Part shown: piece after piece, positions 1 through 59,594 of the stretch
Numbering within the stretch: the stretch's first letter is position 1
Layout: every line of letters starts with the position of its first letter
NCBI GenBank assembly: GCA_023245145.1
Contig: JAHFKW010000001.1
Location: 75,823 to 135,416 of the forward strand
Length of the DNA stretch: 59,594 nt
Reading direction: 5' to 3'
Source: Candidatus Staskawiczbacteria bacterium
GTDB lineage: Bacteria; Patescibacteriota; Minisyncoccia; Minisyncoccales; Staskawiczbacteraceae
Position numbers and translations under genes: made by a program
Notes under the pieces: generated by a model
Seen by the model: the letters and a program-made list of their open reading frames with translations, nothing else
Database searches by the model: none
What the model was told of the DNA's origin: nothing

Positions 1-751
1 AAAACTTTTCGCCACCAAATTCAACCAAAGAATATTCCAATTTTTCATCCACCGCCACGGCAATGTTGGCTGGCAGAGTCCAAGGCGTGGTGGTCCATAC
101 CAATAAAAATTCGCCCTTGCGCCCTACTATCGGCAACTTAGCATACACCGAATCGTGCACAATTTCTTTGTATTCTTCGGTTAAAATTTCGTGTTGGCTA
201 ATGGCCGTACCACATCTTGGGCACCATGGCACACTGTCATGCCCTTTGTATAAATATCCTTTCTCCCAGCATTTCTTCAAAAAGTGCCAAATGGCGTAAT
301 TATTTTCATCGGACATCGTAAAATAGGAATTTTCCCAATCCATCCATTGACCGAGGCGCACCGATTGAGCCGTTTGAATCGCCGAATACTTCCTCACTCG
401 CTCTTTACATTTTTCAATAAATTTATCAATTCCATATGTCTCAATATCTTTTTTATTCCTAAATCCTAGTTCTTTTTCCACTTCCACTTCCACGTGAAGT
501 CCCTGACAGTCAAAACCATTTTGATAGCGCTCATCAAACCCCTGCATCGCAAAATAGCGCTGTAGTAAATCTTTATACGTTCTGCCCCAAGCGTGGTGCA
601 CGCCCATGGGATTGTTAGCAGTAATCGGGCCATCCAAAAAACTCCACCGCTTTTTACTTTTGGCGTTTTTATCGCGCAGTTTTTGGAATATTTTTTTCTC
701 CTCCCAAAATTTCAGTATTTTATTTTCTGTCTCTGCAAAATTATATGGCAT
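1..751 (-). CDS. ileS: Isoleucyl-tRNA synthetase (IleRS type 2), 5' part, runs off the window
   Basis: Manual translation from ATG 751: MPYNFAETENKILKFWEEKKIFQKLR...WSFLDGPITANNPMGVHHAWGRTYKD...GFDCQGLHVEVEVEK; later VWTTTPWTLPANIA. Missing from the ORF track because it is truncated. Confidence 0.95.
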   Translation of the reverse strand, partial: MPYNFAETENKILKFWEEKKIFQKLRDKNAKSKKRWSFLDGPITANNPMGVHHAWGRTYKDLLQRYFAMQGFDERYQNGFDCQGLHVEVEVEKELGFRNKKDIETYGIDKFIEKCKERVRKYSAIQTAQSVRLGQWMDWENSYFTMSDENNYAIWHFLKKCWEKGYLYKGHDSVPWCPRCGTAISQHEILTEEYKEIVHDSVYAKLPIVGRKGEFLLVWTTTPWTLPANIAVAVDEKLEYSLVEFGGEKF

Positions 752-755
752 AGAT

Positions 756-1742
756 TTACAGCAAAAGATTCGTTACTATTTTTACTATTTTATCCTTTTC
801 TTGCCTGTCGCTTATGGCAATTAAGAGTGCCAATGCTACCAAGGCATTATCATTAACTTTCTTTTCTCCGTTTTCTCTATATAAATAGTTATTTTTATCC
901 AAGAAGTAAACAAATAAAAACGAAGCCATTCTTTTATTACCATCCACAAACGGATGATCCTTAATAATAAAATACAGCAAATGCGCCGCCTTTTCTTCTA
1001 TTGAACCATACAATTCCTTTTTATCAAAAGTTTGATAAATACTTCCCATTAAACCTTTTAACTTTTCCCCATTTTCTGTACCAAAAAATTCACTAGCCTC
1101 TTTTTTGGCGGTTAATTCACTTTTAATTTCACTAATAATTTCACGCACTTTTTCATAGCCCAAAATAAACTTCCCCTTACCATTTTTAACCAAAGTAACT
1201 TTCTCTTTGTCGTACTGTTCAAGCAAAGTTAACGTTTTTGAATAATCGGCCAGTAAATTCAAAATTTCTTGCTCTTGCCCTGCCAGTAATTCATGCCCGG
1301 ATTTATTGCGCAAAAAATCAACCGCTATTTGTAGCTCCTTGAATCTATTTTGCGTCTCACTTAATCTTTTTTCATTAATAATGTACCCTTTTACCAAATA
1401 GTCTTTGAGCGTTTTGGTAGCCCACACTCTAAACTGAGTAGCACGCTTTGAATTGACCCTATATCCCACAGAAATTACTGCATCTAAACTGTAAAACTTC
1501 ACTGGTTTATCCGAATTTGCAATGTTCCATTTTGGAACATTGCTTTTTTCGTCTAATTCGCCTGATTTAAAGATATTATTTAAGTGCTTAGTTATTGCCG
1601 GAATTTTTGTCCCAAATAAAACAGCCATCTGTTTTTGGGTCAACCAAACAGTATCTTGATCCAAACTTACATCAATATTTATTTTCTTGTCAGCACTTTG
1701 GTAAATCAGTATTTCCCCTTTTTTAATTTCTTCTTTTTTCAT
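756..1742 (-). CDS. RhuM-family / Fic-Doc domain fusion protein
   Basis: N-terminal RhuM-like motifs (TVWLTQKQMA, YSLDAVISVGYRVNSKRATQFRVWA); C-terminal Fic motif HPFVDGNKRMA. Confidence 0.9.
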   Translation of the reverse strand: MKKEEIKKGEILIYQSADKKINIDVSLDQDTVWLTQKQMAVLFGTKIPAITKHLNNIFKSGELDEKSNVPKWNIANSDKPVKFYSLDAVISVGYRVNSKRATQFRVWATKTLKDYLVKGYIINEKRLSETQNRFKELQIAVDFLRNKSGHELLAGQEQEILNLLADYSKTLTLLEQYDKEKVTLVKNGKGKFILGYEKVREIISEIKSELTAKKEASEFFGTENGEKLKGLMGSIYQTFDKKELYGSIEEKAAHLLYFIIKDHPFVDGNKRMASFLFVYFLDKNNYLYRENGEKKVNDNALVALALLIAISDRQEKDKIVKIVTNLLL

Positions 1743-1757
1743 ATTAGTATCGATACC

Positions 1758-3380
1758 TCACATTTTCTCTGGCGCTTCAATACCCAACAGCCAGAGTCCA
1801 TTTTTCATAATTATACTAAATGCCTGGGTCAGCGCCACGCGATACGGTGAATCAGCAATAGTATGATGTGCATAGTAATTATTAAACTCTCGCGCCAGTT
1901 CGGTCAAATATAATACGATATAATGAGGCTCATATTCATCCGTAGCCTTGGCAACTATCTTTGGAAAATGGGTTAATAATTTTTCCAATGAACCAATTTC
2001 TGGCGCACCAGCAAGCAATGGCTTCACAGTTGCTTTGCGTAACACCGACGTTGCCCTGGCATATGAATACTGCAAATACGGCCCGGAATCCCCCTCAAAC
2101 GAAATAGATTTTTCAAAATCATAAATAATGTCAGAACCAATAGACTGCTTTAAAATGGAATATTTTATGGCACCAATGGCAATTTGTTCATCCACGTTTT
2201 TGTCCAGCGCGCGGTCTTTGGTTTTTTCCACTACCAACTCTTTCACTTTTTCAATCAAGGATTCGGCTGTCATGGCCGTGCCACTTCTGGAAGACATTTT
2301 TCCTTCTGGTAAACGCATATTACCATGCCCAATGTGTTTTGTTTTTGCTTCCAGTTCCGGAAGCATTTCTTTCATGGCACACAGCAACACTTTAAAATAC
2401 TCATTAATATCATTGCCAGTGATAATGACCGACTTGTCGTACTTATATTTTCCATACTTAATTTTCGCCAGTCCCAATTCTTTGGCTTCGTATGTCGGTA
2501 ATCCTTCTGAATTAATAAACACGCGTGTATGAAGTCCAAACTTTTCACCCTTAAAAATAATCGCCCCGTTTTCACCTGTTTGGAAGACACCATTTTTTAA
2601 TCCTTCTTGAACTATTTTTTTTGCCAAATCAACCGCCTCACTTTCAAAAATTAAATAATCAAAATGGGTACCCAGTTTTTTATAGATGGCATCAAAATAT
2701 TTTAAACTCCATTTTTTCCCTTCGTCATACAGCTTATTAACCGCCTTGTCAGACCTTTCAAAAATCTTTTTATTGAGCATTACGATTTCTTTCTTGTTGG
2801 CCTCACTTTCTTCGTAAGATTTTGTACCAAACACATACGCGTCCTGCCAGGAATACAAAGAATTTCTCATTTTGCCATACACCGCTTTGGCAATACCAAG
2901 ACCAACGTCGCTTTGCCAAGTGGTTCTTTTTACTTTTGCACCGCCAAATTCAATTAAACGGCTAATTGATTCCCCAATCGCATTGCTCATCAAATGCCCA
3001 ATGTGGAATTCTTTTAAAATATTGGGGTCGGTGTACTCAATAATTATTTTTTTGTTTTTTAAACTGACATTCTTACCAAAGTTTTTATTTATCTTTTTTA
3101 ACTCACCCACAAAAAATTCTCGCGACAAATAAAAATTAATGAAGCCGGGGCCAGCCACTTCTATCTTTTCTATATTTTTTTGCTCTCCGATTTTAGCCAC
3201 AATTTCTTGGGCAACCTCAATCGGATTTTTTCCCAACTTTTTTGAAAGCGCCAAAGCCACATTGGAAGAATAATCTCCGTGCGTTTTTTCTTTAGGCACC
3301 TCAACCAAAGCCTCGGAAGCCTCAGCTCCCATTTTTTCCAGCGCCTTTTGAATTATTTTTTTAACCTCCTCTTTGACCAT
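1758..3380 (-). CDS. argS: Arginyl-tRNA synthetase
   Basis: HGDYSSN, GPGFINF, EFHIGH, KMSSRSG, FEGDSGPYLQYSYAR, GIEAPEKM. Confidence 0.97.
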   Translation of the reverse strand: MVKEEVKKIIQKALEKMGAEASEALVEVPKEKTHGDYSSNVALALSKKLGKNPIEVAQEIVAKIGEQKNIEKIEVAGPGFINFYLSREFFVGELKKINKNFGKNVSLKNKKIIIEYTDPNILKEFHIGHLMSNAIGESISRLIEFGGAKVKRTTWQSDVGLGIAKAVYGKMRNSLYSWQDAYVFGTKSYEESEANKKEIVMLNKKIFERSDKAVNKLYDEGKKWSLKYFDAIYKKLGTHFDYLIFESEAVDLAKKIVQEGLKNGVFQTGENGAIIFKGEKFGLHTRVFINSEGLPTYEAKELGLAKIKYGKYKYDKSVIITGNDINEYFKVLLCAMKEMLPELEAKTKHIGHGNMRLPEGKMSSRSGTAMTAESLIEKVKELVVEKTKDRALDKNVDEQIAIGAIKYSILKQSIGSDIIYDFEKSISFEGDSGPYLQYSYARATSVLRKATVKPLLAGAPEIGSLEKLLTHFPKIVAKATDEYEPHYIVLYLTELAREFNNYYAHHTIADSPYRVALTQAFSIIMKNGLWLLGIEAPEKM

Positions 3381-3428
3381 ATTTAAATAATTCTAGCCTA
3401 TTTTCCCCAAAATTTAAAGGTTTTATGC

Positions 3429-3469
3429 AAAAAAAAGAGCCCAGCGAAAACATGTGTTTCGCTGGGGCT
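3429..3469 (-). terminator. Intrinsic terminator of the 3482-3742 orphan gene
   Basis: Stem cccagcgaaa/tttcgctggg followed by an 8-U tract on the minus strand. Confidence 0.8.
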
Positions 3470-3481
3470 GGAGATTGGCGC

Positions 3482-3742
3482 CTAGTGCGTAATGGTATTG
3501 GGCGGGTATCGAGAACTTCTTGGCGGTTCTGCCTTGCGTGGTTCAAGAAGTTTGGCAAAGGTTTTGACGTGGTGAAAGGTAGTGAAATACAAATCCCTAT
3601 CTCTCCATTTCATGTAGCCTTCGGCCTCCAGGTGCTCGATTGCCTTGATTCGACTCTCGAACTCGGTTGACCAAGGATCAACTGGGTAGTCCTCAAGATC
3701 CAATACTGAATCCTGATGCCAGTAAATCACGATAATAGCCAT
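3482..3742 (-). CDS. Hypothetical protein (solo cassette 1)
   Basis: 86-aa ORF; GAGGA 7 nt upstream of the ATG; own promoter-like sequence and terminator. Confidence 0.65.
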   Translation of the reverse strand: MAIIVIYWHQDSVLDLEDYPVDPWSTEFESRIKAIEHLEAEGYMKWRDRDLYFTTFHHVKTFAKLLEPRKAEPPRSSRYPPNTITH

Positions 3743-3749
3743 GATGAAA

Positions 3750-3808
3750 TCCTCGAAAGAACAAAATTGTCACAAGTTTTGATTATCATATCAAGATTGC
3801 AATGTCAA
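3750..3808 (-). promoter_or_regulatory. Promoter-like sequence, boxA-like TGTTCTTT and SD of cassette 1
   Basis: Minus strand: TTGACA (3803-3808), TATGATAAT (3782-3790), TGTTCTTT (3756-3763), GAGGA (3750-3754). The -35/-10 spacing is non-canonical. Confidence 0.55.
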
Positions 3809-3831
3809 TGATTTCGCGGTACTATTCATCA

Positions 3832-3924
3832 ATGCAAATCTATTCTGAAAACCCTCCTTCGCTAAAGCTTCGGCAGGGCACAGCAAAAAAGTCACAACAT
3901 GACACAAATTTACTCAGAAAATAA
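3832..3924 (+). pseudogene. Duplicated, repeat-interrupted 5' end of smpB (MQIYSEN...)
   Basis: ATG 3832 encodes MQIYSEN, matching SmpB MTQIYSEN at 3899; it continues through a palindromic repeat and stops out of frame at 3924. Confidence 0.6.
3852..3880. repeat. Short GC-rich palindromic repeat (ccttcgctaaagcttcggcaggg family)
   Basis: Similar copies at 16684-16713 and, reversed, at 45862-45888. Confidence 0.75.
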
Positions 3925-4363
3925 GAAGGCATTGTATGACTATGAAATCCTGGAAAAGTACGAAGCCGGGCTGGTTTTGATTGGGCAAGAAGTAAAGTCT
4001 ATAAGGGGCGGGAAAATGCAGTTGGCAGGAAGTTATGTAATAATTGGCGCCGGGCACAATGCTGCGCCCGGCAGCTCACAGCTTGTGGGCGCAAAAATCC
4101 CGGCCTATCAGCCCTTAAACGCTCCGCAGGGCTATAATCCCGAAAAAATACGTAAGCTCTTGTTAAGCAAAAAAGAGCTGAATTATTTGGCCGGAAAAGT
4201 AAATGAACGCGGATTTTCCTTAATCCCCTTGAAAGTTTATGATAATAATGGTAGGATTAAACTCGAATTTGGACTGGCCAAAGGAAAGAAGGCTTTCAAC
4301 AAAAAAGAGAAGATAAAAAAGCGAGATGTTGAGCGTGATATCCAAAGGCAACTAAGTTCTTAA
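3899..4363 (+). CDS. smpB: SsrA-binding protein
   Basis: ENKKALYDYEILEKYEAGLVLIGQEVKSIR, RKLLL, LAKGKK; directly upstream of tmRNA. Confidence 0.97.
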   Translation: MTQIYSENKKALYDYEILEKYEAGLVLIGQEVKSIRGGKMQLAGSYVIIGAGHNAAPGSSQLVGAKIPAYQPLNAPQGYNPEKIRKLLLSKKELNYLAGKVNERGFSLIPLKVYDNNGRIKLEFGLAKGKKAFNKKEKIKKRDVERDIQRQLSS

Positions 4364-4729
4364 GGGAGTGATTGTTTCGACAAGCATTCAGCTTAAAATA
4401 AGCAAATCCAGTATTCTGGAACCTGGTAAAACTTCTAGAAAACCATAATTGCAAAAAATGTATTCGCCAACTTGTTTGGCAGTCAGCAACCAGCTTTAGC
4501 TTACGCTTAGCCGGCATCATTACTATCAACTCCTGATAGGTAGATAATGGTGTTATATTATCAGGATAGATTATGTTGTTCCCTTCAATATAATTAAAAC
4601 CTAAAGGGATTAAGATGTTGCTCTTTTGCCTGGCTTTTAAGGCAACATTCTAAAAATAAAACAGGATATATTTGTAGAATTATTTTAGGAACGTGTTTGG
4701 ACGCGATTTCAATATCGCCACTTCCACCA
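4364..4729 (+). ncRNA. ssrA: tmRNA
   Basis: 5' GGGAGTG pairs with 3' CACTTCC-A-CCA with a G3:U pair; T-arm gcgat-ttcaat-atcgc; tag frame 4451-4510 reads AKNVFANLFGSQQPALAYA-stop. Confidence 0.93.
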
Positions 4730-4734
4730 TATTA

Positions 4735-4809
4735 AAGTTATCAAGTTTCAAGTTATCAAGTTTCAAGTCCGAACTTTATAACTTTATAACTTTATAACTT
4801 TTAACTTCG
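4735..4809. repeat. Composite 7/8-mer tandem-repeat hairpin upstream of infC
   Basis: (aagttatc aagtttc)x2 followed by (aactttat)n, ending aacttcg; near-identical copy at 5509-5582. Confidence 0.85.
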
Positions 4810-5319
4810 ATCGATAAAGTTTTAATCAACAATTTCATCAAGGCTCGCGAGGTGCGGGTAATCAGCGAAACCGGAGAACAGCTTGGCGTCATGAATATTT
4901 TTACCGCCATTGATTTGGCCAAATCCAAGAGTTTGGATTTAATTCAGGTGACAGAAAAAGTCCAGCCACCGGTCTGTAAAATTGGAAATTACGGCAAGTA
5001 TTTATACTCTGTCCAAAAGAAAGAACGAAAGATTAAAGCGGGCACTAAGGAATCCAAATTAAAAGAAATTCAGCTGACATTTAACATTTCCTCCCACGAT
5101 ATCGCGACGCGCGCCAATCAAGCGGAAAAATTTTTGAAAGAGGGAGATAAAATAAAAGTGAATTTATTCTTGAAAGGAAGAGAGAAAGCGATGGCGGAAT
5201 TTGGAAAAAAGAAAGTGGAAATATTTTTAGAGGAAATTAATAAATTAGTACCGGTAAAAGTGGAGCGAGAATTAAAAAAAGAAATGAAAGGTTTTTCATT
5301 AATCATTTCAAAACAATAG
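4810..5319 (+). CDS. infC: Translation initiation factor IF-3, probable non-canonical ATC start
   Basis: Frame stays open upstream of the ORF-track GTG (4852) as IDKVLINNFIKAREVRVI; in-frame stop at 4795. LDLIQV..PPVCKI and GDKIKV..KGRE motifs. Confidence 0.92.
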   Translation: MDKVLINNFIKAREVRVISETGEQLGVMNIFTAIDLAKSKSLDLIQVTEKVQPPVCKIGNYGKYLYSVQKKERKIKAGTKESKLKEIQLTFNISSHDIATRANQAEKFLKEGDKIKVNLFLKGREKAMAEFGKKKVEIFLEEINKLVPVKVERELKKEMKGFSLIISKQ

Positions 5320-5321
5320 CC

Positions 5322-5510
5322 ATGAACAAAACAAAAAAAGCCTTAACCAAACGATTTAAAATTACCAGCACAGGTAAAATCCTGAGGCGAGCTTCGGGTC
5401 AAAACCATTATCGCGCCAAAAAAACCGGCGAAGCTCGAAGAAAGGGCAGAAAGTGGCTGGCTATTTCCAAGTCAGAAACCAAAAGAATTAAAAGATACCT
5501 ACAGGTGTAG
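5322..5510 (+). CDS. rpmI: 50S ribosomal protein L35
   Basis: KTKKALTKRFKITSTGKILR; infC-rpmI-rplT synteny. Confidence 0.93.
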   Translation: MNKTKKALTKRFKITSTGKILRRASGQNHYRAKKTGEARRKGRKWLAISKSETKRIKRYLQV

Positions 5511-5582
5511 TTATCAAGTTTCAAGTTATCAAGTTTCAAGTTTAAACTTTATAACTTTCAACTTTATAACTTTATAACTTCG
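5509..5582. repeat. Second copy of the composite repeat hairpin, upstream of rplT
   Basis: agttatcaagtttcaagttatcaagtttcaagt...aactttataactttcaactttataactttataacttcg. Confidence 0.85.
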
Positions 5583-5584
5583 TT

Positions 5585-5938
5585 ATGACAAGAGTTAAAA
5601 AAGGAGCCTCAGCCCATAAGCACAGAAAACACTTACTCAAACATGCTAAGGGTTTTAAATATGGCCGAAAATCAAAATACAAGTTGGCCAAAGACGCGTT
5701 AAGGCATGCTTGGACATATTCATACCGAGACAGAAAGGTAAAAAAACGAGATTTCCGCCAACTATGGCAATTACAAATTAACGGAGCCGTACGACCAATG
5801 GGAATCAATTACAGCCGATTTATCAACGGATTAAAAAAGAAAGGCATTGAGTTGGATAGAAAAATATTGGCGGAGTTGATTCAAGCCCAGCCCGAAGTAT
5901 TCAAGCAAATTGTGGAGGAGGCAAGAGCAGCGAAATAA
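5585..5938 (+). CDS. rplT: 50S ribosomal protein L20
   Basis: MTRVKKG, YSYRDRKVKKRDFRQLW, YSRFINGLKK, LDRKILAEL. Confidence 0.97.
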   Translation: MTRVKKGASAHKHRKHLLKHAKGFKYGRKSKYKLAKDALRHAWTYSYRDRKVKKRDFRQLWQLQINGAVRPMGINYSRFINGLKKKGIELDRKILAELIQAQPEVFKQIVEEARAAK

Positions 5939-5941
5939 GTA

Positions 5942-5981
5942 GCAACAAAAAATTCGCTCATTTGAGCGAATTTTTTGTTGC
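5942..5981. terminator. Probable bidirectional terminator between rplT and the Nudix gene
   Basis: Perfect 19-bp inverted repeat gcaacaaaaaattcgctca / tgagcgaattttttgttgc. Confidence 0.75.
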
Positions 5982-6413
5982 AAGGAAATCGTGAGCCTCG
6001 GTGAACACTTTCTTCGCATCCTTGGGTAACTTTTTTATTGCATCTTCAAACAAAAACCAACCAAAGCCCTTATGCTCATCTGAAATTTTTACTTCTTCTG
6101 TTTTGGTCTCTGCCAAATACAGAGTCACAATTTTCATCGTCCAGGGCGCTTTTTTCTTTTCTTCCGGCGGCAAATTCCACGTTCGCTTAAACACAAATTT
6201 AGTGTAACCCTTAAAGCCTGGCACAAACTGCAAATCTTTCAGACCGGTCTCCTCTTCAATTTCGCGTCGTGCCACCTCTTGCTCGCTCTCTCCCTCTTCT
6301 GCATGCCCCCGCGCAAACTCCCAATGCCCGCCATGATAATGCAAAAGCAGGTAGTACACCGCCCCATTTTTTAGTTTAAATATAATTGCTCCGGCGGAGC
6401 GTTCCTGTGGCAC
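5958..6413 (-). CDS. Nudix hydrolase (Ap4A hydrolase-like)
   Basis: Nudix box GHAEEGESEQEVARREIEEETG; SAGAIIF and ISDEH motifs. Confidence 0.9.
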   Translation of the reverse strand: MPQERSAGAIIFKLKNGAVYYLLLHYHGGHWEFARGHAEEGESEQEVARREIEEETGLKDLQFVPGFKGYTKFVFKRTWNLPPEEKKKAPWTMKIVTLYLAETKTEEVKISDEHKGFGWFLFEDAIKKLPKDAKKVFTEAHDFLATKNSLK

Positions 6414-6554
6414 CCCAGTAGAAGAATTTTGACCAATTAAATTCCTTAATTCTGGCCAATAATTCTTAATTATTTTATTTATCCATAGACCTTGTTAATT
6501 TTTCGACTCCGCAGGAATTTAATTGAACACCATAGTCAAAATTCTCTACGGGGT
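6412..6554. mobile_element. MITE/REP-like element with nested inverted repeats
   Basis: Terminal IRs accccagtagaagaattttgac / gtcaaaattctctacggggt and inner IRs caattaaattcct (6434-6446) / aggaatttaattg (6513-6525); no clear ORF. Confidence 0.65.
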
Positions 6555-6555
6555 A

Positions 6556-6587
6556 GCCCTGTACAGAGCTTTGCTCTTGTACGGGGC
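6556..6587. repeat. Short palindromic element
   Basis: gccctgtacagagc-ttt-gctcttgtacggggc hairpin abutting the MITE-like element. Confidence 0.7.
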
Positions 6588-6594
6588 ATATTCC

Positions 6595-6876
6595 TTATTT
6601 TTCCAATTTCTCAGCCATAAAATCTCTTAATCTTATTTTTAAAAATCTTCCTCCTTGGGTAGTTTTAAGATACATTTCTCGTCTTTTCGCATCCATCTCA
6701 TTTTTGCAGGCTTCCATGTAAATATACTCAAATGGTGTTCTCGATTTTGTTGAAAGATTCATTTTGGCATTATGCTGTTTTATTCTCTCCGTAGGATTAG
6801 TAGTATATCCTATGTAAAAACCTTTATCTTTTAAACTTTGCAACACATATACATAGCACCAATTCAAAATTTTCAT
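6595..6876 (-). CDS. Small GIY-YIG nuclease
   Basis: YVYVLQS..FYIGYT..RIKQHN..STKSRTP..EA..AKRREMYLK. Confidence 0.92.
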   Translation of the reverse strand: MKILNWCYVYVLQSLKDKGFYIGYTTNPTERIKQHNAKMNLSTKSRTPFEYIYMEACKNEMDAKRREMYLKTTQGGRFLKIRLRDFMAEKLEK

Positions 6877-6900
6877 AACTAAATTTTTTATTATATCACT

Positions 6901-7476
6901 TTAAGACTTATATTTTCTCCTTACTATTAACATAATGGCAAACAAACCGTTTCCAATCGCCCATGCTACTGGCCAAAGAACCGTCAAAATAGTGTATTGT
7001 TCAATGGCGAGCAATACCAGCAAAAACCGTACTGCGTTTGTTGCGTACAAAGACAGTGTTTCAGTATGTGGCTGATTCCATGATTTGCGTACCGTAGGGA
7101 AAAACGCAAGCATATCAGCGGCTACCGCCAGAAAGATAGCCACAATAGGCTGATTGGCAAACAACCAGAAACCAATTGCCGTTAGCGATAAAATTGCCGT
7201 AACCGTGTCTGTAGTAGTGATATCTTTTTTACCTTGCCTAAAGCTCAATACAACAACCCCAAGACAAAGCAATCCGACGGCAGCTGTCATCCATGCAGCA
7301 GGACCCGCGCCACCCTTAATTTGTAGAGCAAGAATTAAAATAGTTAAAAAACCCCAAAGCGACCAACTATAGATATGGGGATGCGTCTTACCTTTTAAAA
7401 TATCTTTATAATAGGGAATATAGGCGACAAATGCCATAACCACAGCAATTGCACCAATAATTTCTTTTACATACAT
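6901..7476 (-). CDS. Multi-pass membrane protein
   Basis: About six hydrophobic segments; PYYKDILKGKTHPH and PTVRKSW..P..ET repeat-like halves. Confidence 0.75.
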   Translation of the reverse strand: MYVKEIIGAIAVVMAFVAYIPYYKDILKGKTHPHIYSWSLWGFLTILILALQIKGGAGPAAWMTAAVGLLCLGVVVLSFRQGKKDITTTDTVTAILSLTAIGFWLFANQPIVAIFLAVAADMLAFFPTVRKSWNQPHTETLSLYATNAVRFLLVLLAIEQYTILTVLWPVAWAIGNGLFAIMLIVRRKYKS

Positions 7477-7490
7477 AAATTCACAAAATA

Positions 7491-9221
7491 TTATTTCAAA
7501 CTTTTTAATAACTCTTCCACTGACAACGTATTTATAATATCATCTTTTGTCGCCCAACCTCTTCGTGCCTGACTAACGCCATACTCTATGTAATGCATTT
7601 GTTCTTTTTGGTGAGTGTCGGTGTTAATAATCATCTTTACGCCTTCATTTTTGGCGCGACGAATGTATAAATCTCTCAAATCTAAACGTGAAGATGAATT
7701 AATTTCCAAAATCGTACCAGTTTCTTTGGCAACTTTCAAAATGGCATCAAAATCGTGCTGATATTCGTCGCGTTGGCCCACAATTCTGCCCGTCGGATGG
7801 GCAATAATATCCACATGCGGATTTTTCATGGCCTTAATAATTCTAGCGGTCATTTCCGGTTTTTCCATCTTCAAAAGAGAATGTACACCGGCAATTACAT
7901 AGTCCAACTTTTCCAGCACTTCGTCTTTTACATCAATGGACCCGTCTTTACGAATGTTGGCCTCACAACCATGGAAAATTTGAAATTTGAAATTAGAAAT
8001 TTGAAATTTCTTGTTGAGTTTTTTTATATATTCATTTTGTGCCAGTAACTCCTTTTCATTTAAGCTTTTTTCCACATTCAAATCATTAGTGTGGTCCGAA
8101 ATGCCAATATATTCATATCCCATTGACATGGCCTTTTTCGCTAATACTTCAATTGAGTCCTTCTCGCCATCCGGCTCACCAAAGTTAGAATGCACATGCA
8201 AGTCGCCCTTAATATCTTTTAGTTCTACTAACTTTGGCAGTTTATCATCTAGCGACAGTTCAATTTCGCCCGTATTTTCACGCATTTCCGGCGGTACCCA
8301 GGCCATGCCTAAAGCCTTATACACATCTTTCTCAGTTTTACTTGGCAACTGTTTGGCACCCCGAAAAATTCCCCACTCACTCAATTTAAGCCCTTTTTCT
8401 ATAGCAATCTTCCGGGTGACAATGTTATGATCCTGCGAACCCGTAAAATATTGCAGAGCCGAGCCATAGCTTTTGGCCGGCACTACCCGTAAATCCATGT
8501 CAAAACCCTGCTCCATGTGCACGCTGGATTTGGTCGCCCCCTGCCCCCAAATTTTTTTGACTCCTGGAAGCTTCACAAAAAACTCCATGACTTTTTTTGG
8601 ATTGCGGGAAACCACTAAAAAATCTATATCGCCAATCGTCTCTTTTCTTCTTCGCAAAGACCCCGCCAAACTTATTTTCTCAACTTCTTTTAGCTTTTCC
8701 AATTTTACCAACACCTCTCTGGCAATTGGCAGTGCTTCTCCCAAAATTGTCCGCCCGTGGCTCGTTTTTAAAAACTCAATTCCCTGTAAAATATTTTTCT
8801 CGGTCGTTTCCCCGAATCCATCCAAATCTGCCACCAAGTGTTTTTTGGTCACACGCTCCAAGCTCTTTAAATCTTTCACCCCTAATTTTTCGTACAGCAC
8901 TTTCACTTTTTTAGGACCCAAACCCTCCACGCCCAAAAGTTCGTCCCATTTAACCGGCAATTTCTTTTTCATTTCTTCATAAAACGCCACTTTGCCGGTT
9001 TTAACAAATTCTTCAATGTGGTCAGACATGGCCTTGCCAATGCCCGGAATTTCTTCCAGGGCTTTTCTGCCACCCGTCATATAAATTGTCTTAACATCTT
9101 CAGGCAAGGCTTGTAAAGAAACAGCCGCTTTTTCATAAGCGTAGGGCTTAAACGCCACCCCATCTATCCGTAAATTTCGGGCAATGTCATTAAAAATTTT
9201 AGCAATTTCTAAATTAATCAT
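7491..9221 (-). CDS. polX: DNA polymerase X with PHP domain
   Basis: AGSLRRRKETIGDIDFLV, DLRVV, LQYFTGS..HN; PHP motifs GDLHVHS, ISDH, AHPTGR, NTDTH. Confidence 0.95.
   Translation of the reverse strand: MINLEIAKIFNDIARNLRIDGVAFKPYAYEKAAVSLQALPEDVKTIYMTGGRKALEEIPGIGKAMSDHIEEFVKTGKVAFYEEMKKKLPVKWDELLGVEGLGPKKVKVLYEKLGVKDLKSLERVTKKHLVADLDGFGETTEKNILQGIEFLKTSHGRTILGEALPIAREVLVKLEKLKEVEKISLAGSLRRRKETIGDIDFLVVSRNPKKVMEFFVKLPGVKKIWGQGATKSSVHMEQGFDMDLRVVPAKSYGSALQYFTGSQDHNIVTRKIAIEKGLKLSEWGIFRGAKQLPSKTEKDVYKALGMAWVPPEMRENTGEIELSLDDKLPKLVELKDIKGDLHVHSNFGEPDGEKDSIEVLAKKAMSMGYEYIGISDHTNDLNVEKSLNEKELLAQNEYIKKLNKKFQISNFKFQIFHGCEANIRKDGSIDVKDEVLEKLDYVIAGVHSLLKMEKPEMTARIIKAMKNPHVDIIAHPTGRIVGQRDEYQHDFDAILKVAKETGTILEINSSSRLDLRDLYIRRAKNEGVKMIINTDTHQKEQMHYIEYGVSQARRGWATKDDIINTLSVEELLKSLK
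7976..8010. repeat. Five aaatttg-type heptamers inside polX
   Basis: aaatttg aaatttg aaattag aaatttg aaatttc; encodes KFQISNFKFQI in frame. Confidence 0.85.
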
Positions 9222-9281
9222 GTACTCATTGTATCAAAAAAACCTGTCTACCGACAGGCAAACCGCCCTTTTGGCGATTTT

Positions 9282-9761
9282 TTAACTAATCTCGTAATTT
9301 ATTTTTTTTATCTTATACTTCTTTTTTTCCGGCGCGCCAACTACAATTTCTTCTCCCACCTTCTTACCCAACAAAGCCGCTCCCACCGGCGATTCATTGC
9401 TGATTTTTCCCGCTACCGGATCAGCTTCAAGCGTACCCACAATCATAAACCGATCTTTCTCTCCGCGATGTTCAAGATGTACCGTCGCTCCCACGTCCAC
9501 AAAAACCATTTTTTCTTTTGATGGTTTTCTTATCAATTGATGATTTTTAAAAATATTTTCCAATTCGCTGATTCTACCTCTCAATGCATCCATATTCTCT
9601 TGAAAGCTAACAAATTCAGGGTTCATATCATCCGATTCAAGCATGTGGGGCGCCTCTTGACCAACTGTTTTTTGATTTTCCTGCAACACCAAATCGGCGT
9701 GCTCTTTCTTCAATTCCTGTAATTTAGCCCTAGTTACATGATATATTTTACCTTCTTCCAT
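9282..9761 (-). CDS. greA: GreA/GreB-family elongation factor
   Basis: N-terminal coiled coil; IVGTLEADP..GKISNESPVGAALLGKKVGE. Confidence 0.88.
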   Translation of the reverse strand: MEEGKIYHVTRAKLQELKKEHADLVLQENQKTVGQEAPHMLESDDMNPEFVSFQENMDALRGRISELENIFKNHQLIRKPSKEKMVFVDVGATVHLEHRGEKDRFMIVGTLEADPVAGKISNESPVGAALLGKKVGEEIVVGAPEKKKYKIKKINYEIS

Positions 9762-9806
9762 AGATACAATAATTATGCCTTCATTCTATTCTTTTCTATC
9801 AGAATG

Positions 9807-10109
9807 TCAAACTTTATACACCTGGTATCCCTCGCGCGAAATTTCTTTGACTTTCAGTCCAATGTTTTGCCCTTTTTTAGCTTTTTTAATTTCCGCATGA
9901 TCAAACTGCATAGATTTTACTATTTGATTAAAATCCGTCGCCTCTCCCCCCATAATCCTAATCTCATCACCCTCATTAAGTGGCGCAGACAGTTTAACAA
10001 TCGCCACTTTAATGCCACCAAAATAATGTGCCACTTTTCCCACCAGTTTGCCCGGTTTTTTAACAATTAACTCTTTGGCTATTTTATTTTTTGTAATTTT
10101 CTTTTTCAT
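9807..10109 (-). CDS. Small beta-barrel protein (translation elongation factor domain 2-like)
   Basis: VGKVAHYFGGIKVAIVKL...GDEIRIMG..TDFNQIVKSMQ...GLKV; ATG 10109 chosen over the longer ORF-track start. Confidence 0.75.
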   Translation of the reverse strand: MKKKITKNKIAKELIVKKPGKLVGKVAHYFGGIKVAIVKLSAPLNEGDEIRIMGGEATDFNQIVKSMQFDHAEIKKAKKGQNIGLKVKEISREGYQVYKV

Positions 10110-10168
10110 GTTTTTATTTTTATTGTAACAAAAAACCGGCTTTTCAGCCAGCTTTTCAATATAAAATT

Positions 10169-11113
10169 TTACACCCTTGAAAATCTCGTAAACCCCGAAC
10201 ACGCCACGATTTCAATACCCTGTTTCTGTAATTCATCCATTAGTAAATTCATTCCCAATGAATCAGAGGACATGTGTCCGGCAATCACAATGTTAATGTG
10301 AGCTGCTTCAGCTTCTTTGCGGTGCTCTTCTGATGTGTGCATGGCAATAACCGTCCCAATTCCCGCTTGCGACATTTTTTCATACAGCTTGGGTGAGCCT
10401 TCTGTACCTCCGGTAAACTCCGAAACCGCAATTTTTCCGGCGTGAGCATCGGGCGAACCAACAAACAATTTCGGCCCTACTCCAATTTTCATAGCTTCTT
10501 TATATTCAGGCAACTCTTTTAAGATTTTTAAAACATCGCCAACATATTCTGGTTTTTTTTCATCAATAATATTCTTCACAAAGCGAGCAGCCATGTTATC
10601 GGCTGAAGTGTGGGCTCCCATAAAATTAACTCCCAAAAGACGCGCCATATCAATCGCCCGCTGGTGATTAATAGCGTTAACCCCTCGAGCCACTTCTGAA
10701 ATTCTTACTTTCATCAAACTTTCGGCAATATTAATCGGCACACCGTATTGAGCGAGCACATCCGCTTGTAAATGCATCACATCAGCTAACTGTGCCAACC
10801 CCTTGCCTTCTGGGTGATGGGCAATCACCAAATCAATGCCATCCAATTGCTTAGCCAACAAAATTTCAGCTGGCTCAATATCAATCCCCACCAAGACGCG
10901 TTTAATTTCTTTATCTTCAGCCACATTAAATACACCCGAATCCATGTAGGGGTTTACCAGAGCCTCTTGATCGAATTCATATTTTTGCTCAACAGATAAA
11001 GCGTCAAAAGTCTTCTTTTTTCTATCTAAGAGCTTTTGCACACCTTCGCGACCACGGAAATCATTTTCAATCCCCGTTTGAGTAAATAGATTGTGAATGT
11101 CTTGAATTTTCAT
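10169..11113 (-). CDS. NIF3 (NGG1p-interacting factor 3)-like protein
   Basis: NPYMDS, VGID, IAHHP, AHTSADN, AGHMSSDSLGMN metal-binding motifs. Confidence 0.85.
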   Translation of the reverse strand: MKIQDIHNLFTQTGIENDFRGREGVQKLLDRKKKTFDALSVEQKYEFDQEALVNPYMDSGVFNVAEDKEIKRVLVGIDIEPAEILLAKQLDGIDLVIAHHPEGKGLAQLADVMHLQADVLAQYGVPINIAESLMKVRISEVARGVNAINHQRAIDMARLLGVNFMGAHTSADNMAARFVKNIIDEKKPEYVGDVLKILKELPEYKEAMKIGVGPKLFVGSPDAHAGKIAVSEFTGGTEGSPKLYEKMSQAGIGTVIAMHTSEEHRKEAEAAHINIVIAGHMSSDSLGMNLLMDELQKQGIEIVACSGFTRFSRV

Positions 11114-11202
11114 TATGCCTTAACAGAGCTATATCTTTTGCCTCGGCTCTTGCGCCATTTTTTGTTGTTGCGGGCATTATGCCTGGTTGTGTTTCTTTTC
11201 AT
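11113..11202 (-). CDS. Possible 29-aa basic peptide
   Basis: MKRNTTRHNARNNKKWRKSRGKRYSSVKA; its stop overlaps the NIF3 start (TAATG); it overlaps the upstream ORF by 26 nt. Confidence 0.3.
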   Translation of the reverse strand: MKRNTTRHNARNNKKWRKSRGKRYSSVKA

Positions 11203-11329
11203 GCTTTTTATATAACTCGTTGATTAATTCTTTTTGTTTAGCCACATCCAAAAACTCCCGACGGATGCGGGCCTTTTCGGTTCTGATAAACTTCTTATCA
11301 GATTTTCTTATTACATTGTTTTTGGACAT
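11177..11329 (-). CDS. 50-aa basic hypothetical protein
   Basis: Manual translation MSKNNVIRKSDKKFIRTEKARIRREFLDVAKQKELINELYKKHEKKHNQA; TAAAGT-N6-ATG leaderless-type start. Confidence 0.7.
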   Translation of the reverse strand: MSKNNVIRKSDKKFIRTEKARIRREFLDVAKQKELINELYKKHEKKHNQA

Positions 11330-11373
11330 AGCAGTACTTTAACCCAAAATACTCCAAAAAGCAAGTGTCTTTC

Positions 11374-11408
11374 AAAAAAATGCCGGTTTCCACTTCGAGG
11401 AAACCGGC
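11374..11408 (-). terminator. Intrinsic terminator of the STAS gene
   Basis: gccggtttcc / ggaaaccggc stem followed by a 7-U tract. Confidence 0.85.
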
Positions 11409-11412
11409 CAAC

Positions 11413-11784
11413 TCACTTTGCAAACTCCGCGAGCGCAGTTTGTTCGTCTTTTTGGATGTCGAACAGTCTGTTGAGCTTGGTGATTTCGAACACCTCGTAG
11501 ATATCATCGTTGATGGAGCACATGACCAATTTACCTCCCCCCTTGTCTTGGACTTTTTTGTTTAGAACAACCAACTTGTTAAGGAAAGCTGCGTTCATGA
11601 ACTCAACGCTACCAAAGTTAAGCAGGATCTTTTTGCGATCGTACTGATCGACGAGACTGAACAGGTCTTCGCCGATCTCTGTGATGGTCTCCTTATCCAG
11701 GATTTTTTTGTTGAGGAAGCTGACGATGGTGATTTCGCCGTTATCCTCAACTTTGAAACGACTTTTACGGGCCATTGTGAACAT
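11413..11784 (-). CDS. STAS-domain anti-sigma-factor antagonist-like protein (solo cassette 2)
   Basis: KILLNFGSVEFMNAAFLNKLVVL...GGKLVMCSINDDIYEVFEITKLNRLF; GGAGG 5 nt before ATG 11784 (alternative ATG 11775). Confidence 0.88.
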   Translation of the reverse strand: MFTMARKSRFKVEDNGEITIVSFLNKKILDKETITEIGEDLFSLVDQYDRKKILLNFGSVEFMNAAFLNKLVVLNKKVQDKGGGKLVMCSINDDIYEVFEITKLNRLFDIQKDEQTALAEFAK

Positions 11785-11845
11785 AACTTCCTCCAAGTTT
11801 CTGGTGAGTGGGTTTGCAACACAAAGAACAACTATCACAACCACA

Positions 11846-13042
11846 CTACTCTTTTTTTTCTAACTTTGCAATCTCCTCCCTCACAATCTCCCTATCATCC
11901 CACGGAATTTTTTTGCCATCGGCCAAGCACATTAACGGTTCGGCGCCTTTGCCCGTAATAATTACCGCATCAGTTGGCGTGGCCAGTTTGAGGGCTTTTT
12001 TGATAGCTTCTTTTCTGTCCAATATTAAATGAAATTCATCTTTTTTACCCTCCACGCCTTCGGCCACTTGCTCTATAATTTCCCACGGATCTTCGTCATA
12101 AGGGTCTTCATTGGTAATAATAATTTCCCGACAATTTTGACTGGCAAGGCGACCCAGCACTGACCGTTTCCATTTATCCCGCCCACCACCACAAGCACCC
12201 AAAACACACACCAAACTTTTATTATTTGAAAAACTTTTCACTGCGGTATACGAAGCTTCAAGCTGGTCGGGAGTAAATGCATAATCAACCACGACTATCG
12301 GATCTTTGGAAATCACCTCCAGTCGGCCAGGCATACCCTTTACCTCTTCTAAAACTTTTACACACACGTCTTTCGGCACGCCATAGTGAGTGGCTACAGC
12401 CATGGCCGCCGCCGCGTTCATCTGGTTAAATTCTCCCAAAAGTTGTAAGTTAATGTGTTCTATGTTGTTACCAAACGTAATAACTTTTTTGGCGGGAATA
12501 TCCAAAAAATATTGGGCGTTTTTATCTTCAGTATTCACCACGTGGGCGTTTTTAGTGACCTCAAATAGTTTTAGTTTTTCGTTGCGATAATTCTCAAATC
12601 CTCCATGGGAATCCAGGTGCTCGGGAGTTAAATTTAAAAACACTGCCATGTCAAAGTTAATAAACCGATGACGGTGCTGTTTAATGCCCTCTGAAGCAAT
12701 TTCCAAAACTGCATAATTACAACCCGCGTCCACCGCTTGCCTTAAAAACTTTTGAATGATAAACCGACCGGGCGTAGTCATTTTTAATTTATTTTGCCAC
12801 TCATCTTTGCCAATTTTAAAACGAATAGAAGAAATAGAGGCCACTTTGGCGCCATAAGCTTCCAAAATCCGAGTAATAAATTCGACGGTCGTCGACTTGC
12901 CACTCGTTCCCGTTACCCCAATGACGATTAATTTTCTTGAAGGAAAACCAAAAATCACCGACCCAATCAAAGGCATAGAATAGTGGTAAGCATCCAGTAA
13001 AACATTTGGCGTTATTTTTTTCAGTAATTTCTTAACATTCAT
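11846..13042 (-). CDS. murE: Mur ligase, MurE-like
   Basis: GVTGTSGKST, EIASEG, NLTPEHLDSHG, GRLE, VDYA, GGGRDKWKR, NEDPYDEDP, GKGAE. Confidence 0.85.
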   Translation of the reverse strand: MNVKKLLKKITPNVLLDAYHYSMPLIGSVIFGFPSRKLIVIGVTGTSGKSTTVEFITRILEAYGAKVASISSIRFKIGKDEWQNKLKMTTPGRFIIQKFLRQAVDAGCNYAVLEIASEGIKQHRHRFINFDMAVFLNLTPEHLDSHGGFENYRNEKLKLFEVTKNAHVVNTEDKNAQYFLDIPAKKVITFGNNIEHINLQLLGEFNQMNAAAAMAVATHYGVPKDVCVKVLEEVKGMPGRLEVISKDPIVVVDYAFTPDQLEASYTAVKSFSNNKSLVCVLGACGGGRDKWKRSVLGRLASQNCREIIITNEDPYDEDPWEIIEQVAEGVEGKKDEFHLILDRKEAIKKALKLATPTDAVIITGKGAEPLMCLADGKKIPWDDREIVREEIAKLEKKE

Positions 13043-13069
13043 ATTTTCAAATTACCATAATTTTCCAAC

Positions 13070-13102
13070 AAAAAAAAGCTGATTCCCGGTCAGAATCAGC
13101 TT
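13070..13102 (-). terminator. Intrinsic terminator of cassette 3
   Basis: aagctgattc / gaatcagctt stem plus U tract. Confidence 0.8.
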
Positions 13103-13124
13103 GAGTGCCACATAACCAACCGCT

Positions 13125-13568
13125 TTACGGTTTAGCGCCACAGTAATCAATGTACTGGCGAAAAGCATTTTCCACTGCACTAACTCCGGCACTATATAAA
13201 TCGAGCCCTACCCCCTCTGATATACGAGGTTCAATACAGTGCAAAACCTTAACCAATACACAAACGTATTGTTGCACATTTTGTTCTTGAAAAGACGAGA
13301 TAGTGGCGTCTCGAATACATGGAAACGCTGGAAGCAGGCCTTTTTTAACGGCCCCGAACAAGCAATGTACAAAACTGAGAGACGGCAAGGTGAGACCTGG
13401 AACCGAAATCTTAATTCTTTTTTTCTTTTTTCGGCCGGCAATTTTCAACTCTACCGTCATTGAAAACCGAGACCGGCAAGTAATCCTGCTACCACGCACA
13501 TGACTAGTGGCGGTAGTAACAGAAAAATTCACCTCTTTAATCTCAAAACAAAACAGTTGTGATTTCAT
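13125..13568 (-). CDS. Hypothetical protein (solo cassette 3)
   Basis: 147-aa ORF; AAGGAA 6 nt upstream, AGCTCTTT at 13593-13600, TGcTATAAT at 13616-13624, own terminator. Confidence 0.6.
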   Translation of the reverse strand: MKSQLFCFEIKEVNFSVTTATSHVRGSRITCRSRFSMTVELKIAGRKKKKRIKISVPGLTLPSLSFVHCLFGAVKKGLLPAFPCIRDATISSFQEQNVQQYVCVLVKVLHCIEPRISEGVGLDLYSAGVSAVENAFRQYIDYCGAKP

Positions 13569-13675
13569 CGCCTATTCCTTTCGCAATAGAGAAAAGAGCT
13601 GTCGCAAATAACATTATTATAGCATTATGCAAAAGTAAAGGAGAGACATCTCTTGATTCAATACCCATAAATCTA

Positions 13676-13697
13676 CAAGCTTGGGAAAAGCCAGACA
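13676..13697 (+). repeat. Left 22-bp inverted repeat flanking the PaaX/Cas2-like gene
   Basis: caagcttgggaaaagccagaca; reverse complement of 14317-14338 with one mismatch. Confidence 0.9.
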
Positions 13698-13717
13698 AGG
13701 CCTCCACATCTTCTCTA

Positions 13718-14248
13718 CTACATTTTCTCTACTAAAAATATCTTGACGTACCTGTCTAAAGCATAAAACTGCAGTAATTTTTCCGTTTTTTCAGAAATAT
13801 CATAAGGACAAACCCAAACACTTTGCTGGAAAATTTTATAACCCAAATTACGCAACGTGCTTCTAAGTAATTCCCTGGCTTTTGGATGTTTTTGGGGAAC
13901 GTCAAAAATAACCATAATCCATTTACCGTCCTTTCTTTTGCTCTTTCCCTCCATTGTAAAGCTCGCTTTCAAAACTTTCGACATGCCACTTTTAGTAATC
14001 ATGACCGTTTGATTGCCCTGCAGGCTAGCAACTTTTATAATGTTATTGCTTTTCAAATAATATACCAATTTGTCGAATTTTCTCTTACCCATATCGTGAC
14101 GATACTTGGCAAAAATAGGATTTACGCCACCGGTCATAATACTTGCCTTACGATATTTATTACTAGATAAAAAATTAACCACATCGTCAGCTTTTTCAAT
14201 GTATTTATATAAATCCCACATAAATTGGTCAGTAATAGGCAGTCTCAT
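13718..14248 (-). CDS. PaaX-like protein (probable wHTH plus Cas2-like ferredoxin fold)
   Basis: LVYYLKSNNIIK..MITKSG followed by DGKWIMVIFDVPQK..ARELLRSTLRNLGYKIFQQSVWVCPY. Confidence 0.82.
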   Translation of the reverse strand: MRLPITDQFMWDLYKYIEKADDVVNFLSSNKYRKASIMTGGVNPIFAKYRHDMGKRKFDKLVYYLKSNNIIKVASLQGNQTVMITKSGMSKVLKASFTMEGKSKRKDGKWIMVIFDVPQKHPKARELLRSTLRNLGYKIFQQSVWVCPYDISEKTEKLLQFYALDRYVKIFLVEKM

Positions 14249-14316
14249 GTTTGGCAATTATGTATTATTCCTTATGTATTACTTTCTTTGTATTATATAA
14301 TACATCATATCATAAC

Positions 14317-14338
14317 TGTCTGGGTTTTCCCAAGCTTG
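14317..14338 (-). repeat. Right 22-bp inverted repeat flanking the PaaX/Cas2-like gene
   Basis: tgtctgggttttcccaagcttg on the plus strand. Confidence 0.9.
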
Positions 14339-14397
14339 GTTTTTTACAGACAAGTTTATTTCTTCTGTTTGCGCGATAAAATGTACCATAATTTTTC

Positions 14398-14429
14398 AAA
14401 AAAAAGCTGACGTGGGCGATACGTCAGCT
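14398..14429 (-). terminator. Intrinsic terminator of cassette 4
   Basis: agctgacgt / acgtcagct stem plus U tract. Confidence 0.8.
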
Positions 14430-14775
14430 ATAAAGGTTCGTGAAGAGAGCGTGTACCGGTTGACTCTACAATCACCAACGCAGATTCTTTCATCATCAGG
14501 CGAGGGTGCCGGTAGGGATGACAATGCTTATTGGTCCATTCCAGTTGCATGTCCCTCAACAAGAGAATGTTCCCGTTGGGCATACGCAACGCCACGTTCT
14601 GAAACAAATTGTGCTTTTTGTCGCACAGCAACGAGAATTGGAATCGGTAGTAACAACCACCATAGTACAACTCTACGATCTCGTCTTCATACGCCGGACG
14701 CGAACAGCAATACACCCCCTCGTAGGTGTATTTACGCTGATACTCATTCCTTTGATGATCTAAAGGGCCAACCAT
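14428..14775 (-). CDS. Hypothetical protein (solo cassette 4)
   Basis: 115-aa ORF; GAAAGGAG 7 nt upstream of the ATG; terminator at the stop codon. Confidence 0.6.
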   Translation of the reverse strand: MVGPLDHQRNEYQRKYTYEGVYCCSRPAYEDEIVELYYGGCYYRFQFSLLCDKKHNLFQNVALRMPNGNILLLRDMQLEWTNKHCHPYRHPRLMMKESALVIVESTGTRSLHEPL

Positions 14776-14822
14776 AGCGAATCTCCTTTCGTGTAGGTAA
14801 GAAAAACTTCACTCACTATAAA

Positions 14823-15386
14823 CTAACGACCCAAATTCTTCAATGCCAACTTAATGCGCTCTTCCGTACTTTTGATTTTTGGGTCAACAGTTTTGAGTGC
14901 TTCTTTGGCTTGCTGATGCGAAAATCCCAGCTGAACCAACGCGTCTTCGGCATCGCTCCCACCCTTCAACTTTGCGCCATCTAACATTTTAATTTTCCCC
15001 GTTAATTCCAAAATAATCGTCATGGCCTTTTTGGCGCCAATGCCGGGAATTTCGCCAAAGATTTTTACATCCCCTGCCAAAATCTTGTCTTTTATTTTTT
15101 CTAAAGGCCCTAAGGCCGAAATTTCCAGCGCCGCCTTGGGCCCCACGCCGTGAATGTCTAGCAAAGTTTCAAAAAATTCCAGCTCGTCATAGCTTTTAAA
15201 TCCATACAAATCCGATGCGTCTTCTTTGACATTATGAAAACAGAAGAGCTTTAAATTTTCACTTATTTCTGGTAAGGTTAAGGCCGTTTTACGGGAAACA
15301 AAAACCTTGTAACCAATATTACTGTTTTCCAAAATAACAAACTTGTCTTTCTTCAATAGAATGTTACCGTTAATATAGTTAATCAT
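14823..15386 (-). CDS. ruvA: Holliday junction branch migration protein RuvA
   Basis: MINYING, IGYKV, LYGF, GVGPKAAL, IPGIGAKKA, ALVQLGF. Confidence 0.95.
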   Translation of the reverse strand: MINYINGNILLKKDKFVILENSNIGYKVFVSRKTALTLPEISENLKLFCFHNVKEDASDLYGFKSYDELEFFETLLDIHGVGPKAALEISALGPLEKIKDKILAGDVKIFGEIPGIGAKKAMTIILELTGKIKMLDGAKLKGGSDAEDALVQLGFSHQQAKEALKTVDPKIKSTEERIKLALKNLGR

Positions 15387-15400
15387 GGCTTCATACTAAC

Positions 15401-17374
15401 ATGAATTTCCAATTAGAATCAAAGTTCAAGCCCACCGGCGACCAGCCGACCGCCATCAGGGCACTGACGGAAAACCTCAAAAAAGGTGAAAAACACCAAG
15501 TGCTTTTGGGCGTCACAGGTTCTGGTAAAACTTTTACCATGGCTAATGTTATTCAAAAAATTCAAAAACCCACATTGATTATCTCCCCCAACAAAACTTT
15601 GGCCGCACAGCTTTACCAAGAAATGAAAGAATTTTTCCCCCACAACGGTGTGCACTATTTTGTGTCTTACTATGATTACTACCAACCCGAAGCCTATATC
15701 CCCCAAACCAACACCTACATTGAAAAAGATGCCAAAATTAATGAAGAAATTGACAGATTAAGACACTCCGCCGTCCAAGATGTGCTTTCCAGAAAAGACG
15801 TGATAGTAGTCGCATCGGTGTCTTGCATTTACAACATTGGCGCGCCCGAAAATTATCAAAATGTTTCTTTCACTATTAAAACCGGCCAAAAAATTACTCG
15901 TAAAGATTTTATCGGTCACCTGATAGCCATGCAGTATAAAAGAAATGACATTGAATTTAAACCGGCCACGTTCCGGGTGCGCGGAGATGTGATTGAAATT
16001 AATTTGGTAACCGGTGAAAAAACTCTACGTGTAGAATTTGGCGCCGAAAAAATTAAACGAATTTTTTCGGCGCAGGCAGGCGTTAGTCCGCGATTCATGC
16101 TTCATGCTTCAAGTTTCATGTTATTTCCTGCCACCTTCTGGACCGCCCCCCAAGACACCTTGCCTCTGGCCATTTCTAACATCCGACTGGAGCTACAAGA
16201 AAGACTAAAGGAATTAAAAAAACAAAAAAAGTTAGTAGAGGCAGAGCGCCTGGAAGAAAAAACCAATTACGACCTAGAAATGCTCCAAGAAACCGGTTTT
16301 TGCCAAGGCATTGAAAATTATTCCAGCCAGCTGGAGTTTCGCAAACCAGGTAGCCCGCCATTTTCTTTAGTTGATTATTTTGGTCACGCCAGTCCCGAAG
16401 GCTTTCTTATGTTTGTTGACGAGAGCCACATTGCCCTGCCACAAATCCGCGCCATGTCAGTGGGAGATAAATCCCGAAAAGAAACTTTAATTAATTATGG
16501 CTGGAGACTACCCAGTGCCATTGATAATCGACCACTCAAATGGGAAGAATTTGTGGAGCGCCAACCCCAAAGTGTGTATGTTTCCGCTACGCCCGCAGTG
16601 TATGAACAAGACAAGAGTGGCAAGCAAATTATAGAACAAATTATCCGCCCCACGGGACTTTTAGAGCCTTCCATTGAAATTCACCCAGCCTCCGCCAAGG
16701 CTTCGGCGGGCAAAGAAAAACCTTACAACCAAATTAAAGATGTGATGGAAGAAATTAAAAAAGAAGTAAACAAAGGCCACCGAGTTTTGGCAGTAACGCT
16801 GACCAAACGCTTAGCCGAAGAAATTGCCGATTATTTGGTGGACCATGGAATTAAGGCTCAATTTTTGCATTCGGAAATAAAAACCATGGAACGACCCAAA
16901 GTCTTAAACGATTTTAGGCGCGGAAAATTTGATGTGCTAGTGGGAATTAATTTACTTAGAGAGGGTTTGGATTTACCGGAAGTTTCATTGGTAGCTATTC
17001 TTGATGCCGACAAAGAAGGTTTTCTACGCAACGCCACCACCCTCATTCAAACCATGGGCCGAGCAGCGAGGCACGTGCATGGCCGAATTATCCTATACGC
17101 CGATAAAACCACTCTGTCTATGCGAGTGGCGATTAGTGAAATAAACCGCCGAAGAAAAATTCAAGAAGCTTACAATAAAAAACATAGCTTAACACCCCAA
17201 GCCATTGTTAAAGATATTCGCGATTGGGGATTTTCCAAGCCAGAGGATGTAACAAGCGAATTTGCGTTAGTACACGACAAAAAGTTATTAGAAAAAGAAA
17301 TGAAAATTGCCGCCAAGAATATGGATTTTGAGAGGGCAGCGGAAATAAGGGATTTACTAGGGAAGTTAAATTAA
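15401..17374 (+). CDS. uvrB: Excinuclease ABC subunit B
   Basis: GVTGSGKTFT, YFVSYYDYYQPEAY, DESH, VGINLLREGLDLPEVSLV, C-terminal UVR domain. Confidence 0.98.
   Translation: MNFQLESKFKPTGDQPTAIRALTENLKKGEKHQVLLGVTGSGKTFTMANVIQKIQKPTLIISPNKTLAAQLYQEMKEFFPHNGVHYFVSYYDYYQPEAYIPQTNTYIEKDAKINEEIDRLRHSAVQDVLSRKDVIVVASVSCIYNIGAPENYQNVSFTIKTGQKITRKDFIGHLIAMQYKRNDIEFKPATFRVRGDVIEINLVTGEKTLRVEFGAEKIKRIFSAQAGVSPRFMLHASSFMLFPATFWTAPQDTLPLAISNIRLELQERLKELKKQKKLVEAERLEEKTNYDLEMLQETGFCQGIENYSSQLEFRKPGSPPFSLVDYFGHASPEGFLMFVDESHIALPQIRAMSVGDKSRKETLINYGWRLPSAIDNRPLKWEEFVERQPQSVYVSATPAVYEQDKSGKQIIEQIIRPTGLLEPSIEIHPASAKASAGKEKPYNQIKDVMEEIKKEVNKGHRVLAVTLTKRLAEEIADYLVDHGIKAQFLHSEIKTMERPKVLNDFRRGKFDVLVGINLLREGLDLPEVSLVAILDADKEGFLRNATTLIQTMGRAARHVHGRIILYADKTTLSMRVAISEINRRRKIQEAYNKKHSLTPQAIVKDIRDWGFSKPEDVTSEFALVHDKKLLEKEMKIAAKNMDFERAAEIRDLLGKLN
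16094..16121. repeat. ttcatgc-type heptamer tandem inside uvrB
   Basis: ttcatgc ttcatgc ttcaagt ttcatgt; encodes FMLHASSFM. Confidence 0.75.
16684..16713. repeat. Palindromic repeat inside uvrB
   Basis: cccagcctccgccaaggcttcggcgggcaa; encodes PASAKASAG. Confidence 0.8.
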
Positions 17375-17377
17375 GTA

Positions 17378-17857
17378 TTACTTTCTTTTACGAATTTCTT
17401 TCAGATTTTCTGCAAACGCCCTTATTGGTTTTGCGCCCCTATAATTGCTAGCCTTATCCTGGGCCATTTTAATTTCTAAATCCTTGGCCATTAACTCACC
17501 CACTCTTTGAATTACGGCGGAGCTCAACTCTTGATCTTTCATATTTATTCCAGTATACAACCTGCTAAATTTCAGTTCTCCAAGCACCAAATCATCTAAG
17601 CTTACATCCTTTTTACCAACATTTTTATGAATTCTTATCACGCCACGATGAACTTTTTCTAAAAGAGCCTCATTTTGCTCTTGTATGTATGGAACCCATT
17701 GGCCATATCCCTTAGCTTTCAGTAACTCAAAGAGAGACTCGAAATCTTTAGATTCCAATATCCTTTTTTCAAAATCATCTCTTTCTACTTCCCAAGCTAA
17801 AGCCTCAAACTCCGAAGTCTTACCAATCTCTTTATCTAGATTTTCGCCTTCTGACAT
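17378..17857 (-). CDS. Hypothetical charged protein
   Basis: 159-aa ORF directly downstream of the J-domain gene with similar composition. Confidence 0.7.
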   Translation of the reverse strand: MSEGENLDKEIGKTSEFEALAWEVERDDFEKRILESKDFESLFELLKAKGYGQWVPYIQEQNEALLEKVHRGVIRIHKNVGKKDVSLDDLVLGELKFSRLYTGINMKDQELSSAVIQRVGELMAKDLEIKMAQDKASNYRGAKPIRAFAENLKEIRKRK

Positions 17858-17872
17858 ATGTTTATCAATTAG

Positions 17873-20800
17873 TTATTTTTTACTGTTTTTGAACTCTTCC
17901 CTCTGTTTCTCGATAGCCCCTTCCAACTGCTCTCTTGAGGCTAAATCTTTATACAATCCCAACATACCATAAGTCTGCAACTGAGCAAGTTTGGGCATAT
18001 TATTTAGTATGTTTATGACTTCCTCTGTGGAATCTTCAAAATTAAATTGTTTCTTAAAAACATTCCCCCAGGGAGCTATTTCTGGCCTAGTTACAGGCTC
18101 AACACCTTCGTTTTTTAGTTTTTTGATTTTTGCGTCTCTATTCCTCTTTTCGATCAGTGATTCTCCACCAACTCCAGCCAAGAACAGCTGAGCTCCTAAT
18201 CTATCAATTTCTGCTTCTAGCTTTTTCTTTTCCGACTCGTCGGTTGTGCTTGCGAGCATAGCCTCTTTCATTTCTATCTCTCCCCTTAGTAACTCACGCT
18301 CCTTTCTTTCTAATTTTTTAACTTCGCTATTCTTGATAGCTCTTTTTGAGCCCTTATCTGGATTGAAGCCGAGACCACTAGGCATCTTTGCTAGTTCTTT
18401 CCTTGCTCTACCTAAATCTTCTCTTACCACTTCTAGTGGTGTTTTTACTTTGGACTTCTTTTTTTCATTCACCTCCTTTTTAATCCCTTTGGCCTCCAAA
18501 AATCCCTCAACCAAAGTTGGCCATTCATCAGCAGAATTACACTCGTTGCTTAAAAGCATTCTGGTTTTGTTAATAGCACCTTTTTCATCCCAGCCTTTTT
18601 TCTGGAAAAATTCTATTAAGTTATACATAGCGATTACACTCTTTTCCACTTTTACCCGGTATTCATTCACCAAGATCTCTTTGGCAATTTTAGAATGAAC
18701 ATCTGCTGCTGCCGAAGCCAGCGCACCTCTTACAAAGTTGTATAAACTTTCTGGATCAAAGAATAGTTTTACTTTCACTCTCAAAGATTCTAAGCTATTA
18801 GAAGCTGCCATCGCGATAAATTCATCAGCGAATCTTATTAGAGCTTCTTCCTTTTTGGCAGTAAAATATTTCTTTGCACCCTCTTCATTCTCATTCTGGT
18901 TCTCGGCATATTCATTAAGTAACTCTTGGGCCTTTAATTTTTTAGATCGACTCCTATCACCAAATTGCAAATGAGAATTTTCGTGCTTTGCTGTTAGTTT
19001 GCCACTCTGATCTTTCTTCCCCTTTCTGACTTCTTGGTTTTTATTCACCATCATCCATGAAAATCCACCAGTAAATCCTTTGCCTCCCAGAACTTTTTTA
19101 CCTACTTTTTTGGTAATTTTATTTGCCAGGTCGGTATCATCAACTTCTACTGCCAGCCCCCATGGCCCAACGCTTATTTTAACTTTTTTAGCTTCGTCTT
19201 CGGTAAAATCATTTCGTTCACTTATAGTATTAAGCAGCTCCACATTATTTTCTCGTGGTTTCTCAAAAACTACCATAGCTTTTTCTTTCTCTATTTTATA
19301 TCTTCCTATATGTTTCAAAAGAATGCTCTTTTGATCTTCATCAAAAGCATAAGTCTTATCAAACTGTTTTATTACCTGTTCTAATTTATTAATAATATCA
19401 TTGAGATTGCTAGTTGCATAATGCTCTATCATTTCATTGACCATGCCACGGCAATCGGCCAAAGCTTCTTGGCGGATGGCTTTCTTTTCTGGTACCAGAG
19501 CCCCTTCAAGTTGCTCGGGAGAGTTTTTTTCTATTATCTCTTTAAACTTTTCGTTCCAAGAAACTCTTACTTCTTTTGCGGGCTCAGCTTCTGGTTTTTT
19601 TGTGGCAGGAACCGTTTCCACTGTCCTTTTTACATGCCGTTTTCCTGTTGGGCCGGTAAACTTTTTTGAGGCTTCATCGATCTTTTCAGCCCATCGAGGC
19701 ATTTCTCTTTCGTCATGTTCATATCGTGCATTTAATTCTTTTATGGCATGTGGCAAGGCCAATCCCACGCTTAATACACTCGTGAGAACAGGAGCTCGTC
19801 GAGCACACCACTTAAGCGCGCCGGAAACCGCTTTTAGTCCAGTCCATTTCATTGCAAAATCAGTGGTTTTCTTCCACCATGATGGACTAACCTTCTCTTC
19901 AAGTCGGTCAATTTGGCCCAATAAACGGTCTACACTTGTTTGGTCTTCCTCTGCCTGGGCTTTTTTCACAGATACGTTAAGCTTCTTTATTCTATCTTCG
20001 TAGTCTTCTGGGCTGTTCAAATAATCTTCCTTGGCCCAGCGCACACTACGTTCAATTACTTCTATTTTGTAATCTAAAGCCTCTATTTGAGCCTCATAAC
20101 TTTTAATCAGCTTTTTAGTAGCCTTACCCGACCCCCTTTCTTCTGCTGATGCCAACAATCTTTCATATCGCTCTCTATCTGCTAGTAAATTTTGATATTG
20201 CCTAACATCATCTGGCAAATAGTTTTCTACATCTGCTTCTTCTTGTGTTCTTGCAAATGTTTCCTCTAAAGATCTTTTCGCAACTTTCGATCCACTAGTC
20301 AGCGCATCCTCGGGCTTTTCCGCTAACTTGCTTTTTAGCTCATCTATTTCTTTTTGTTCTTTCTCTAGGTCTTTTTCCATCCGCTCGAAATCAAACGTCA
20401 TTGGAATTTCTGCCACTTTACCTGGCCCAGCTCCTACAGCCGGAGCTGCGACAACAACCTCAGGTTTACTTGCCAACTTTTTCATGTCCATAATCGGCGG
20501 GTTTTCAACCACTGTCACCTGTGTTATAGAATTAGGATCTAGCACCAACTTGGTATCAATTTTTGCTGAATCTTCTTTAATTAAGTTCCTTTTTCTATAT
20601 TCTTCTAAAAGTAAATTATGTAACTTGGTATGCCACCCACTATAATCGGGGTACCTTGCCCAACTATTTTCAAATTCTTTATCAAAATCTTCTAAGCTTA
20701 TCGCAGGGTGCTTGTCTAAAGAGAAAGTTGATCCTGAATCTAGCATCATATCTATAAGATTAGACACGTCCTGTCTTACATCAGCTTCCTCTTTAACTGA

Positions 20801-21175
20801 CTCACCAGTACCTTTGTCAATAATCACCTCTCCTGTATCGGGGTCTCTTTTTTCACCTACAATTATTAATTTAGCCTCTTCAAAATCTGAGACTGCTTTT
20901 GCTAAATCAGATAAACTTTCCGCATGATAAACACTTCTCGCATCCTTGTCTTTAATAAGGTCATAGGCACTATGCACTTCTTGAAGTTTTATAGCAGCTT
21001 GGACATCCCCCGTATTTCTATCAGGAGCGTATTGTCCCTTCAAATTTCTAGCCGCTTTGTCTATCTCGTCCTGCGAAGCACGATTAGGAACTCCCAGTAT
21101 TTCGTAGGGGTTTCCAGACTGTGCTCTTTCTTGGGGTATTGGTAATTGATCGAGTTTTGGACCATTATCAGACAT
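17873..21175 (-). CDS. Large coiled-coil protein with N-terminal J-like domain and a HExxH motif
   Basis: NPYEILGV...YAPDRN...AYDLIKD (J-domain pattern, HPD replaced by APD); KHENSH with a downstream DEFIA; E/K-rich coiled coils. Confidence 0.8.
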   Translation of the reverse strand: MSDNGPKLDQLPIPQERAQSGNPYEILGVPNRASQDEIDKAARNLKGQYAPDRNTGDVQAAIKLQEVHSAYDLIKDKDARSVYHAESLSDLAKAVSDFEEAKLIIVGEKRDPDTGEVIIDKGTGESVKEEADVRQDVSNLIDMMLDSGSTFSLDKHPAISLEDFDKEFENSWARYPDYSGWHTKLHNLLLEEYRKRNLIKEDSAKIDTKLVLDPNSITQVTVVENPPIMDMKKLASKPEVVVAAPAVGAGPGKVAEIPMTFDFERMEKDLEKEQKEIDELKSKLAEKPEDALTSGSKVAKRSLEETFARTQEEADVENYLPDDVRQYQNLLADRERYERLLASAEERGSGKATKKLIKSYEAQIEALDYKIEVIERSVRWAKEDYLNSPEDYEDRIKKLNVSVKKAQAEEDQTSVDRLLGQIDRLEEKVSPSWWKKTTDFAMKWTGLKAVSGALKWCARRAPVLTSVLSVGLALPHAIKELNARYEHDEREMPRWAEKIDEASKKFTGPTGKRHVKRTVETVPATKKPEAEPAKEVRVSWNEKFKEIIEKNSPEQLEGALVPEKKAIRQEALADCRGMVNEMIEHYATSNLNDIINKLEQVIKQFDKTYAFDEDQKSILLKHIGRYKIEKEKAMVVFEKPRENNVELLNTISERNDFTEDEAKKVKISVGPWGLAVEVDDTDLANKITKKVGKKVLGGKGFTGGFSWMMVNKNQEVRKGKKDQSGKLTAKHENSHLQFGDRSRSKKLKAQELLNEYAENQNENEEGAKKYFTAKKEEALIRFADEFIAMAASNSLESLRVKVKLFFDPESLYNFVRGALASAAADVHSKIAKEILVNEYRVKVEKSVIAMYNLIEFFQKKGWDEKGAINKTRMLLSNECNSADEWPTLVEGFLEAKGIKKEVNEKKKSKVKTPLEVVREDLGRARKELAKMPSGLGFNPDKGSKRAIKNSEVKKLERKERELLRGEIEMKEAMLASTTDESEKKKLEAEIDRLGAQLFLAGVGGESLIEKRNRDAKIKKLKNEGVEPVTRPEIAPWGNVFKKQFNFEDSTEEVINILNNMPKLAQLQTYGMLGLYKDLASREQLEGAIEKQREEFKNSKK

Positions 21176-21258
21176 AGATATAAATTTAATAATAGATATT
21201 ATTTAATCTTATCATTTTACTATTATAAATAGCAATATGCCCAAATAAAATTACATAC

Positions 21259-21304
21259 AAAAAGGCGCTGCAACACTTCACAACAAGTGAAGGTGCAACG
21301 CCTT
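21259..21304 (-). terminator. Probable terminator of cassette 5
   Basis: aaggcg...cgcctt imperfect stem with an inner cactt/aagtg hairpin and a 5-U tract. Confidence 0.55.
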
Positions 21305-21360
21305 GATTCGCTAGACAGACCCGACAACAGAAAGAACTGGGCTATAGGTTTAGTATTGGG

Positions 21361-22446
21361 CTAATCTGAATTGCCGACGCGAACTTCTTGTTCGCGATTA
21401 GCAGCTTTGACCGCCCGGCGGATCAGGTGCCAAAAGGTTTGGAGCTTGCCAAGGTACTCCTCGGCAAGTTCCTCCGACAGACCCATGTCCCGCCTGATGG
21501 CCTTGACGACCTTCGGGAAACTTTCGCCACGCCCGGGAACGTAGCGAGCATTGACCTCTCCCAAGGTCAAACGCATCTTCTTTCCCAGAGCATAGTCACG
21601 CCACCTGGTGAAGGGTGCGCCTCCCACGCCATCGATGAGCGAAACCTTGCCACCGACACTTTCGACGAGGACCTGCCCACCGAACCGCCAGTGGGTCGTT
21701 TCCTTACTGTCGTTGTCCTTGCGACGGACCACCTCCTTGTCAACATTCAGGTAACATCTTCCTGGAACACCGTCACGCAACTGATCAAGCGTGATGGTCC
21801 CCTGGGCTTGAAGCTCCCTTGAACGACGATTCCATTCGTCTTGCATTCTTTGACTAAAAGCGGCAGCGATTCGCCGGATTTCGTCATCCTCACTGCGCTC
21901 CATTGTCGCGCAGTTGATGCACTTGAGGTGCTCATATCCGATGAGAATCGCCTCCGGGTCATCACTCTTGGCGTGCTCCATCAAGCCCCGCGACCGCAAT
22001 TGGTAAGCGGCGCGATGGTAGTCCTCCAGTGACCGGCAGGTCTTTTGGAGAAAAAACTTGATGAGGGTCGCCGCGATGGCGGTGCGAAAGATGGGGTCGG
22101 ACTCGGCGTAGCATTCCTTCAAGAACGCATAAACCTTGTCAGTCTCCGTCTTTAACTCCTTCATCAAGAGCCGACGCTCATCGGGTGTACCCAGGCGATC
22201 CATCTCCTCTTCCACGTCCCGTTCCCACCCGAGGGCTTTGAGGAGATTCACCTTGAGCTGTTTGATCTTGGCAAGCTGTTGTTCAACAACCGCCCGAGTC
22301 TGGTCCATACCCCTGACCTCAACCTTTTGGGGCGAGGTCAAGTCCAACGTGGCAGCATTCTGCCGGAGCCTTTCGGGCGCCGGAAGAAGCTTGGGCATGG
22401 GGGTGACACGTAATCTCTTCATCATTTTTTCGAACTCACTCTGCAT
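21361..22446 (-). CDS. GC-rich hypothetical protein (solo cassette 5)
   Basis: 361-aa ORF; GGGAGGGAG 6 nt upstream; 38 of 60 bases are G/C in line 21601-21660. Confidence 0.8.
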   Translation of the reverse strand: MQSEFEKMMKRLRVTPMPKLLPAPERLRQNAATLDLTSPQKVEVRGMDQTRAVVEQQLAKIKQLKVNLLKALGWERDVEEEMDRLGTPDERRLLMKELKTETDKVYAFLKECYAESDPIFRTAIAATLIKFFLQKTCRSLEDYHRAAYQLRSRGLMEHAKSDDPEAILIGYEHLKCINCATMERSEDDEIRRIAAAFSQRMQDEWNRRSRELQAQGTITLDQLRDGVPGRCYLNVDKEVVRRKDNDSKETTHWRFGGQVLVESVGGKVSLIDGVGGAPFTRWRDYALGKKMRLTLGEVNARYVPGRGESFPKVVKAIRRDMGLSEELAEEYLGKLQTFWHLIRRAVKAANREQEVRVGNSD

Positions 22447-22506
22447 GTTTTGCTCCCTCCCAGAGCTAAGGTCCGTGTAGCGAATTGGTATAAGGTTCTA
22501 ATATCT

Positions 22507-22535
22507 ATTCTAGCACTAACAAAGAAGCTTGTCAA
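22507..22535 (-). promoter_or_regulatory. Near-consensus sigma70 promoter of cassette 5
   Basis: TTGACA-N17-TAGAAT with an extended TG. Confidence 0.75.
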
Positions 22536-22575
22536 GAGTTGTAAATTCTATGAGTATTTGTTAGAGTGCTTGCAT

Positions 22576-22842
22576 ATGCCAATTACTAAGTCCGCCAAAA
22601 AGGCGATTCGTCAAACCAAAAGGCGAAGAGTCCATAATCTGCTTTACATTAATAAAATTAAAAACGTCGTTAAGGATGTGAGGACTTTTGTTTTGCAAAA
22701 AAAAATGGCTGAAGCAAAAGAGTTGTTGCCAAAAGTTTATCAAATTTTAGACAAAGCCGCTAAAGTGGGAATCATCAAAAAAAATAACGCCGACCGCAGA
22801 AAATCCAGAATTACCAAGATGATTGATAGGGCCTCTAAATAA
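22576..22842 (+). CDS. rpsT: 30S ribosomal protein S20
   Basis: MPITKSAKKAIRQ...LDKAAKVGIIKKNNADRRKSR; start trimmed to ATG 22576. Confidence 0.96.
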   Translation: MPITKSAKKAIRQTKRRRVHNLLYINKIKNVVKDVRTFVLQKKMAEAKELLPKVYQILDKAAKVGIIKKNNADRRKSRITKMIDRASK

Positions 22843-22854
22843 ATTTATATATTT

Positions 22855-22886
22855 CAATAGGCGCGCCCCGCGGGGCGCGCCTATTG
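22855..22886. terminator. Perfect 32-bp GC-rich palindrome between convergent genes
   Basis: caataggcgcgccccg/cggggcgcgcctattg. Confidence 0.7.
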
Positions 22887-22891
22887 TATTA

Positions 22892-23395
22892 TTACTCAAT
22901 ATCATCCTTACCCTCATCATCCGAAATTGAATCTCTAAGTTTTCGTGCTTCTTCTAACTCTTGTTGCCTCCTAAGCCTATCGGCTCTAAGTCTTTCATTA
23001 AGTTTCTTCATCCTCTTACTTTCTTGTTCTTGGGTTAGCTGTTTGGCCTCTCTGAACCTTAATTCTGCTATTTTCATTATTAATGTATAAGACTCATCTT
23101 GGCTCATGTAGCTATCCATTTCTGCTTGTAAATCCTCTGTTCTTAATGCTTCCAACCCAGCGACAGAACTCCTATCCATACTGCCAGCGTTCTCTTCATA
23201 ATAAAAAACTTGTTTAATCTTATCTACTATTTTCCCCATAAGATATTTCCCATCATAACCCCTTTGCTCCAGCGTTGTTGTGATAACTTCATATAACTGC
23301 TCTGTGGTAGACGCAGCCTCTATTTTTGTTTCAAACGGGGTTTTAACTCTTGTCTTCTCAGCATCAATTTTTGGTTCTTCATCTTTTAAACTCAT
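22892..23395 (-). CDS. Hypothetical charged/coiled-coil protein
   Basis: 167-aa ORF with an E/R/K-rich C-terminus. Confidence 0.7.
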   Translation of the reverse strand: MSLKDEEPKIDAEKTRVKTPFETKIEAASTTEQLYEVITTTLEQRGYDGKYLMGKIVDKIKQVFYYEENAGSMDRSSVAGLEALRTEDLQAEMDSYMSQDESYTLIMKIAELRFREAKQLTQEQESKRMKKLNERLRADRLRRQQELEEARKLRDSISDDEGKDDIE

Positions 23396-23430
23396 ATTTT
23401 TATTATTAATGTTATTGGCGTAATTATAGA

Positions 23431-24435
23431 TTAGATTTGCGCCACCAGCAAGTCCAGTGCCGTCTCTGCTTCCACTTTTCCCGTTTTGATATCACTATCA
23501 ATTTGAAAAATCCGACGATAGATTTTTTTCAATTCTTCAAAAGAAAATTGACTGCACATAAAATAATTCTTCTTAACTACAAATGGATGCAATCCGCTTT
23601 TTTTTTCAATGGATGCGTACATTAATCCCTTTTCTGCCAGCTCTTTGACCATCAGTAAATTCCTAAACTGCCAACCAATCATAGAAAGTAAATACAAGGG
23701 TGCTTCACCGCCATCTAAGTGTTTTTTGAGCAACAACAATGCCTGTTTTTTATTCTTCGTGGCCAACGCGTCAATGGTTTTAAAAATATCATTTTCAACG
23801 TTCGGCCGTACTAATGCTTCCACATCATCTTTTCTAATACTTCGACCCTGCTTAGCACTAACGTCACCCGCCGTAAAATTCGCCAGTTTTTTTAATTCGC
23901 CGGATAATCTCCATAAATCCGCTCCCACATAGCTTATCAGTAAATCCATGGCATCCAGATTAATTTTCCCCCGTAACTTTTCCAATTCTTTTTGAGTCCA
24001 AGCTTTTAACTGTCTGCCATCCAGCAAAGCAAACTCCTGACACTTACATTCTTTTAATAAACTTTTAAACAATTTCAGACGCTTATCACATTCCCCATCT
24101 TCATACACCACCACCACATCTTGCATATTTTCTAAACTTTTTATTTCTTCATAAAATTCTTCTTGAAATTTTTTAGCCTGCCCTGAACCTGCCTGCCCTG
24201 AGGCATTCGAATGGGTCGAAGAGCCCGCAAACACGTTTTTTAAAATCACTAACTTTTTTTCGGCAAACATGGATGAAATTTTAAATTGGTCATAAAAGTC
24301 AGAAAAGTTCACTTTCAAAGCATCCACATACATCAAACTCAACCCACTTTTCCCGGAAGACTTATAGTGACTGATGACTTCTTCTAATTTTTGCCTAGAC
24401 CTATATGAATCTTGTCCGTATAAAAATATAATCAT
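23431..24435 (-). CDS. holA: DNA polymerase III delta subunit
   Basis: MIIFLYGQD, SMFAEKKLVIL, ELKKL, IFKTIDA, LHPFVVKK, DSDIKTG; ATGA overlap with mutM. Confidence 0.92.
   Translation of the reverse strand: MIIFLYGQDSYRSRQKLEEVISHYKSSGKSGLSLMYVDALKVNFSDFYDQFKISSMFAEKKLVILKNVFAGSSTHSNASGQAGSGQAKKFQEEFYEEIKSLENMQDVVVVYEDGECDKRLKLFKSLLKECKCQEFALLDGRQLKAWTQKELEKLRGKINLDAMDLLISYVGADLWRLSGELKKLANFTAGDVSAKQGRSIRKDDVEALVRPNVENDIFKTIDALATKNKKQALLLLKKHLDGGEAPLYLLSMIGWQFRNLLMVKELAEKGLMYASIEKKSGLHPFVVKKNYFMCSQFSFEELKKIYRRIFQIDSDIKTGKVEAETALDLLVAQI
24176..24224. repeat. gcctgccctgag...gtcgaa family repeat inside holA
   Basis: Encodes the insertion SSTHSNASGQAGSGQA; related copy in comM at 51899-51923. 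Confidence 0.8.
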
Positions 24436-25313
24436 AAATTTTGACATTTTGGGCAATAAAAAGAATTTCGCTGTCCAATTTTTAAAGCCTTAATTAAGGT
24501 TTTGCACTTAAAGCACTTTTCGCCTTTTCTTTGATAGACTCTTTTTGAACCTTCAAATTTACCTTTTTCTCCGTTCACATTCCGATAATCCGAAAAACTA
24601 TCGCCACCAAAATTAATTCCCAATTGTAGTACTTTTTTAATGGCCACGTAGAGTGCTTTCAATTCTGCCAGGCTCAAATGCGAAACATCCTTGGCCGGAT
24701 GGATTTTGGCCCACCATAAAGCTTCTGAAGCATAAATATTCCCCACGCCGGCAATAAATTGTGGTCGCATAATCACTTCTTTTACTTTGCCCTTTTTCAC
24801 CACAAATAATTCTTCAAAGTTTTTAAACGTAAAACTTTTTTCCAATGGCTCCGGCCCCAGACCCTCAAATTCTGCCAGCAAATCCTTGGTCAAAACCAAC
24901 TCTATCTTGGCAAACTTCCTAACATCCGACAAGGCAATCATCTGACTATTATTTAAGAAAAATATAATATGCAAATATCCGTTTATCTTTTCATCCAGTG
25001 GCCCGGCATTTTTTGCCACCCATGTTCCATGTTTCATGCTCCATGCTCCACAAAGCAGATGCCCCGTCATTTTCATGTGAATTAAAAGAGAATATCCACC
25101 AGACAATTCAAACACCACATTTTTAGCTCTGCGCCAAACCCGAATAATTTTTTTGTTTTTTAGTAACTTTTTAAATAAATCAAATCCGCCAGCTGACGGA
25201 GTCGGTTTTTTAACTACCTTTTTATGATCGCTCCACACATCAACAAAGGTCCTGCCCAAAACCTTCTCCTGTAAACCATTCACTGTTGTCTGGACTTCAG
25301 GTAGTTCGGGCAT
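24432..25313 (-). CDS. mutM: Formamidopyrimidine-DNA glycosylase
   Basis: MPELPEV, HMKMTG, DVRKF, LGPEPL, AGVGNIYASEAL, C4 zinc finger CFKC..CPKCQ. Confidence 0.96.
   Translation of the reverse strand: MPELPEVQTTVNGLQEKVLGRTFVDVWSDHKKVVKKPTPSAGGFDLFKKLLKNKKIIRVWRRAKNVVFELSGGYSLLIHMKMTGHLLCGAWSMKHGTWVAKNAGPLDEKINGYLHIIFFLNNSQMIALSDVRKFAKIELVLTKDLLAEFEGLGPEPLEKSFTFKNFEELFVVKKGKVKEVIMRPQFIAGVGNIYASEALWWAKIHPAKDVSHLSLAELKALYVAIKKVLQLGINFGGDSFSDYRNVNGEKGKFEGSKRVYQRKGEKCFKCKTLIKALKIGQRNSFYCPKCQNL
25020..25050. repeat. ccatgtt/ccatgct heptamer tandem inside mutM
   Basis: ccatgtt ccatgtt tcatgct ccatgct; encodes WSMKHGTW. Confidence 0.75.
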
Positions 25314-26184
25314 ACGTGGAAATTTTATCAATTAATGTATGAAATCCCAATTCTAAAAAGATGCTGGTTATTTTTTGCCGATCAAAATTACCAAATTTAC
25401 AATCTTCCAACTTAAAATTAATATTCACGTTTTTATCGGTTAAAACCAATTTCAATGACAAAAAAGCCTTATCTTTATCATTCTTTAAAGCCTCTTTTAT
25501 TTTTGGCTTCACAACCAACGTGTCGGTGGCTAACTCTAAATAGATATTTTCAATGCTACCGTAATTTTGAATTAATTGAGCGGCGATAGTCTTGCCGATA
25601 CCCAAAACCCCCGGAATATTATCCGAGCTATCACCGGTTAATGCTTTAAAGTCGTTCATTTGACTGGGAGACACGCCAAATCTTTCTTTCACGCGCCCTT
25701 CATCATATATGACGCTTTCTTTAATGCCCTTGCCCATTGTATAGACTTTTACTTTTTCGTCCACTAATTGCAGATTATCCAAATCTCCGCTTACAATAAA
25801 AACATCTGCATCTGATTTGGCTTTTTGTGAAATAGTTGCCACCAAATCATCGGCTTCAAAGCCTTCTTTTTCAAAAACCGGCACACAAAAAGCTTCCAAC
25901 ACTTTTTTCATTATGGGTATTTGAGAAGCAATACCTTCTGGCATGGGAGCTCGATGGGCTTTATATCCATCAAATTGTTCATGGCGAAACGTCGGTTTTT
26001 TGGTGTCAAAACAAGCTACCAAATAATTGGCATCTACATCTTTAATGGCTTTAAATAAAATCAATAAAAAACCGTAGACCGCATTAGTCATTTGCCCGTT
26101 TTTGTTGGTCAACGGCGGTAGAGCGTGAAAGGCTCTATATAATAGAGAGTGACCATCAATAATGATTAATTTTTTATCTGACAT
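25297..26184 (-). CDS. Stand-alone 5'-3' exonuclease (PolI N-terminal domain only)
   Basis: IIDGHSLLYRAFHALP, TNAVYGF, YKAHR, FEADD, SGDLD, GDSSDNIPGV; ends before any polymerase domain. Confidence 0.92.
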   Translation of the reverse strand: MSDKKLIIIDGHSLLYRAFHALPPLTNKNGQMTNAVYGFLLILFKAIKDVDANYLVACFDTKKPTFRHEQFDGYKAHRAPMPEGIASQIPIMKKVLEAFCVPVFEKEGFEADDLVATISQKAKSDADVFIVSGDLDNLQLVDEKVKVYTMGKGIKESVIYDEGRVKERFGVSPSQMNDFKALTGDSSDNIPGVLGIGKTIAAQLIQNYGSIENIYLELATDTLVVKPKIKEALKNDKDKAFLSLKLVLTDKNVNINFKLEDCKFGNFDRQKITSIFLELGFHTLIDKISTYARTT

Positions 26185-26212
26185 ATTTGCATTGTAGCAT
26201 TTTTTTGCAAAC

Positions 26213-26242
26213 AAAAAAGACCTTGTAGCACGTACTACAAGG
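26213..26242 (-). terminator. Intrinsic terminator of cassette 6
   Basis: ccttgtag / ctacaagg stem plus U tract. Confidence 0.7.
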
Positions 26243-26262
26243 CCCCGCGATATTGGGTGTAA

Positions 26263-26466
26263 TTAAACCGCAAAAACTCTTTTTTGTGGAATACCCTTGG
26301 CACAGACTATTGACCACGCCTCCTCACTGGGCATGCTCGTTTTCACGAACACTGTTGGCATCCTTGTGCAACTCGAAAGAGAAATGCCTGCCATTCCTCC
26401 AAGAGCATTCATGACTATAGCAATATGATTCATGTCATCGCATTCAATCCCAATCGTCGTAAGCAC
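26263..26466 (-). CDS. Hypothetical 67-aa protein (solo cassette 6)
   Basis: GGAGGA 7 nt upstream of GTG 26466; own terminator. Confidence 0.55.
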   Translation of the reverse strand: MLTTIGIECDDMNHIAIVMNALGGMAGISLSSCTRMPTVFVKTSMPSEEAWSIVCAKGIPQKRVFAV

Positions 26467-26518
26467 AGAATATTCCTCCAAAAAAAGAATGAGCGAATCG
26501 TTATTTATGGTAACTATA

Positions 26519-26977
26519 TTACAAATTTAAGCCTATGTCAATAGAGCGTTTATTCTCTTCCAAATGCCCAAAATTTATATTAACAGCATGCTTGGGTATT
26601 AAATCTGAAATTTTTTCCGGCCATTCAATAGCTACGATATTTTGTGGATCAGCAATTATTTCCTTAAAACCTAAATATAAAATATCTTCCGGATTTTCCA
26701 GGCGATAACAATCAAAGTGGTAAAAAAACCGAAAATTGCGAGATGTCGGAGATCTCGCAATGCTAAACTTTTTCATAATCACAAACGTGGGACTGTTCAC
26801 CGTTTCATCAATACCTAGTCCGCGGGCGAAACCTTGTAAAAATGTGGTTTTACCGGCGCCCAGGTCACCGCTTAAAGCCAAAACCACGGCTGAACCAGCC
26901 GTTTTTTGCCGCAAAATTTGCTTTGCAAATTTTGCGGCCATCTTTTGAGTTTCTTGTGCATTACGTGTAATTGACAT
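26519..26977 (-). CDS. tsaE: tRNA t6A biosynthesis ATPase TsaE
   Basis: LSGDLGAGKTTF, VNSPTF, HFDCYRL, IEWPE. Confidence 0.95.
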   Translation of the reverse strand: MSITRNAQETQKMAAKFAKQILRQKTAGSAVVLALSGDLGAGKTTFLQGFARGLGIDETVNSPTFVIMKKFSIARSPTSRNFRFFYHFDCYRLENPEDILYLGFKEIIADPQNIVAIEWPEKISDLIPKHAVNINFGHLEENKRSIDIGLNL

Positions 26978-27005
26978 TTAAAGTGTAATAGATTAATTTG
27001 AATTC

Positions 27006-27719
27006 ATGAATGATGAAGTTAAAAAACTGATTAGTGGTGCTAAAAATATTTGCCTAATTACTAACGAAGAGCCAGAAGGCTTAGCCGCTTTATTGGCTCT
27101 TTTTTATACTTTAAAGGATTTAGGCAAACATGTAAACATTATCCCCTCAACATTTCCCGAAAAAATGCACTTCTTAATACCCTCACTCGATTTTATCGGT
27201 CAACCTCAAAATTTTGTCGTTTCCATCCCACGCACCACCGCCGATATTTCCCAAATTTACTATGAAAAAAATGAAGACCACTTAAAAATACATTTGACTG
27301 TCGGCAATGGCCATCTTACAAAAGAAAATATATCTTTTTATGCTGAAAATGTAAAACCGGACCTAGTCATTACTCTTGGTATTCAGGATTTTAAAAAGCA
27401 ATTAGCGGTTCGCTTAGATGCTTTCGGATTTTTACTTGATACACCGATTTTAAACATAGATAATAAAGTGGAAAATATAAAATTTGGGATAGTTAATTTT
27501 ATTGGCTCTAAAAGTCTTTGTGAGATAGTATTAGATATACTGCAGTATATCGACGAAAACTTAATAACTAAAAATTCAGCTAACTGTATTCTGGCGGGCA
27601 TTGTCATGCACTACCAACACTTTAAAAATCCCGAAACAAATTCGCAGACCTTTCAAACCATTTCCGAGTTAATAAAAAAGGGCGCAGATTATCACAACAT
27701 TATTAAATCATTATCATAG
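27006..27719 (+). CDS. Degenerate DHH-family (NrnA-like) protein
   Basis: Layout resembles DHH phosphoesterases (PDLVITLG, ILNID, ANCILAGI, ELIKKGAD) but the catalytic DxD and DHH motifs are absent. Confidence 0.6.
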   Translation: MNDEVKKLISGAKNICLITNEEPEGLAALLALFYTLKDLGKHVNIIPSTFPEKMHFLIPSLDFIGQPQNFVVSIPRTTADISQIYYEKNEDHLKIHLTVGNGHLTKENISFYAENVKPDLVITLGIQDFKKQLAVRLDAFGFLLDTPILNIDNKVENIKFGIVNFIGSKSLCEIVLDILQYIDENLITKNSANCILAGIVMHYQHFKNPETNSQTFQTISELIKKGADYHNIIKSLS

Positions 27720-27720
27720 T

Positions 27721-29034
27721 ATGTCAGAAGAAAATAGCATATTGGGCTTAGTTACCATTGCGCCTGAAATTATTGAGGGCATGAACAAAGATGTTAAAAG
27801 CATAACCGATTTTAAGGAAATTATAGAAGTCTATATTGCCCAAAACACCACCGAGCTTTTAGATGTCCTGCTCTATGGCGCCATTCATCTTGGAGCTTCC
27901 GATATTCATTTTGAACCACAAGAAGATAAGGTGAGATTAAGAATTAGACTGGATGGTAATTTGCAAGACATCGCCTTTTTTAAAAAAGATATTTACCACA
28001 ATATTTTAAACCGTCTAAAGCTTATCTCCAAAATTAAACTCAATATCACCGACAAACCCCAAGACGGCCGATTTACTATTGAGACAGCCGAAGCCTTAAT
28101 CGAAATGAGAACATCCAGCTTGCCTTCTGAATATGGAGAATCGGTGGTAATGAGAATTTTAGATGCCAAAAACTTAAAAAATATAGAGTCGCTCGGATTG
28201 CGTAAAGATATATATGATATTTTTGTAAAAGAAATAAAGAGACCCAATGGCATGATTGTGGTAACGGGTCCCACGGGATCGGGAAAGACCACCACTTTAT
28301 ACGCCTTTTTAATGAAAATTCAAAATCCAGAAATTAAAATTATCACCATTGAAGACCCCATAGAATACCATATTAAAGGCATTTCTCAAACTCAAGCTTC
28401 GCCGGAAAAAGGCTATGGTTTTGCGGAAGGATTAAAATCAATTGTTCGTCAAGATCCCGATGTGATTTTGGTTGGCGAAATCAGAGATTTGGAAACCGCC
28501 AAAATTGCCCTTCAGGCCTCACTCACTGGGCACTTGGTACTTTCCACTCTGCACACCAATGACTCGGCTGGCACTGTGCCAAGGTTAATTGATTTGGGAG
28601 CTGGAGCGTCATCCGTTGCCCCTGCCTTAAAAATGGTTATTGCCCAGCGCCTAGTCAGAAAGGTGTGTCGAGAATGTTCAAAGTTAACTCAACCATCAGC
28701 CGAGCAATTAAAAGAAATCAAAACGGGATTAAAAAACTTGTCTAAAGAAGTCCAAATTCCAGATTTAGATAAAATCCAAATTGCCAAGATTTCAGAAAAA
28801 GGCTGTACGGTGTGCAGTTTTACTGGCTACAAAGGCAGAACGGGACTGTATGAAGTATTTTTGGTTGACTCCGAAATGGAAAAATTTATTTTGTCCAACC
28901 CACCCGTTTCAGACATCAAAGAATTAGCCATTAAAAATGGCATGGTAACTATTTGGCAATCCGGATTAATTGAAGTAGCGCTAGGCATCACCACCTTAGA
29001 AGAAGTTAAAAAAGTCGTCGGCGAAGACGAATAA
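27721..29034 (+). CDS. GspE/PilB-family pilus assembly ATPase
   Basis: ASDIHFEP, PQDGRF, GPTGSGKTTTLY, TIEDPIEY, RQDPDVILVGEIRD, TGHLVLSTLHTN, CxxC pairs. Confidence 0.93.
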   Translation: MSEENSILGLVTIAPEIIEGMNKDVKSITDFKEIIEVYIAQNTTELLDVLLYGAIHLGASDIHFEPQEDKVRLRIRLDGNLQDIAFFKKDIYHNILNRLKLISKIKLNITDKPQDGRFTIETAEALIEMRTSSLPSEYGESVVMRILDAKNLKNIESLGLRKDIYDIFVKEIKRPNGMIVVTGPTGSGKTTTLYAFLMKIQNPEIKIITIEDPIEYHIKGISQTQASPEKGYGFAEGLKSIVRQDPDVILVGEIRDLETAKIALQASLTGHLVLSTLHTNDSAGTVPRLIDLGAGASSVAPALKMVIAQRLVRKVCRECSKLTQPSAEQLKEIKTGLKNLSKEVQIPDLDKIQIAKISEKGCTVCSFTGYKGRTGLYEVFLVDSEMEKFILSNPPVSDIKELAIKNGMVTIWQSGLIEVALGITTLEEVKKVVGEDE

Positions 29035-29171
29035 AAAACAGCTCTGGAGTTGGAGGAGCATGCTATCTGGGATAGCAGTAAAGGTTTTCCTGAGGAATAA
29101 TCGAGCCGGAGCCAGATTATCCATTACTAAGGAAAGCCCATATAAGACCTCCAACTCCACAGCTGTTTTTT
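29033..29171 (-). ncRNA. Structured rod-like RNA, 6S RNA candidate
   Basis: Closing stem tggagttggagg/cctccaactcca, central bubble with side hairpin tgctatc/gatagca, inner stems ggttttcct/aggaaagcc and ataatc/gattat, T runs at both ends. Strand inferred. Confidence 0.5.
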
Positions 29172-29216
29172 AAGCTAATTTACCCAATATCTTAATCTTA
29201 GCATAAACAAGTACTT

Positions 29217-30206
29217 ATGTCAATACCTAATGACGATTTATTAGATTCAGCCTTAAGACCCAAAACCTGGTCGGATTATGTTGGTCAAGAAAAAATCAAG
29301 GAAAATATTAGAGTAATTCTCACTGCCGCCAAGCAACGAAGCCAATCCCCCGACCATTTGTTACTCTATGGAAATTCGGGATTGGGTAAAACCACTCTAG
29401 CTTATCTGGTAGCTCTAGAAATGGGCAAAAAAATCAGGGTTACAACGGGCCCAGCCATAGAACGAGCCGGCGACTTGGCAGCCATTTTAACTAACCTGCA
29501 AGAAGGCGATATATTGTTTTTAGATGAAATCCATAGGATTCATAAAACCGTAGAGGAGTACATTTATCCAGCCATGGAAGAATATAAGCTAAACCTGATT
29601 TTGGGTAAAGGGCCCATGGCGCGCACCATGGAATTAAAACTACCCCATTTTACCTTGATAGGAGCGACTACCAGACCCGGACTTTTATCGGCCCCTCTGC
29701 GTAACCGCTTTGGCGCAACTTTTCAATTGAATTTTTATAAACCCGAAGATATTGAAAAAATCATTGATCGCTCTGCTCGGCTCTTACAAATACCCATAGA
29801 CCCTGAAGCGATAAAAATCATTGCCAAACGCTCCAGATTCACTCCGCGAGTAGCCAACCGGCTTTTAAAAAGAGCTCGAGATTTTGGCCAAGTGCAAAAT
29901 CATAACATTATCACCAAAGAAATTGCCGAACACGCACTATCTTCGCTGGAAGTTGATTCCATGGGACTTGAGCCGGGCGATATTAAAATTTTAACAGCTC
30001 TAATTGAAAAATTTGATGGCGGGCCGGTGGGATTGCAATCGCTAGCGGCGGCGGCCATGGAAGAAGAGGGTACTATCTTAGATATGTACGAACCCTATTT
30101 ATTACAGTGTGGATTTATTGAGCGAACACAGAGGGGCAGAGTTGCATCAAAACTAGCCTATGAACATCTAGGCTTAAAATACCCCAAAACTCAGCGTATT
30201 ATCTAG
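29217..30206 (+). CDS. ruvB: Holliday junction helicase RuvB
   Basis: LRPKTWSDYVGQ, GLGKTTLA, FLDEIHR, FTLIGATTR, TPRVANRLL, YEPYLLQ. Confidence 0.97.
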   Translation: MSIPNDDLLDSALRPKTWSDYVGQEKIKENIRVILTAAKQRSQSPDHLLLYGNSGLGKTTLAYLVALEMGKKIRVTTGPAIERAGDLAAILTNLQEGDILFLDEIHRIHKTVEEYIYPAMEEYKLNLILGKGPMARTMELKLPHFTLIGATTRPGLLSAPLRNRFGATFQLNFYKPEDIEKIIDRSARLLQIPIDPEAIKIIAKRSRFTPRVANRLLKRARDFGQVQNHNIITKEIAEHALSSLEVDSMGLEPGDIKILTALIEKFDGGPVGLQSLAAAAMEEEGTILDMYEPYLLQCGFIERTQRGRVASKLAYEHLGLKYPKTQRII

Positions 30207-31662
30207 CTATCGGAAGAGTAAAGCTAAAAACAGAACCTCGATTTTCTCCCTCGCTTTCATACGATAGCTTCCCTTTATTATTTTCAATTAAATTTTTACA
30301 GATATAAAGCCCCAAACCCGATCCATCTGGGCGGGATAATAATGCTTTTTTAGCGCGATAAAACTTTTGCCCCATTTTTTCTTTATCCTCAATCAAGAAA
30401 CCGATGCCCGTATCCCTGATATTAACTTTTACATATCCATCTATTAATTCATAACTTATAATTATACTTCCCTGTTGAGTATAAGAAATGGCGTTGTCCA
30501 AAAGATTGTATATTACATTGTTAATTTGTTTGGCGTCACATAGTACAGGCGGTATAACAAAATCAGAAGGCTGAATGGAAACAATAATATCTTTTTTGGT
30601 AGTAGCAATTGTTTTTTGTTTATCTAAAACCACCTGTTCTACTATCATGGCGATATTGTTTTTTTGGACATCAATCCTTGTTTGACCTTCTGATTTCATG
30701 GTATTCCAAAAATCTTCCACCACCTGATTCATTCTGGTTAATCCACCGCCCCAATATTCCATACCTTCTTTGGGTGTTAAGGTATTATCTTTAACCATAG
30801 CATAAGCATTTTTCATAATGGAAAGCGGGGTATTTAGTTGGTGGTTCGCCACAGCAATAAATTCTGTTTTACCTCTATCGATTTCAATAATCATTCTGGC
30901 GATAAAAAATGCGACGAATACTACAAAGCCTCCTAAAATAAGGCTGATAATAGCGGTCGTGAGTAATAAAATATTTTTAATGGCGCGAGCACCGTCGCCC
31001 AACACGGCGGAAAAAAGTTTTTCAAAGCGCGTCAACTCATTATCCTGCTCATTAAGTCTTTTTACCAGAGCATTGATTTGACCTGCCCGAATCGTTTTTT
31101 GTATTGAATCGTTTTGATCGTAGGCCTTAGAAACAACATCGTGCATTTCCCTGCCAAGAGCCACAAATGATGTAACTAATGTATCGTCTCCAAAAACCCA
31201 CAATTGAATGGCCCTTTGCATATACACCACGTTTTTAAAGTTACGATACAAAAAATATGAATCATTCACATCATCGGGATGAATTCCGACCTTAATCCAA
31301 GTATTTTTAATAAATTCAAAATCGGGATTCTTTTTTTCCAACTCAAGTCGAACAGCTTTATAATCTAACGGCACCTGCATTAAATTCAGAAAGTTTTGAT
31401 AATCGCTTTCTTGGGAAGTAATAGAATACTCCAAAAGACTGTTGGTGGCCGCTTTTTGAGCTTTAGACCAAAGCCCCTCACCAGCCACATACGAACGAAT
31501 ACCCGAAGTAATTTTCATACCAAGCCAAAAATTTCCGAATTCAAATAAGAGAGTTAATACGATCAGTAAAATAATAATAGAAAGTTTTTTACCTAAAGAC
31601 AGGCCTCTTAGCCATTGAGTAAAAATATTTTTATTATGATATTGTTTTTGAGAGGTAATCAT
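30199..31662 (-). CDS. Membrane sensor histidine kinase
   Basis: Two TM segments; H-box ANHQLNTPLS, N-box NLLDNAISY, DTGIG, GSGLGLYI, GSVFSFTLP. Confidence 0.9.
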   Translation of the reverse strand: MITSQKQYHNKNIFTQWLRGLSLGKKLSIIILLIVLTLLFEFGNFWLGMKITSGIRSYVAGEGLWSKAQKAATNSLLEYSITSQESDYQNFLNLMQVPLDYKAVRLELEKKNPDFEFIKNTWIKVGIHPDDVNDSYFLYRNFKNVVYMQRAIQLWVFGDDTLVTSFVALGREMHDVVSKAYDQNDSIQKTIRAGQINALVKRLNEQDNELTRFEKLFSAVLGDGARAIKNILLLTTAIISLILGGFVVFVAFFIARMIIEIDRGKTEFIAVANHQLNTPLSIMKNAYAMVKDNTLTPKEGMEYWGGGLTRMNQVVEDFWNTMKSEGQTRIDVQKNNIAMIVEQVVLDKQKTIATTKKDIIVSIQPSDFVIPPVLCDAKQINNVIYNLLDNAISYTQQGSIIISYELIDGYVKVNIRDTGIGFLIEDKEKMGQKFYRAKKALLSRPDGSGLGLYICKNLIENNKGKLSYESEGENRGSVFSFTLPIAR

Positions 31663-31743
31663 GACGAGAACGATTTATGATATTATAATACCATACTTGT
31701 AATATTATTTTAATAGAAGTGTATTTTTTGGTACAATAAAAAT

Positions 31744-32265
31744 ATGTATAAAGTATTTTACGCATTATTGTTATTACTATTTTTCCCGGCCTTAGTTTAC
31801 GCAACCGATGGTATTGAAATTAATACCGCTTCACTTGGACAATTGGATGCGCTGGCGGGCGTAGGGCCGGTTATTGCCCAGCGTATCATTGATGCCCGTC
31901 CCTACGCCTCTTTAAATGATTTACTGCGAGTGAAGGGTATTGGAGAAAAAACGCTCCAAAAAATAAAAGACCAGGGACTGGCTTATGTTACAGTTTTATC
32001 AGTAACAGAAGCAACGAATCCTTCGCTACCAACACCAGCACCCTCAAAAACAGCCCCCAAGGCCTTGCCAAAAACCGAAAAATCAGCTAAGAAAACAATT
32101 GTAACACCCTCTGCGGTGTCTTTACCCATCAAGCAAGCCGTAGAGCAAAATAATGCCCAAAATCCCAAGCTATTGTTTTTAATCGTCGCGGGGATTATCA
32201 TTATTTCCAGTGCAATATTTTTTATTATTAAATTCACACTATCCAAAATCCATGAGCGGTCATAG
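31744..32265 (+). CDS. comEA: ComEA-like helix-hairpin-helix DNA-binding protein
   Basis: Signal peptide; IEINTAS..LDALAGVGPVIAQRII..DLLRVKGIGEK; C-terminal TM helix. Confidence 0.85.
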   Translation: MYKVFYALLLLLFFPALVYATDGIEINTASLGQLDALAGVGPVIAQRIIDARPYASLNDLLRVKGIGEKTLQKIKDQGLAYVTVLSVTEATNPSLPTPAPSKTAPKALPKTEKSAKKTIVTPSAVSLPIKQAVEQNNAQNPKLLFLIVAGIIIISSAIFFIIKFTLSKIHERS

Positions 32266-32971
32266 TCACGCCAAAACCGTCGCGGCCACCAAAAACGCCA
32301 ACGACGCCAAAAAGGGAAAAATCTTCTCAAAGATGGGCAGAGTTATTACCATTGCGGTTAAAGAAAAAGGTGCCGATATTTCTATTAATTCCAGCCTCAA
32401 AGCGCTCATTGAAAAAGCCAAAGAGTTTAATATGCCTAAAGAAAATATTGAGAGAGCTATCAAAAAAGGTACCGGCGAGTTGGCGGGAGAGTCTTTGGAA
32501 AACGTTTCATTTGAAGCACTTGGTCCCGGTGGTGTGGCTATTATTATGGAAGGAATCACCGACAATACCAACCGAACACTAGGTGAAATCAAAGGTATTT
32601 TAAGTCAATACAACGGAAAAATGGCCGGCGAAGGAGCGGTTCGCTGGATGTTTGAAAGAAAGGGGCTGATTGAAATTGATGTCGTGGGCAAAAAATCGGA
32701 AGATTTGGAGCTTTTAGCCATTGAGGCCGGCGCGGATGATATTCAACTACAAGAAGCCATTGGTTTTATTTACACCCAGCCGGAAGATTTGGAGAAAGTG
32801 AAAAAAATATTGGAAGAAAAACTGATTAAAGTAAATACTGCGTCGTTGGGTTGGTTTGCCAAAGAAGAAATTGAGATAGACGAAAAAGAGAAAGAGCGTC
32901 TGCAGAAGTTATTTGACGCCCTAGACGAAAACGACGCCGTACAAAATATTTACTCAAATCTTAAAAACTAA
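32252..32971 (+). CDS. yebC: YebC/PmpR family protein
   Basis: MSGHSH, DAKKGKIFSK, NMPKENIERAIKK, GPGGVA, TDNTNRT, VQNIYSN. Confidence 0.95.
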   Translation: MSGHSHAKTVAATKNANDAKKGKIFSKMGRVITIAVKEKGADISINSSLKALIEKAKEFNMPKENIERAIKKGTGELAGESLENVSFEALGPGGVAIIMEGITDNTNRTLGEIKGILSQYNGKMAGEGAVRWMFERKGLIEIDVVGKKSEDLELLAIEAGADDIQLQEAIGFIYTQPEDLEKVKKILEEKLIKVNTASLGWFAKEEIEIDEKEKERLQKLFDALDENDAVQNIYSNLKN

Positions 32972-33496
32972 ATGATTATTTTGGGAATTGACCCGGGACT
33001 GGCTACGGTTGGCTACGCCGTTTTAAAAACCATAATTCCAGCCAATAAAAAACAAGACCGAAACGAAAAACCTAAAGTGCTGGATTTTGGCTGTATTACC
33101 ACCAGCGCCGCGTGGACTCCAGGCGAAAGATTAGTAAAAATTAATAAAGAAATATTAAGTTTAATTGAAATCCACGATCCCGATATTATTTCAGTTGAAA
33201 GTTTGTTCTTTTTCAAAAATGTAAAAACTGCCATGCCCGTCAGCCAGGCCAAGGGCGTGATTTTATTTACGGCCGCCAAAAAGAATATTGCAATCGTAGA
33301 ATTTACACCCCTGCAGGTAAAAATGACTATGACAGGACATGGTCGAGCTGAAAAATCACAAGTCCAAGCCATGACCAAGCAATTATTAGATTTAAGTGCT
33401 TTTGACAATAAACACAAAGACAGAAAGAAAGACGATGCGGCGGACGCTTTGGGTGTTGCGCTCTGTGCCGTTTTACATCACAAACACAGCCTGTGA
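32972..33496 (+). CDS. ruvC: Holliday junction resolvase RuvC
   Basis: ILGIDPG, VESLFF, FTPLQVK, GRAEKSQV, DDAADAL. Confidence 0.96.
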   Translation: MIILGIDPGLATVGYAVLKTIIPANKKQDRNEKPKVLDFGCITTSAAWTPGERLVKINKEILSLIEIHDPDIISVESLFFFKNVKTAMPVSQAKGVILFTAAKKNIAIVEFTPLQVKMTMTGHGRAEKSQVQAMTKQLLDLSAFDNKHKDRKKDDAADALGVALCAVLHHKHSL

Positions 33497-33506
33497 AAAA
33501 CTGCTA

Positions 33507-33534
33507 TTGACAATAGTCTGTGAAAAAATATAAT
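33507..33534 (+). promoter_or_regulatory. Consensus sigma70 promoter for the acidic peptide
   Basis: TTGACA-N16-TATAAT; ctgtgaaaaa direct repeats at 33491 and 33518. Confidence 0.7.
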
Positions 33535-33554
33535 GGTAAAGGTATATAATTAAT

Positions 33555-33643
33555 TTACAATTTGAAATTTACAATTTAAAATCAATCTGAAATATTCAAT
33601 ATTCAATGATTGACTTTAAATTTATAATTTCAAATTTCAAATT
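33555..33643. repeat. AT-rich heptamer-repeat hairpin
   Basis: aatttgaaatttacaatttaaa...tttaaatttataatttcaaatttcaaatt; related to 7976-8010 and 53575-53604. Confidence 0.65.
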
Positions 33644-33648
33644 CAAAA

Positions 33649-33807
33649 ATGGAAGATGATATTTTAAATGTGTTAAGTCAATCGGATGATTTTGATGATG
33701 ATGCCACCTTAGATGACGACGAAGAAGAGAAAGAAGAAGACGGAGAACTGGAGGAAGAAGAGACGACTGACGACACAGATGAAGACGACCCCATGGAAAC
33801 AGAGTAG
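33649..33807 (+). CDS. 52-aa hyper-acidic protein
   Basis: MEDDILNVLSQSDDFDDDATLDDDEEEKEEDGELEEEETTDDTDEDDPMETE (30 of 52 residues D/E); own promoter and terminator; below the ORF-track cutoff. Confidence 0.7.
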   Translation: MEDDILNVLSQSDDFDDDATLDDDEEEKEEDGELEEEETTDDTDEDDPMETE

Positions 33808-33827
33808 TTTATACATAGTAATATATA

Positions 33828-33857
33828 AAAACAATACCCCTTTTGGGGTTTTTGTTT
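33828..33857 (+). terminator. Terminator after the acidic peptide
   Basis: acccc-tttt-ggggt hairpin followed by a T-rich tract. Confidence 0.6.
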
Positions 33858-33893
33858 CAGAGCTTTTAAGGTATCATTAAATAGTCAATATCT

Positions 33894-36050
33894 ATGTATT
33901 GGATACATTTTATAAAAAACAATAAGATTAAAATACTTTTAGGATTAATGAAGTATACCGCCTTCGCCTTCGTGGCTGGGTGCGCAATACTGTTACTGCT
34001 ATTTTTTTATTACACTTGGGATTTACCAAGACCCGAAAAATTCACCGAAACACCTTTTATTCAGTCCACTAAAATTTATGACCGAACAGGAAAAGTCCTG
34101 CTTTATGATATTTATGATGAAGAAAAAAGACAAATTATTTCGTTTGATAAGATTTCAGATAATTTAAAACATTCGGTGCTAACTTCTGAAGATGCTCGAT
34201 TTTATCAGCACGGCGGTATAGATTTTGAATCTTTGCTACGATCATTTTTGGTGGCCTTTAAGCTACAACCTATCGGCCACGGAGCCTCAACCATCACTCA
34301 ACAACTCATTAAGTCGGTGTATTTAAATAATCAACAAACCATTGGCCGAAAAATACGCGAAATCGTACTAAGTATTGAATTGGAAAGACGCTATTCTAAA
34401 GACCAAATTCTGGAATGGTATTTAAATGAAATACCTTTTGGACAAAATGCCTACGGAGCCGAAGCCGCCGCTCAAACATACTTTAACAAACCTGCTAGTG
34501 ATTTGTCTTTGGCTCAAGCTGCTACACTTACGGCCTTAATCCCCGCGCCCAGCTATTATTCGCCTTATGGCTCTCATAAAGATCAGCTCCTGCAACGTAA
34601 AGATTATATTTTAGGCAGAATGAAAGATCTTGGCTATATTAATACAGAGCAACTGGCTATCGCCCGCCAAGAACCAATTATTTTCCCCGATAAAATTGGC
34701 AATATTAAGGCACCGCATTTTGTTATGTACATAAAACAATATTTGGAAGAAAAATATGGTACCGAATATTTACAACAAAAAGGTTTAAAAGTATACACTA
34801 CCTTGGATTGGGATTTACAAGAATACGCAGAGAAAGTTATTAAAGACGCTGATACAAAAAATAAAAAACAAAATGCCAACAATTCAGCTGTAGTGGTGAT
34901 TAACCCAAAAACCGGAGAAATCTTAACCCTCATCGGTTCTAAGGATTATTTTGCCAAGTCATATCCGGAAGGCTGTGATACTAAAACCAGTGGTAAATGT
35001 TTATTTGATCCAAAATATGATGTAGCCACCATTGGTCAGCGTCAACCCGGCTCATCTTTTAAGCCTTTTGTGTATGCCACAGCTTTTAAAAAAGGTTATA
35101 CGCCATCTACACAATTATGGGATGTAAAAACAGAATTTAACATCAATTGTGACCCAAGTGGCACCCAAACAGTAAGTACTAGTGACGACTCAAAATGTTA
35201 TAGCCCACAAGACTATGATGGACTCTATCGTGGCCCTACTTCTATTAGAAACGCTCTCACCCAATCGCTCAACATACCCGCTGTCCAGACCCTCTATTTG
35301 GCCGGCCTTAACGATTCACTACAAACTGCGCATAATATGGGTATTAGCACATTAAACGAGCCTGAACGCTATGGTTTGGCTCTGGTGCTAGGTGGAGGAG
35401 AGGTAACACTTTTAGATATGACATCGGCCTATGGTGTATTTGCAACAGAGGGGCAACGCACTCCGCCAGTCAGTATTTTAAAAATAGAAGACAGTGCAGG
35501 AAATATTATTGAAGAAAATAACAAACAAGCTACGCAAGTCTTAGATACACAGGTGGCACGACAAATTAACGATGTATTAAGTGACAATGTTGCCCGCACA
35601 CCAATTTTTGGTCCCAATTCTCCATTATATTTTCCGGGCTACCAAGTCGCGGCTAAAACCGGTACCACGGAAAACTTTAGAGATGGTTGGACGATGGGAT
35701 ACACCACATTTGTAGCAGTGGGAGTTTGGGTGGGAAATAATAACAATACTTCAACCCTGGACTCGGGAGTGGGATTGGCCGCCCCAATGTGGAACAAAAT
35801 CATGGCTAAGTTATTAGCTTCACGCCCCGCAGAATTCTTTACCAAACCAAATCCTATTGAAAATATTAATCCAATATTATTGGGGCAATTTCCAATCAAT
35901 GAGCCTCCTCACAGTATTTTACATTACATAGACAAAAATAACCCCTTAGGACCTCCTCCACAAAATCCATCCACTGACCCCATGTACACCTTTTGGGAAA
36001 GCTCAATACAAAACTGGATAAATATCAAAAACACTCCAACTACGCCCTAG
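33894..36050 (+). CDS. Class A penicillin-binding protein (PBP1A family)
   Basis: EDARFYQHGG, GASTITQQL, RKIREI, YLNEIPFG; transpeptidase motifs QPGSSFKP, SLNIPA, KTGT. Confidence 0.95.
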   Translation: MYWIHFIKNNKIKILLGLMKYTAFAFVAGCAILLLLFFYYTWDLPRPEKFTETPFIQSTKIYDRTGKVLLYDIYDEEKRQIISFDKISDNLKHSVLTSEDARFYQHGGIDFESLLRSFLVAFKLQPIGHGASTITQQLIKSVYLNNQQTIGRKIREIVLSIELERRYSKDQILEWYLNEIPFGQNAYGAEAAAQTYFNKPASDLSLAQAATLTALIPAPSYYSPYGSHKDQLLQRKDYILGRMKDLGYINTEQLAIARQEPIIFPDKIGNIKAPHFVMYIKQYLEEKYGTEYLQQKGLKVYTTLDWDLQEYAEKVIKDADTKNKKQNANNSAVVVINPKTGEILTLIGSKDYFAKSYPEGCDTKTSGKCLFDPKYDVATIGQRQPGSSFKPFVYATAFKKGYTPSTQLWDVKTEFNINCDPSGTQTVSTSDDSKCYSPQDYDGLYRGPTSIRNALTQSLNIPAVQTLYLAGLNDSLQTAHNMGISTLNEPERYGLALVLGGGEVTLLDMTSAYGVFATEGQRTPPVSILKIEDSAGNIIEENNKQATQVLDTQVARQINDVLSDNVARTPIFGPNSPLYFPGYQVAAKTGTTENFRDGWTMGYTTFVAVGVWVGNNNNTSTLDSGVGLAAPMWNKIMAKLLASRPAEFFTKPNPIENINPILLGQFPINEPPHSILHYIDKNNPLGPPPQNPSTDPMYTFWESSIQNWINIKNTPTTP

Positions 36051-37175
36051 TTAAATTGATTTAATGGGCATAACTACATACAAATAACTAGCATCTCCCA
36101 CTGGTCTTAATAAACAGGGTCCCTCCTCCTTACTAATATCAAACATAATTTCAGAGCCTTTGATATTTTGTAAGCCGTCCATTAAATATTTATAGTTAAA
36201 AGAAACCTCAATAACTTCTCCTTGAATATTAGCGGCTACATTTGACTGGTGGTGTCCGACATCTGAACTCTTAGCAGAAATTTGGACCTCTTTTTTCTCT
36301 GGATTAACCAAAACCTTAACTTCATTTACCTTACCGGAAAAAAATGAAGCTGTTTTTATTTGATTTAAAAATTCATCTCGCTTAATCACTACCTGGGTTT
36401 TAAATTTAGTGGGTATAATTTCAGTATAATTAGGATATTCCCCCTCAATTAATCTGGAAGTAATTTGTATTTCCGGGCGATCAACTTCTTTAAAAGTAAG
36501 TTCAAAAAGAGCTTGGTTTTGAGACATACCTATTTTAAGTAAACCCTGCCTACCCTCAAGTATATTCATAATTTCCCGAGCAGGTTTTTGGGGTAAAATA
36601 AAGGAATATTCTTTTTTGATAGTTTTTTCTAATCGGATGTTTTTTTCTGCCAACCGAAAACTATCAGTCGCGGCCATTTTAATATTATTTTTAGAAAAAG
36701 AAAAATAGATACCTGAAATTTCGGGCCTAGATTGTGATGGTGCTGGAACATCTATAACCTGATTTAATCCTTGGCAAAACTTTATTACATCCACCTCTAA
36801 ATATTCTTCACTTTTAATTTCCGGAATAATGGGAAAATCATCAGGATTACAACCCTGAATTTGGGTGGTAATATTTTTACATTCAATACTAAGGTTTTGA
36901 TTTTTCTCTTCAATAGTAATTTTTTCATTGGGAAGTGAAGATGTAAAATTGGAAAGTAATTTTGCCGGCACCGCCACTTTTCCTTTTTTAATAATTTTAG
37001 TTAAAATCCATAATTTTATAGCTGTTTCAAGGTCGGTTGAAATTAATATCAAATAACTATCTTCGGTATTTATATATACATTATTTAAAATAGGTAGTGA
37101 TGTATTTCTTCCTACAATTCTTTCTACTATCGATAATCCGTTTTTTAAATTTTCTTTTATAATTTCAATTTTCAT
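36051..37175 (-). CDS. dnaN: DNA polymerase III beta clamp
   Basis: LPILNNV, STDLE, ATDSFRLA, SRLIEGEYPNY, FNYKYL, YVVMPI. Confidence 0.97.
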   Translation of the reverse strand: MKIEIIKENLKNGLSIVERIVGRNTSLPILNNVYINTEDSYLILISTDLETAIKLWILTKIIKKGKVAVPAKLLSNFTSSLPNEKITIEEKNQNLSIECKNITTQIQGCNPDDFPIIPEIKSEEYLEVDVIKFCQGLNQVIDVPAPSQSRPEISGIYFSFSKNNIKMAATDSFRLAEKNIRLEKTIKKEYSFILPQKPAREIMNILEGRQGLLKIGMSQNQALFELTFKEVDRPEIQITSRLIEGEYPNYTEIIPTKFKTQVVIKRDEFLNQIKTASFFSGKVNEVKVLVNPEKKEVQISAKSSDVGHHQSNVAANIQGEVIEVSFNYKYLMDGLQNIKGSEIMFDISKEEGPCLLRPVGDASYLYVVMPIKSI

Positions 37176-37403
37176 AATACGATCGTTATAATAGTTAGTT
37201 AAAATTTATTATTTAATTTATTATTGTTATTAGTGAGGGGTTTTTAATGATTTTTAAATAATATTATATGGCGAGATAAATACAAATATTAAATTAATAA
37301 ATTGTGGATAAAATGTTTTAAATTATAGGAATTATATATATTTTAAAATGGGGATATTTCTCAATGTTATTTTGCACACTTATTATTAAACCGATTATCC
37401 ACT
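37176..37403. other. Probable oriC (dnaA-dnaN spacer)
   Basis: Very AT-rich; DnaA boxes TGTGGATAA (37303-37311) and TTATCCACT (37395-37403). Confidence 0.7.
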
Positions 37404-38753
37404 ATATATTCTCTGTTTAATAATGTTTAATTCTTCGGTTAGTTTACTATTTTCTTCACTTTCTTGGAGTATTTTTTTATAAGCATAAATAACGGTAGTG
37501 TGGTCCTTACCTCCAAATTTACGAGCAATAGCTGGGAAGGAATATTTTAATTCCTTTCTAAGTAAAAACATGGCTACTTGGCGAGGTTTAACAATTTCTT
37601 TGCGCCTAGTCGTATCAAAAAGGTTTTTTTCTTCTAGGTTATAAAATTTAGACACCATTTCAATGATTTTTTTGTAATTTGCCACGTCAAAAGGCGAGAA
37701 AATAAATCCTTTTAACAATCGCTTGGCGGTTTCCAAATTGGGGATATTATTATTGGTTTTATAATAAATTAATAGACTATTGAGAGCACCTTCCAATTCT
37801 CGAACATTCTTTTTTACATTTGAGGCGATGTATTCTAAAATATCTTCGGGGAGCTTTAGGTTTTTTTCTTGGAGTTTGGTTTTTAAAATAGCTAAACGAG
37901 TTTCATAATCAGGTAAACTAACATCAATAGTCATACCTCCTCCAAGGCGAGATCTTAGCCTCTCTTCTAATTCAGGGATGGCATTGGGCGGTCTGTCGGA
38001 AGATAATATGATTTGTTTGTTTTTTTCGTACAGAGAATTAAATACATGGAAAAATTCTTCTTGGCTTTTATTTTTACCGGCGATGAATTGAATATCGTCA
38101 ATAATTAATACATCTATATGGGCTAAACTAGCCTTAAATGCCTCCATAGTATTACTGCGAATAGCGGTAACTATGGCAGAAACTAATTTTTCCGAAGCCA
38201 TGTATTTTACTTTCTTTTTTCTGGAATCATCAGCTATTTTATTACCCACGGCCTGAATTAAATGAGTTTTACCAAGACCCACTCCTCCATAAATAAAAAG
38301 AGGATTATAGGCATGCCCCGGGTTTTCCGAAACTGCCAAGCCCGCCGCATAGGCCAATTCATTAAAAGAACCAACTACAAAATTTTCAAATGTATATTTG
38401 GGATTTAAACTAGTATCCTTATTAATTTTAAATTCATCAAATTTTAACTGTTCTATGTCGTTTTTTTCACTTTCCAGACTGTTTTCCAGTCGACTAACTT
38501 TAAATGATTGAGGACTGATGGTGAACTCAAGATCTTTGATGGTATGGTCCATGTTGTGCATGGTTTTTAGTAATAGTTTGTAGTATTTATTACTTAACCA
38601 TTCTTTAGAAAAAGCATTAGGAACAGAAATAACCACTCTTTCATTGTCTTTAAGGGTAATATCGGTGTTTTGAAACCACGTTGCAAAATTAGCTTTTGAT
38701 ATATGTAGTTGCATTTGAGCTAATACTGCTCGCCAGAGTTCATTGTTCTCCAT
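37395..38753 (-). CDS. dnaA: Chromosomal replication initiator DnaA
   Basis: LNPKYTFENFVVG, YNPLFIYGGVGLGKTHL, IDDIQF, SDRPP, NVRELEGAL, GGKDHTTV. Confidence 0.98.
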   Translation of the reverse strand: MENNELWRAVLAQMQLHISKANFATWFQNTDITLKDNERVVISVPNAFSKEWLSNKYYKLLLKTMHNMDHTIKDLEFTISPQSFKVSRLENSLESEKNDIEQLKFDEFKINKDTSLNPKYTFENFVVGSFNELAYAAGLAVSENPGHAYNPLFIYGGVGLGKTHLIQAVGNKIADDSRKKKVKYMASEKLVSAIVTAIRSNTMEAFKASLAHIDVLIIDDIQFIAGKNKSQEEFFHVFNSLYEKNKQIILSSDRPPNAIPELEERLRSRLGGGMTIDVSLPDYETRLAILKTKLQEKNLKLPEDILEYIASNVKKNVRELEGALNSLLIYYKTNNNIPNLETAKRLLKGFIFSPFDVANYKKIIEMVSKFYNLEEKNLFDTTRRKEIVKPRQVAMFLLRKELKYSFPAIARKFGGKDHTTVIYAYKKILQESEENSKLTEELNIIKQRIYSG

Positions 38754-38830
38754 GAAAATAGTTTAAATTAATTATAGTGTATCTTTTCTTTTTATATAAA
38801 ACTTGTCAAATGAGAACAAAACTAAGCAAA

Positions 38831-38900
38831 ATGTGTATAAACTGTGTATAAGTTGTGTTATCTGTTTATAGCTAGGTGCACAATGACTTGTAATCCACAG
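38831..38900. promoter_or_regulatory. DnaA-box cluster upstream of dnaA
   Basis: TGTGTATAA twice (38832, 38843) and TAATCCACA (38891). Confidence 0.7.
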
Positions 38901-38960
38901 TTTTTTAGATTATAATAATCATATCTATTTATATAATAAATTAAATAACAATACAAACAC

Positions 38961-39095
38961 ATGAGTTTTACTTATAATCCAAAAAAGAAAAAAAGAGCCA
39001 GGACCCATGGTTTTTTAAAACGTGCCCAAACTAAAAAGGGCAGGCAGGTTATTGCCAGGCGTCGAGCCAAGGGTAGAAAAAAGCTAAGCGTGTAA
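38961..39095 (+). CDS. rpmH: 50S ribosomal protein L34
   Basis: Manual translation [44 protein letters not shown]. Confidence 0.96.
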
Positions 39096-39097
39096 TT

Positions 39098-39430
39098 ATG
39101 TTGCCACGAATAAACCGCATAACTAAAAAAAACGATTTTGATGCGGTATTTAAGGGTGGCAGAACTATTCGGGCTGATTTTTTGATAGTGAAATTATTAA
39201 AGAATGATTTATCGGTCAGTCGCCTTGGATTTGTGATTAGTAAAAAGATTTCAACTAAAGCGGTGGTGCGCAATAAGATAAAAAGACGTTTGCGGTCCTT
39301 GTTTAACAAAGAGTTGTATCGTATTACCTTGCCACAAGATATAATAGTGGTAACATTACCCGGTATTGAGAAGTTGGATTTTGCCAGAACCGAAGTCGCC
39401 GTTAAAAAAATATTTAAGAATAATCCATAA
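39098..39430 (+). CDS. rnpA: Ribonuclease P protein component
   Basis: RLGFVISKKISTKAVVRNKIKRRLR; rpmH-rnpA-yidC synteny. Confidence 0.95.
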   Translation: MLPRINRITKKNDFDAVFKGGRTIRADFLIVKLLKNDLSVSRLGFVISKKISTKAVVRNKIKRRLRSLFNKELYRITLPQDIIVVTLPGIEKLDFARTEVAVKKIFKNNP

Positions 39431-39433
39431 AAA

Positions 39434-40156
39434 ATGTTTGCATTTATTGTTCATTTTTTTAATTCTTTTTTATACTACCCTCTCTTTAACTTTTTAATTG
39501 TTATTTATAATTACCTGCCGGGCCATGATTTTGGACTGGCGATTATTGTTTTAACGGTTATTATTAGGCTTGTTTTGTATCCACTTTCTTTAAAAGCCTT
39601 TCAGTCGCAAAGAGCCATTCAAAAGTTACAGCCCCTCATATCAGAACTGCAAACAAAATACAAAAATGACAAAGAAAAGCAGGCCAAAGAAACTCTTGAG
39701 CTTTATCGCAAAGAAAATATCAACCCATTTAGCGGTTTGGCATTGGCGCTGGTACAGTTGCCTATCTTAATAGCTCTTTATCAGGTATTTTGGCATGGCT
39801 TACAATCAGACGCATTGAATGGTTTGTACACTTTTATTAAAAACCCCGGAGCCATTAATCCGTTTTTTTTGCATTTATTAGACCTATCTAAGCCCAATAT
39901 CCTATTTGCAGTACTGGCCGGTATTCTGCAATTTTTCCAAACTAAAATGTTAATGCCTGCTCCAATACAAGGTCAGGCCAAAACCAATGACTTGGCTTCT
40001 ATGATGCAAAAACAAATGGTGTACTTGTTCCCCATCTTAACAGTGGTTATTTTATTTAAATTACCATCGGCACTGGGACTGTACTGGATTGCCAGCGGAT
40101 TGTTTTCCATTACTCAACAATACTTTATTTTAAAAAAACATGATGAACCAAAGTGA
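39434..40156 (+). CDS. yidC: Membrane insertase YidC/Oxa1
   Basis: FGLAIIVLTVIIRLVLYPL, KLQP, QLPILIALY, LYWIAS. Confidence 0.93.
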   Translation: MFAFIVHFFNSFLYYPLFNFLIVIYNYLPGHDFGLAIIVLTVIIRLVLYPLSLKAFQSQRAIQKLQPLISELQTKYKNDKEKQAKETLELYRKENINPFSGLALALVQLPILIALYQVFWHGLQSDALNGLYTFIKNPGAINPFFLHLLDLSKPNILFAVLAGILQFFQTKMLMPAPIQGQAKTNDLASMMQKQMVYLFPILTVVILFKLPSALGLYWIASGLFSITQQYFILKKHDEPK

Positions 40157-40616
40157 GCTGGATAGGATTAAAATATTGGTTGAAGAATTTTTAAAAAAAA
40201 TAACAATCACTGGCGATGTTCGAGTGTCACAGTTTTTAGGTGAGGGTAGTAGAGTTGCCGAAAACGTAGAGGTGGATATTACTTTAGAAGAACCCCAATT
40301 TTTAATTGGCCAAAACGGAGAGACGCTTTCTGATATGGGGCGTCTTTTGAGTATTATGTTAAGCCGAGCACTAGCTAAGAGTATTTATTTAAAATTAGAT
40401 ATTAACGATTACAAAAAGAAAAAAACAGATTACATAAAAAATCTGGCTCAAAGCCTGGCCGACGAAGTGGCGTTCACTAAAGAAAAAAAGGCTTTGCCAC
40501 CCATGTCTTCCTACGAAAGAATGGTTGTCCATTCAGAATTATCTCAAAGACAGGATGTTAAAACCGAGAGCCAGGGAGAAGCACAAGCAAGACACGTAGT
40601 GATTCTTCCTCAATAA
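40140..40616 (+). CDS. jag: Jag/KhpB-like KH-R3H RNA-binding protein
   Basis: LIGQNGETL, LDINDYK, PMSSYERMVVH, TESQGE..RHVVI. Confidence 0.88.
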   Translation: MMNQSELDRIKILVEEFLKKITITGDVRVSQFLGEGSRVAENVEVDITLEEPQFLIGQNGETLSDMGRLLSIMLSRALAKSIYLKLDINDYKKKKTDYIKNLAQSLADEVAFTKEKKALPPMSSYERMVVHSELSQRQDVKTESQGEAQARHVVILPQ

Positions 40617-42224
40617 TTAGGGGCAAATTTCATCAGCCTTACCGGGCATGGGGATGATATACATATCATAAACCTTTCTACTATTATTAAAAATCCATCT
40701 ATTGGCAGTGTTTGCCTGTCCAAAGTTATTTTGTTGGCAAGTGTATTGTTGACAGACCTCTTTTTCCCAATTAGTTTCATTGCCTCCGTACAAAATAACG
40801 CGATAAGAGCCAGCTTCTCTTTCAATTGATTTTAAACAGGTGTCACTATCAGAGCACTCATCTTCTCCAGGAATTGCATTTTGGGGGTTTGGGTTGCCCT
40901 GTTCTTTTATCCATTTATTAACGTTTCCATAATAATTTGCGGGTAAATGATAAGCGCGACCACCTGGTTCAAAATCTCCAGCATCTATTTTTGTAAAGAG
41001 ATTTTCACTATAAAAACTTATTGATCCCTTAATAGGGGTTGGTGTATGTTTAAATACGTCTGCATAGCGCGTATTAAATGGTTCGCCACTTCCAGCAACA
41101 TCAATATTGTGTTTGGTTTCACTAATAATATTATTTCCCGTCGGTAAGTCTTTATTAAAATAGGGGTAACTACATTCTTGTATTGGCAGGTCGCTGACGG
41201 ATTCATTTAAAACAACCCCATACTGTTTTTCTTGGCTATTTACAATACGCATAGAAACTGGATATTCATCATCACTACCCATTTGAGATGATACTTGAAA
41301 AGGTTCTATGCTCCCCGGATCAGTATAAACATCAGAGCTAATGCCCATGGGGTTGATCCCTAATTGAGTTTGAGCCACTGGTTTTAAATAAAAGTATACT
41401 CCCGGCTCTTCGTAGGCCCATTTGTAAGATTTTGCACCTTGTAGTGACAGAACATTTGTGGGGCTCTCGTTGCATGGCAGAGAGAAAGTATTAACATAGG
41501 GTCCGCCATTTAGATCTGCATCTATTGTAAAACCGGTTGATCTATATACCCAAACTAAAAGATTGGCGCCCTTATTGCCATTAGCGGGTGGCGTACATTT
41601 ATATCTGATTTGGTAGTAGGCTCCATCGCTAATAAATATTCTTTCTAATTGATTGTAGGTACGACGGCCAGGTAGCGGAGCTTCCATATTTGAAACACTT
41701 TTAGGGGCCTCATAGTCACTCTTAAAAAAAGTGTTGTAGTTTAATATTGGTCCAAGTGGGGGGGGTATATTAAATATTTCACTACTATTATCCCACTTAA
41801 ATTTAGTATATATAGTGTCAAGAAAAACCTTACCTCCTCCTTGTTGCGGTAGAGCCGTAAGATTTAAACTAGTTAGTTGGGGGTTGATGTTTTGCAGAAT
41901 AATAAAAGAAGCAAAAAGGAGTGCAATGCCAAGTACCGACCCGGTAAATCGCTCTTTGGCTTCTCCCAAAGCCTGGGGACTGCCTCCGTAGGCCAATATT
42001 TGTACGCCAGAAATAACCAAAGATATAATTGCCACAATGCCCGAAAGCGCCACTGCCAGAGCAAAAAAATATTCTATATATTGAATAAAGGTTGAACTTG
42101 AAGTAATGGAGTATCCGCCAATGTTTGGGTATGTCACCTCAAGCGCTAGTACAGGTGCAGTGGCAGGCAAAAGAACGGCTAGGCCGATAAAAAATAATGC
42201 TAAATAAATATATCGTTTGCGCAT
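40617..42224 (-). CDS. Pilin-like (TrbC/VirB2-type N-terminus) protein with large C-terminal domain
   Basis: Signal peptide, two TM helices with G..AKERF..GIALLFASFIILQNINPQL, then a Cys-containing soluble domain. Confidence 0.7.
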   Translation of the reverse strand: MRKRYIYLALFFIGLAVLLPATAPVLALEVTYPNIGGYSITSSSTFIQYIEYFFALAVALSGIVAIISLVISGVQILAYGGSPQALGEAKERFTGSVLGIALLFASFIILQNINPQLTSLNLTALPQQGGGKVFLDTIYTKFKWDNSSEIFNIPPPLGPILNYNTFFKSDYEAPKSVSNMEAPLPGRRTYNQLERIFISDGAYYQIRYKCTPPANGNKGANLLVWVYRSTGFTIDADLNGGPYVNTFSLPCNESPTNVLSLQGAKSYKWAYEEPGVYFYLKPVAQTQLGINPMGISSDVYTDPGSIEPFQVSSQMGSDDEYPVSMRIVNSQEKQYGVVLNESVSDLPIQECSYPYFNKDLPTGNNIISETKHNIDVAGSGEPFNTRYADVFKHTPTPIKGSISFYSENLFTKIDAGDFEPGGRAYHLPANYYGNVNKWIKEQGNPNPQNAIPGEDECSDSDTCLKSIEREAGSYRVILYGGNETNWEKEVCQQYTCQQNNFGQANTANRWIFNNSRKVYDMYIIPMPGKADEICP

Positions 42225-42236
42225 GGGTTTATTATA

Positions 42237-42743
42237 CTATTTTTTTAGCTCGCGTAAAACAAACCGCACATTAGGAAAAGTGAATAACACCACATAGTCT
42301 CCAATCCACGGGATGCCCTGCAAAATATAGCTATATGGTAGTTTCTTGATGATTTTTTTTAATGCATCCTCTTTTGATGTTCCCAGTGCTTTTAAGCTTT
42401 TCTTTGGGTCTCGTATTTTGGAATTTTTGCTAGTTGGTCTTTCTGTCCAATGGTCCGGGGCGGTGCTTTTTGTATCTCCAACTCCTTCCTCCTCTCTTTT
42501 TATTTGTTCGCGTATGCCTCTTTTTCTAAAGTATGCCCAACCGCCAATAATCAGCCAAGAAGCCCAGGCGGCAGTTCCGTAATCGCTAAACCCCCACCAA
42601 GCCCCTAGCAGTGCAATAATAGCCATAAGAATATCAAACATAAATCCAATGGGTAGCATTAAAACTGCTTCCACGCCCATAAAATTAACATCTTTAAACA
42701 TTGGCCATTCGCCTTCTGGCTTCTTTAATTTTTTCCACTTCAC
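42237..42743 (-). CDS. Hypothetical membrane protein of the secretion cluster
   Basis: Hydrophobic segments and an IPWIG motif; true start may be downstream (MFKDV). Confidence 0.65.
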   Translation of the reverse strand: MKWKKLKKPEGEWPMFKDVNFMGVEAVLMLPIGFMFDILMAIIALLGAWWGFSDYGTAAWASWLIIGGWAYFRKRGIREQIKREEEGVGDTKSTAPDHWTERPTSKNSKIRDPKKSLKALGTSKEDALKKIIKKLPYSYILQGIPWIGDYVVLFTFPNVRFVLRELKK

Positions 42744-44487
42744 CCGGGGCGGTGGTAATAATTTGATCTTCGGTGTAGCTGGCTTTTACACTCATAAACA
42801 CATGCTTTTTACCCGCAAAAAATAATCCTTCTCCCACCGATGCCTCCAAGAGCAAACCTTTTTCTTGTTCGGTTAAGTCAAATGTTTTTTGTAGCACCTC
42901 CATGGCCGCCGGAGATTGTTTAAGTAATAGTTGCAGTGAAGAGTTGGTGATGATGGCCTTGCCATAAGAGGATCTCATAAAATCTTCCACATCTTGAGTA
43001 ATAGTGGTTACGCCCAGCCAATATTTTCGGCCTCGCTTTATCAAGCCAAACAAAAACGAAGCCCCATCTTCCGATTGCATCAGCCACCAAGCTTCGTCCA
43101 CCACTAAAATTCTCTTTTTGACCTTTGTCCTGACAATATTCCAGACATATCGCATTACAATAAACAAAGCAATGGGCTTGAGTGACTCTTCCATGTCGCG
43201 AATACCAAAAACAATAAAACTTTTATTGACAGTAATATTGGATTTCTGGTTGAAAAATCCGGCAAAGGTGCCTTGGGTGAATTTTTTTAAACGACGAGCC
43301 AGCGATTCGGCTCCAGTCATGTTTTCTAAGATTTGGGCAAAGTCCGACATAATCGGTATATTTTCTTGCCAGTTAGCAGGATCGGAAGTTGGCGTAATAT
43401 CACGGATAGCATAGGTTTCTGTTAGGGCTTGGTCTAAAATACTATCTTCTTCCGGGCTGACTCCGCCCAACATAATTCTTAATAAACCCACCAAGTTAAT
43501 GATGTTTGACCGCAGAACATCTTCGGGGTTTTCGTCGGGTCCGGGAACGGGTAGGTCAAAGGGGTTAACGTGATTATCAGAAGAAAGTGATATGTTGAAA
43601 AAATCCCCTCCCACGCTGTTGGCTAAAAATTCATATTCATTTTCAGGGTCAATCACAATCACTTCAACTCCCCACATTAAGTAGCGTAAAATTTCCAGTT
43701 TAATGGCGTAACTTTTTCCCGAACCCGATTTGGCAAACACCACCATGTTGGAATTTTCTAAGGTAAATCGGTCAAACAACACCAATGAATTATTATGGCC
43801 ATTGATGCCGTATAAAATACCCTCGTTACTGCTTAAATCAAATGAGATAAATGGAAAAGTGGTGCTTAGTGGTTCAGTGTCCATGGGTACGTGAACATTC
43901 AGTAAATCCAGACCGTAGGGGCTGGTGGAAATAAAGCCCTCTCGCTGTTTAAATAGCGATGGTTTTATGTAAATTAATCTGGATTCAAAAATGGAACGCA
44001 GAGTGGTTTCGGTTTCTTTCATGGCTTCGGCGGTTTTTTGGTAAACGGTGATGTATAAGCCAAACCGGAACATTTTCTCTTGCGCCGTGATAATTTTGTC
44101 TCGCAGGTTCTCAATATCTTGGTAACCGGTTTCCAATGCCGGGTCGCGAATAAGCCCTTTTTCTTGGCGTTCTATTAATTCAGAAGAAACTTGGGTAATT
44201 TTTGAGCGTAATTTTTTTAAAATCAGGGCGTTGTCAACCGGGTGCACAAAAAATGAAATATCCATAGGGACATTCAAATTGATAGCCGGAGAAAGCCAGC
44301 CGGTGTTTAAATATCTTGGGTAAGAAAATATGAAAAAAGATTTGGCAATTTTGTCTCCCAATTTAATGTTGTCTTGAGTAATGCCAATATAGGGCGGGGC
44401 AATAATATCTTTAATGTCCAGCGTTTCTTCTTGGAAAGTATTGCCTTCTTGCAATAATGGATCTTTCTTTTTAAAAAAATTAAACAT
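42694..44487 (-). CDS. VirB4-like ATPase
   Basis: Walker A AKSGSGKS, IDPENEY, VNPFDL, Walker B VVDEAW, KRGRKY, ITQD. Confidence 0.92.
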   Translation of the reverse strand: MFNFFKKKDPLLQEGNTFQEETLDIKDIIAPPYIGITQDNIKLGDKIAKSFFIFSYPRYLNTGWLSPAINLNVPMDISFFVHPVDNALILKKLRSKITQVSSELIERQEKGLIRDPALETGYQDIENLRDKIITAQEKMFRFGLYITVYQKTAEAMKETETTLRSIFESRLIYIKPSLFKQREGFISTSPYGLDLLNVHVPMDTEPLSTTFPFISFDLSSNEGILYGINGHNNSLVLFDRFTLENSNMVVFAKSGSGKSYAIKLEILRYLMWGVEVIVIDPENEYEFLANSVGGDFFNISLSSDNHVNPFDLPVPGPDENPEDVLRSNIINLVGLLRIMLGGVSPEEDSILDQALTETYAIRDITPTSDPANWQENIPIMSDFAQILENMTGAESLARRLKKFTQGTFAGFFNQKSNITVNKSFIVFGIRDMEESLKPIALFIVMRYVWNIVRTKVKKRILVVDEAWWLMQSEDGASFLFGLIKRGRKYWLGVTTITQDVEDFMRSSYGKAIITNSSLQLLLKQSPAAMEVLQKTFDLTEQEKGLLLEASVGEGLFFAGKKHVFMSVKASYTEDQIITTAPGEVEKIKEARRRMANV

Positions 44488-44500
44488 ACCGTTACATTTA

Positions 44501-45127
44501 TTATTTTAGTAATTCTGGTAAAATTTCCGGATAATACCCCTGCTCCGCTTCTGATGGATGGTGCAATGACCAGTATAGTTCAATTAGTTCAGGCGTGGTT
44601 AAAGGAATAACATCAAGGCCACAGCGCTTTAGCCCCATGGCTAAAAATTCCAGGCGTTGCCAGAGCTGGTTTTTACATTTTTCAAAATCTTCATCACCGA
44701 TCGGCTGATTTTTACCCATCAATCCCTTGCCTACCCCCAAAATTTCGGTGAGCGTATAGGGTACTACCACATAAAAACTTTTAGTCATGACCGAGTCGCC
44801 CGCCACCAAATTTTTAATAAAATCATGGTAAGAGGCAGTTTGGGTTTTTAATAGTTCGTTGGTTTGATTTTCTTCCAACTTTTTAATGGTGTCCAAATAC
44901 GGGGTAATGTTAATATTGCGTGATTGAATAATAATCTGGCAGGAAAAATCCAGTGAGTTTAAAAAACTTTGGAAGGCGTAAATAATGCTAGACTGCTCCT
45001 CGGAAGATTTTAGGGCAAAGTTTAAAGAAGACACCATTAAAACTCCGCGGATTCCGCCGTTTTTTAAAACCACAACTCCTTCGCGAATATTTTTTATTTC
45101 TAAAAATTCTTGGGTAGCACTGTCCAT
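44501..45127 (-). CDS. VirB4-associated (TraC/TraE N-terminal-like) protein
   Basis: NFALKSSEEQ..FQSFLNSLDF..QIIIQSR; lies between PrgI and VirB4. Confidence 0.75.
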   Translation of the reverse strand: MDSATQEFLEIKNIREGVVVLKNGGIRGVLMVSSLNFALKSSEEQSSIIYAFQSFLNSLDFSCQIIIQSRNINITPYLDTIKKLEENQTNELLKTQTASYHDFIKNLVAGDSVMTKSFYVVVPYTLTEILGVGKGLMGKNQPIGDEDFEKCKNQLWQRLEFLAMGLKRCGLDVIPLTTPELIELYWSLHHPSEAEQGYYPEILPELLK

Positions 45128-45141
45128 AGTTGTTAATTTAT

Positions 45142-45220
45142 AATTATTAATTTCTAATTTCTATTAAATTTCTAATGATTGAATATTTAATGAAAATTTA
45201 AAATTATAAATTGAAAATTG
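45142..45220. repeat. AT-rich heptamer-repeat hairpin
   Basis: aatttctaatttctattaaat...atttaatgaaaatttaaaattataaattgaaaatt; related copy at 45658-45776. Confidence 0.65.
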
Positions 45221-45227
45221 GTAGGAA

Positions 45228-45647
45228 TTACTTTTTGGTATCCACTAGTTTTTGTATTCCTCTTAATTTGCTAGGTTGCATAGCAAGCGTCATGGGCTTT
45301 ACTGTCTGCTCTTCTTTTTCTGGAATTGGCACCTGGCTTTTTTCTTTAAATGAGTAATTAAATTCCTTTTTCTTCCAGGTGTAGGTTTTGGTGCGTAAGG
45401 CAAATCCAGCCATATTGAGTGCAAATGTTAATGCCGAATAATTACCAATTTTCAAAAATGCGATTATTCCGGACAACATTGCCACGAAAATTACGCTGGC
45501 AATAAAAAGAGGCGTCCATGGAATAGTCCAATACAGTACAATAATGGCGCCACCCCCGCCCACTAGAATAAAAAATTGGCGATACGTTAAAAAGTATATA
45601 ATTTTTCCTTCTTCTTCAATAAATTGTGGCACAGGATATTGCGACAT
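45228..45647 (-). CDS. PrgI-family membrane protein
   Basis: MSQYPVPQFIEEEGKII..LTYRQF, two TM helices, YTWKK. Confidence 0.85.
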   Translation of the reverse strand: MSQYPVPQFIEEEGKIIYFLTYRQFFILVGGGGAIIVLYWTIPWTPLFIASVIFVAMLSGIIAFLKIGNYSALTFALNMAGFALRTKTYTWKKKEFNYSFKEKSQVPIPEKEEQTVKPMTLAMQPSKLRGIQKLVDTKK

Positions 45648-45657
45648 ATACTTAATC

Positions 45658-45776
45658 AATTTCTAATTTTCAATTTCTAATTTCTATTAAATGTCTCAAT
45701 GGCTAATTTCTAAACGGGTTTGAAAATTCAAATATTAAACATTTAATGAAAATTAGAAATTAGAAATTGAAAATTA
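45658..45776. repeat. AT-rich heptamer-repeat hairpin
   Basis: (aatttct)n ... (aaattag)n imperfect inverted arms. Confidence 0.7.
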
Positions 45777-46361
45777 CTCCAACTGTTCTTTATACGGATC
45801 TGGCTCGGAGCGTTTGGAGGCATCGGGAGTTTGTGGAATAACAGTACGGGCCTTTTGTTGTGGCTCGCCGGAGCCTTGGCGAAGGCGGTTTCCTTCTGCT
45901 TTTTGCATATTAGCTGCATTATCCTCCACATCCGGAATCTCAATCTTTTTGCTGTAAGGCAATTTGGGGGCAGGAGTAGGAGGGGCTACGGGCACGGGTT
46001 TTATCGCTAATTCCTTTTCTGGCTCTGGCGTTGAGCGGTAACTTTTTAATTCCTCTTCAGTATAGGTTTTCAGCAAAGGAATTAAATCGTTTACAATATC
46101 TGTTGCAAGACTTTTAGTTACCTCTTTTGAAGTTTTTAGTTCTTTGTGCAGAGCGTCAAGAAATTCATGGTTGGATATTTTTTCCGTCATTAAATTTCTT
46201 GTAATTTGAATTACAATATTTTCGTTAAATATTTTATATGCATGGATTTTTTTTATTGCTTCTTCGTCAGTTTCTTTTAGTTTATATTTTTCAATAATCC
46301 GTCGCAATTCAAGCTCGGATTTTTCGTTAAGGGGGATGATTTTATCTTTTTCTTTGGCCAT
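45774..46361 (-). CDS. Hypothetical protein of the secretion cluster
   Basis: Helical N-terminus, Pro-rich linker, C-terminal DPYKE; carries a repeat insertion at 45862-45888. Confidence 0.7.
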   Translation of the reverse strand: MAKEKDKIIPLNEKSELELRRIIEKYKLKETDEEAIKKIHAYKIFNENIVIQITRNLMTEKISNHEFLDALHKELKTSKEVTKSLATDIVNDLIPLLKTYTEEELKSYRSTPEPEKELAIKPVPVAPPTPAPKLPYSKKIEIPDVEDNAANMQKAEGNRLRQGSGEPQQKARTVIPQTPDASKRSEPDPYKEQLE

Positions 46362-46379
46362 AAATATATTAATTAAAAT

Positions 46380-49199
46380 TTAAGGAATTCTACCGATTGC
46401 ATTATAAATATTGAGTAGTTTTTCATACTTTTGGTATTCCGAATTTGCTCTCGCTTGATTGCCTCCTGGCCTCGACTCCCTTTGAGAATTATTGTAAGCG
46501 TCAGTTAGTTCGTTAAGTAATATTGGATTTGTTGGTGCTGCGCCACCCATTGAAATGAACGCCCTAAGTTCTCTTTTATGGTCAGCTGAGGCACTGTTAA
46601 ATACGGCGATTTTTTCGGGGGTGAATTTTCTAATTCTTTCGTAGGTAAGACGCGTGTGATTAATATTTCTAAGCTGATCGTCGGGCATCCTGCCAATGTT
46701 TTCATCAGTAGCCTGTTCTATTGCCATATCTCTAATCATGTTTTCGTAAGCAGCCGGTGCCATGCCAGTAGTATTCGGATTTGCCGCCTCAAGTCTTTGT
46801 ATCCTTGCGGGATTGTACTGGGCAAGGTTAGAGTCTGCTCTGTCGAGTTTTTCAGGAGAAATACCACTTTCTTGTGCCATAGTAAAGGATATTTGTTTAT
46901 TATCTCCAGTTACTCCTGCTGGCATAAATCCAGATGCTTCTAGCGCATGTGAATTATTAATAAGATCAAGGTCCCCGTTGTCCATAAGTGAGCCAGTGGC
47001 TTTGCCCACCACCTCTCTTACTAGATTTGGATTTATGGCATGTAGTCGTTCAAGTAGAGAGTTTGGTGTATTTGCATTATTAATAATATCAGCTTTGTCG
47101 GCGCTGTTTAGCTTGTCTACGGCACTTGGGAGGTTTAATCCATTAACTGCTCCCAATACCAATCCATCTATCCTCTCTCCATATGTAAGTAAATCTTGTT
47201 GTTTTTTGTCGAGTATGGCTTTATATATCTTAGTTTGGTCAGCAGGATTAAATAGTCCACTTCTGAATGCATCTCTTAGCTGTTCGCCGCTTGATGCATT
47301 GACAATATCGGTGATGTCAGATCCTCGGTTACGCATTTCTATCATAGCATTTGAAAGTTGAGTTGATGATAGTCGGTTAAGTTGATTGATGGCTTTTAGT
47401 CTCTTTAATGCCTCCTCTCTTGCTTTACCATTGCCTCTGTTGCCTTGGACGATAAATGCCGCGTCTTCGCCGTTCATGGCGCCTGCCAACTCATCCCAAG
47501 AGCCACCCTGTGCAGCAGATTGTTCTGCTAGAGCAACTCTTTCTCCTGTGTTTAATACTGTTCCATTAGTTAAGGTATTAAGCCAGCCTTTTTTGAGTCC
47601 GACTTGAATGTCCGCCGCTCTTTGAGCTTTCGCAGAGTCACTCATTGGTGTAGAGGAAATAGAGGCTTCAATTTGTTCTCTGGTTCTATTTTCCGATAAC
47701 GCCTTAGCATCGGCAGTGGCTTTCTTTCGGCGCTCTCTTTCGGCCATATCTGCGGTACCCACTTCATCCGCACCAAACACACCAGATTGTTCCATGGCTC
47801 TGTCGCCAAGAGTTCCGGCGTATCTGCCTGCTTCAATAGCTCTTCCGCCAATTCTTTTTATGACATCCTTGGCTTGTACCGCAGTCTGGACTCCTTGTTG
47901 TGCACCAGCTGTTGCACCAGCCGAAATTGATCCACCCGTGCGCCAGGCTTGCCAAGCCCCTTTTACACCACCCACTGCTCCAGCCAAACCTCCGGCTGTA
48001 TATTTGGCACCAATAACAGTTCCTGCCCCAGCCAACTTACCACTCCACTTTCCCGTAGCAAGGCTCATTTTTTTTCCAAGCCCCGTTGCATAGCTTGCTC
48101 CCATGGCCGAAGTTTGGAGAGAAGCGAGGAAACCACCAATTAACAGTATAGTTGGCACAAAGTACTGCATTGGATTAATCTGATTAGGGTTTGGGGTCGC
48201 TGCTACTATGGCACTAGTCATGGCGTTTGCTAGGTAAATGGAAAAGGCTCCTGGGATTCCTATAATACACCACTGAATAAAGTTATCTTTCCACATGTTC
48301 CAAAATTTTTGCCCTGCCGGGAATACGGCGAACACAAATGCTAGGGGAGAAAGTATAACAAATATCCATAGGGCAATAAATCTAAAAATAAATAAGAAAA
48401 AATACAAAATAAAAATCATGGTGGCCACAATATTGTATATGGCAATCGTGGCTACCAGGCTAAACGTATTTACGGGGTTCGGTGCGTTAATTGCAAAGCC
48501 ATTGCGCGCAATATCGGCTACTGCGTTAATTGAATTAGTGAACTGACTACCAAATATATCGGCATTATTACCAGCATTGATAAATGTATACATGACTGTG
48601 TTTGATATATCAATAAACACGCCACAAATAACCAGTGAGAAATTTATTAAAAGTGCCGAAATAATCAGTTTAGGTAAGATTTGTTTGGCCTGCCAGCCAT
48701 CTGGCCAACGCAAAATAGTAGCCAATGCGGTGGCAATAAGTCCAAGTACCACGAAGATATTGGCAAAATCTCTGACAATCGGCCAACCGACTGCAATGAT
48801 TTGATTGGCTTCGGGCCCGTTAATGCGTGTATAGGAAGCCCCTATAACGTAGCCTCCCACAGTCGCAGGAAGAGACATAACTCCCCTAAGAAGTTCATGA
48901 GCCATAGTTGCGAAACTTCCCGTTAGTAAAATAATAATGCTTCCAATTGCTATTATTAATGCATTAAGTGTCGATTGTACTGTACTAGCCACCACTTCAC
49001 TTGTACTTGGAATAAAATGACCGGTCACACATCCTAAAACTCCCCCAAGGCAACCCCAGTTTATTATGCTAGCATGCGTAGTGCTGGGCATTATTATTCC
49101 AAATAACAATACGCAATAAAAAACAACTAAGACCGCTCTTTTGTCTTTAATAGTAAATCTGCAGATTTTAAATATTTTAAACATGAATTGTAAATTCAT
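46380..49199 (-). CDS. VirB6/TrbL-like polytopic membrane protein with long C-terminal extension
   Basis: GWPIVRDFAN, LPKLIISALLINFSL..IDISN, RFIALW..ILSPLAF..WNMW, then a Gly/Ala-rich segment and a helical tail. Confidence 0.75.
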   Translation of the reverse strand: MNLQFMFKIFKICRFTIKDKRAVLVVFYCVLLFGIIMPSTTHASIINWGCLGGVLGCVTGHFIPSTSEVVASTVQSTLNALIIAIGSIIILLTGSFATMAHELLRGVMSLPATVGGYVIGASYTRINGPEANQIIAVGWPIVRDFANIFVVLGLIATALATILRWPDGWQAKQILPKLIISALLINFSLVICGVFIDISNTVMYTFINAGNNADIFGSQFTNSINAVADIARNGFAINAPNPVNTFSLVATIAIYNIVATMIFILYFFLFIFRFIALWIFVILSPLAFVFAVFPAGQKFWNMWKDNFIQWCIIGIPGAFSIYLANAMTSAIVAATPNPNQINPMQYFVPTILLIGGFLASLQTSAMGASYATGLGKKMSLATGKWSGKLAGAGTVIGAKYTAGGLAGAVGGVKGAWQAWRTGGSISAGATAGAQQGVQTAVQAKDVIKRIGGRAIEAGRYAGTLGDRAMEQSGVFGADEVGTADMAERERRKKATADAKALSENRTREQIEASISSTPMSDSAKAQRAADIQVGLKKGWLNTLTNGTVLNTGERVALAEQSAAQGGSWDELAGAMNGEDAAFIVQGNRGNGKAREEALKRLKAINQLNRLSSTQLSNAMIEMRNRGSDITDIVNASSGEQLRDAFRSGLFNPADQTKIYKAILDKKQQDLLTYGERIDGLVLGAVNGLNLPSAVDKLNSADKADIINNANTPNSLLERLHAINPNLVREVVGKATGSLMDNGDLDLINNSHALEASGFMPAGVTGDNKQISFTMAQESGISPEKLDRADSNLAQYNPARIQRLEAANPNTTGMAPAAYENMIRDMAIEQATDENIGRMPDDQLRNINHTRLTYERIRKFTPEKIAVFNSASADHKRELRAFISMGGAAPTNPILLNELTDAYNNSQRESRPGGNQARANSEYQKYEKLLNIYNAIGRIP

Positions 49200-49237
49200 T
49201 AACTATAGCATAAATTTATTCATCAATGATTAACAAG

Positions 49238-49246
49238 TTATCCACA
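49238..49246 (+). promoter_or_regulatory. Perfect DnaA box upstream of the secretion cluster
   Basis: TTATCCACA about 30 bp upstream of TGcTATAGT (49202-49210, minus strand). Confidence 0.5.
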
Positions 49247-49258
49247 ATATATTATATG

Positions 49259-49288
49259 AAAAAACCCCCAGAGCGCGATGCTTGGGGG
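49259..49288 (-). terminator. Intrinsic terminator of cassette 7
   Basis: ccccca...tggggg stem plus 6-U tract. Confidence 0.7.
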
Positions 49289-49318
49289 CTTGTTTTTTTT
49301 GGGGCGGGGTGGTGGGTA

Positions 49319-49567
49319 CTACCTGTACCCCATATTTTTCGCTGCCTTTTCTGAAATGGGATCCAGAATGGCGCCCTTTCTGATCGTTTCTTTCTCTGTC
49401 TCTCGCCCAGCGGCTGTGCTTTTGACTTCCTGCCATCTGACATAGCCGGCGTAGCCGACTCCACAGACGACAGTCATTGCAAAAATAGCGAGCGTAATGA
49501 CTGCAAACGCAATCAGGATCGGGTTAAGTGCCGGCTTGGCATGGTTCGATTTAGTTGCGATGGACAT
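49319..49567 (-). CDS. Single-TM hypothetical protein (solo cassette 7)
   Basis: 82 aa with one TM helix; GGAG 7 nt upstream; GTTCGTTGACA boxA-like motif at 49608-49618. Confidence 0.65.
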   Translation of the reverse strand: MSIATKSNHAKPALNPILIAFAVITLAIFAMTVVCGVGYAGYVRWQEVKSTAAGRETEKETIRKGAILDPISEKAAKNMGYR

Positions 49568-49663
49568 GAGTTTGCTCCGAAAAAAGAAAAAATTTGGTTG
49601 TTTATACTGTCAACGAACGGGCGAACCAAGCTAAAATTTACGCAATTTTAGCCTATACCTTAA

Positions 49664-50491
49664 TTATACGCCGTCCAGCGACCGTGTCAAGCCCTCCCAA
49701 TCCCCAACGCTTAGCGTCTCCGCCCTTTGCTCGGGTTTAATTTTTTGGCTCAAAAGCCAGGCACTGATTGCTGTTTTGTCTTTTTTAAGTTCTTTAGCTA
49801 GATTTCCGGCCAATTGTTTACGGGGTTGGCTGAATCCGGCTTTAACTATGCCAAAGAAGCTATCGCGAAAATCCGCGGAAATTGACGCAGAATTACGCGG
49901 AACGATTTTGATAATCGCCGAATCCACCTTTGGCACCGGTAAAAAACAACCCTTGGAAATGTAGGTAATAATTTTGGGAGTGGCATAAAATTGCACCGAA
50001 ACGGCCAAAATGCTCATATTGCCCGGCTTGGCACAAATTCTCTGGGCCACCTCTTTTTGTATCATTAGTATAATTTCAGTGGGCGGATGTTTAGCTTCCA
50101 AAAGCATTCTAATTAATGGCGAGGTTAAATAATATGGTATATTCGCCACGACTTTATAACTTGATGAACTTGAAACTTGATAACTAAGCGCATCGCCAGA
50201 AATGACTTCTATATTGCTAAAATCTTTAAGTGTTGTGGCCAAGATATCTATCATGTGCCTATCTTTTTCAATGGCAATGACTCTGCCGGCTTTCTTGGCC
50301 AATTCTTGAGTCAAAACCCCAATCCCCGGCCCCACTTCCAAAATAGTGTCAGTATTTTTTATATCCGCTGCTTCTATTACTTTACGCAACGCATTTTTAT
50401 CTATTAAAAAATTCTGCCCCATGGTTTTGTTAGGTGCAGTACTGTATTTTTGCAGTAATTCTTTGATAACCTTAGAAGAAGTTAGGTCCAT
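49664..50491 (-). CDS. rsmA: 16S rRNA dimethyltransferase RsmA/KsgA
   Basis: GQNFLID, LEVGPGIG, VVANIPYYLTS, QKEVAQR, PKVDSA, RAETLS. Confidence 0.96.
   Translation of the reverse strand: MDLTSSKVIKELLQKYSTAPNKTMGQNFLIDKNALRKVIEAADIKNTDTILEVGPGIGVLTQELAKKAGRVIAIEKDRHMIDILATTLKDFSNIEVISGDALSYQVSSSSSYKVVANIPYYLTSPLIRMLLEAKHPPTEIILMIQKEVAQRICAKPGNMSILAVSVQFYATPKIITYISKGCFLPVPKVDSAIIKIVPRNSASISADFRDSFFGIVKAGFSQPRKQLAGNLAKELKKDKTAISAWLLSQKIKPEQRAETLSVGDWEGLTRSLDGV
50151..50185. repeat. Fragment of the infC/rplT repeat inside rsmA
   Basis: Minus strand agttatcaagtttcaagttcatcaagttataaagt; encodes SYQVSSSSSYK. Confidence 0.75.
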
Positions 50492-50580
50492 ATATTGAGT
50501 ATAGCACACATTTGACAAATTTAAAGGGCAGTATACTTACTCTTGACCGAGGTGCTTGGAAATGATACGTTTAAGGTACA

Positions 50581-51663
50581 TTGTCTACATTACCAAGTGG
50601 TAAAAAATCTAACAGGGCAGCGAAAAAAGGGGTTCTGAAAAACCCTTTGTTCTATTTTGGGTCGCTGTCTTTTGTATTGCTTGGCATGCTGTTTTTTAGT
50701 TCTCCCAGTTTGGCGGATATGAACACTTTTGAAGGGTACAGTGTGGCTGTTTTAAAATATCCAACCGAGATTGCCGAAACCGATGACTTATTTTTTACCC
50801 AGAGCGATCAGCTTGCCAAAGAAACACCAGATTTGAAAATTCAAGATAATTTTATTATGGGGGTTTCCACTCCGCATATCGTAACAACCCAAGCATTGGG
50901 GGCGATATTTGGTGGCAGTTTGACTGATCGTAAAGAAGTGACAGATTATGTAGTCCAGGATGGCGATACTATAGCATCCATCGCCCAAAGAGAAAATATA
51001 TCCATTAATTCATTGCTGTATGCCAACCCCGACCTTTCCAAAAATTCAATACTGAAAACTGGTCAGACTATGTTGGTTCCACCGGTGGATGGAGTGCTTT
51101 ATGTTGTAAAATCCGGAGATACGATTAGTGAAATTGCCAAGAAATATAAATCTAGCGTGGATAAGATTATAGATTTCAATAGCCTTAAAGATGAGGGAGA
51201 TATTTTTGTTGAAGACTTAATCTTTTTACCCGATGGACAGATGCCTCAAAAACTCAATCCGGTGATTGTTCAGGTGGCCATTCCCGACACTTTCTTCATT
51301 TACCCTACTGAAGGCATTATTACACAGGGACCCCATGGTTATCTGGGCAGAGGCGTTGATATTGCCAATAAATGTGGGACACCTATTTATGCTGCCGCTT
51401 CCGGAACGGTACAAAGAGCTCAATTTAATACGCAATATGGAAATTTCATAACTATTGATCATGGCAAGGGAATCTTAACTTATAGCGGCCATCTGCAAAC
51501 CATTATGGTAAAGCCCGGCGATTTGTTAACTGCTGGTCAAATTATTGGTTTAATGGGAAAAACAGGCAGAGCAGCTACCGGTTGTCACACTCACTTTGAG
51601 GTTAGGGGCGCCAAAAACTTTTTGGCAAAGTACGGAGTTGGCTACCATGTTAGTTTCAAATAA
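50581..51663 (+). CDS. LysM x2 plus M23 peptidase
   Basis: YVVQDGDTIASIA, YVVKSGDTISEIA, H....GVDIA, GTPIYAAASG, TGCHTHFEV. Confidence 0.9.
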   Translation: MSTLPSGKKSNRAAKKGVLKNPLFYFGSLSFVLLGMLFFSSPSLADMNTFEGYSVAVLKYPTEIAETDDLFFTQSDQLAKETPDLKIQDNFIMGVSTPHIVTTQALGAIFGGSLTDRKEVTDYVVQDGDTIASIAQRENISINSLLYANPDLSKNSILKTGQTMLVPPVDGVLYVVKSGDTISEIAKKYKSSVDKIIDFNSLKDEGDIFVEDLIFLPDGQMPQKLNPVIVQVAIPDTFFIYPTEGIITQGPHGYLGRGVDIANKCGTPIYAAASGTVQRAQFNTQYGNFITIDHGKGILTYSGHLQTIMVKPGDLLTAGQIIGLMGKTGRAATGCHTHFEVRGAKNFLAKYGVGYHVSFK

Positions 51664-51672
51664 TATGCCCCA

Positions 51673-53214
51673 CTAGTTTTTTAATCGATACATCATTGCC
51701 TCTGCAATGTGGTCGTGCAGAATTTTTTCGGATAGTGCTAAATCGGCAATCGTACGGGCTACTTTTAAAATTCTATGATATCCTCGCGCCGATAACTTAC
51801 CCGAATCAACATATTTTTTTAACAATTCTTCTGATTGTTGATCGTAGGCACAATATTTTTTAATCTCCGGAATTTGCATTTCAGAATTAGTTAAAATGGC
51901 CTGTCCTGAGCCGGGTCGAAGGGTGGTTTCAGCAAATCTTTCTTTTTGTATTTTTCTGGCGGCCTCTATTCTCTGTTTCATAACCGAACTTTGATTTTCA
52001 GTAGCATCGGAAGTTAATTTTTCATATTTTACGGCGGGTACTTCAATAAAAATATCTACTCGGTCCATCAACGGTCCCGATAATTTTCTTTTATACATGG
52101 CAATAGCACCGGCCGAACAAGTGCAGGGTTTTTCGGGGCTGTTTAAATATCCACAGGGACAGGGATTGCTAGCTCCCACCAGCATAAATCGACAGGGATA
52201 GGTTAGAGTATGGCGCGCCCGAGAAATGGTGATTTTACCTTCTTCGATAGGTTGGCGTAAAGATTCTAACACATCGCGGTGAAACTCTGGGAATTCATCC
52301 ATGAACAACACTCCGCGGTGGGCTAGCGTAATTTCTCCGGGTTTGGGTGGGTTTCCTCCGCCAATTAAAGCGACGTCAGAAGATACATGATGAGGTGAGC
52401 GAAACGGCCGGTGATTGACTAGTGTTTGATGTTCGGATAAAAGTCCTGCCACGCTGTAAATTTTGGTCACTTCTAGAGATTCTTCAAATGTTAGGTTGGG
52501 CAAAATAGACGGTAGAGCTCTAGCCATTAAGCTCTTCCCTCCACCGGGCGGGCCGGTAAAAAACAAATTATGGGCGCCGGCGGCTGTAATTTCTAGAGCA
52601 CGCTTTGCGTACTCTTGGCCCTTTACCCAACTAATATCAACTATACTTTCTGATTCTTTGACAGTGTCTGGCTTTAAAACGTGTGGCTGAATTTCTTTTC
52701 TGCCTTCTAAATATGCCAGAGTTTCGCTTAATGATTCCACCCCGATAACCCGTACCTCTTTTATTAATGAAGCCTCTCTGGCGTTCTGCAGAGGTAAAAT
52801 AATTTCTTTAATACCCTGTTTTTTCGCTAGCAGAGCAAAGGATAAAGCGCCTTTAATGGGTCGCAATTTTCCATCTAAAGATAATTCGCCTAAAAATATT
52901 CTATCCGTCGGATTGATGGCCACCTGTTTTGAAGCAATTAAAAAAGCCAACGAAATTGGCAGGTCATACAGAGAGCCTTCTTTTTTTAAATCGGCCGGTG
53001 CCAAGTTCACCAGCACTTTAAAAGTACGCGAATGAGGCGATAATAGCTTGGAACTTTTAATGGCCGAGTCCACGCGCTCTTCAGATTCATTAACCGCTTT
53101 GTCGGGCAATCCCACAATCGTAAAAGACCTTAATCCTTGCGACACATCCACTTCCACTTCCACAAGCTTGGCATCAAGCCCCACAATGGCGGCTGAAAAT
53201 ACTTTACTTGGCAT
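51673..53214 (-). CDS. comM: ComM/YifB Mg-chelatase-like AAA+ ATPase
   Basis: VGLPDKAV, VNLAPADLKKEG, GPPGGGKS, RPFRSPHH, AHRGVLFMDEFPEF, NPCPCG, LSARG. Confidence 0.95.
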   Translation of the reverse strand: MPSKVFSAAIVGLDAKLVEVEVDVSQGLRSFTIVGLPDKAVNESEERVDSAIKSSKLLSPHSRTFKVLVNLAPADLKKEGSLYDLPISLAFLIASKQVAINPTDRIFLGELSLDGKLRPIKGALSFALLAKKQGIKEIILPLQNAREASLIKEVRVIGVESLSETLAYLEGRKEIQPHVLKPDTVKESESIVDISWVKGQEYAKRALEITAAGAHNLFFTGPPGGGKSLMARALPSILPNLTFEESLEVTKIYSVAGLLSEHQTLVNHRPFRSPHHVSSDVALIGGGNPPKPGEITLAHRGVLFMDEFPEFHRDVLESLRQPIEEGKITISRARHTLTYPCRFMLVGASNPCPCGYLNSPEKPCTCSAGAIAMYKRKLSGPLMDRVDIFIEVPAVKYEKLTSDATENQSSVMKQRIEAARKIQKERFAETTLRPGSGQAILTNSEMQIPEIKKYCAYDQQSEELLKKYVDSGKLSARGYHRILKVARTIADLALSEKILHDHIAEAMMYRLKN

Positions 53215-53223
53215 ACGATAAAA

Positions 53224-53571
53224 TTATATATTACAACTCATGCACAATCTTGCTTCCGGACATACTAATAATCTTTTTTCTTCAATTTCTTTACCGCATT
53301 TTTCACAGGCACCATATTTACCCGCCGAAATTTTTTCCAAGGCCATATCCACATCCTTTAACCTTAATTCAAGGCTATGCTCTAGTGACAATAAATTATC
53401 GTATTGTTGAACCTCATCAGCTTTTTCTTCCATATCAGTATCTTTTGCATTGATTGGCTTGGCGTCCCAGTTGCCTTTTAAATTGGGATCTTCAACCGCG
53501 AAACTTCTCAGTTCTTTTTGAAGTTTATCCTTTTCGGTTTCTAGTAATGACTTTATTTTTTCTGTCTCCAT
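53224..53571 (-). CDS. DksA/TraR C4 zinc-finger protein
   Basis: ALEKISAGKYGACEKCGKEI..RL..PEARLCMSC. Confidence 0.9.
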   Translation of the reverse strand: METEKIKSLLETEKDKLQKELRSFAVEDPNLKGNWDAKPINAKDTDMEEKADEVQQYDNLLSLEHSLELRLKDVDMALEKISAGKYGACEKCGKEIEEKRLLVCPEARLCMSCNI

Positions 53572-53602
53572 ATATTTCAAATTTCAAATTGTAAATTTTA
53601 AA

Positions 53603-54124
53603 TTATTTATTACTGTTTGCCCATGCTTCTACATCCGCCATAAACTTTTTTCGTTGCTCATTTTCGTTTGGAGGCAGGGGCGTTGGTGTTGATTGCGGTA
53701 GTGGTTTTGGCACAGTGGCAATTTTTTCCAAAGAAGCCTTAACTTGTGCAATATTGGTTTTTGCCGTCACTTCTTGGGCTATCACACCTTGTTGTTTTTG
53801 AACTAGTCCCCTCAAAGCCTCATCCTTTTTTTCGCGCTCGGACAATGTTGCCGAGCTAACCTGCTGTCTGGTTAATTCAGCTTTTTTAATTTCTCTGGCC
53901 AGTATTTCTTTTTCCTTGATAGCAGATTGAAGTTGATTTTTTAATTCACCTTGCTGTTTTTGGAATAGAAAGTTTTTTTGCTTTTCCGCCTCAGCATTAT
54001 TACTGGTGCTCGGTTGGTTAATAATCTTCTGACTTTCTCTGACGACATCGCCCTCTCTTAATTTCTTAAGATCTTTTTTCATCGTTCTTATACTGCTTCT
54101 TTGTAATAATTCTTTTGTGTCCAT
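53603..54124 (-). CDS. Hypothetical coiled-coil protein
   Basis: IRTMKKDL N-terminus, Q/K/E-rich helix, Pro-rich tail; abuts pnp. Confidence 0.7.
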   Translation of the reverse strand: MDTKELLQRSSIRTMKKDLKKLREGDVVRESQKIINQPSTSNNAEAEKQKNFLFQKQQGELKNQLQSAIKEKEILAREIKKAELTRQQVSSATLSEREKKDEALRGLVQKQQGVIAQEVTAKTNIAQVKASLEKIATVPKPLPQSTPTPLPPNENEQRKKFMADVEAWANSNK

Positions 54125-56248
54125 TTATTTTTTTGCTTTTGGTTTAAAACCGGCTCCGATAGCCGACAGATTAATTCTGCCTAAATCGTCGATTCCCTCC
54201 ACAATCACGGGGATAATTTCACCCTCTTTGACCACTTCGTACACGTTTTTAATTTGTTGTGGTACAAACTTTGAAATATGCACCAAGCCGGATTGTCCAG
54301 GCAAGATGTCTACAAACGCTCCAAAGTCCATGATTTTTCGGACTACGCCATTAAATTTTTCTCCCACCGCCACTTCTCTGACCATACCCTTAATGCGATC
54401 TGCACAAGCTTCAACATTGGCTTGATTTTGTCCGGTAACTGCCACTAATCCCGAATCTTCAATGTCAATGGTGACGTCAAATTCTTCAATTAGTTTATTA
54501 ATCACACTGCCCTTGGGCCCCACCACTTCTCCAATGCGCGACGGATTAATCATAAACGAAATAATCTTTGGTGCATATGGGCTTAGCTCTTTTCGGGGCT
54601 CTGCAATCTTTTCTTTTATTATACCTAAAATTTTCAATCTTGCATCTTTGGCTTTGGTTAAAGCTTCTTGCATAATGGTGTTGCTGATGCCGTCAATTTT
54701 GACATCCAACTGGATAGCAGTGATTCCCGAGCTGGTTCCAGCCACTTTAAAATCCATATCGCCAAAGTGATCCTCTGGACCCTGAATATCGGTTAAGACT
54801 TTATATTTTCCCGACTCCTCATCTTTGGCCAGTCCAATAGAAATACCCGCCACAGGGGCTTTAATGGGTACTCCGGCATCCATAAGTGCTATGGTGGCCG
54901 CACACACCGAAGCCATGGAAGTTGAGCCGTTTGAGCTTAGCGCTTCAGATACAATTCTAATAGTATAGGGGAAAGTTAAAACGTCGGGCAATAGGGGTAA
55001 GAGGGCTTTTTCGGCTAAATGTCCGTGACCGATTTCGCGTCTTTTTGGACCGCGCATAAAACCCGTTTCTCCAGTGGAAAACGGCGGGAAATTGTAGTGG
55101 TGCATGAATCTTCGCTTGCCCACCATTTCCATACCTTCTAAAATTTGCGCGTCACCCGGTCCGCCCAGAGTTAAAATGCTCAACACATTGGTCATGCCAC
55201 GGTGAAAAACTCCGCTACCATGGGTTCGGGGCAAGACGCCTACTTCAGCTACCAAGGTTCTGATTTCTTCCGGTTTTCGGCCATCGGGTCGTTGATTTTT
55301 TTCTAAAATATTTCGGATAATAATTCTTTCGGTTTCTTTTTCAAAATATGGCAAGACTTGTTTACCCTTACCTTCATCGGGGTATTTTTCATCAATGAAC
55401 TTAATTAATTCGGCTTTCAGTGCATCCACGCCGTCCATATTTTTTTCCCCGGCTTTAGCATGGGTGATAGCGTCATCTAATTTGTTGCCCAAAAATGTTT
55501 TAATGTCTTCTCTAATGCCACTTTCCACAGCTGGTGTAAATTCGGCTTTAGGTTTACCGATTTTTTTGGCATTTTTAATCTGAAATTCAATAATGTTTTT
55601 TAACGCATCTTCGGCAAATTTGGTGGCGGTCAAAACATCATCTTCACTGGCTTCTTTGGCGCCCATTTCAATCATGTTAATCAATAGTTCTCCATTTTTT
55701 ACTAAGCCGGTGAGAGTCAAATCCAAATCGCCTTCGGCTCTTTCCTTATACGTTGGGTTTAAGATAAACTTTTCGCCTACGCGCCCAACACGAATTCCGC
55801 CTAAAGGCCCGTTCCAAGGAATGGGTGAAATGGCCAAGGCAAAAGAAGTGGCGATAAAAGCTGGTACATCCGGATCATTTTCTCCGTCCCAGCTTAAAAC
55901 TGTGGCAATTACCTGGACTTCTTTTTTAAAATCTTTAGGGAAAAGTGGCCGAATAGCTCGGTCAATCATTCTGGAAGTCAAAATAGCTTCGTCCGTTGGG
56001 CGTGACTCTCGCTTTAAAAATCGTGAGCCATAAATTTTTCCGGCGGCGTAAAACTTTTCTTCGTATTCAGTTGTCAAAGGGAAAAAATCGATGCCCTCTT
56101 TGGTTTGTTGACTCATGGTGGCGTTGGCTAAAACCACCGTATCTCCATATTGCACCAAACATGACCCACCGGCCTGCATCGCCCAGTCGTTAATCGTAAT
56201 TTTTAACATTTTCCCGCCCACTTCAAGCTCAAATTTTTCTAGTTCCAT
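54125..56248 (-). CDS. pnp: Polyribonucleotide nucleotidyltransferase
   Basis: FFPLT, SRMIDRAIRPLF, RPDGR, HYNFPPFS, RREIGHG, SNGSTSMAS, GDMDFKVAGT, KH and S1 domains. Confidence 0.98.
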   Translation of the reverse strand: MELEKFELEVGGKMLKITINDWAMQAGGSCLVQYGDTVVLANATMSQQTKEGIDFFPLTTEYEEKFYAAGKIYGSRFLKRESRPTDEAILTSRMIDRAIRPLFPKDFKKEVQVIATVLSWDGENDPDVPAFIATSFALAISPIPWNGPLGGIRVGRVGEKFILNPTYKERAEGDLDLTLTGLVKNGELLINMIEMGAKEASEDDVLTATKFAEDALKNIIEFQIKNAKKIGKPKAEFTPAVESGIREDIKTFLGNKLDDAITHAKAGEKNMDGVDALKAELIKFIDEKYPDEGKGKQVLPYFEKETERIIIRNILEKNQRPDGRKPEEIRTLVAEVGVLPRTHGSGVFHRGMTNVLSILTLGGPGDAQILEGMEMVGKRRFMHHYNFPPFSTGETGFMRGPKRREIGHGHLAEKALLPLLPDVLTFPYTIRIVSEALSSNGSTSMASVCAATIALMDAGVPIKAPVAGISIGLAKDEESGKYKVLTDIQGPEDHFGDMDFKVAGTSSGITAIQLDVKIDGISNTIMQEALTKAKDARLKILGIIKEKIAEPRKELSPYAPKIISFMINPSRIGEVVGPKGSVINKLIEEFDVTIDIEDSGLVAVTGQNQANVEACADRIKGMVREVAVGEKFNGVVRKIMDFGAFVDILPGQSGLVHISKFVPQQIKNVYEVVKEGEIIPVIVEGIDDLGRINLSAIGAGFKPKAKK

Positions 56249-56348
56249 TTTGTTTTATTGCGTTTCAAGAGAGAATTTCATTCGCATACTCCGAAGATTT
56301 TCGGAACATTCGGCTGATATTCTCTTATTGAATCCGCAGATTATTTTT

Positions 56349-57131
56349 TTATTTTGTGAATTTAAAGGTGGAAATTATTTTATCTGCCGTAGAAAATCCT
56401 TCTGAGTTATTGTCGTAAGATAGCTTTTTATCTCCACTAGTCCCAATTCTTAATATCTTTTTATTTCCTAAGTCTATAAAATACCAACTATAATAGCTGG
56501 GGACATATTGATCTTTGACGACAAATCTTATCCTCACTAACTTTTTGCCGTTAACTAGAAGCTCTTTTTGTGAGTCCCAATTTACAAGATTAGCTTGTTT
56601 TTCTACATACTCATCAAGACTATCTTCCAAATTATTTATTAAACTAAATTCTAACTTTAAGCCCCCATCAAAAATATTACTTGTTGGCATAAAGTCGATG
56701 AATCCTCCCCAGTCTTCCGTAATACTTTCTGGCCGATTTGTTATGTGCCCGTGAATCTTTGGAGACCCTAATATAGAAGGATAATTAAAAGTAATATCTA
56801 GTAATATTTTTGACTCACTTGATGGGTACATATACGTTTTCCAGCCAGCAGTTTGATTTGCCGGTTTTACACATAAGCCAACGGTTCCGCTTTGGGTAGT
56901 TGGTTGCTGAGCCAAGCCTTCGCAACATAAATCAGCTTTAGTCGCGGGAGCAGCATAGGCGCCGCCCTCTCCAACACATGCTGGTCTTTGATTATTATTT
57001 ACTACGGGATTATGAACTGCAAAATTTTGCTTAAAGTAATACCCCCACCCAAACACCCCGCCAAACAGCACTACGGCGGTGGCGAGGATAATGACAATTC
57101 CAGTTAATGTTGATACTTTTTGGTTTTGCAT
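56349..57131 (-). CDS. Membrane-anchored surface protein, paralog A (WKTY...STFKFTK type)
   Basis: N-terminal TM helix, Cys-rich module (CVGEGG..CCEGL..C), WKTY motif, C-terminal STFKFTK. Confidence 0.75.
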   Translation of the reverse strand: MQNQKVSTLTGIVIILATAVVLFGGVFGWGYYFKQNFAVHNPVVNNNQRPACVGEGGAYAAPATKADLCCEGLAQQPTTQSGTVGLCVKPANQTAGWKTYMYPSSESKILLDITFNYPSILGSPKIHGHITNRPESITEDWGGFIDFMPTSNIFDGGLKLEFSLINNLEDSLDEYVEKQANLVNWDSQKELLVNGKKLVRIRFVVKDQYVPSYYSWYFIDLGNKKILRIGTSGDKKLSYDNNSEGFSTADKIISTFKFTK

Positions 57132-57144
57132 ATTATTTTAAATT

Positions 57145-57507
57145 CTACAGCTCTTGACCACAATCCGAACAGTATTTTATTTTTTTGGTTTTTTTGTTTG
57201 AATCTCCCGATCCCCATATGCCCCTTGTTTCATAAATTACTTCAGCCGCCGCCTTCATGTCTTTATGGAATTTATTAGTACACTTTTCTGGAGCTGATTC
57301 ATTTGCAATAGAAACTCCAGTCATTTCCATTAGTTCATCTTCATTTTTTACCATATTCATAGCTTGATCCAAGCCAGTGGTATGATTGTTCTTTAGGCCA
57401 CAGAAGGGACAGAAATTATCATTGAAAATAGACGCTGCGCCACAACCAGGACATCTAAAAGTATTTTCGGGAGCAGGCTCTATATTTTCTTGTATTTTTT
57501 CTGGCAT
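57145..57507 (-). CDS. Zinc-ribbon hypothetical protein
   Basis: CPGC..CPFC and C..H..CSDC motifs; start trimmed to MPEKIQ. Confidence 0.65.
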   Translation of the reverse strand: MPEKIQENIEPAPENTFRCPGCGAASIFNDNFCPFCGLKNNHTTGLDQAMNMVKNEDELMEMTGVSIANESAPEKCTNKFHKDMKAAAEVIYETRGIWGSGDSNKKTKKIKYCSDCGQEL

Positions 57508-57526
57508 CGGTTTTTGCTGTTTAAAA

Positions 57527-58084
57527 TTATTTCGTGAATTTAAAGGTGGAAAGCATTTTAATAAAGTCTTGATACTCAATCACCTGTTCTATTTTTTTCT
57601 GATTATTTAATTCGTTAAAACCCGCTTCCTGATCTGTTTCAAACCAAACTAAAACTATATCATTATCTTTATTTCTAAACGCATATACTCTTTCAAGCCA
57701 ATTTCCTTTAACTATGAGGTCGGTAACATAAAACGTAATACTATTATTGCTTTCTATAGTCTTTTGTGAACTTAAAAATCTTGATTCATTAGTAGTAGCT
57801 TTTCTAATGTAGACCCATCCTCGGTTGTAATGGCCGCCACTTTCTGGTGTAGTGAAAGACAAATCATATCCATTATAGCCAATTTGGTTTTCTGTAATTT
57901 TACCCATACTTTTTGGATAAGAAAAAGAAATCCCAAATTGATTACTGGTATACGTTTTCCAGTCAGAGGTTTGGGTTCTGGAATTTTTGGAATACCCCCA
58001 CCCAAACACTCCCCCAAACAGCACCGCCGCGGTGGCGAGGATAATGACAATTCCGATGGTGGTTGAAACTTTTTTATTAATCAT
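57527..58084 (-). CDS. Membrane-anchored surface protein, paralog B
   Basis: Same N-terminal TM, WKTY motif and STFKFTK end as paralog A. Confidence 0.75.
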   Translation of the reverse strand: MINKKVSTTIGIVIILATAAVLFGGVFGWGYSKNSRTQTSDWKTYTSNQFGISFSYPKSMGKITENQIGYNGYDLSFTTPESGGHYNRGWVYIRKATTNESRFLSSQKTIESNNSITFYVTDLIVKGNWLERVYAFRNKDNDIVLVWFETDQEAGFNELNNQKKIEQVIEYQDFIKMLSTFKFTK

Positions 58085-58646
58085 TTTTTATTTCTTCCAG
58101 TAATCTATTTAATATATGTAGAGTATTGTGCCTGTCCGCCCATTGTGCAATATATTTCATATTCAGTTTTAAATTTTTATTCTTCAAAACAGTTTTAATA
58201 TCCGCCCACTGCTTGAAAGAATCACTCTCGCGACCCCACATCAATTTGCTTAGTATCAAATCTTCCGGAGAAACGAAGTTAATTTTTTGGCCAAACATTT
58301 CTTTTGCGATAGCTCTTTTTATCTTCAGTTTATCATAAATGCCCCCACCAGTTACGAAAAAATCAACTTTAAGACCTGTGTCTGGATGGATAAAATTAAA
58401 TTCGCTTTCACGGACTAGGGCGTCTTGCATGGTTTCCTCGTCAACGTACACGTTTTTATCTATTGCCAGCAACTTTTTAGCCAAGGGTTTAATGTTTTTT
58501 TTCACTAACTCAACTACTACATCAATATCGGCTGTAAATCTTGGCTGTCCCCATACTGAAATTGCAAATCCGCCAGTTATGACATGGGGAATATCTAGTT
58601 CCTCTAAGATGCTACTTATGGTTTTTAACAGTTCGTCCGGGTCCAT
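58077..58646 (-). CDS. Nucleotidyltransferase, MenT1 (Rv0078A)-like toxin candidate
   Basis: ITGGFAISVWGQPRFTADIDVV, KVDFF, SPEDLILSKL, KQWADI. Confidence 0.75.
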   Translation of the reverse strand: MDPDELLKTISSILEELDIPHVITGGFAISVWGQPRFTADIDVVVELVKKNIKPLAKKLLAIDKNVYVDEETMQDALVRESEFNFIHPDTGLKVDFFVTGGGIYDKLKIKRAIAKEMFGQKINFVSPEDLILSKLMWGRESDSFKQWADIKTVLKNKNLKLNMKYIAQWADRHNTLHILNRLLEEIKND

Positions 58647-58782
58647 TTTTTAAAAGTGTTTTTGATGTTTTTAACTTTCTGCCCAGCATAAAAAATTGGC
58701 TGGTAATCTGTATTTTCTTTTCAGCTGACATATTGTAATAAATATCTTCCTGTATTTTTTGCGCTAATTTTGGAGTTAACAT
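58612..58782 (-). CDS. 56-aa putative antitoxin partner
   Basis: Manual translation MLTPKLAQKIQEDIYYNMSAEKKIQITSQFFMLGRKLKTSKTLLKNGPGRTVKNHK; overlaps the nucleotidyltransferase start. Confidence 0.65.
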   Translation of the reverse strand: MLTPKLAQKIQEDIYYNMSAEKKIQITSQFFMLGRKLKTSKTLLKNGPGRTVKNHK

Positions 58783-58786
58783 ATAT

Positions 58787-59287
58787 TTACTTCCTCAATA
58801 AATACTTCTCATTCTCATCCAAATCAATAAATTCATCGGCAACTTCAATTAACTTTGAAGAAGTGGTTTTGCCAAACGCTAGAATTTCCACGCGCTTGCC
58901 TTGGTTTTTTAAATATTCCACTAAGGGAATAAAATCGCCATCGCCCGAGGCTAGGACAATCACGTCCAGTCCCGGCGATGTCCGAATGGCATCAATCACA
59001 ATTCCCACGTCCCAATCCGCTTTTTTGGCTCCGCCGTAAAATTCTTGCAAATCCCGCACGCGCGTTTCAATCCCCAATTTACTTAACGCATCAAAAAACG
59101 GCTTTTCTTCGCCGGTTTTGGTGCGAACCACATACCCAAACGCGCGGATGAACTTTCTGCCGGAGACGGCAGTTTCTAAAACTTTGGCGAAATTAACTTT
59201 GGATTGATATAAGTTGCGGGCGGAGTAATACAAGTTTTGCACATCTATCAGGACTTCCACTCGTTGTTCTTTAGACTTAGTGAGCAT
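58787..59287 (-). CDS. NYN-domain (LabA/DUF88) protein
   Basis: IDVQNLY, KADWDVGIVIDAI, LASGDGDFIPLV, ADEFIDL. Confidence 0.92.
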   Translation of the reverse strand: MLTKSKEQRVEVLIDVQNLYYSARNLYQSKVNFAKVLETAVSGRKFIRAFGYVVRTKTGEEKPFFDALSKLGIETRVRDLQEFYGGAKKADWDVGIVIDAIRTSPGLDVIVLASGDGDFIPLVEYLKNQGKRVEILAFGKTTSSKLIEVADEFIDLDENEKYLLRK

Positions 59288-59553
59288 TATTTCTTCAGGC
59301 CGATTTTTTTAATAACTTCTTTGTATCTTTTATCGTCCTCTTTTTGCAGGTAGCTGAGTAATTTTTTTCTTTTTACTACCATGCCAATTAACCCTCTTTT
59401 GGAATGTAAATCTTTGGGATGGTCTTTTAGGTGGGCCACCAGAGCATCCATTTCTTCTGACAGTAATCCAATTTGCACATCGGCCGAACCGGTGTCTTTG
59501 GCGTTAATGCCCAAGTCTTTGACAATTTTTGTTTTTACGTCTTTTTTTAGCAT
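59287..59553 (-). CDS. rpsO: 30S ribosomal protein S15
   Basis: DTGSADVQIGLL, HLKDHPKDLHSKRGL, RKKLLSYL. Confidence 0.97.
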   Translation of the reverse strand: MLKKDVKTKIVKDLGINAKDTGSADVQIGLLSEEMDALVAHLKDHPKDLHSKRGLIGMVVKRKKLLSYLQKEDDKRYKEVIKKIGLKK

Positions 59554-59594
59554 GAGTGTATTCTATTATAGTTTTGTTTATTTGTAAAGGGTGC

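Follow-up and report, generated by a model that had tools for sequence, protein, structure and literature searches.

Stand-alone Shine–Dalgarno-led genes of an anti-SD-less Patescibacterium may be addressed to host ribosomes

The T-DNA of Agrobacterium is one border-delimited block that is moved by a relaxase into the plant nucleus. Phage morons, host-takeover early genes, and auxiliary metabolic genes are small, fast-evolving monocistronic units. The seven gene cassettes described first here lie in a 59,594-nt window (the whole stretch of DNA analysed) of a Staskawiczbacteria-like Patescibacterium, genome G000. Like T-DNA, they are proposed to be bacterial genes whose expression signals suit a different cell and which serve parasite nutrition, and a T4SS is present. 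Unlike T-DNA, they are single-gene units dispersed among core genes, no borders were found, and a bacterium would take the place of the plant cell as recipient. They resemble morons and auxiliary metabolic genes in having their own promoter, Shine–Dalgarno sequence (SD) and terminator, and in carrying host-derived regulators and single steps of nucleotide or lipid pathways. They differ from morons in lying in the chromosome of a ribosome-bearing cell, flanked by core genes, with no PHROG match for the seven and no att site or integrase in the window. The original prediction had likewise seen no integrase, transposase or att site. Pfam found no such family among the 63 window proteins, and the longest direct repeats flanking the cassettes were 8–10 nt, with none above 10 nt, which also separates the cassettes from integron cassettes and integrative elements.

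Anti-SD-lacking Parcubacteria have lost CCTCCT from the 3′-end of the 16S rRNA, with a detection rate of 48% in Parcubacteria (Tsurumaki et al. 2022, PMC9297842). G000 shows the same loss. The available text of PMC9297842 expects no SD helices and names no SD-led class, whereas about a tenth of the genes here keep SDs under selection. Our literature search, which covered sources other than subscription journals and bioRxiv supplements, found reports of anti-SD loss only and none of SD-led genes in anti-SD-less Patescibacteria. In Bacteroidetes, according to the available part of PMC7797042, most genes initiate without an SD and the anti-SD is kept but sequestered; initiation in G000 is similarly SD-independent for most genes, but the anti-SD is gone from the 16S gene. 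The T4SS of Patescibacteria is mostly without relaxase (PMC12102498), and a VirB4/PrgI/pilin cluster near dnaA is found here too. The accessible text of PMC12102498 names no T4SS substrate; that it carries RNA or cassettes is our proposal.

Re-reading of the window confirmed seven minus-strand ORFs with SDs 5–7 nt 5′ of the start. All seven combine a sigma-70-type promoter and a 35–60 nt leader with an SD and a terminator. The claim that each has its own terminator held for 7/7 cassettes (hairpins of −12.7 to −26.3 kcal/mol, with the U-tract 22–97 nt past the stop). Cassette 1 (3430–3808) occupies the argS/smpB slot, with a −35 box at 3803–3808, a −10 box at 3782–3787, a boxA-like TGTTCTTT at 3756–3763 and the SD GAGGA at 3750–3754, followed by an 86-aa orphan ORF (3482–3742) and a terminator at 3430–3466. 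Cassette 2 (11374–11839) carries boxA-like TGTTCTTTG at 11822–11830, the SD GGAGG at 11790–11794 and a terminator at 11374–11408; its ORF (11413–11784) encodes a 123-aa STAS anti-sigma-factor antagonist of Gemmataceae type (Pfam STAS). Cassette 3 (13070–13624) has a TG-extended −10 at 13616–13624, AGCTCTTT at 13593–13600, the SD AAGGAA at 13575–13580, a 147-aa orphan ORF (13125–13568) and a terminator at 13070–13102. Five of six strain SNPs in cassette 3 were non-synonymous, at low depth. Cassette 4 (14398–14822) has a −10-like box at 14815–14820, the SD GAAAGGAG at 14783–14790, a 115-aa orphan ORF (14428–14775; no Pfam or PHROG match) and a terminator at 14398–14429 that overlaps the stop.

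Cassette 5 (21258–22535) shows a −35 box at 22530–22535, a −10 box at 22507–22512, a boxA-like motif at the predicted +1 (22487–22499) and the SD GGGAGGGAG at 22453–22461. Its ORF (21361–22446) encodes a 361-aa protein of a Patescibacteria-native family, and its terminator lies at 21258–21302. A long-range RNA stem is predicted to close its transcript, with the 5′ arm at 22470–22485 and the 3′ arm at 21306–21321, immediately 5′ of the terminator hairpin (all minus strand). Cassette 6 (26212–26541) has a −35 box at 26536–26541, a −10 box at 26516–26521, the SD GGAGGA at 26474–26479, a 67-aa orphan ORF with a GTG start (26263–26466) and a terminator at 26212–26244. Cassette 7 (49259–49668) has −10 candidates at 49645–49668, GTTCGTTGACA at 49608–49618, the SD GGAG at 49575–49578, an 82-aa ORF with one hydrophobic segment (49319–49567) and a terminator at 49259–49290. 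An assembly chimera was ruled out for cassettes 1–6: contigs from X1, X3 and X4, sequencing runs of one study of which X1 may be the source, span the junctions with neighbouring genes at even depth (cassette 6 by an X4 contig).

The resident genes are expressed differently. The resident system is SD-free, with leaderless or A-rich starts, and the leaderless look noted earlier was substantiated by −10 boxes that peak 6–8 nt 5′ of the ATG, as against mostly 36–60 nt in the cassettes. The SDs of the seven cassettes form duplexes of −5.8 to −11.3 kcal/mol with the canonical anti-SD; by the same scoring, 1/40 resident window genes with an ATG start reached −5.5 kcal/mol. The 16S tail of G000 is GGATCATTTTTTT, and CCTCC is missing after helix 45. 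CCTCC was found in 0/25 16S tails of same-order relatives (4/27 pattern matches were left out as not 16S), and a single 16S was found in relative G007, one contig of which was read almost whole. Planctomycete 16S tails carry GGATCACCTCCTTT in 21/21 cases, and the Gemmataceae keep the anti-SD. The cassette SDs thus pair with a tail of the Gemmataceae type, which the carrier is missing; that Gemmataceae are the host is likely, judging from the gene donors. Core orthologs reach −5.5 kcal/mol or below in 14/285 cases, compared with 17.8% at internal ATGs. A separate gene class had been proposed and was borne out, because, instead of an intact anti-SD with SD use in housekeeping genes, the anti-SD is missing and the core genes are SD-depleted.

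G000 contains about 60 scattered, stand-alone cassettes of this class, approximately a tenth of its genes. The class also occurs in other families and is present in nearly all genomes read. SD and own terminator co-occur in 48/162 versus 20/500 genes (OR 10, p = 1.5 × 10−17), in G007 in 35/172 versus 22/539, and the association reached p < 0.05 in 7/9 partial genomes. The automatic cassette sets include some resident false positives, as the start was picked by the best SD, so the main claims were built on tests that used the first ATG or applied no filter. Among 196 orphan-plus-terminator genes taken without an SD filter, an SD stood at the first ATG in 56%, compared with 17% in shuffles. GGAG occurred 77 times against 11 expected, and GAAG and AGAG were not enriched.

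We consider it likely, with a probability of roughly 0.55, that these approximately 60 genes are payload for the ribosomes of the host, probably a Gemmataceae planctomycete, and not for the cell that carries them. SD sites would then be kept across distant relatives because the genes are meant for translation inside the host bacterium. Maintenance for host ribosomes was one of two origins first suggested for the cassettes, and it is the best-supported reading on sequence grounds.

The four boxA-like motifs quoted in the original prediction were all found at cassette leaders. The motif GYTCTTT, judged against the familiar boxA consensus, occurred in 25/176 cassette leaders of 11 genomes versus 5/823 resident upstream regions (shuffle mean 1.4; reverse strand 1). 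The motif is real, yet belongs to a minority of cassettes (14–25% of leaders). G000 encodes NusB and RNase III, and Rho falls below the cut-off; with NusB present and Rho absent by that measure, boxA is not needed as protection against Rho in the symbiont cell. A boxA search of 21 Planctomycete spacers was negative, and the symbiont spacers carry a CTTTAAGAAAC element.

Cassette 5 is a member of an old Patescibacteria-native family that, by homology, is newly recognised here. A word-indexed search found only the protein itself, and an exhaustive search found 62 matches. The family occurs in 30/78 genomes of the taxonomic family and in 19 further ones among 300 genomes of the class, and in 0/121 Planctomycetia. 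It is SD-led in 20/27 loci, 15 of them at the first ATG (3/30 loci were left out as fragments or without a whole ORF), and its GC3 of 0.50–0.88 exceeds that of the flanks. Five of nine distant homologs belong to a family whose two 16S tails read retain ATCTCCTTT, so the SDs of those five need no host. The protein matched no Pfam family. Its AF2 model (pLDDT 92) gave no clear fold match: Foldseek against PDB and BFVD returned nothing at E ≤ 0.001, and VIA-align reached Z of at most 8.4, confined to the N-terminal three-helix bundle, an arrangement that many proteins share, in a comparison that hardly reached the rest of the model.

The transcript of cassette 5 is predicted to start with the boxA-like motif, which lies 6 nt past the −10 in much of the family, and to be closed by a covarying 5′–3′ stem like that of pre-rRNA. 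The two arms pair in the MFE structure of the whole 1250-nt transcript. Across 26 family loci (one more, without a terminator, was left out), own arm pairs averaged −21.7 kcal/mol and swapped pairs −16.7 kcal/mol. None of 100,000 permutations was as low, and the arm sequences vary among loci; the homolog at L258 has an 18-bp stem of unrelated sequence. As in the rrn leader described in the available part of PMC4807359, the boxA-like motif directly precedes a 5′ arm whose pairing with the 3′ arm encloses the whole gene. Here the loop is an SD-bearing ORF and the motif sits at the predicted +1; Nus binding and cleavage are putative. The stem was rejected as a general cassette trait, since own and swapped pairs were equal in 154 other cassettes (−6.4 vs. 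−6.7 in G000, −8.7 vs. −8.9 in G007, −7.2 vs. −7.3 in others).

The recognisable cargo is Gemmataceae-like (STAS, CsrA) or consists of isolated pathway steps. The conserved Ser of RsbV/SpoIIAA is the phospho-acceptor. The STAS protein of cassette 2 has Ala in its place, whereas Ser stands in 56/57 donor-type rows. An RsbW-type kinase passed the cut-off in 0/4 symbionts versus 7 in a Gemmataceae genome, and this absence together with the Ser-to-Ala change predicts that the cassette 2 protein is a decoy and not a normal member of its family. AcpS was found in 0/4 symbionts versus 2 in a Gemmataceae genome, Lgt in 0/4 versus 1, and a ketoacyl synthase in 1/25 congeners. Lipoboxes are in slight excess (4/176 vs. 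4/1945, with two clear cases), and even the Gemmataceae control genome gave no match for LspA. Most cargo belongs to no known family (47/62 in G000; 72/92 in relatives, where 18/110 cassettes were dropped before the Pfam scan), so the missing-partner argument is limited to a minority. Archaeal-type cargo behind a bacterial promoter would speak for RNA as the exported form. Histone matches over the cut-off occurred in 2/400 genomes; adjoining genes were also SD-bearing, and the surroundings resembled foreign contigs or elements, so these matches do not bear on the form of export.

The missing partners bear on a different reading, in which the SDs are read inside the symbiont. The reader would be host 30S or rRNA taken up in feeding, or a GGAG-recognising protein or RNA adaptor that recruits the anti-SD-less ribosome, and the proteins would be used there or secreted by the T4SS. 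This accounts equally for SD conservation and purifying selection and makes nucleic-acid export unnecessary. CsrA is a GGA-binding protein, and G000 has a csrA cassette. CsrA passed the cut-off in only 8/151 order genomes while the SD class is near-universal in the genomes read, so CsrA cannot be the general reader. G000 has no copy of GATCACCTCC, the TCACCTCC/ACCTCCTT sites of G000 and G007 share no obvious element by eye, and the symbiont's own U-rich 16S tail pairs weakly with cassette SDs (mean −2.6). ACP, STAS and lipoprotein cargo has no partners in the symbiont. A high GC3 in the native cassette-5 family would be unexpected for expression in this AT-rich cell. We regard an internal reader as possible but unlikely.

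Cargo changes at fixed places. In 4/4 genomes compared, an SD cassette occupies the argS/smpB slot, with cargo that cannot be aligned, and the boxA and SD stretch of cassette 1 is nearly identical in G007 despite differing ORFs. Another SD cassette fills the slot of cassette 6 in G010, and an unrelated one that of cassette 7 in G007. For cassette 3, G007 is the only one of 59 family genomes with a syntenic ortholog, at 31–32% identity and with a different, stronger SD. Only about 4 cassettes of G000 are matched by a homologous cassette in G007. This fast turnover is also predicted by capture and loss, and it fits a constantly renewed pool of genes recently captured from hosts, their phages or mobile elements, with signals that evolved in SD-reading cells, came with the DNA and are idle here. 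The STAS genes agree with it in part. The best matches of the cassette 2 protein are in Planctomycetota (67%) and Gemmataceae (66%), and homologs occur in 14/24 congeners. A quick tree with long-branch warnings gave at least three origins forced by well-supported branches, most with lengths of 0.45–3.2 against a median of 0.07. The amelioration of STAS GC3 with divergence also fits such a pool, ComEC is present, and a few copies are broken or altered: the G019 STAS copy has a broken start, the G020 copy has switched to the resident format, and pyrF of G016 has an internal stop.

Other observations speak against idle signals. STAS GC3 drops with identity to the donors (rho 0.84, p = 8 × 10−5), but no such trend was seen for SD strength (rho −0.32, p = 0.25); the SD is kept in 13/15 STAS copies. 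A dN/dS check gave 0.12–0.23 in five cassette pairs, syntenic orthologs as well as tandem paralogs within one genome, which retain open frames and SDs. The decay of GC3 beside a stable SD and this dN/dS indicate that the SD is maintained and is not a relic. In a prospective test, congener pyrF was SD-led in 7/7 cases, 6/7 at the first ATG; the SD count over the cassette-5 loci served as a second prospective test. By eye, two donor STAS genes had neither an AT-rich promoter nor a nearby U-tract terminator. Among 69 cassettes, PHROG matched generic domains only, in 6, and the STAS and cassette-5 proteins were absent from IMG/VR in scans sensitive to close relatives only. The cassette-5 family is class-wide, absent from Planctomycetia, and keeps its SD and covarying stem. 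Acquisition with signals intact, the other origin first suggested, is contradicted as a general account, because SDs are conserved between genes whose synonymous sites are saturated, purifying selection acts on the ORFs, and the family of cassette 5 is native to Patescibacteria. The capture pool is thereby already weakened, and we find it improbable. Taken together, the comparison indicates that cargo was captured repeatedly from donors resembling the host or is native to the lineage, that one cargo replaces another at fixed intergenic slots, and that cargo is kept with its SD under purifying selection.

A G-rich self-silencing or RNA-handling tag with an inherited SD likeness, keeping toxic or stage-specific messages off A-preferring symbiont ribosomes, would fit the A-rich, G-poor resident start regions and their opposite in cassettes, but is very improbable given that enrichment is specific to CCUCC-complementary words and not to G-richness, that G content peaks 7–12 nt 5′ of the start, that SD strength varies by lineage, and that purifying selection on the proteins implies their production in some cell.

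If the genes are payload for host ribosomes, the following steps may be proposed. Natural competence, with recombination in the core genes on either side, would exchange the slots and make an integrase unnecessary. Transcription by the symbiont RNA polymerase would yield separate monocistronic RNAs, which the symbiont ribosomes would mostly pass over. For the boxA-like element, a role as S1-type enhancer and/or Nus-loading site may be supposed, and in the cassette-5 family boxA plus the stem may give an end-protected, pre-rRNA-like RNA. RNA is slightly favoured over DNA as the exported form and would enter the host at the contact site, with the T4SS as one candidate route. The resident Patescibacteria-type T4SS cluster near dnaA lies at 40617–49199 on the minus strand, and its genes are SD-less residents. 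The original prediction had called the 40.6–49.2 kb region VirB4/VirB6-like; Pfam supported a T4SS-pilin domain (40617–42224), a VirB4/TraG P-loop (42694–44487) and PrgI (45228–45659), all within 40.6–45.7 kb, and gave no match to VirB6. In the host, the products may retune regulation (STAS, CsrA, receiver, HTH, sigma region 4, ClpC-N) and supply nucleotides and lipids on the host side (PyrE/PyrF/PyrD, TMK, ACP, PgsA-like). More tentatively, anti-SD-less Patescibacteria in general could have two address classes, with mRNAs injected into bacterial hosts, the SD as a "translate in host" label, anti-SD loss keeping payload off the own ribosomes, and the boxA and stem of cassette 5 marking an export-stable message.

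Patescibacteria make up a large share of bacterial diversity, and the proposal bears on how they manipulate their hosts and on the cargo of their relaxase-less T4SS. If true, delivery to host ribosomes would be a novel form of bacterial parasitism, with about a tenth of the genes in a format readable by another species only. Genes or mRNAs would then pass from one cellular prokaryote to another, much as from a phage, except that the donor has ribosomes. The sequence rule would yield a list of candidate effectors, most of no known family. SD style and captured genes might name the host of uncultured members, here Gemmataceae, and this reading offers a reason for anti-SD loss. Even if the reader sits inside the symbiont, the reading of SDs by a cell that has lost the anti-SD would be new to the biology of translation.

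The genome from which the window comes (G000; 625,768 bp, 14 contigs, rated 99% complete) has the gene content of a Patescibacterium. The original prediction described seven solo ORFs on the minus strand, and all of them were found in place in the window with their Shine-Dalgarno (SD) sites, terminators and leader motifs. The SD energies of these cassettes were −5.8 to −11.3 kcal/mol, and 1 of the 40 resident genes reached −5.5 kcal/mol, the RhuM/Fic-domain gene at 756-1742 (−). Named relatives of two cassette proteins belong to Candidatus Staskawiczbacteria, which makes a Staskawiczbacteria-like lineage probable. An assembly chimera was considered; contigs of the runs X1, X3 and X4, all from one study and X1 possibly the source, join cassettes 1–6 to their neighbours at even depth. 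One X3 contig diverges in sequence from the reference at 26219, within the terminator of cassette 6, which suggests a strain variant of that terminator or slot. In line with the original prediction, no integrase family and no att-like repeat was found within the window.

Other residents include an AbiEii-like nucleotidyltransferase (58077-58646, −) and a tmRNA (4364-4729, +) immediately following smpB, found by Rfam and missed by ARAGORN. Two residents are highly variable between congeners: a 939-aa protein with no Pfam match (46380-49199, −) and a 1100-aa protein with an N-terminal DnaJ domain (17873-21175, −). A tRNA-Ile with a TAT anticodon lies at C7:18230-18302 of G000 and is present in the relative G007 too; with ARAGORN, CAT tRNAs number one in the former and two in the latter.

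The proposal of a separate gene class was borne out genome-wide. Among 662 ORFs of G000, an SD at the first ATG was associated with an own terminator (48/162 vs 20/500, p = 1.5e-17), and the association was repeated in G007 and in 7 of 9 partly covered genomes, other families among them; it was marginal in G173 and negative in G050. The group with both signals holds about 60 genes, with a median length of 130 aa and a GC3 of 0.50 vs 0.38. Without the SD filter, 56% of 196 orphan genes with terminators carried an SD vs 17% in shuffles. In congeners, unrelated cargo occupies identical slots, and the argS|smpB slot holds an SD cassette in 4/4 genomes. Because ComEC is present, we infer insertion by competence and flanking homology. 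SD strength varies by lineage (median −11.8 in G054, −7.8 in G000 plus G007), a pattern to be expected if hosts or donors differ. In G054 the cassettes (L173-L184) combine AAAGGAGG sites of very high strength with a low GC3, and there is one clear lipobox among them; a different, low-GC host is suggested for this genome. Some SD cassettes of G000 (among L007-L046) lie closely 3′ of a same-strand tRNA gene (C6:15212, C8:60022, C9:83529 and C12:about 1445), the STAS copy of G006 likewise begins shortly after a tRNA 3′ end, and such cassettes may be released by tRNA processing. The genes around two archaeal-histone matches (L196 in G169, L197 in G097) are mostly SD-bearing, and these regions are probably mis-binned archaeal or mobile DNA.

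The 16S rRNA of G000, where an intact anti-SD would have been expected to contain CCTCC, ends in GGATCATTTTTTT; the anti-SD is gone. CCTCC was also absent from 22/22 tails of relatives (12 congeners and 10 from other families, leaving out 4 pattern matches that were not 16S) and from 3/3 further tails. Only one 16S is present in G007 (single contig, 660,000 of 661,750 bases covered). Anti-SD loss has already been published, with 48% detection in Parcubacteria (PMC9297842). The 16S match of G000 (C9:328-1349, L002) stretches 327 model positions over 1,022 nt, which points to an insertion or intron of roughly 700 nt. Planctomycete tails end in GGATCACCTCCTTT (21/21). Core genes avoid SDs (14/285 vs 17.8% at internal ATGs), and their −10 box peaks 6–8 nt before the ATG; cassette −10 boxes are mostly 36–60 nt upstream.

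STAS anti-sigma-factor antagonists, of which cassette 2 (11413-11784, −) is one, have homologs in 14/24 congeners. In a quick tree they fall among Gemmataceae-type proteins on long branches, and three or more origins are indicated. Their GC3 tracks identity to the donors (rho 0.84), without a matching trend in SD strength (rho −0.32, p = 0.25); the SD is kept in 13/15 copies. The dN/dS comparison suggested in the original prediction gave 0.12–0.23 in five cassette pairs, tandem paralogs within G010 and G015 included. The cassette-2 leader keeps GTTCTTTGTGT in G000 and G007 despite saturated synonymous sites, and that of cassette 1 is nearly unchanged ahead of an unalignable ORF. A prediction set beforehand for pyrF came true: 7/7 congener genes over the cut-off carry an SD, in 6 cases ahead of the first ATG, and one of the seven has an internal stop. 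The same prediction held for the cassette-5 family (20/27 loci, 15 at the first ATG). Judged from these comparisons, the SDs are maintained. Fast turnover, with about 4 cassettes common to G000 and G007, and one STAS copy switched to the resident format count against this.

The cassette-5 family (62 representatives in an exhaustive search, mostly 21–34% identical) occurs in 30/78 family genomes and in a further 19 among 300 genomes of the class. Because it is spread across the class and was found in 0/121 Planctomycetia, the family is, by its distribution, native and old. Its structure was predicted confidently (pLDDT 92), and structure searches with the model gave no clear match. At many loci the transcript is predicted to start 6 nt downstream of TATAAT, with an AGTTCTT-like motif; next comes an arm that can pair with the sequence immediately ahead of the terminator. 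Own arm pairs averaged −21.7 vs −16.7 kcal/mol when swapped (26 loci; 0/100,000 permutations as low), and by eye the best duplex directly followed the +1 motif in 17/26 loci, with differing sequences. In a member of a different family the stem is 18 bp long and its sequence is unrelated. Two tails of family f81 in the same class (L268, L269) read ATCTCCTTT, a variant near-intact anti-SD, and 5/9 distant cassette-5 homologs come from a family keeping such a tail; G588 is without it, and its cassette-5 copy is still SD-led. In the window, 22470-22485 pairs with 21306-21321 in the whole-transcript MFE. The window protein (21361-22446, −) is about 100 aa shorter at its C-terminus than most members (460–500 aa); its trailer and stem are intact. 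A closing stem as a general cassette feature was rejected, other cassettes being without it.

The boxA-like motif GYTCTTT was found in 25/176 cassette leaders vs 5/823 residents, and a wider pattern in 44 vs 18 (shuffle mean 6.4). Because Rho was not found in G000 while NusB, named for checking, is present, antitermination inside the symbiont is an unlikely purpose. The rrnB boxA is described as an A/U-rich enhancer cooperating with SDs (PMC2176067).

No Pfam family was assigned to 47/62 G000 cassette proteins outside the window. Matched cargo includes sigma-70 region 4, two HTH proteins, a receiver domain, a second STAS, a lone ClpC-type N-domain, NUDIX, a phosphoribosyltransferase and a kinase-like P-loop. 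A Planctomycete-type csrA cassette (L142; C8:66214-66366, −) comes with an SD and a terminator, and its leader is about 70 nt long; all relatives' csrA copies examined have SDs (−6.1 to −14.1). Pfam matches in relatives' cassettes (20/92) include two acyl carrier proteins, a PgsA-like enzyme, OPRT, DHOD, thymidylate kinase, glutamine amidotransferase, lipoyl ligase and B12 radical-SAM enzymes. RsbW-type kinase, AcpS and Lgt were not found in the symbionts searched, each being present in a Gemmataceae genome; ketoacyl synthase occurs in 1/25 congeners. The cargo points outward from the symbiont cell. The window STAS has Ala where 56/57 donor-type proteins have Ser, a site that varies in other cassette copies; by analogy to RsbV, it would be a non-phosphorylatable decoy.

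Because both frame and SD are conserved in sequence, the cassette proteins must be made by some SD reader. Host ribosomes are the simplest candidate reader, and we give them a probability of about 0.55. A reader within the symbiont itself is a doubtful alternative. That the SDs are idle relic signals is improbable, and this fails to explain the high GC3 (0.50–0.88, above the flanks) of the native cassette-5 family. A silencing tag is the least probable reading of the G-rich motif: in the unfiltered orphan set GGAG was enriched (77 vs 11 expected) and GAAG and AGAG were flat, which makes the motif a complement of the missing tail and more than a G-rich stretch.

For translation by the host ribosome, RNA export would be the putative route and is somewhat favoured over DNA on these grounds: the units are dispersed, each being discrete and bounded by a terminator; a few begin immediately behind a tRNA gene; the ends pair in one family (cassette 5); and most T4SS clusters of Patescibacteria are without relaxases (PMC12102498). 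In the open literature searched, anti-SD loss is reported and this gene class was not found. New here are the lineage of the donors, the retention of SDs while GC3 decays and the missing partners, together with the two forward tests (pyrF and the cassette-5 family) and the boxA-plus-stem architecture.

Follow-up and report, generated by a model that had tools for sequence, protein, structure and literature searches.

A planctomycete gene for a small STAS protein of the anti-anti-sigma type has been captured repeatedly in three families of Patescibacteria, and wherever tested the gene occurs without the kinase gene that adjoins it in most donors. One of the copies lies in the DNA analysed here, a stretch of 59,594 nucleotides (the window) from the 626 kb, 99% complete genome of a Candidatus Staskawiczbacteria bacterium (labelled G000; its family, Staskawiczbacteria, is labelled f1, and f95 and f115 are families of other classes). 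What sets the case apart is that one gene was captured many times, in three families and from several donor lineages of one class. In partner switching, an antagonist of this kind liberates the sigma factor by binding, while unphosphorylated, to the anti-sigma kinase; its phosphorylation then resets the cycle. Judging from sequence, the captured protein may be a decoy directed at the kinase of a host, with the window copy as a non-phosphorylatable variant; we give this reading a probability of about 0.45. The interest of the case rests on the repeated, selective capture and on the host prediction that it allows, more than on the alanine found at the phosphoacceptor position of the window copy.

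Origin and insertion site of the window gene

The locus includes the following features.

11413..11784, minus strand: STAS anti-anti-sigma-type gene of Gemmatales origin (Pfam STAS, trees)
11422..11760, minus strand: DNA-level similarity to planctomycete donors, 70-71%, in the coding sequence only
11572-11622, minus strand: motif LNFGSVEFMNAAFLNKL of the window STAS protein
11572..11610, minus strand: residues 56-68, at the start of the phosphoacceptor helix; perhaps recombined as a short tract, or convergent
11590..11592, minus strand: Ala62 codon GCA, at the phosphoacceptor position equivalent to SpoIIAA Ser58
11790..11794, minus strand: Shine-Dalgarno-like GGAGG, 5 nt before ATG 11784, read from the sequence
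11372..11408, minus strand: intrinsic-terminator-like hairpin of 10 pairs, 7 of them G-C, with a T run, directly 3' of the stop codon
11846..13042, minus strand: murE-type Mur ligase, a native gene, upstream flank
10169..11113, minus strand: NIF3/DUF34 gene, downstream flank

The open reading frame, with its stop at 11413, gives 123 aa from ATG 11784 (P0122) or 120 aa from ATG 11775 (P0001); residues are numbered here as in P0001. The STAS fold is intact: the protein consists of a lone STAS domain (Pfam PF01740, E 8.3e-10, above the cut-off), and its AlphaFold2 model (mean pLDDT 76) is predicted to resemble SpoIIAA and RsbV (PDB 1TH8, 1TIL, 6M36), with Foldseek TM values of 0.73-0.83 and best matches at TM 0.82-0.83 and rmsd 1.6-1.7. 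In the alignment, Asp27 corresponds to the Asp in the ELD motif of these proteins, which likewise consist of a single STAS domain. By fold and descent the window protein is antagonist-like; it differs from SpoIIAA and RsbV in the Ala at the phosphoacceptor position, in its horizontal acquisition and in its TIGR00377 score (45.9 bits, below the curated cut-off of 53.45), and its genome differs in giving no kinase or phosphatase match.

The preliminary description had proposed, from the letters alone, a resemblance to planctomycete STAS proteins, and this holds. The 119 next-best proteins are 58-68% identical to the window protein, with YLSSAAL in 109 and Ser62 in 117 of them; NCBI organism names were available for three, two being Planctomycetes/Gemmataceae and one Verrucomicrobiae. 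The donor motif quoted there as FLSSAALGKL needs a small correction, Gemmatales donors having mostly YLSSAALGKF. Phylogenetic trees place the window copy inside a Gemmatales clade (99/92), where it groups with the donor L046 and the captured copy L006 (95/95), in agreement with the proposed origin from a host gene nested in Planctomycetota. The closest sampled donors share 68% identity with it in protein and about 70% in DNA; when 1.7 Mb of a Gemmataceae genome was compared, the best matches of housekeeping type reached 38-59%. Among the 80 genome loci that bear a name, 79 lie outside Patescibacteria, and most of these are titled Gemmataceae, Gemmatales or Planctomycetota. A phage origin was considered and rejected, as a single-protein query, which covers close relatives only, found no relative in viral contigs.

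Six loci titled Geobacter or Alcaligenaceae (L047, L058, L082, L107, L108, L118) nest among planctomycetes and carry Gemmatales-type STAS-RsbW pairs; these titles are probably mislabelled or misbinned. In several donors the STAS-RsbW pair is preceded by a DUF2203-like gene (below the cut-off; L046:4352-4816).

The composition of the window gene is foreign, its GC3 of 0.63 (genome mean 0.39) being reached by only 4 of 582 called ORFs. A STAS match is absent from the NIF3 loci of all 21 relatives, and in nine of these loci murE adjoins NIF3; the window gene is therefore a lineage-specific insertion.

Repeated capture and the missing kinase

The planctomycete-type STAS gene was found in 20 of the 78 genomes of family f1, comprising 18 with a near-full-length copy, one with a split copy (G018) and one with a weak fragment (G017). 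A phylum-wide sample of 400 genomes contained it in seven, belonging to two families from other classes, and full searches detected it in 25 of 121 f95 and 8 of 35 f115 genomes. Within the order, the 378 genomes of other families gave only four weak generic matches. Carriage is patchy (21-26% of genomes), which counts against the decoy reading.

Several lines of evidence point to more than one capture. Among 62 copies, 56 are closer to a planctomycete protein than to a copy from another Patescibacteria family. A single clade was rejected when tested on the five f1 copies that have diverged least (p 2.3e-6) and on the window copy together with L007 (p 9e-5), and 13 copies need at least nine donor-label changes on starred branches (118 columns, LG+G4, Pirellulales-type donors added). 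L010 is 61-66% identical to most Pirellulales-type donors, one of which is named Pirellulaceae. Moreover, GC3 rises with identity to the donors (rho 0.55, 23 copies), a trend that captures of differing age would produce. The trees and counts exclude split or partial copies (L018, L019), generic STAS proteins from other families, a different STAS-like family (L025, L030, L037-L040) and, where stated, long branches.

The stronger claim that every copy is an independent capture was rejected, since a typA-linked copy is common to six genomes and another locus to three. Monophyly of the six typA copies was not rejected (p 0.415). Joining the window copy to the typA copies (p 0.25) or to L006 (p 0.16) was rejected in neither case, and in a smaller set a single origin of the nine Gemmatales-type f1 copies other than L007 was also not rejected (p 0.077).

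The copies adjoining a typA-like GTPase gene in six genomes of the genus are L005, L008, L009, L014, L016 and L024; tandem pairs occur at this locus in G015 and G010, and tandem pairs or a triple in the f95 genomes G804, G983, G991 and G1048. The genome studied here has a second planctomycete-type STAS gene (L003; C13:42203-42565, plus strand), 50% identical to donors and flanked on either side by what we take to be glyoxalase-like and exonuclease-III-like genes. The weakly matching STAS-like proteins L025, L030, L038 and L039, found in several genomes of the order, are not of the planctomycete type.

In donors, an RsbW-type kinase gene (PF13581) adjoins the STAS gene in 77 of 79 named loci, 20 of 29 untitled loci and 29 of 30 class-level loci. 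A kinase gene was not found at any Patescibacteria STAS locus examined; downstream of the window gene lie the terminator and then NIF3, not RsbW. A donor-kinase query gave no match to the genome, where PF13581 yielded only a partial match below the cut-off in a 491-aa frame, and an RsbU/SpoIIE-type PP2C phosphatase (PF07228) was not found in this 99% complete assembly. Across family f1, six of the 78 genomes gave partial PF13581 matches, in frames 235-937 aa long; one of these matches, in a 353-aa frame, belongs to a STAS carrier (G003), which counts against the decoy reading. PF07228 was matched in two of 78, neither of them a carrier. The f95 and f115 families have 33 carriers, five of which were searched, and none of the five yielded the kinase (this search had no internal positive control; the same query worked on donor loci).

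The earlier statement that the window holds no cognate anti-sigma factor thus extends to RsbW and RsbU matches genome-wide; its counterpart for alternative sigma factors is true of the window but not of the genome, which has three elsewhere, ECF-like by domain layout. ECF-type sigma factors are not usually run by partner switching. Planctomycetal closest homologs, Ser-bearing donors and no partner-switching system detected in the genome itself are three points on which the preliminary description had staked its reading, and it stood on each. Compared with the Planctomycetia STAS-RsbW pair, from within which it directly descends, the window copy has left the kinase behind, gained its own terminator, evolved faster and lost Ser62. 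The proteome of Tuwongella immobilis lists an adjacent antagonist and RsbW, GMBLW1_32290/32300, whose orthology is by annotation only (PMC8567305). No study of the target sigma factor of the planctomycete pair was found in the open-access literature, and a term search of the Planctopirus essentiality supplements gave no match. All this draws attention to a partner switch that is strongly conserved in planctomycetes and has yet to be studied.

Serine and alanine at the phosphoacceptor position

The Ala noticed at the phosphoacceptor position is borne out by alignment. HMMER aligned FMNAAFLN of the window protein with FMDSSGLG (1th8_B) and FMDASGLG (1tid_B) of SpoIIAA, so that Ala62 occupies the Ser58 position; we take 1tid to be the S58A mutant of SpoIIAA. 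Three further uncommon changes, L60M, S61N and A64F, are present in the helix. Four consecutive diagnostic residues (S56, F59, N66, L68) are of the Pirellulales type, the remainder of the protein being of the Gemmatales type (permutation p 0.013, for a run chosen post hoc). The helix may be a mosaic and is not necessarily binding-dead.

Two ideas about the helix were rejected. G66N was thought to break the kinase interface, but Asn66 is natural in Pirellulales antagonists (45 of 47 proteins plus four genome loci). In the helix of the window copy changes seemed concentrated, affecting 5 of 8 conserved sites there and 6 of 40 in the rest of the protein (uncorrected p 0.01); scan correction removes the significance (42 of 400 permutations), and across 31 copies the helix shows no excess over the rest (102/248 vs 483/1240 sites changed).

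Position 62 is Ser in 129 of 130 genome-derived donors (one Thr), and in the 62 Patescibacteria copies it is Ser in 38, Ala in 7, Thr in 6 and another residue in 11, with a single acidic residue (one Glu, no Asp). Both the sister copy L006 and the second copy of the same genome, L003, which reads YMSSAMLGKF, keep Ser62. The question raised earlier, whether orthologs in the CPR keep the Ala, is answered by these counts: mostly they have Ser. Conversion to a constitutive antagonist, as proposed for the window gene, accordingly lacks support as a general mechanism. The Ser-to-Ala change is real, and it is a tolerated variant rather than the design of the family.

The codons of Ser62 carry a further signal. 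Donors use AGY in 109 cases and TCN in 20, copies AGY in 12 and TCN in 26, and moves between the two codon boxes normally pass through a non-Ser residue. After collapsing the copies to 48 lineages (likely relatives merged), TCN Ser was found in 22 of the 40 lineages that had left AGY; neutral simulation gave at most 5.5%. This suggests that Ser62 was lost and regained, i.e., that it is favoured in genomes without a detected kinase, which is most easily explained if the protein meets the kinase of another organism. Codon-box switches are also seen at Ser61; helix capping, slippage between adjacent Ser codons or unsampled TCN donors could explain part of the Ser62 signal. The GCA codon of the window copy is one transversion from TCN Ser and several changes from the donor AGC.

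The copies are mostly intact and under purifying selection. Substitutions in the window copy are conservative, with a mean BLOSUM score of +0.55 vs -0.36 +/- 0.26 in neutral simulation. The neutral chance of a frame without a stop, indels being ignored, is 0.10 at the divergence of the window copy and 0.015-0.034 at 42-50% identity. Among the copies at the typA locus, dN/dS is 0.16-0.26 in the three unsaturated of ten within-family pairs; for the sole close ortholog pair, L344/L345, dN of 0.039 and dS of 0.064 give a ratio of about 0.6, not clearly below 1. Terminator-like elements are commoner behind f1 copies (14 of 21) than behind donor genes (7 of 78) or native genes (96 of 581, or 53 of 203 when only those with a downstream gap are counted). 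Speaking against selection, conserved sites show losses of 39-41% over the copies and the acidic D27 is kept in 44% of the 62, while the core hydrophobic sites are kept best (L38 90%, F105 84%, V57 81%). End branches of the copies measure 0.2-1.7 vs a donor median near 0.1, indicating far faster evolution.

Possible function and predicted hosts

As a decoy, the captured gene would have reached the symbiont through competence: host DNA would be taken up by the ComEC and pilus ATPase machinery (the genome has ComEC, and four pilus-type ATPases that score over the cut-off), and now and then the small STAS gene would become fixed, as a cassette that brings a ribosome site and a terminator of its own. 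During cell contact the STAS protein would meet the host kinase, and a surplus of unphosphorylated antagonist would titrate this RsbW-type kinase and disturb the partner switch. Copies with a kept or regained Ser, which are the majority, would serve the kinase as decoy substrates, whereas the window copy with Ala62, for which phosphorylation would be impossible, would hold the kinase and jam the cycle. If the protein does reach the host, it would show how epibionts manipulate host regulation. Phages and pathogens carry host-derived regulators as mimics, e.g., phage-borne sigma factors, and here too a regulatory gene of the host is retained, without its pathway, by a dependent organism; in contrast to them, the carrier is a cellular epibiont-type bacterium, and the protein must cross envelopes. 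A hydrophobic signal peptide was not seen by eye in the window protein. Two ATPases (C4:391-1995 and C9:72960-75425), with a Walker A context that presumably is coupling-protein-like, might offer a possible export route. VirB4 (PF03135) was not matched in the genome, and only one of 14 controls gave a match; a published count has it in 2,417 of the 3,035 assemblies of Patescibacteria (PMC12102498).

The missing export signal and VirB4 match count against the decoy reading and fit an internal role, in which the STAS fold is kept inside the symbiont, binds a protein of its own, a nucleotide or entering host proteins, and never reaches the host cytoplasm. The strong retention of the core hydrophobic sites agrees with this, and the single-domain STAS protein SypA is described as acting on partners other than a kinase (PMC10120452). 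We consider such a role unlikely, since Ser appears favoured though no kinase or phosphatase is present to use it, capture is confined to three families and to donors of one class, and the alternative sigma factors of the symbiont look ECF-like. The copies might also be slowly decaying relics, food DNA recombined by chance, with little or no function and the Ala reflecting relaxed constraint. Their rapid evolution, the existence of split and partial copies, the dN/dS of L344/L345, the appreciable chance of the window copy alone staying open and the lack of a significant helix cluster would all suit decay. Yet chance uptake would sample thousands of host genes, while the same 360-bp gene recurs without its kinase neighbour; the conservative substitutions in the window copy, the low dN/dS of the copies kept beside typA in six genomes, where measurable, and the enrichment of terminators likewise speak against relics, which we regard as rather improbable.

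That the Ser-to-Ala change was itself selected, yielding an antagonist locked in its active state by which a host regulon is turned on, seems quite unlikely, even though Ala is the commonest non-Ser state (it is found in P0076 as well), the path from donor AGC to GCA needs several changes, the uncorrected comparison places an excess of changes in the helix, and the natural occurrence of N66 means that binding need not be broken. Ser is retained by the sister copy and the second copy of the genome, a single transversion separates Ala from TCN Ser, which is found more often than any other state in copies, and the helix is no more changed than the rest over 31 copies. Switching on a host regulon, as first proposed, is moreover too simple an outcome: according to PMC13712970, SpoIIAA-S58A is constitutively active yet does not restore productive sporulation, jamming the system instead of cleanly activating it. 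The window copy is like SpoIIAA-S58A and NfsR-S51A, laboratory mutants described in the same source, in being a non-phosphorylatable antagonist, and differs from them in being natural and in its additional helix changes. An artefact, planctomycete DNA mis-assembled or mis-binned into the genome, has a negligible probability despite the deviating GC3 and donor-like DNA in the same runs. It is refuted by contigs from three groundwater runs that join the gene to its native neighbours, X1 and X3 to NIF3 and X4 to murE, with zero differences inside the gene (the check covered four runs of one study, and X1 and X2 may be source data of the assembly). In addition, the window copy is 32% diverged from any donor, and the single-contig genomes G007 and G1034 also carry STAS copies. 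The donor-like DNA pieces, present at low depth in all four runs, are unspecific and come from one study, and they were not counted as support.

Returning to the kinase decoy, capture looks selective within the DNA compared. When the genome was set beside 2.5 Mb from planctomycetes, made up of about 30% of one Gemmataceae genome (1.7 Mb) and 0.8 Mb of loci, only four donor-like genes were detected, two of them the STAS genes; further captured genes may lie beyond this screen. The other two strengthen the clue to the host phylum that the preliminary description had seen in the STAS gene. One (L189; C9:132873-133340, minus strand) encodes a ClpC N-terminal domain that stands alone; it shares 62-64% identity with planctomycete ClpC and might serve as an adaptor or as a substrate decoy. 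Such domains occur in 6 of 78 f1 genomes, five of them STAS carriers (Fisher p 0.004, kin not being independent), and each of the seven copies resembles planctomycete ClpC more closely than it does the other six. The other (L190; C9:56191-57156, plus strand) encodes a predicted secreted protein of 321 aa with a hydrophobic N-terminus and no Pfam match, 63-69% identical to hypothetical proteins of Gemmataceae/Planctomycetes; it scores best in the same donor subgroup as the window STAS gene, where identity is 63-64%.

Hosts are known for very few Patescibacteria, and recurrent capture gives a testable host prediction for each genome. Planctomycetes are likely hosts of the STAS-carrying Patescibacteria, and for the window genome a Gemmatales subgroup is the predicted host, L190 pointing the same way; this suggests baits for co-culture. 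Tentatively, and with less confidence than in the decoy itself, the three families may be independently parasitic on Planctomycetia and steal switch parts, namely the anti-anti-sigma factor and, in family f1, the ClpC N-terminal domain, as decoys that act inside the host. If so, the stolen parts would form a class of effectors taken from hosts, the host lineage could be read from each genome, and an arms race would be visible at the phosphoacceptor codon.

Horizontally acquired genes are known in Patescibacteria, e.g., lysR from Omnitrophota (PMC12455944), a comparable case of a foreign regulator in a reduced genome proposed as a host clue; Planctomycetota are not among the donor phyla in Table 1 of that paper. 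No paper on repeated capture of a STAS gene or on planctomycete hosts for these families was found in the open-access literature, and the terms "Planctomyc" and "Staskawicz" are absent from the main text of a 2026 review of Patescibacteria (PMC13293708). In incubations of groundwater, Planctomycetes and CPR groups have been reported to occur together (PMC12577380), and hosts are reported to mount a transcriptional defence against Patescibacteria epibionts (PMC13622651).

Two other open reading frames of the window deserve mention. A 362-aa frame at 21361-22446 (minus strand), with GC3 of 0.67 and no Pfam match, was not strongly matched by the planctomycete DNA compared (2.5 Mb) and is likely another foreign cassette. 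The frame at 17873-21175 (minus strand) encodes a charged protein of 1100 aa, whose N-terminal stretch weakly matches what we take to be the J-domain of DnaJ.

Follow-up and report, generated by a model that had tools for sequence, protein, structure and literature searches.

What role would a small gene play that stands, bracketed by an inverted repeat of 22 bp, between a gene which we take to be ruvA and a Mur ligase gene in the genome of an ultra-small groundwater bacterium of Candidatus Staskawiczbacteria? A first-pass annotation of the window (the whole stretch of 59,594 nucleotides analysed here) had offered three readings, namely, (a) a minimal mobile element whose only protein has a Cas2-like fold, (b) an invertible segment, and (c) paired operators for autoregulation by DNA looping. 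From the present analysis, the cassette, whose gene is termed mini-PaaX in the following, emerges as a likely portable regulator and not as a CRISPR gene or a flipping switch, since genes of its family are found at differing positions in relatives and stray palindromes of the same kind occur elsewhere.

Gene and Repeats in the Window

The two arms of the repeat, 619 nt apart, are complementary at 21 of 22 positions and enclose exactly one gene on the minus strand, as had been annotated (Table 1). This is the sole 22-mer inverted repeat of the window with at most one mismatch and arms within 1 kb; no comparable repeat occurs in 20 shuffled windows, and the single other one in the genome lies within low-complexity AT repeats. 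While the arms had been placed correctly, each of them is only part of a longer dyad, so that the unit measures about 693 bp and not 663 bp. Both 38-bp sites of the window share an AAGCTT core, and an arm corresponds to that core plus the inner half of a site; the outer half of the downstream site is without an arm. Self-pairing amounts to 7/19 in the downstream and to 11/19 in the upstream 38-mer, and the two are identical at 27/38 positions when compared in inverted and at 19/38 in direct orientation. The ORF tool sets the start of the gene at the TTG at 14257, which would yield 179 aa; the ATG is preferred by homology.

The two flanking solo cassettes reported earlier are each present as an ORF with a terminator-like hairpin; in the downstream one, an extended -10-like motif was read by eye at 13616-13624. 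An Rfam search of positions 13000-14900 returned two chance-level matches, none of them near the gathering score. Directly downstream of the Mur ligase gene, a STAS-domain gene (E 1.3e-9) is located at 11413-11844. Further along the window, 17873-21175 encodes an 1100-aa protein with an N-terminal DnaJ domain, followed by a long unannotated charged stretch.

Table 1. Features of the mini-PaaX locus, in positions of the window.
Feature	Position	Strand	Description
Hypervariable slot	13043..14822		From the Mur ligase gene (11846-13042) to the presumed ruvA (14823-15386); empty or with other cassettes in relatives
Downstream solo cassette	13076..13624	-	147-aa ORF 13125-13568 without Pfam match; terminator-like hairpin 13076-13102
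Downstream dyad site	13661..13698		38 bp, axis 13679/13680; inner half canonical, outer half degenerate
Left arm of 22-bp repeat	13676..13697	+	Core and inner half of the downstream site
mini-PaaX gene	13718..14248	-	176 aa, ATG start by homology; winged helix (about 1-101) and Cas2-like PaaX_M domain (about 107-175)
Predicted sigma-70-type promoter	14304..14333	-	TTGGGA-18-TATGAT with TG; -35 hexamer inside the upstream site
Upstream dyad site	14316..14353		38 bp, axis 14334/14335, TGTCTG-N7-CCAAGCTTGG-N7-CAGACA; likely operator over the gene's own -35
Right arm of 22-bp repeat	14317..14338	-	Core and inner half of the upstream site
Upstream solo cassette	14405..14775	-	115-aa ORF 14428-14775 without Pfam match over cut-off; terminator-like hairpin 14405-14429

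The Encoded Protein

Both the VIFDV and the QQSVW motif that had been ascribed to the protein are found in it. The sequence matches the Pfam family PaaX_M (PF20803; E 2e-19, 69.9 bits, cut-off 24) and, marginally, Cas2 (PF09827; 25 versus a cut-off of 23.8); it stays just under the cut-off of TIGR01573 (Cas2; 24.3 versus 24.5) and reaches 20.6 bits versus a cut-off of 264.55 in TIGR02277 (PaaX). The Pfam family of the PaaX N-terminus gave no match at E 0.1. The ligand domain PaaX_C (PF08223) has no match in the genome, and the protein ends at residue 176. The absence of cas1 and of a CRISPR array, noted earlier for the locus, extends to this genome (99% complete, 14 contigs), with no match to Cas1 (PF01867) and no CRISPR-array-like repeat seeds.

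A structure model built from 54 sequences has a pLDDT of 78, with residues 21-41 unsure (an earlier model had a pLDDT of 60). Its best structural alignment is with E. coli PaaX (8a39; Z 10.8, 147 residues aligned, rmsd 6.1) and spans both domains, that is, model residues 4-175 and PaaX residues 21-173; 8a39 is also the top Foldseek match (E 2.4e-3). The C-terminal domain (residues 104-176) aligns to Cas2 structures (Z 9.1, rmsd 1.7-1.9, 66-67 residues), while model residues 1-104 align to winged-helix proteins (1tbx, Z 8.2; 2co5, Z 8.1). A PDB sequence search with the single protein as query had no match at E 1, profile searches of the PDB gave weak Cas2 and F-93 matches only, and the homodimer prediction scored 0.25 versus a mark of 0.42. 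Asp116, which occupies the position of the acidic residue of Cas2 and VapD, is invariant in all 54 aligned proteins. As modelled, mini-PaaX combines an N-terminal winged helix with a Cas2-like domain and most resembles a PaaX that lacks the ligand domain.

PaaX, the phenylacetyl-CoA-responsive repressor (E. coli W, PDB 8A39; Jannaschia, 3L09; PF20803; TIGR02277), shares with the modelled protein the order of a winged helix and a Cas2-like domain. In a review (PMC9493321), PaaX is described as repressing its own promoter and as having the operator TGATTC(N27)GAATCA, with half-sites widely spaced over about 39 bp, a geometry which that of the mini-PaaX site matches. With 305 aa versus about 176 aa, PaaX is the larger protein; PaaX_C is absent from this genome. 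In contrast to PaaX, mini-PaaX has no paa genes beside it, its neighbours being ruvA, the Mur ligase gene, and orphan cassettes; it has several paralogues per genome, with a private site on both sides of each gene; and the central bases of its site are specified.

With Cas2 and VapD, which have a ferredoxin-like fold, the C-terminal domain has in common the acidic residue after strand 1 and the QxS motif. It differs from them by its fusion to a winged helix in a genome without Cas1 or array and by its apparent reading of specific bases in the middle of a duplex site. Insertion sequences, casposons with terminal inverted repeats, and integron cassettes resemble the locus in that one gene is bracketed by related repeats and is variable in position among relatives. 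The mini-PaaX repeats, in contrast, are self-symmetric and of no fixed relative orientation, and neither target duplication nor a recognisable transposase or integrase nor identical genomic copies were found with them. A terminal-inverted-repeat insertion sequence was considered and rejected because the arms are halves of larger dyads, with no duplication outside and no near-identical copies. By the features tested, mini-PaaX works like PaaX, yet it is neither a member of PaaX nor a CRISPR Cas2 nor an insertion sequence.

Paired Sites across the Family

The genome contains four PaaX_M matches, that is, the window gene and three paralogues, which are 47-55% identical to the window protein; all four possess their own paired dyad, and the dyads differ between paralogues. 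The protein is matched in 16 of 23 other genomes of the genus, with 2-8 matches each, and is without a match in the remaining seven, one of which is complete; in the phylum, PaaX_M is present in 47 of 201 genomes. The best relatives of the window protein are 62-64% identical, and the loci most similar to the window locus are assigned to Patescibacteria, Staskawiczbacteria, or Saccharibacteria.

Gene-specific flanking inverted repeats, for which related PaaX-like genes were to be examined according to the first-pass annotation, are indeed found with these genes. A paired-dyad score, which rates a shared, self-symmetric 38-mer in the upstream and downstream flanks, is higher in 47 of 60 related loci than in the top-scoring one of 85 control genes from the genome of the window, this top control being itself a paralogue; three short-flank loci and one partial match had been dropped from the set, and two duplicates are inside the 60 (45 loci without them). 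Paired dyads are also present in 29 of 34 loci of a fresh metagenome set (48 of 53 loci entered scoring, from which 5 short loci and 9 duplicates were removed) and in 14 of 29 loci of a phylum-wide fresh set, four rows of which are wrong ORFs or longer proteins.

The pair of the window scores 82 and falls within the control range (95th percentile 91); it is therefore an unusually worn, that is, degenerate, example of the family layout, and the evidence that it is real lies in the 21/22 repeat and in the further genomic copies. Read by eye, the arms of window-type sites are displaced outwards by about one base in comparison with most of the family. A stands at position 17 in 159 of 180 family half-sites. 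Across family loci, the centre of the upstream site is most often located 27-30 bp before the start codon. In the window, the upstream site likely covers the gene's own promoter; the sigma-70-type promoter prediction is weak alone and does not exceed chance (6 found versus 4.4 by chance).

A generic degenerate site pattern, run over 24 genomes, was discarded as too loose, with counts like those of a reversed control. No exact match to the window-type 22-mer was found in metagenome contigs. A literature search for PaaX/Cas2-type genes of Patescibacteria/CPR with paired palindromes, the coverage of which excluded most subscription papers, returned no description.

Covariation of Protein and Site

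Mutual information between 53 proteins and their half-sites links the three central base pairs to residues 142, 119, and 117 of the Cas2-like domain; for arm positions 15 and 18, covariation is strongest with K60 and D59, two residues of the winged-helix part, in the long helix that precedes the wing. With K at residue 142, the base at +1 beside the axis is T in 16/16 cases, with Q it is C in 28/29, and with H or Y it is G in 6/8. E at residue 119 is accompanied by a CG core in 25/27 cases and any other residue in 0/25. The code recurs in loci outside the discovery set, with 7/7, 14/16, and 5/6 for K, Q, and H/Y at residue 142 and with 10/12 and 0/17 for E and non-E at residue 119; phylum-wide, K142 occurs with T in 12/14 sites. 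The window protein, which has Q119 and Q142, agrees with its AAGCTT core. Tree-aware tests of the code are weak, with 4, 6, and 3 supported independent pairs and median p values of 0.125, 0.03, and 0.25; none of them runs the wrong way on average.

Since two residues of the Cas2-like domain predict central bases, also in the fresh set, the protein likely binds its 38-bp site. Widely spaced operator binding and self-repression would be supported indirectly, by the covariation and by the position of the site.

Relocation among Slots

Genes of the family occupy about 20 slots; the names of the slot genes other than the Mur ligase are presumed from their sequences. The interval between ruvA and the Mur ligase gene is spanned by 19 of 23 ruvA loci from 21 relatives. 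Empty sites in relatives, which had been proposed as a check, are realised in so far as the gene is present in none of these 19 loci and as ruvA and the Mur ligase gene abut in the loci of three relatives. The interval appears to be a general cassette-exchange slot of the genus; it harbours an unrelated family gene just downstream of ruvA at another locus (L256) and a lone family site in genome G020. Throughout loci L065-L087, most relatives hold differing promoter-ORF-terminator cassettes in it, and three hold nothing.

The position of the cassette is not fixed, and unrelated family genes share slots. Monophyly is rejected for the seven genes of one slot (p-AU 0.0007) and for the four genes of another (p-AU 0.015), and 13-15 slot changes versus a minimum of 7 are obtained on the tree of either protein half, so that domain swapping alone is no explanation. 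Contigs of four DNA runs from one study, which drop rare forms, contain no excision or inversion joint on the window. At the secY slot, no inserted gene is seen in contigs of four runs, which cannot show absence.

Lone Sites Elsewhere in the Genome

Further copies of the 22-mer, which were to be searched for in the genome, do exist: a copy with one mismatch lies at C14:63073, and of the full window-type site, four strong copies and a weak one are found elsewhere in the genome. The site of the second paralogue has four lone copies, that of the third has one, and that of the fourth has none; three places hold two different site families side by side. Among 25 genomes, the window-type pattern is perfect in this one only. 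The complete 661,750-bp genome of a relative (G007), closest by RuvA and without a family gene, contains only four terminator-like matches and shows no family-type site; this is a single control genome, and the generic model applied to it fails to detect the sites of the window itself. With the same generic model, flanking and lone sites are found in G009 and G020.

In the slot between secY and adk, the gene with its pair is located in three genomes (G004, G019, and G040) and a lone site in three others (G000, G014, and G017), where the matching gene lies elsewhere in the same genome. A site is present in this slot in 6/16 gene-bearing versus 0/6 gene-free relatives; the Fisher test, run on 7/16 with G000 counted in, is not significant (p 0.12). 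A 592-nt contig of run X2 on locus L094 stems from a related organism (about 83% identical in adk); its secY-adk slot contains another cassette, followed by a window-type site, at which the contig ends.

For the most part, lone sites are not conserved in position, as the efp slot has a family site in 1/22 relatives and the ruvA slot in 1/23 loci. Some lone sites stand between converging genes or opposed terminator-like hairpins, and two coding sites, G000:C13:30128 in uvrA and C10:1437 in miaA, fill linkers that are variable in comparison with G007 and G009; lying where there is no promoter, such sites are not simply promoter operators. In lone sites, mismatches amount to 16/192 in core and arm versus 45/192 in the spacer, a contrast which is inflated by how the sites were found. 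Three of 11 places with lone sites are slots that hold a gene in relatives, which is not significant (p 0.10-0.25).

Proposed Mechanism and Alternatives

The explanation which we consider probable, albeit with clear reservation, is that of a self-repressing, ligand-free dimer of the PaaX type, the second site of which insulates or loops, with passive carriage among slots and with lone copies kept together with the protein. A dimer would bind the 38-bp palindromes on either side of its own gene and repress its own promoter. The outer arms, at a distance of about 14-18 bp from the axis, would be recognised by the two winged helices, and the central six bases by the Cas2-like domains as a pair. 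The upstream site would block the -35 region, while the downstream site would act either as a second operator or as a roadblock insulating the next gene, in a genome in which no match to Rho over the cut-off was found. Movement of the cassette would be passive, by host recombination among permissive slots, and single sites elsewhere would be copies left behind or carried along, to be kept while the cognate protein is present. Plain operator function is no explanation for the lone sites between converging genes and in the uvrA linker. As for paired operators, reading (c) is in essence supported by the recurrence of the pairs across homologues, the protein-site code, and the promoter overlap; for its looping part, the helical phasing of site distances is not significant (45 loci, p ~0.06 at 10.5-10.6 bp).

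The placement of the lone sites brings up another explanation, which we regard as unlikely, namely, that the main task of the protein lies not in promoter repression but in occupying scattered sites, so as to bridge DNA or to stop converging and read-through transcription, with autoregulation merely setting the dose of the protein. Such a network would accommodate sites between converging genes, at opposed terminator-like hairpins, and inside coding linkers, as well as the kept contact positions of lone sites, the lack of a Rho match over the cut-off, and the presence of this site type in the secY-adk slot of a related organism from the same groundwater. The private occurrence of the window-type site in this one of 25 genomes, however, does not resemble a conserved architectural system; a search for the gene gave no match in 7 of 23 genomes of the genus, PaaX_M was not found in 154 of 201 genomes of the phylum, and one paralogue is without a lone site.

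Reading (a) would require that the protein binds the dyads and that its Cas2-like centre cuts or joins DNA there without Cas1 or a transposase, by which the gene would move and lone sites would be seeded; we think this quite unlikely. Little credence is also given to its specific form, in which the private 38-bp dyad would be recognised by the winged helices and the Cas2-like centre, this centre, with its invariant Asp116, would cut or join at the dyad axis, the gene would hop between intergenic slots, and the single sites would be its footprints. The invariance of Asp116 (54/54) and the covariation of the Cas2-like domain with the site centre, where the cut would fall, are in line with such an activity, as are the relocation of the genes, the lone cognate sites in tolerant places, including variable linkers and tandem arrangement with sites of other paralogues, and the secY-adk slot with gene and pair in three genomes and a lone matching site in three others. 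The family does change position, but the repeats are symmetric sites and not terminal inverted repeats, target duplications are absent outside the arms or dyads of the window unit, and the site pair has no direct-repeat bias (9 direct versus 9 inverted columns; 5 versus 10 in the fresh set). Also contrary to self-mobilisation, no excision or inversion joint is present in the contigs of the four runs, in which rare forms are dropped; the paralogues, only 47-55% identical and with different sites, are no recent copies; none of 65 candidate stretches from viral contigs was confirmed as a relative; and the full-length structural relative is a repressor.

Very unlikely, in our estimate, are extruded hairpins or cruciforms, in DNA or RNA, which the Cas2/VapD-like domain would recognise or cut in the manner of REP or attC-type structures. 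Perfect palindromes are frequent among the sites, and a change in one arm of a site is accompanied by a change in the other far more often than expected by chance (39/57, and 33/48 in the fresh set), which a hairpin-reading protein would yield as well. According to PMC7202029, however, template switching perfects quasi-palindromes without selection and could thus produce joint arm changes. An excess of G-T over A-C is not found on the transcribed strand (32 versus 22 downstream, 21 versus 19 upstream), the window sites pair at only 7/19 and 11/19, yet their core and arms are kept, and the bases of the would-be loop covary with protein residues.

Reading (b), a segment flipped at its inverted arms by a host recombinase, can practically be dismissed, for although the inner halves form the 21/22 inverted repeat and the genome has one tyrosine recombinase, the orientation of genes within each of nine recurrent slots is uniform (53 of 53; three reversed loci beside topA, of different gene context, were left out), which speaks against inversion, no strand-changing joint occurs at the site in contigs of the four runs, and the promoter predicted inside the unit means that flipping would not switch the gene.

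Significance and Further Observations

For the self-repressing dimer, the family would provide ready-made protein/site pairs of a large group of regulators from uncultured Patescibacteria that score close to Cas2 cut-offs, together with a readable code for the apparent choice of DNA bases by a Cas2-fold domain. The many orthogonal 176-aa binders predicted here, each with a private 38-bp site, lend themselves to direct testing and could serve as parts. New in this genome are the cassettes changing slot and the lone cognate sites in non-promoter places, which make the route of movement testable; a self-moving unit, if true, would mean that the Cas2 fold has an independent role in moving DNA site-specifically.

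A further set of palindromes of the family type, with TACTACA-like arms and two core types, is found at G000:C1:14234, C4:4164, C5:6087, C14:76642, C6:10230, and C10:1437. For these orphan palindromes, the assembly contains no cognate gene; either loss of the gene or incomplete assembly may account for this. One of them, C4:4164, is part of a different context: a diversity-generating retroelement, with a reverse-transcriptase-like gene read by eye, extends over G000:C4:3028-5235, the variable region of its target gene near C4:3654-3769 and its template near 4041-4156 being 90% alike and differing mainly at A, and the palindrome sits between the template and the reverse-transcriptase-like gene.
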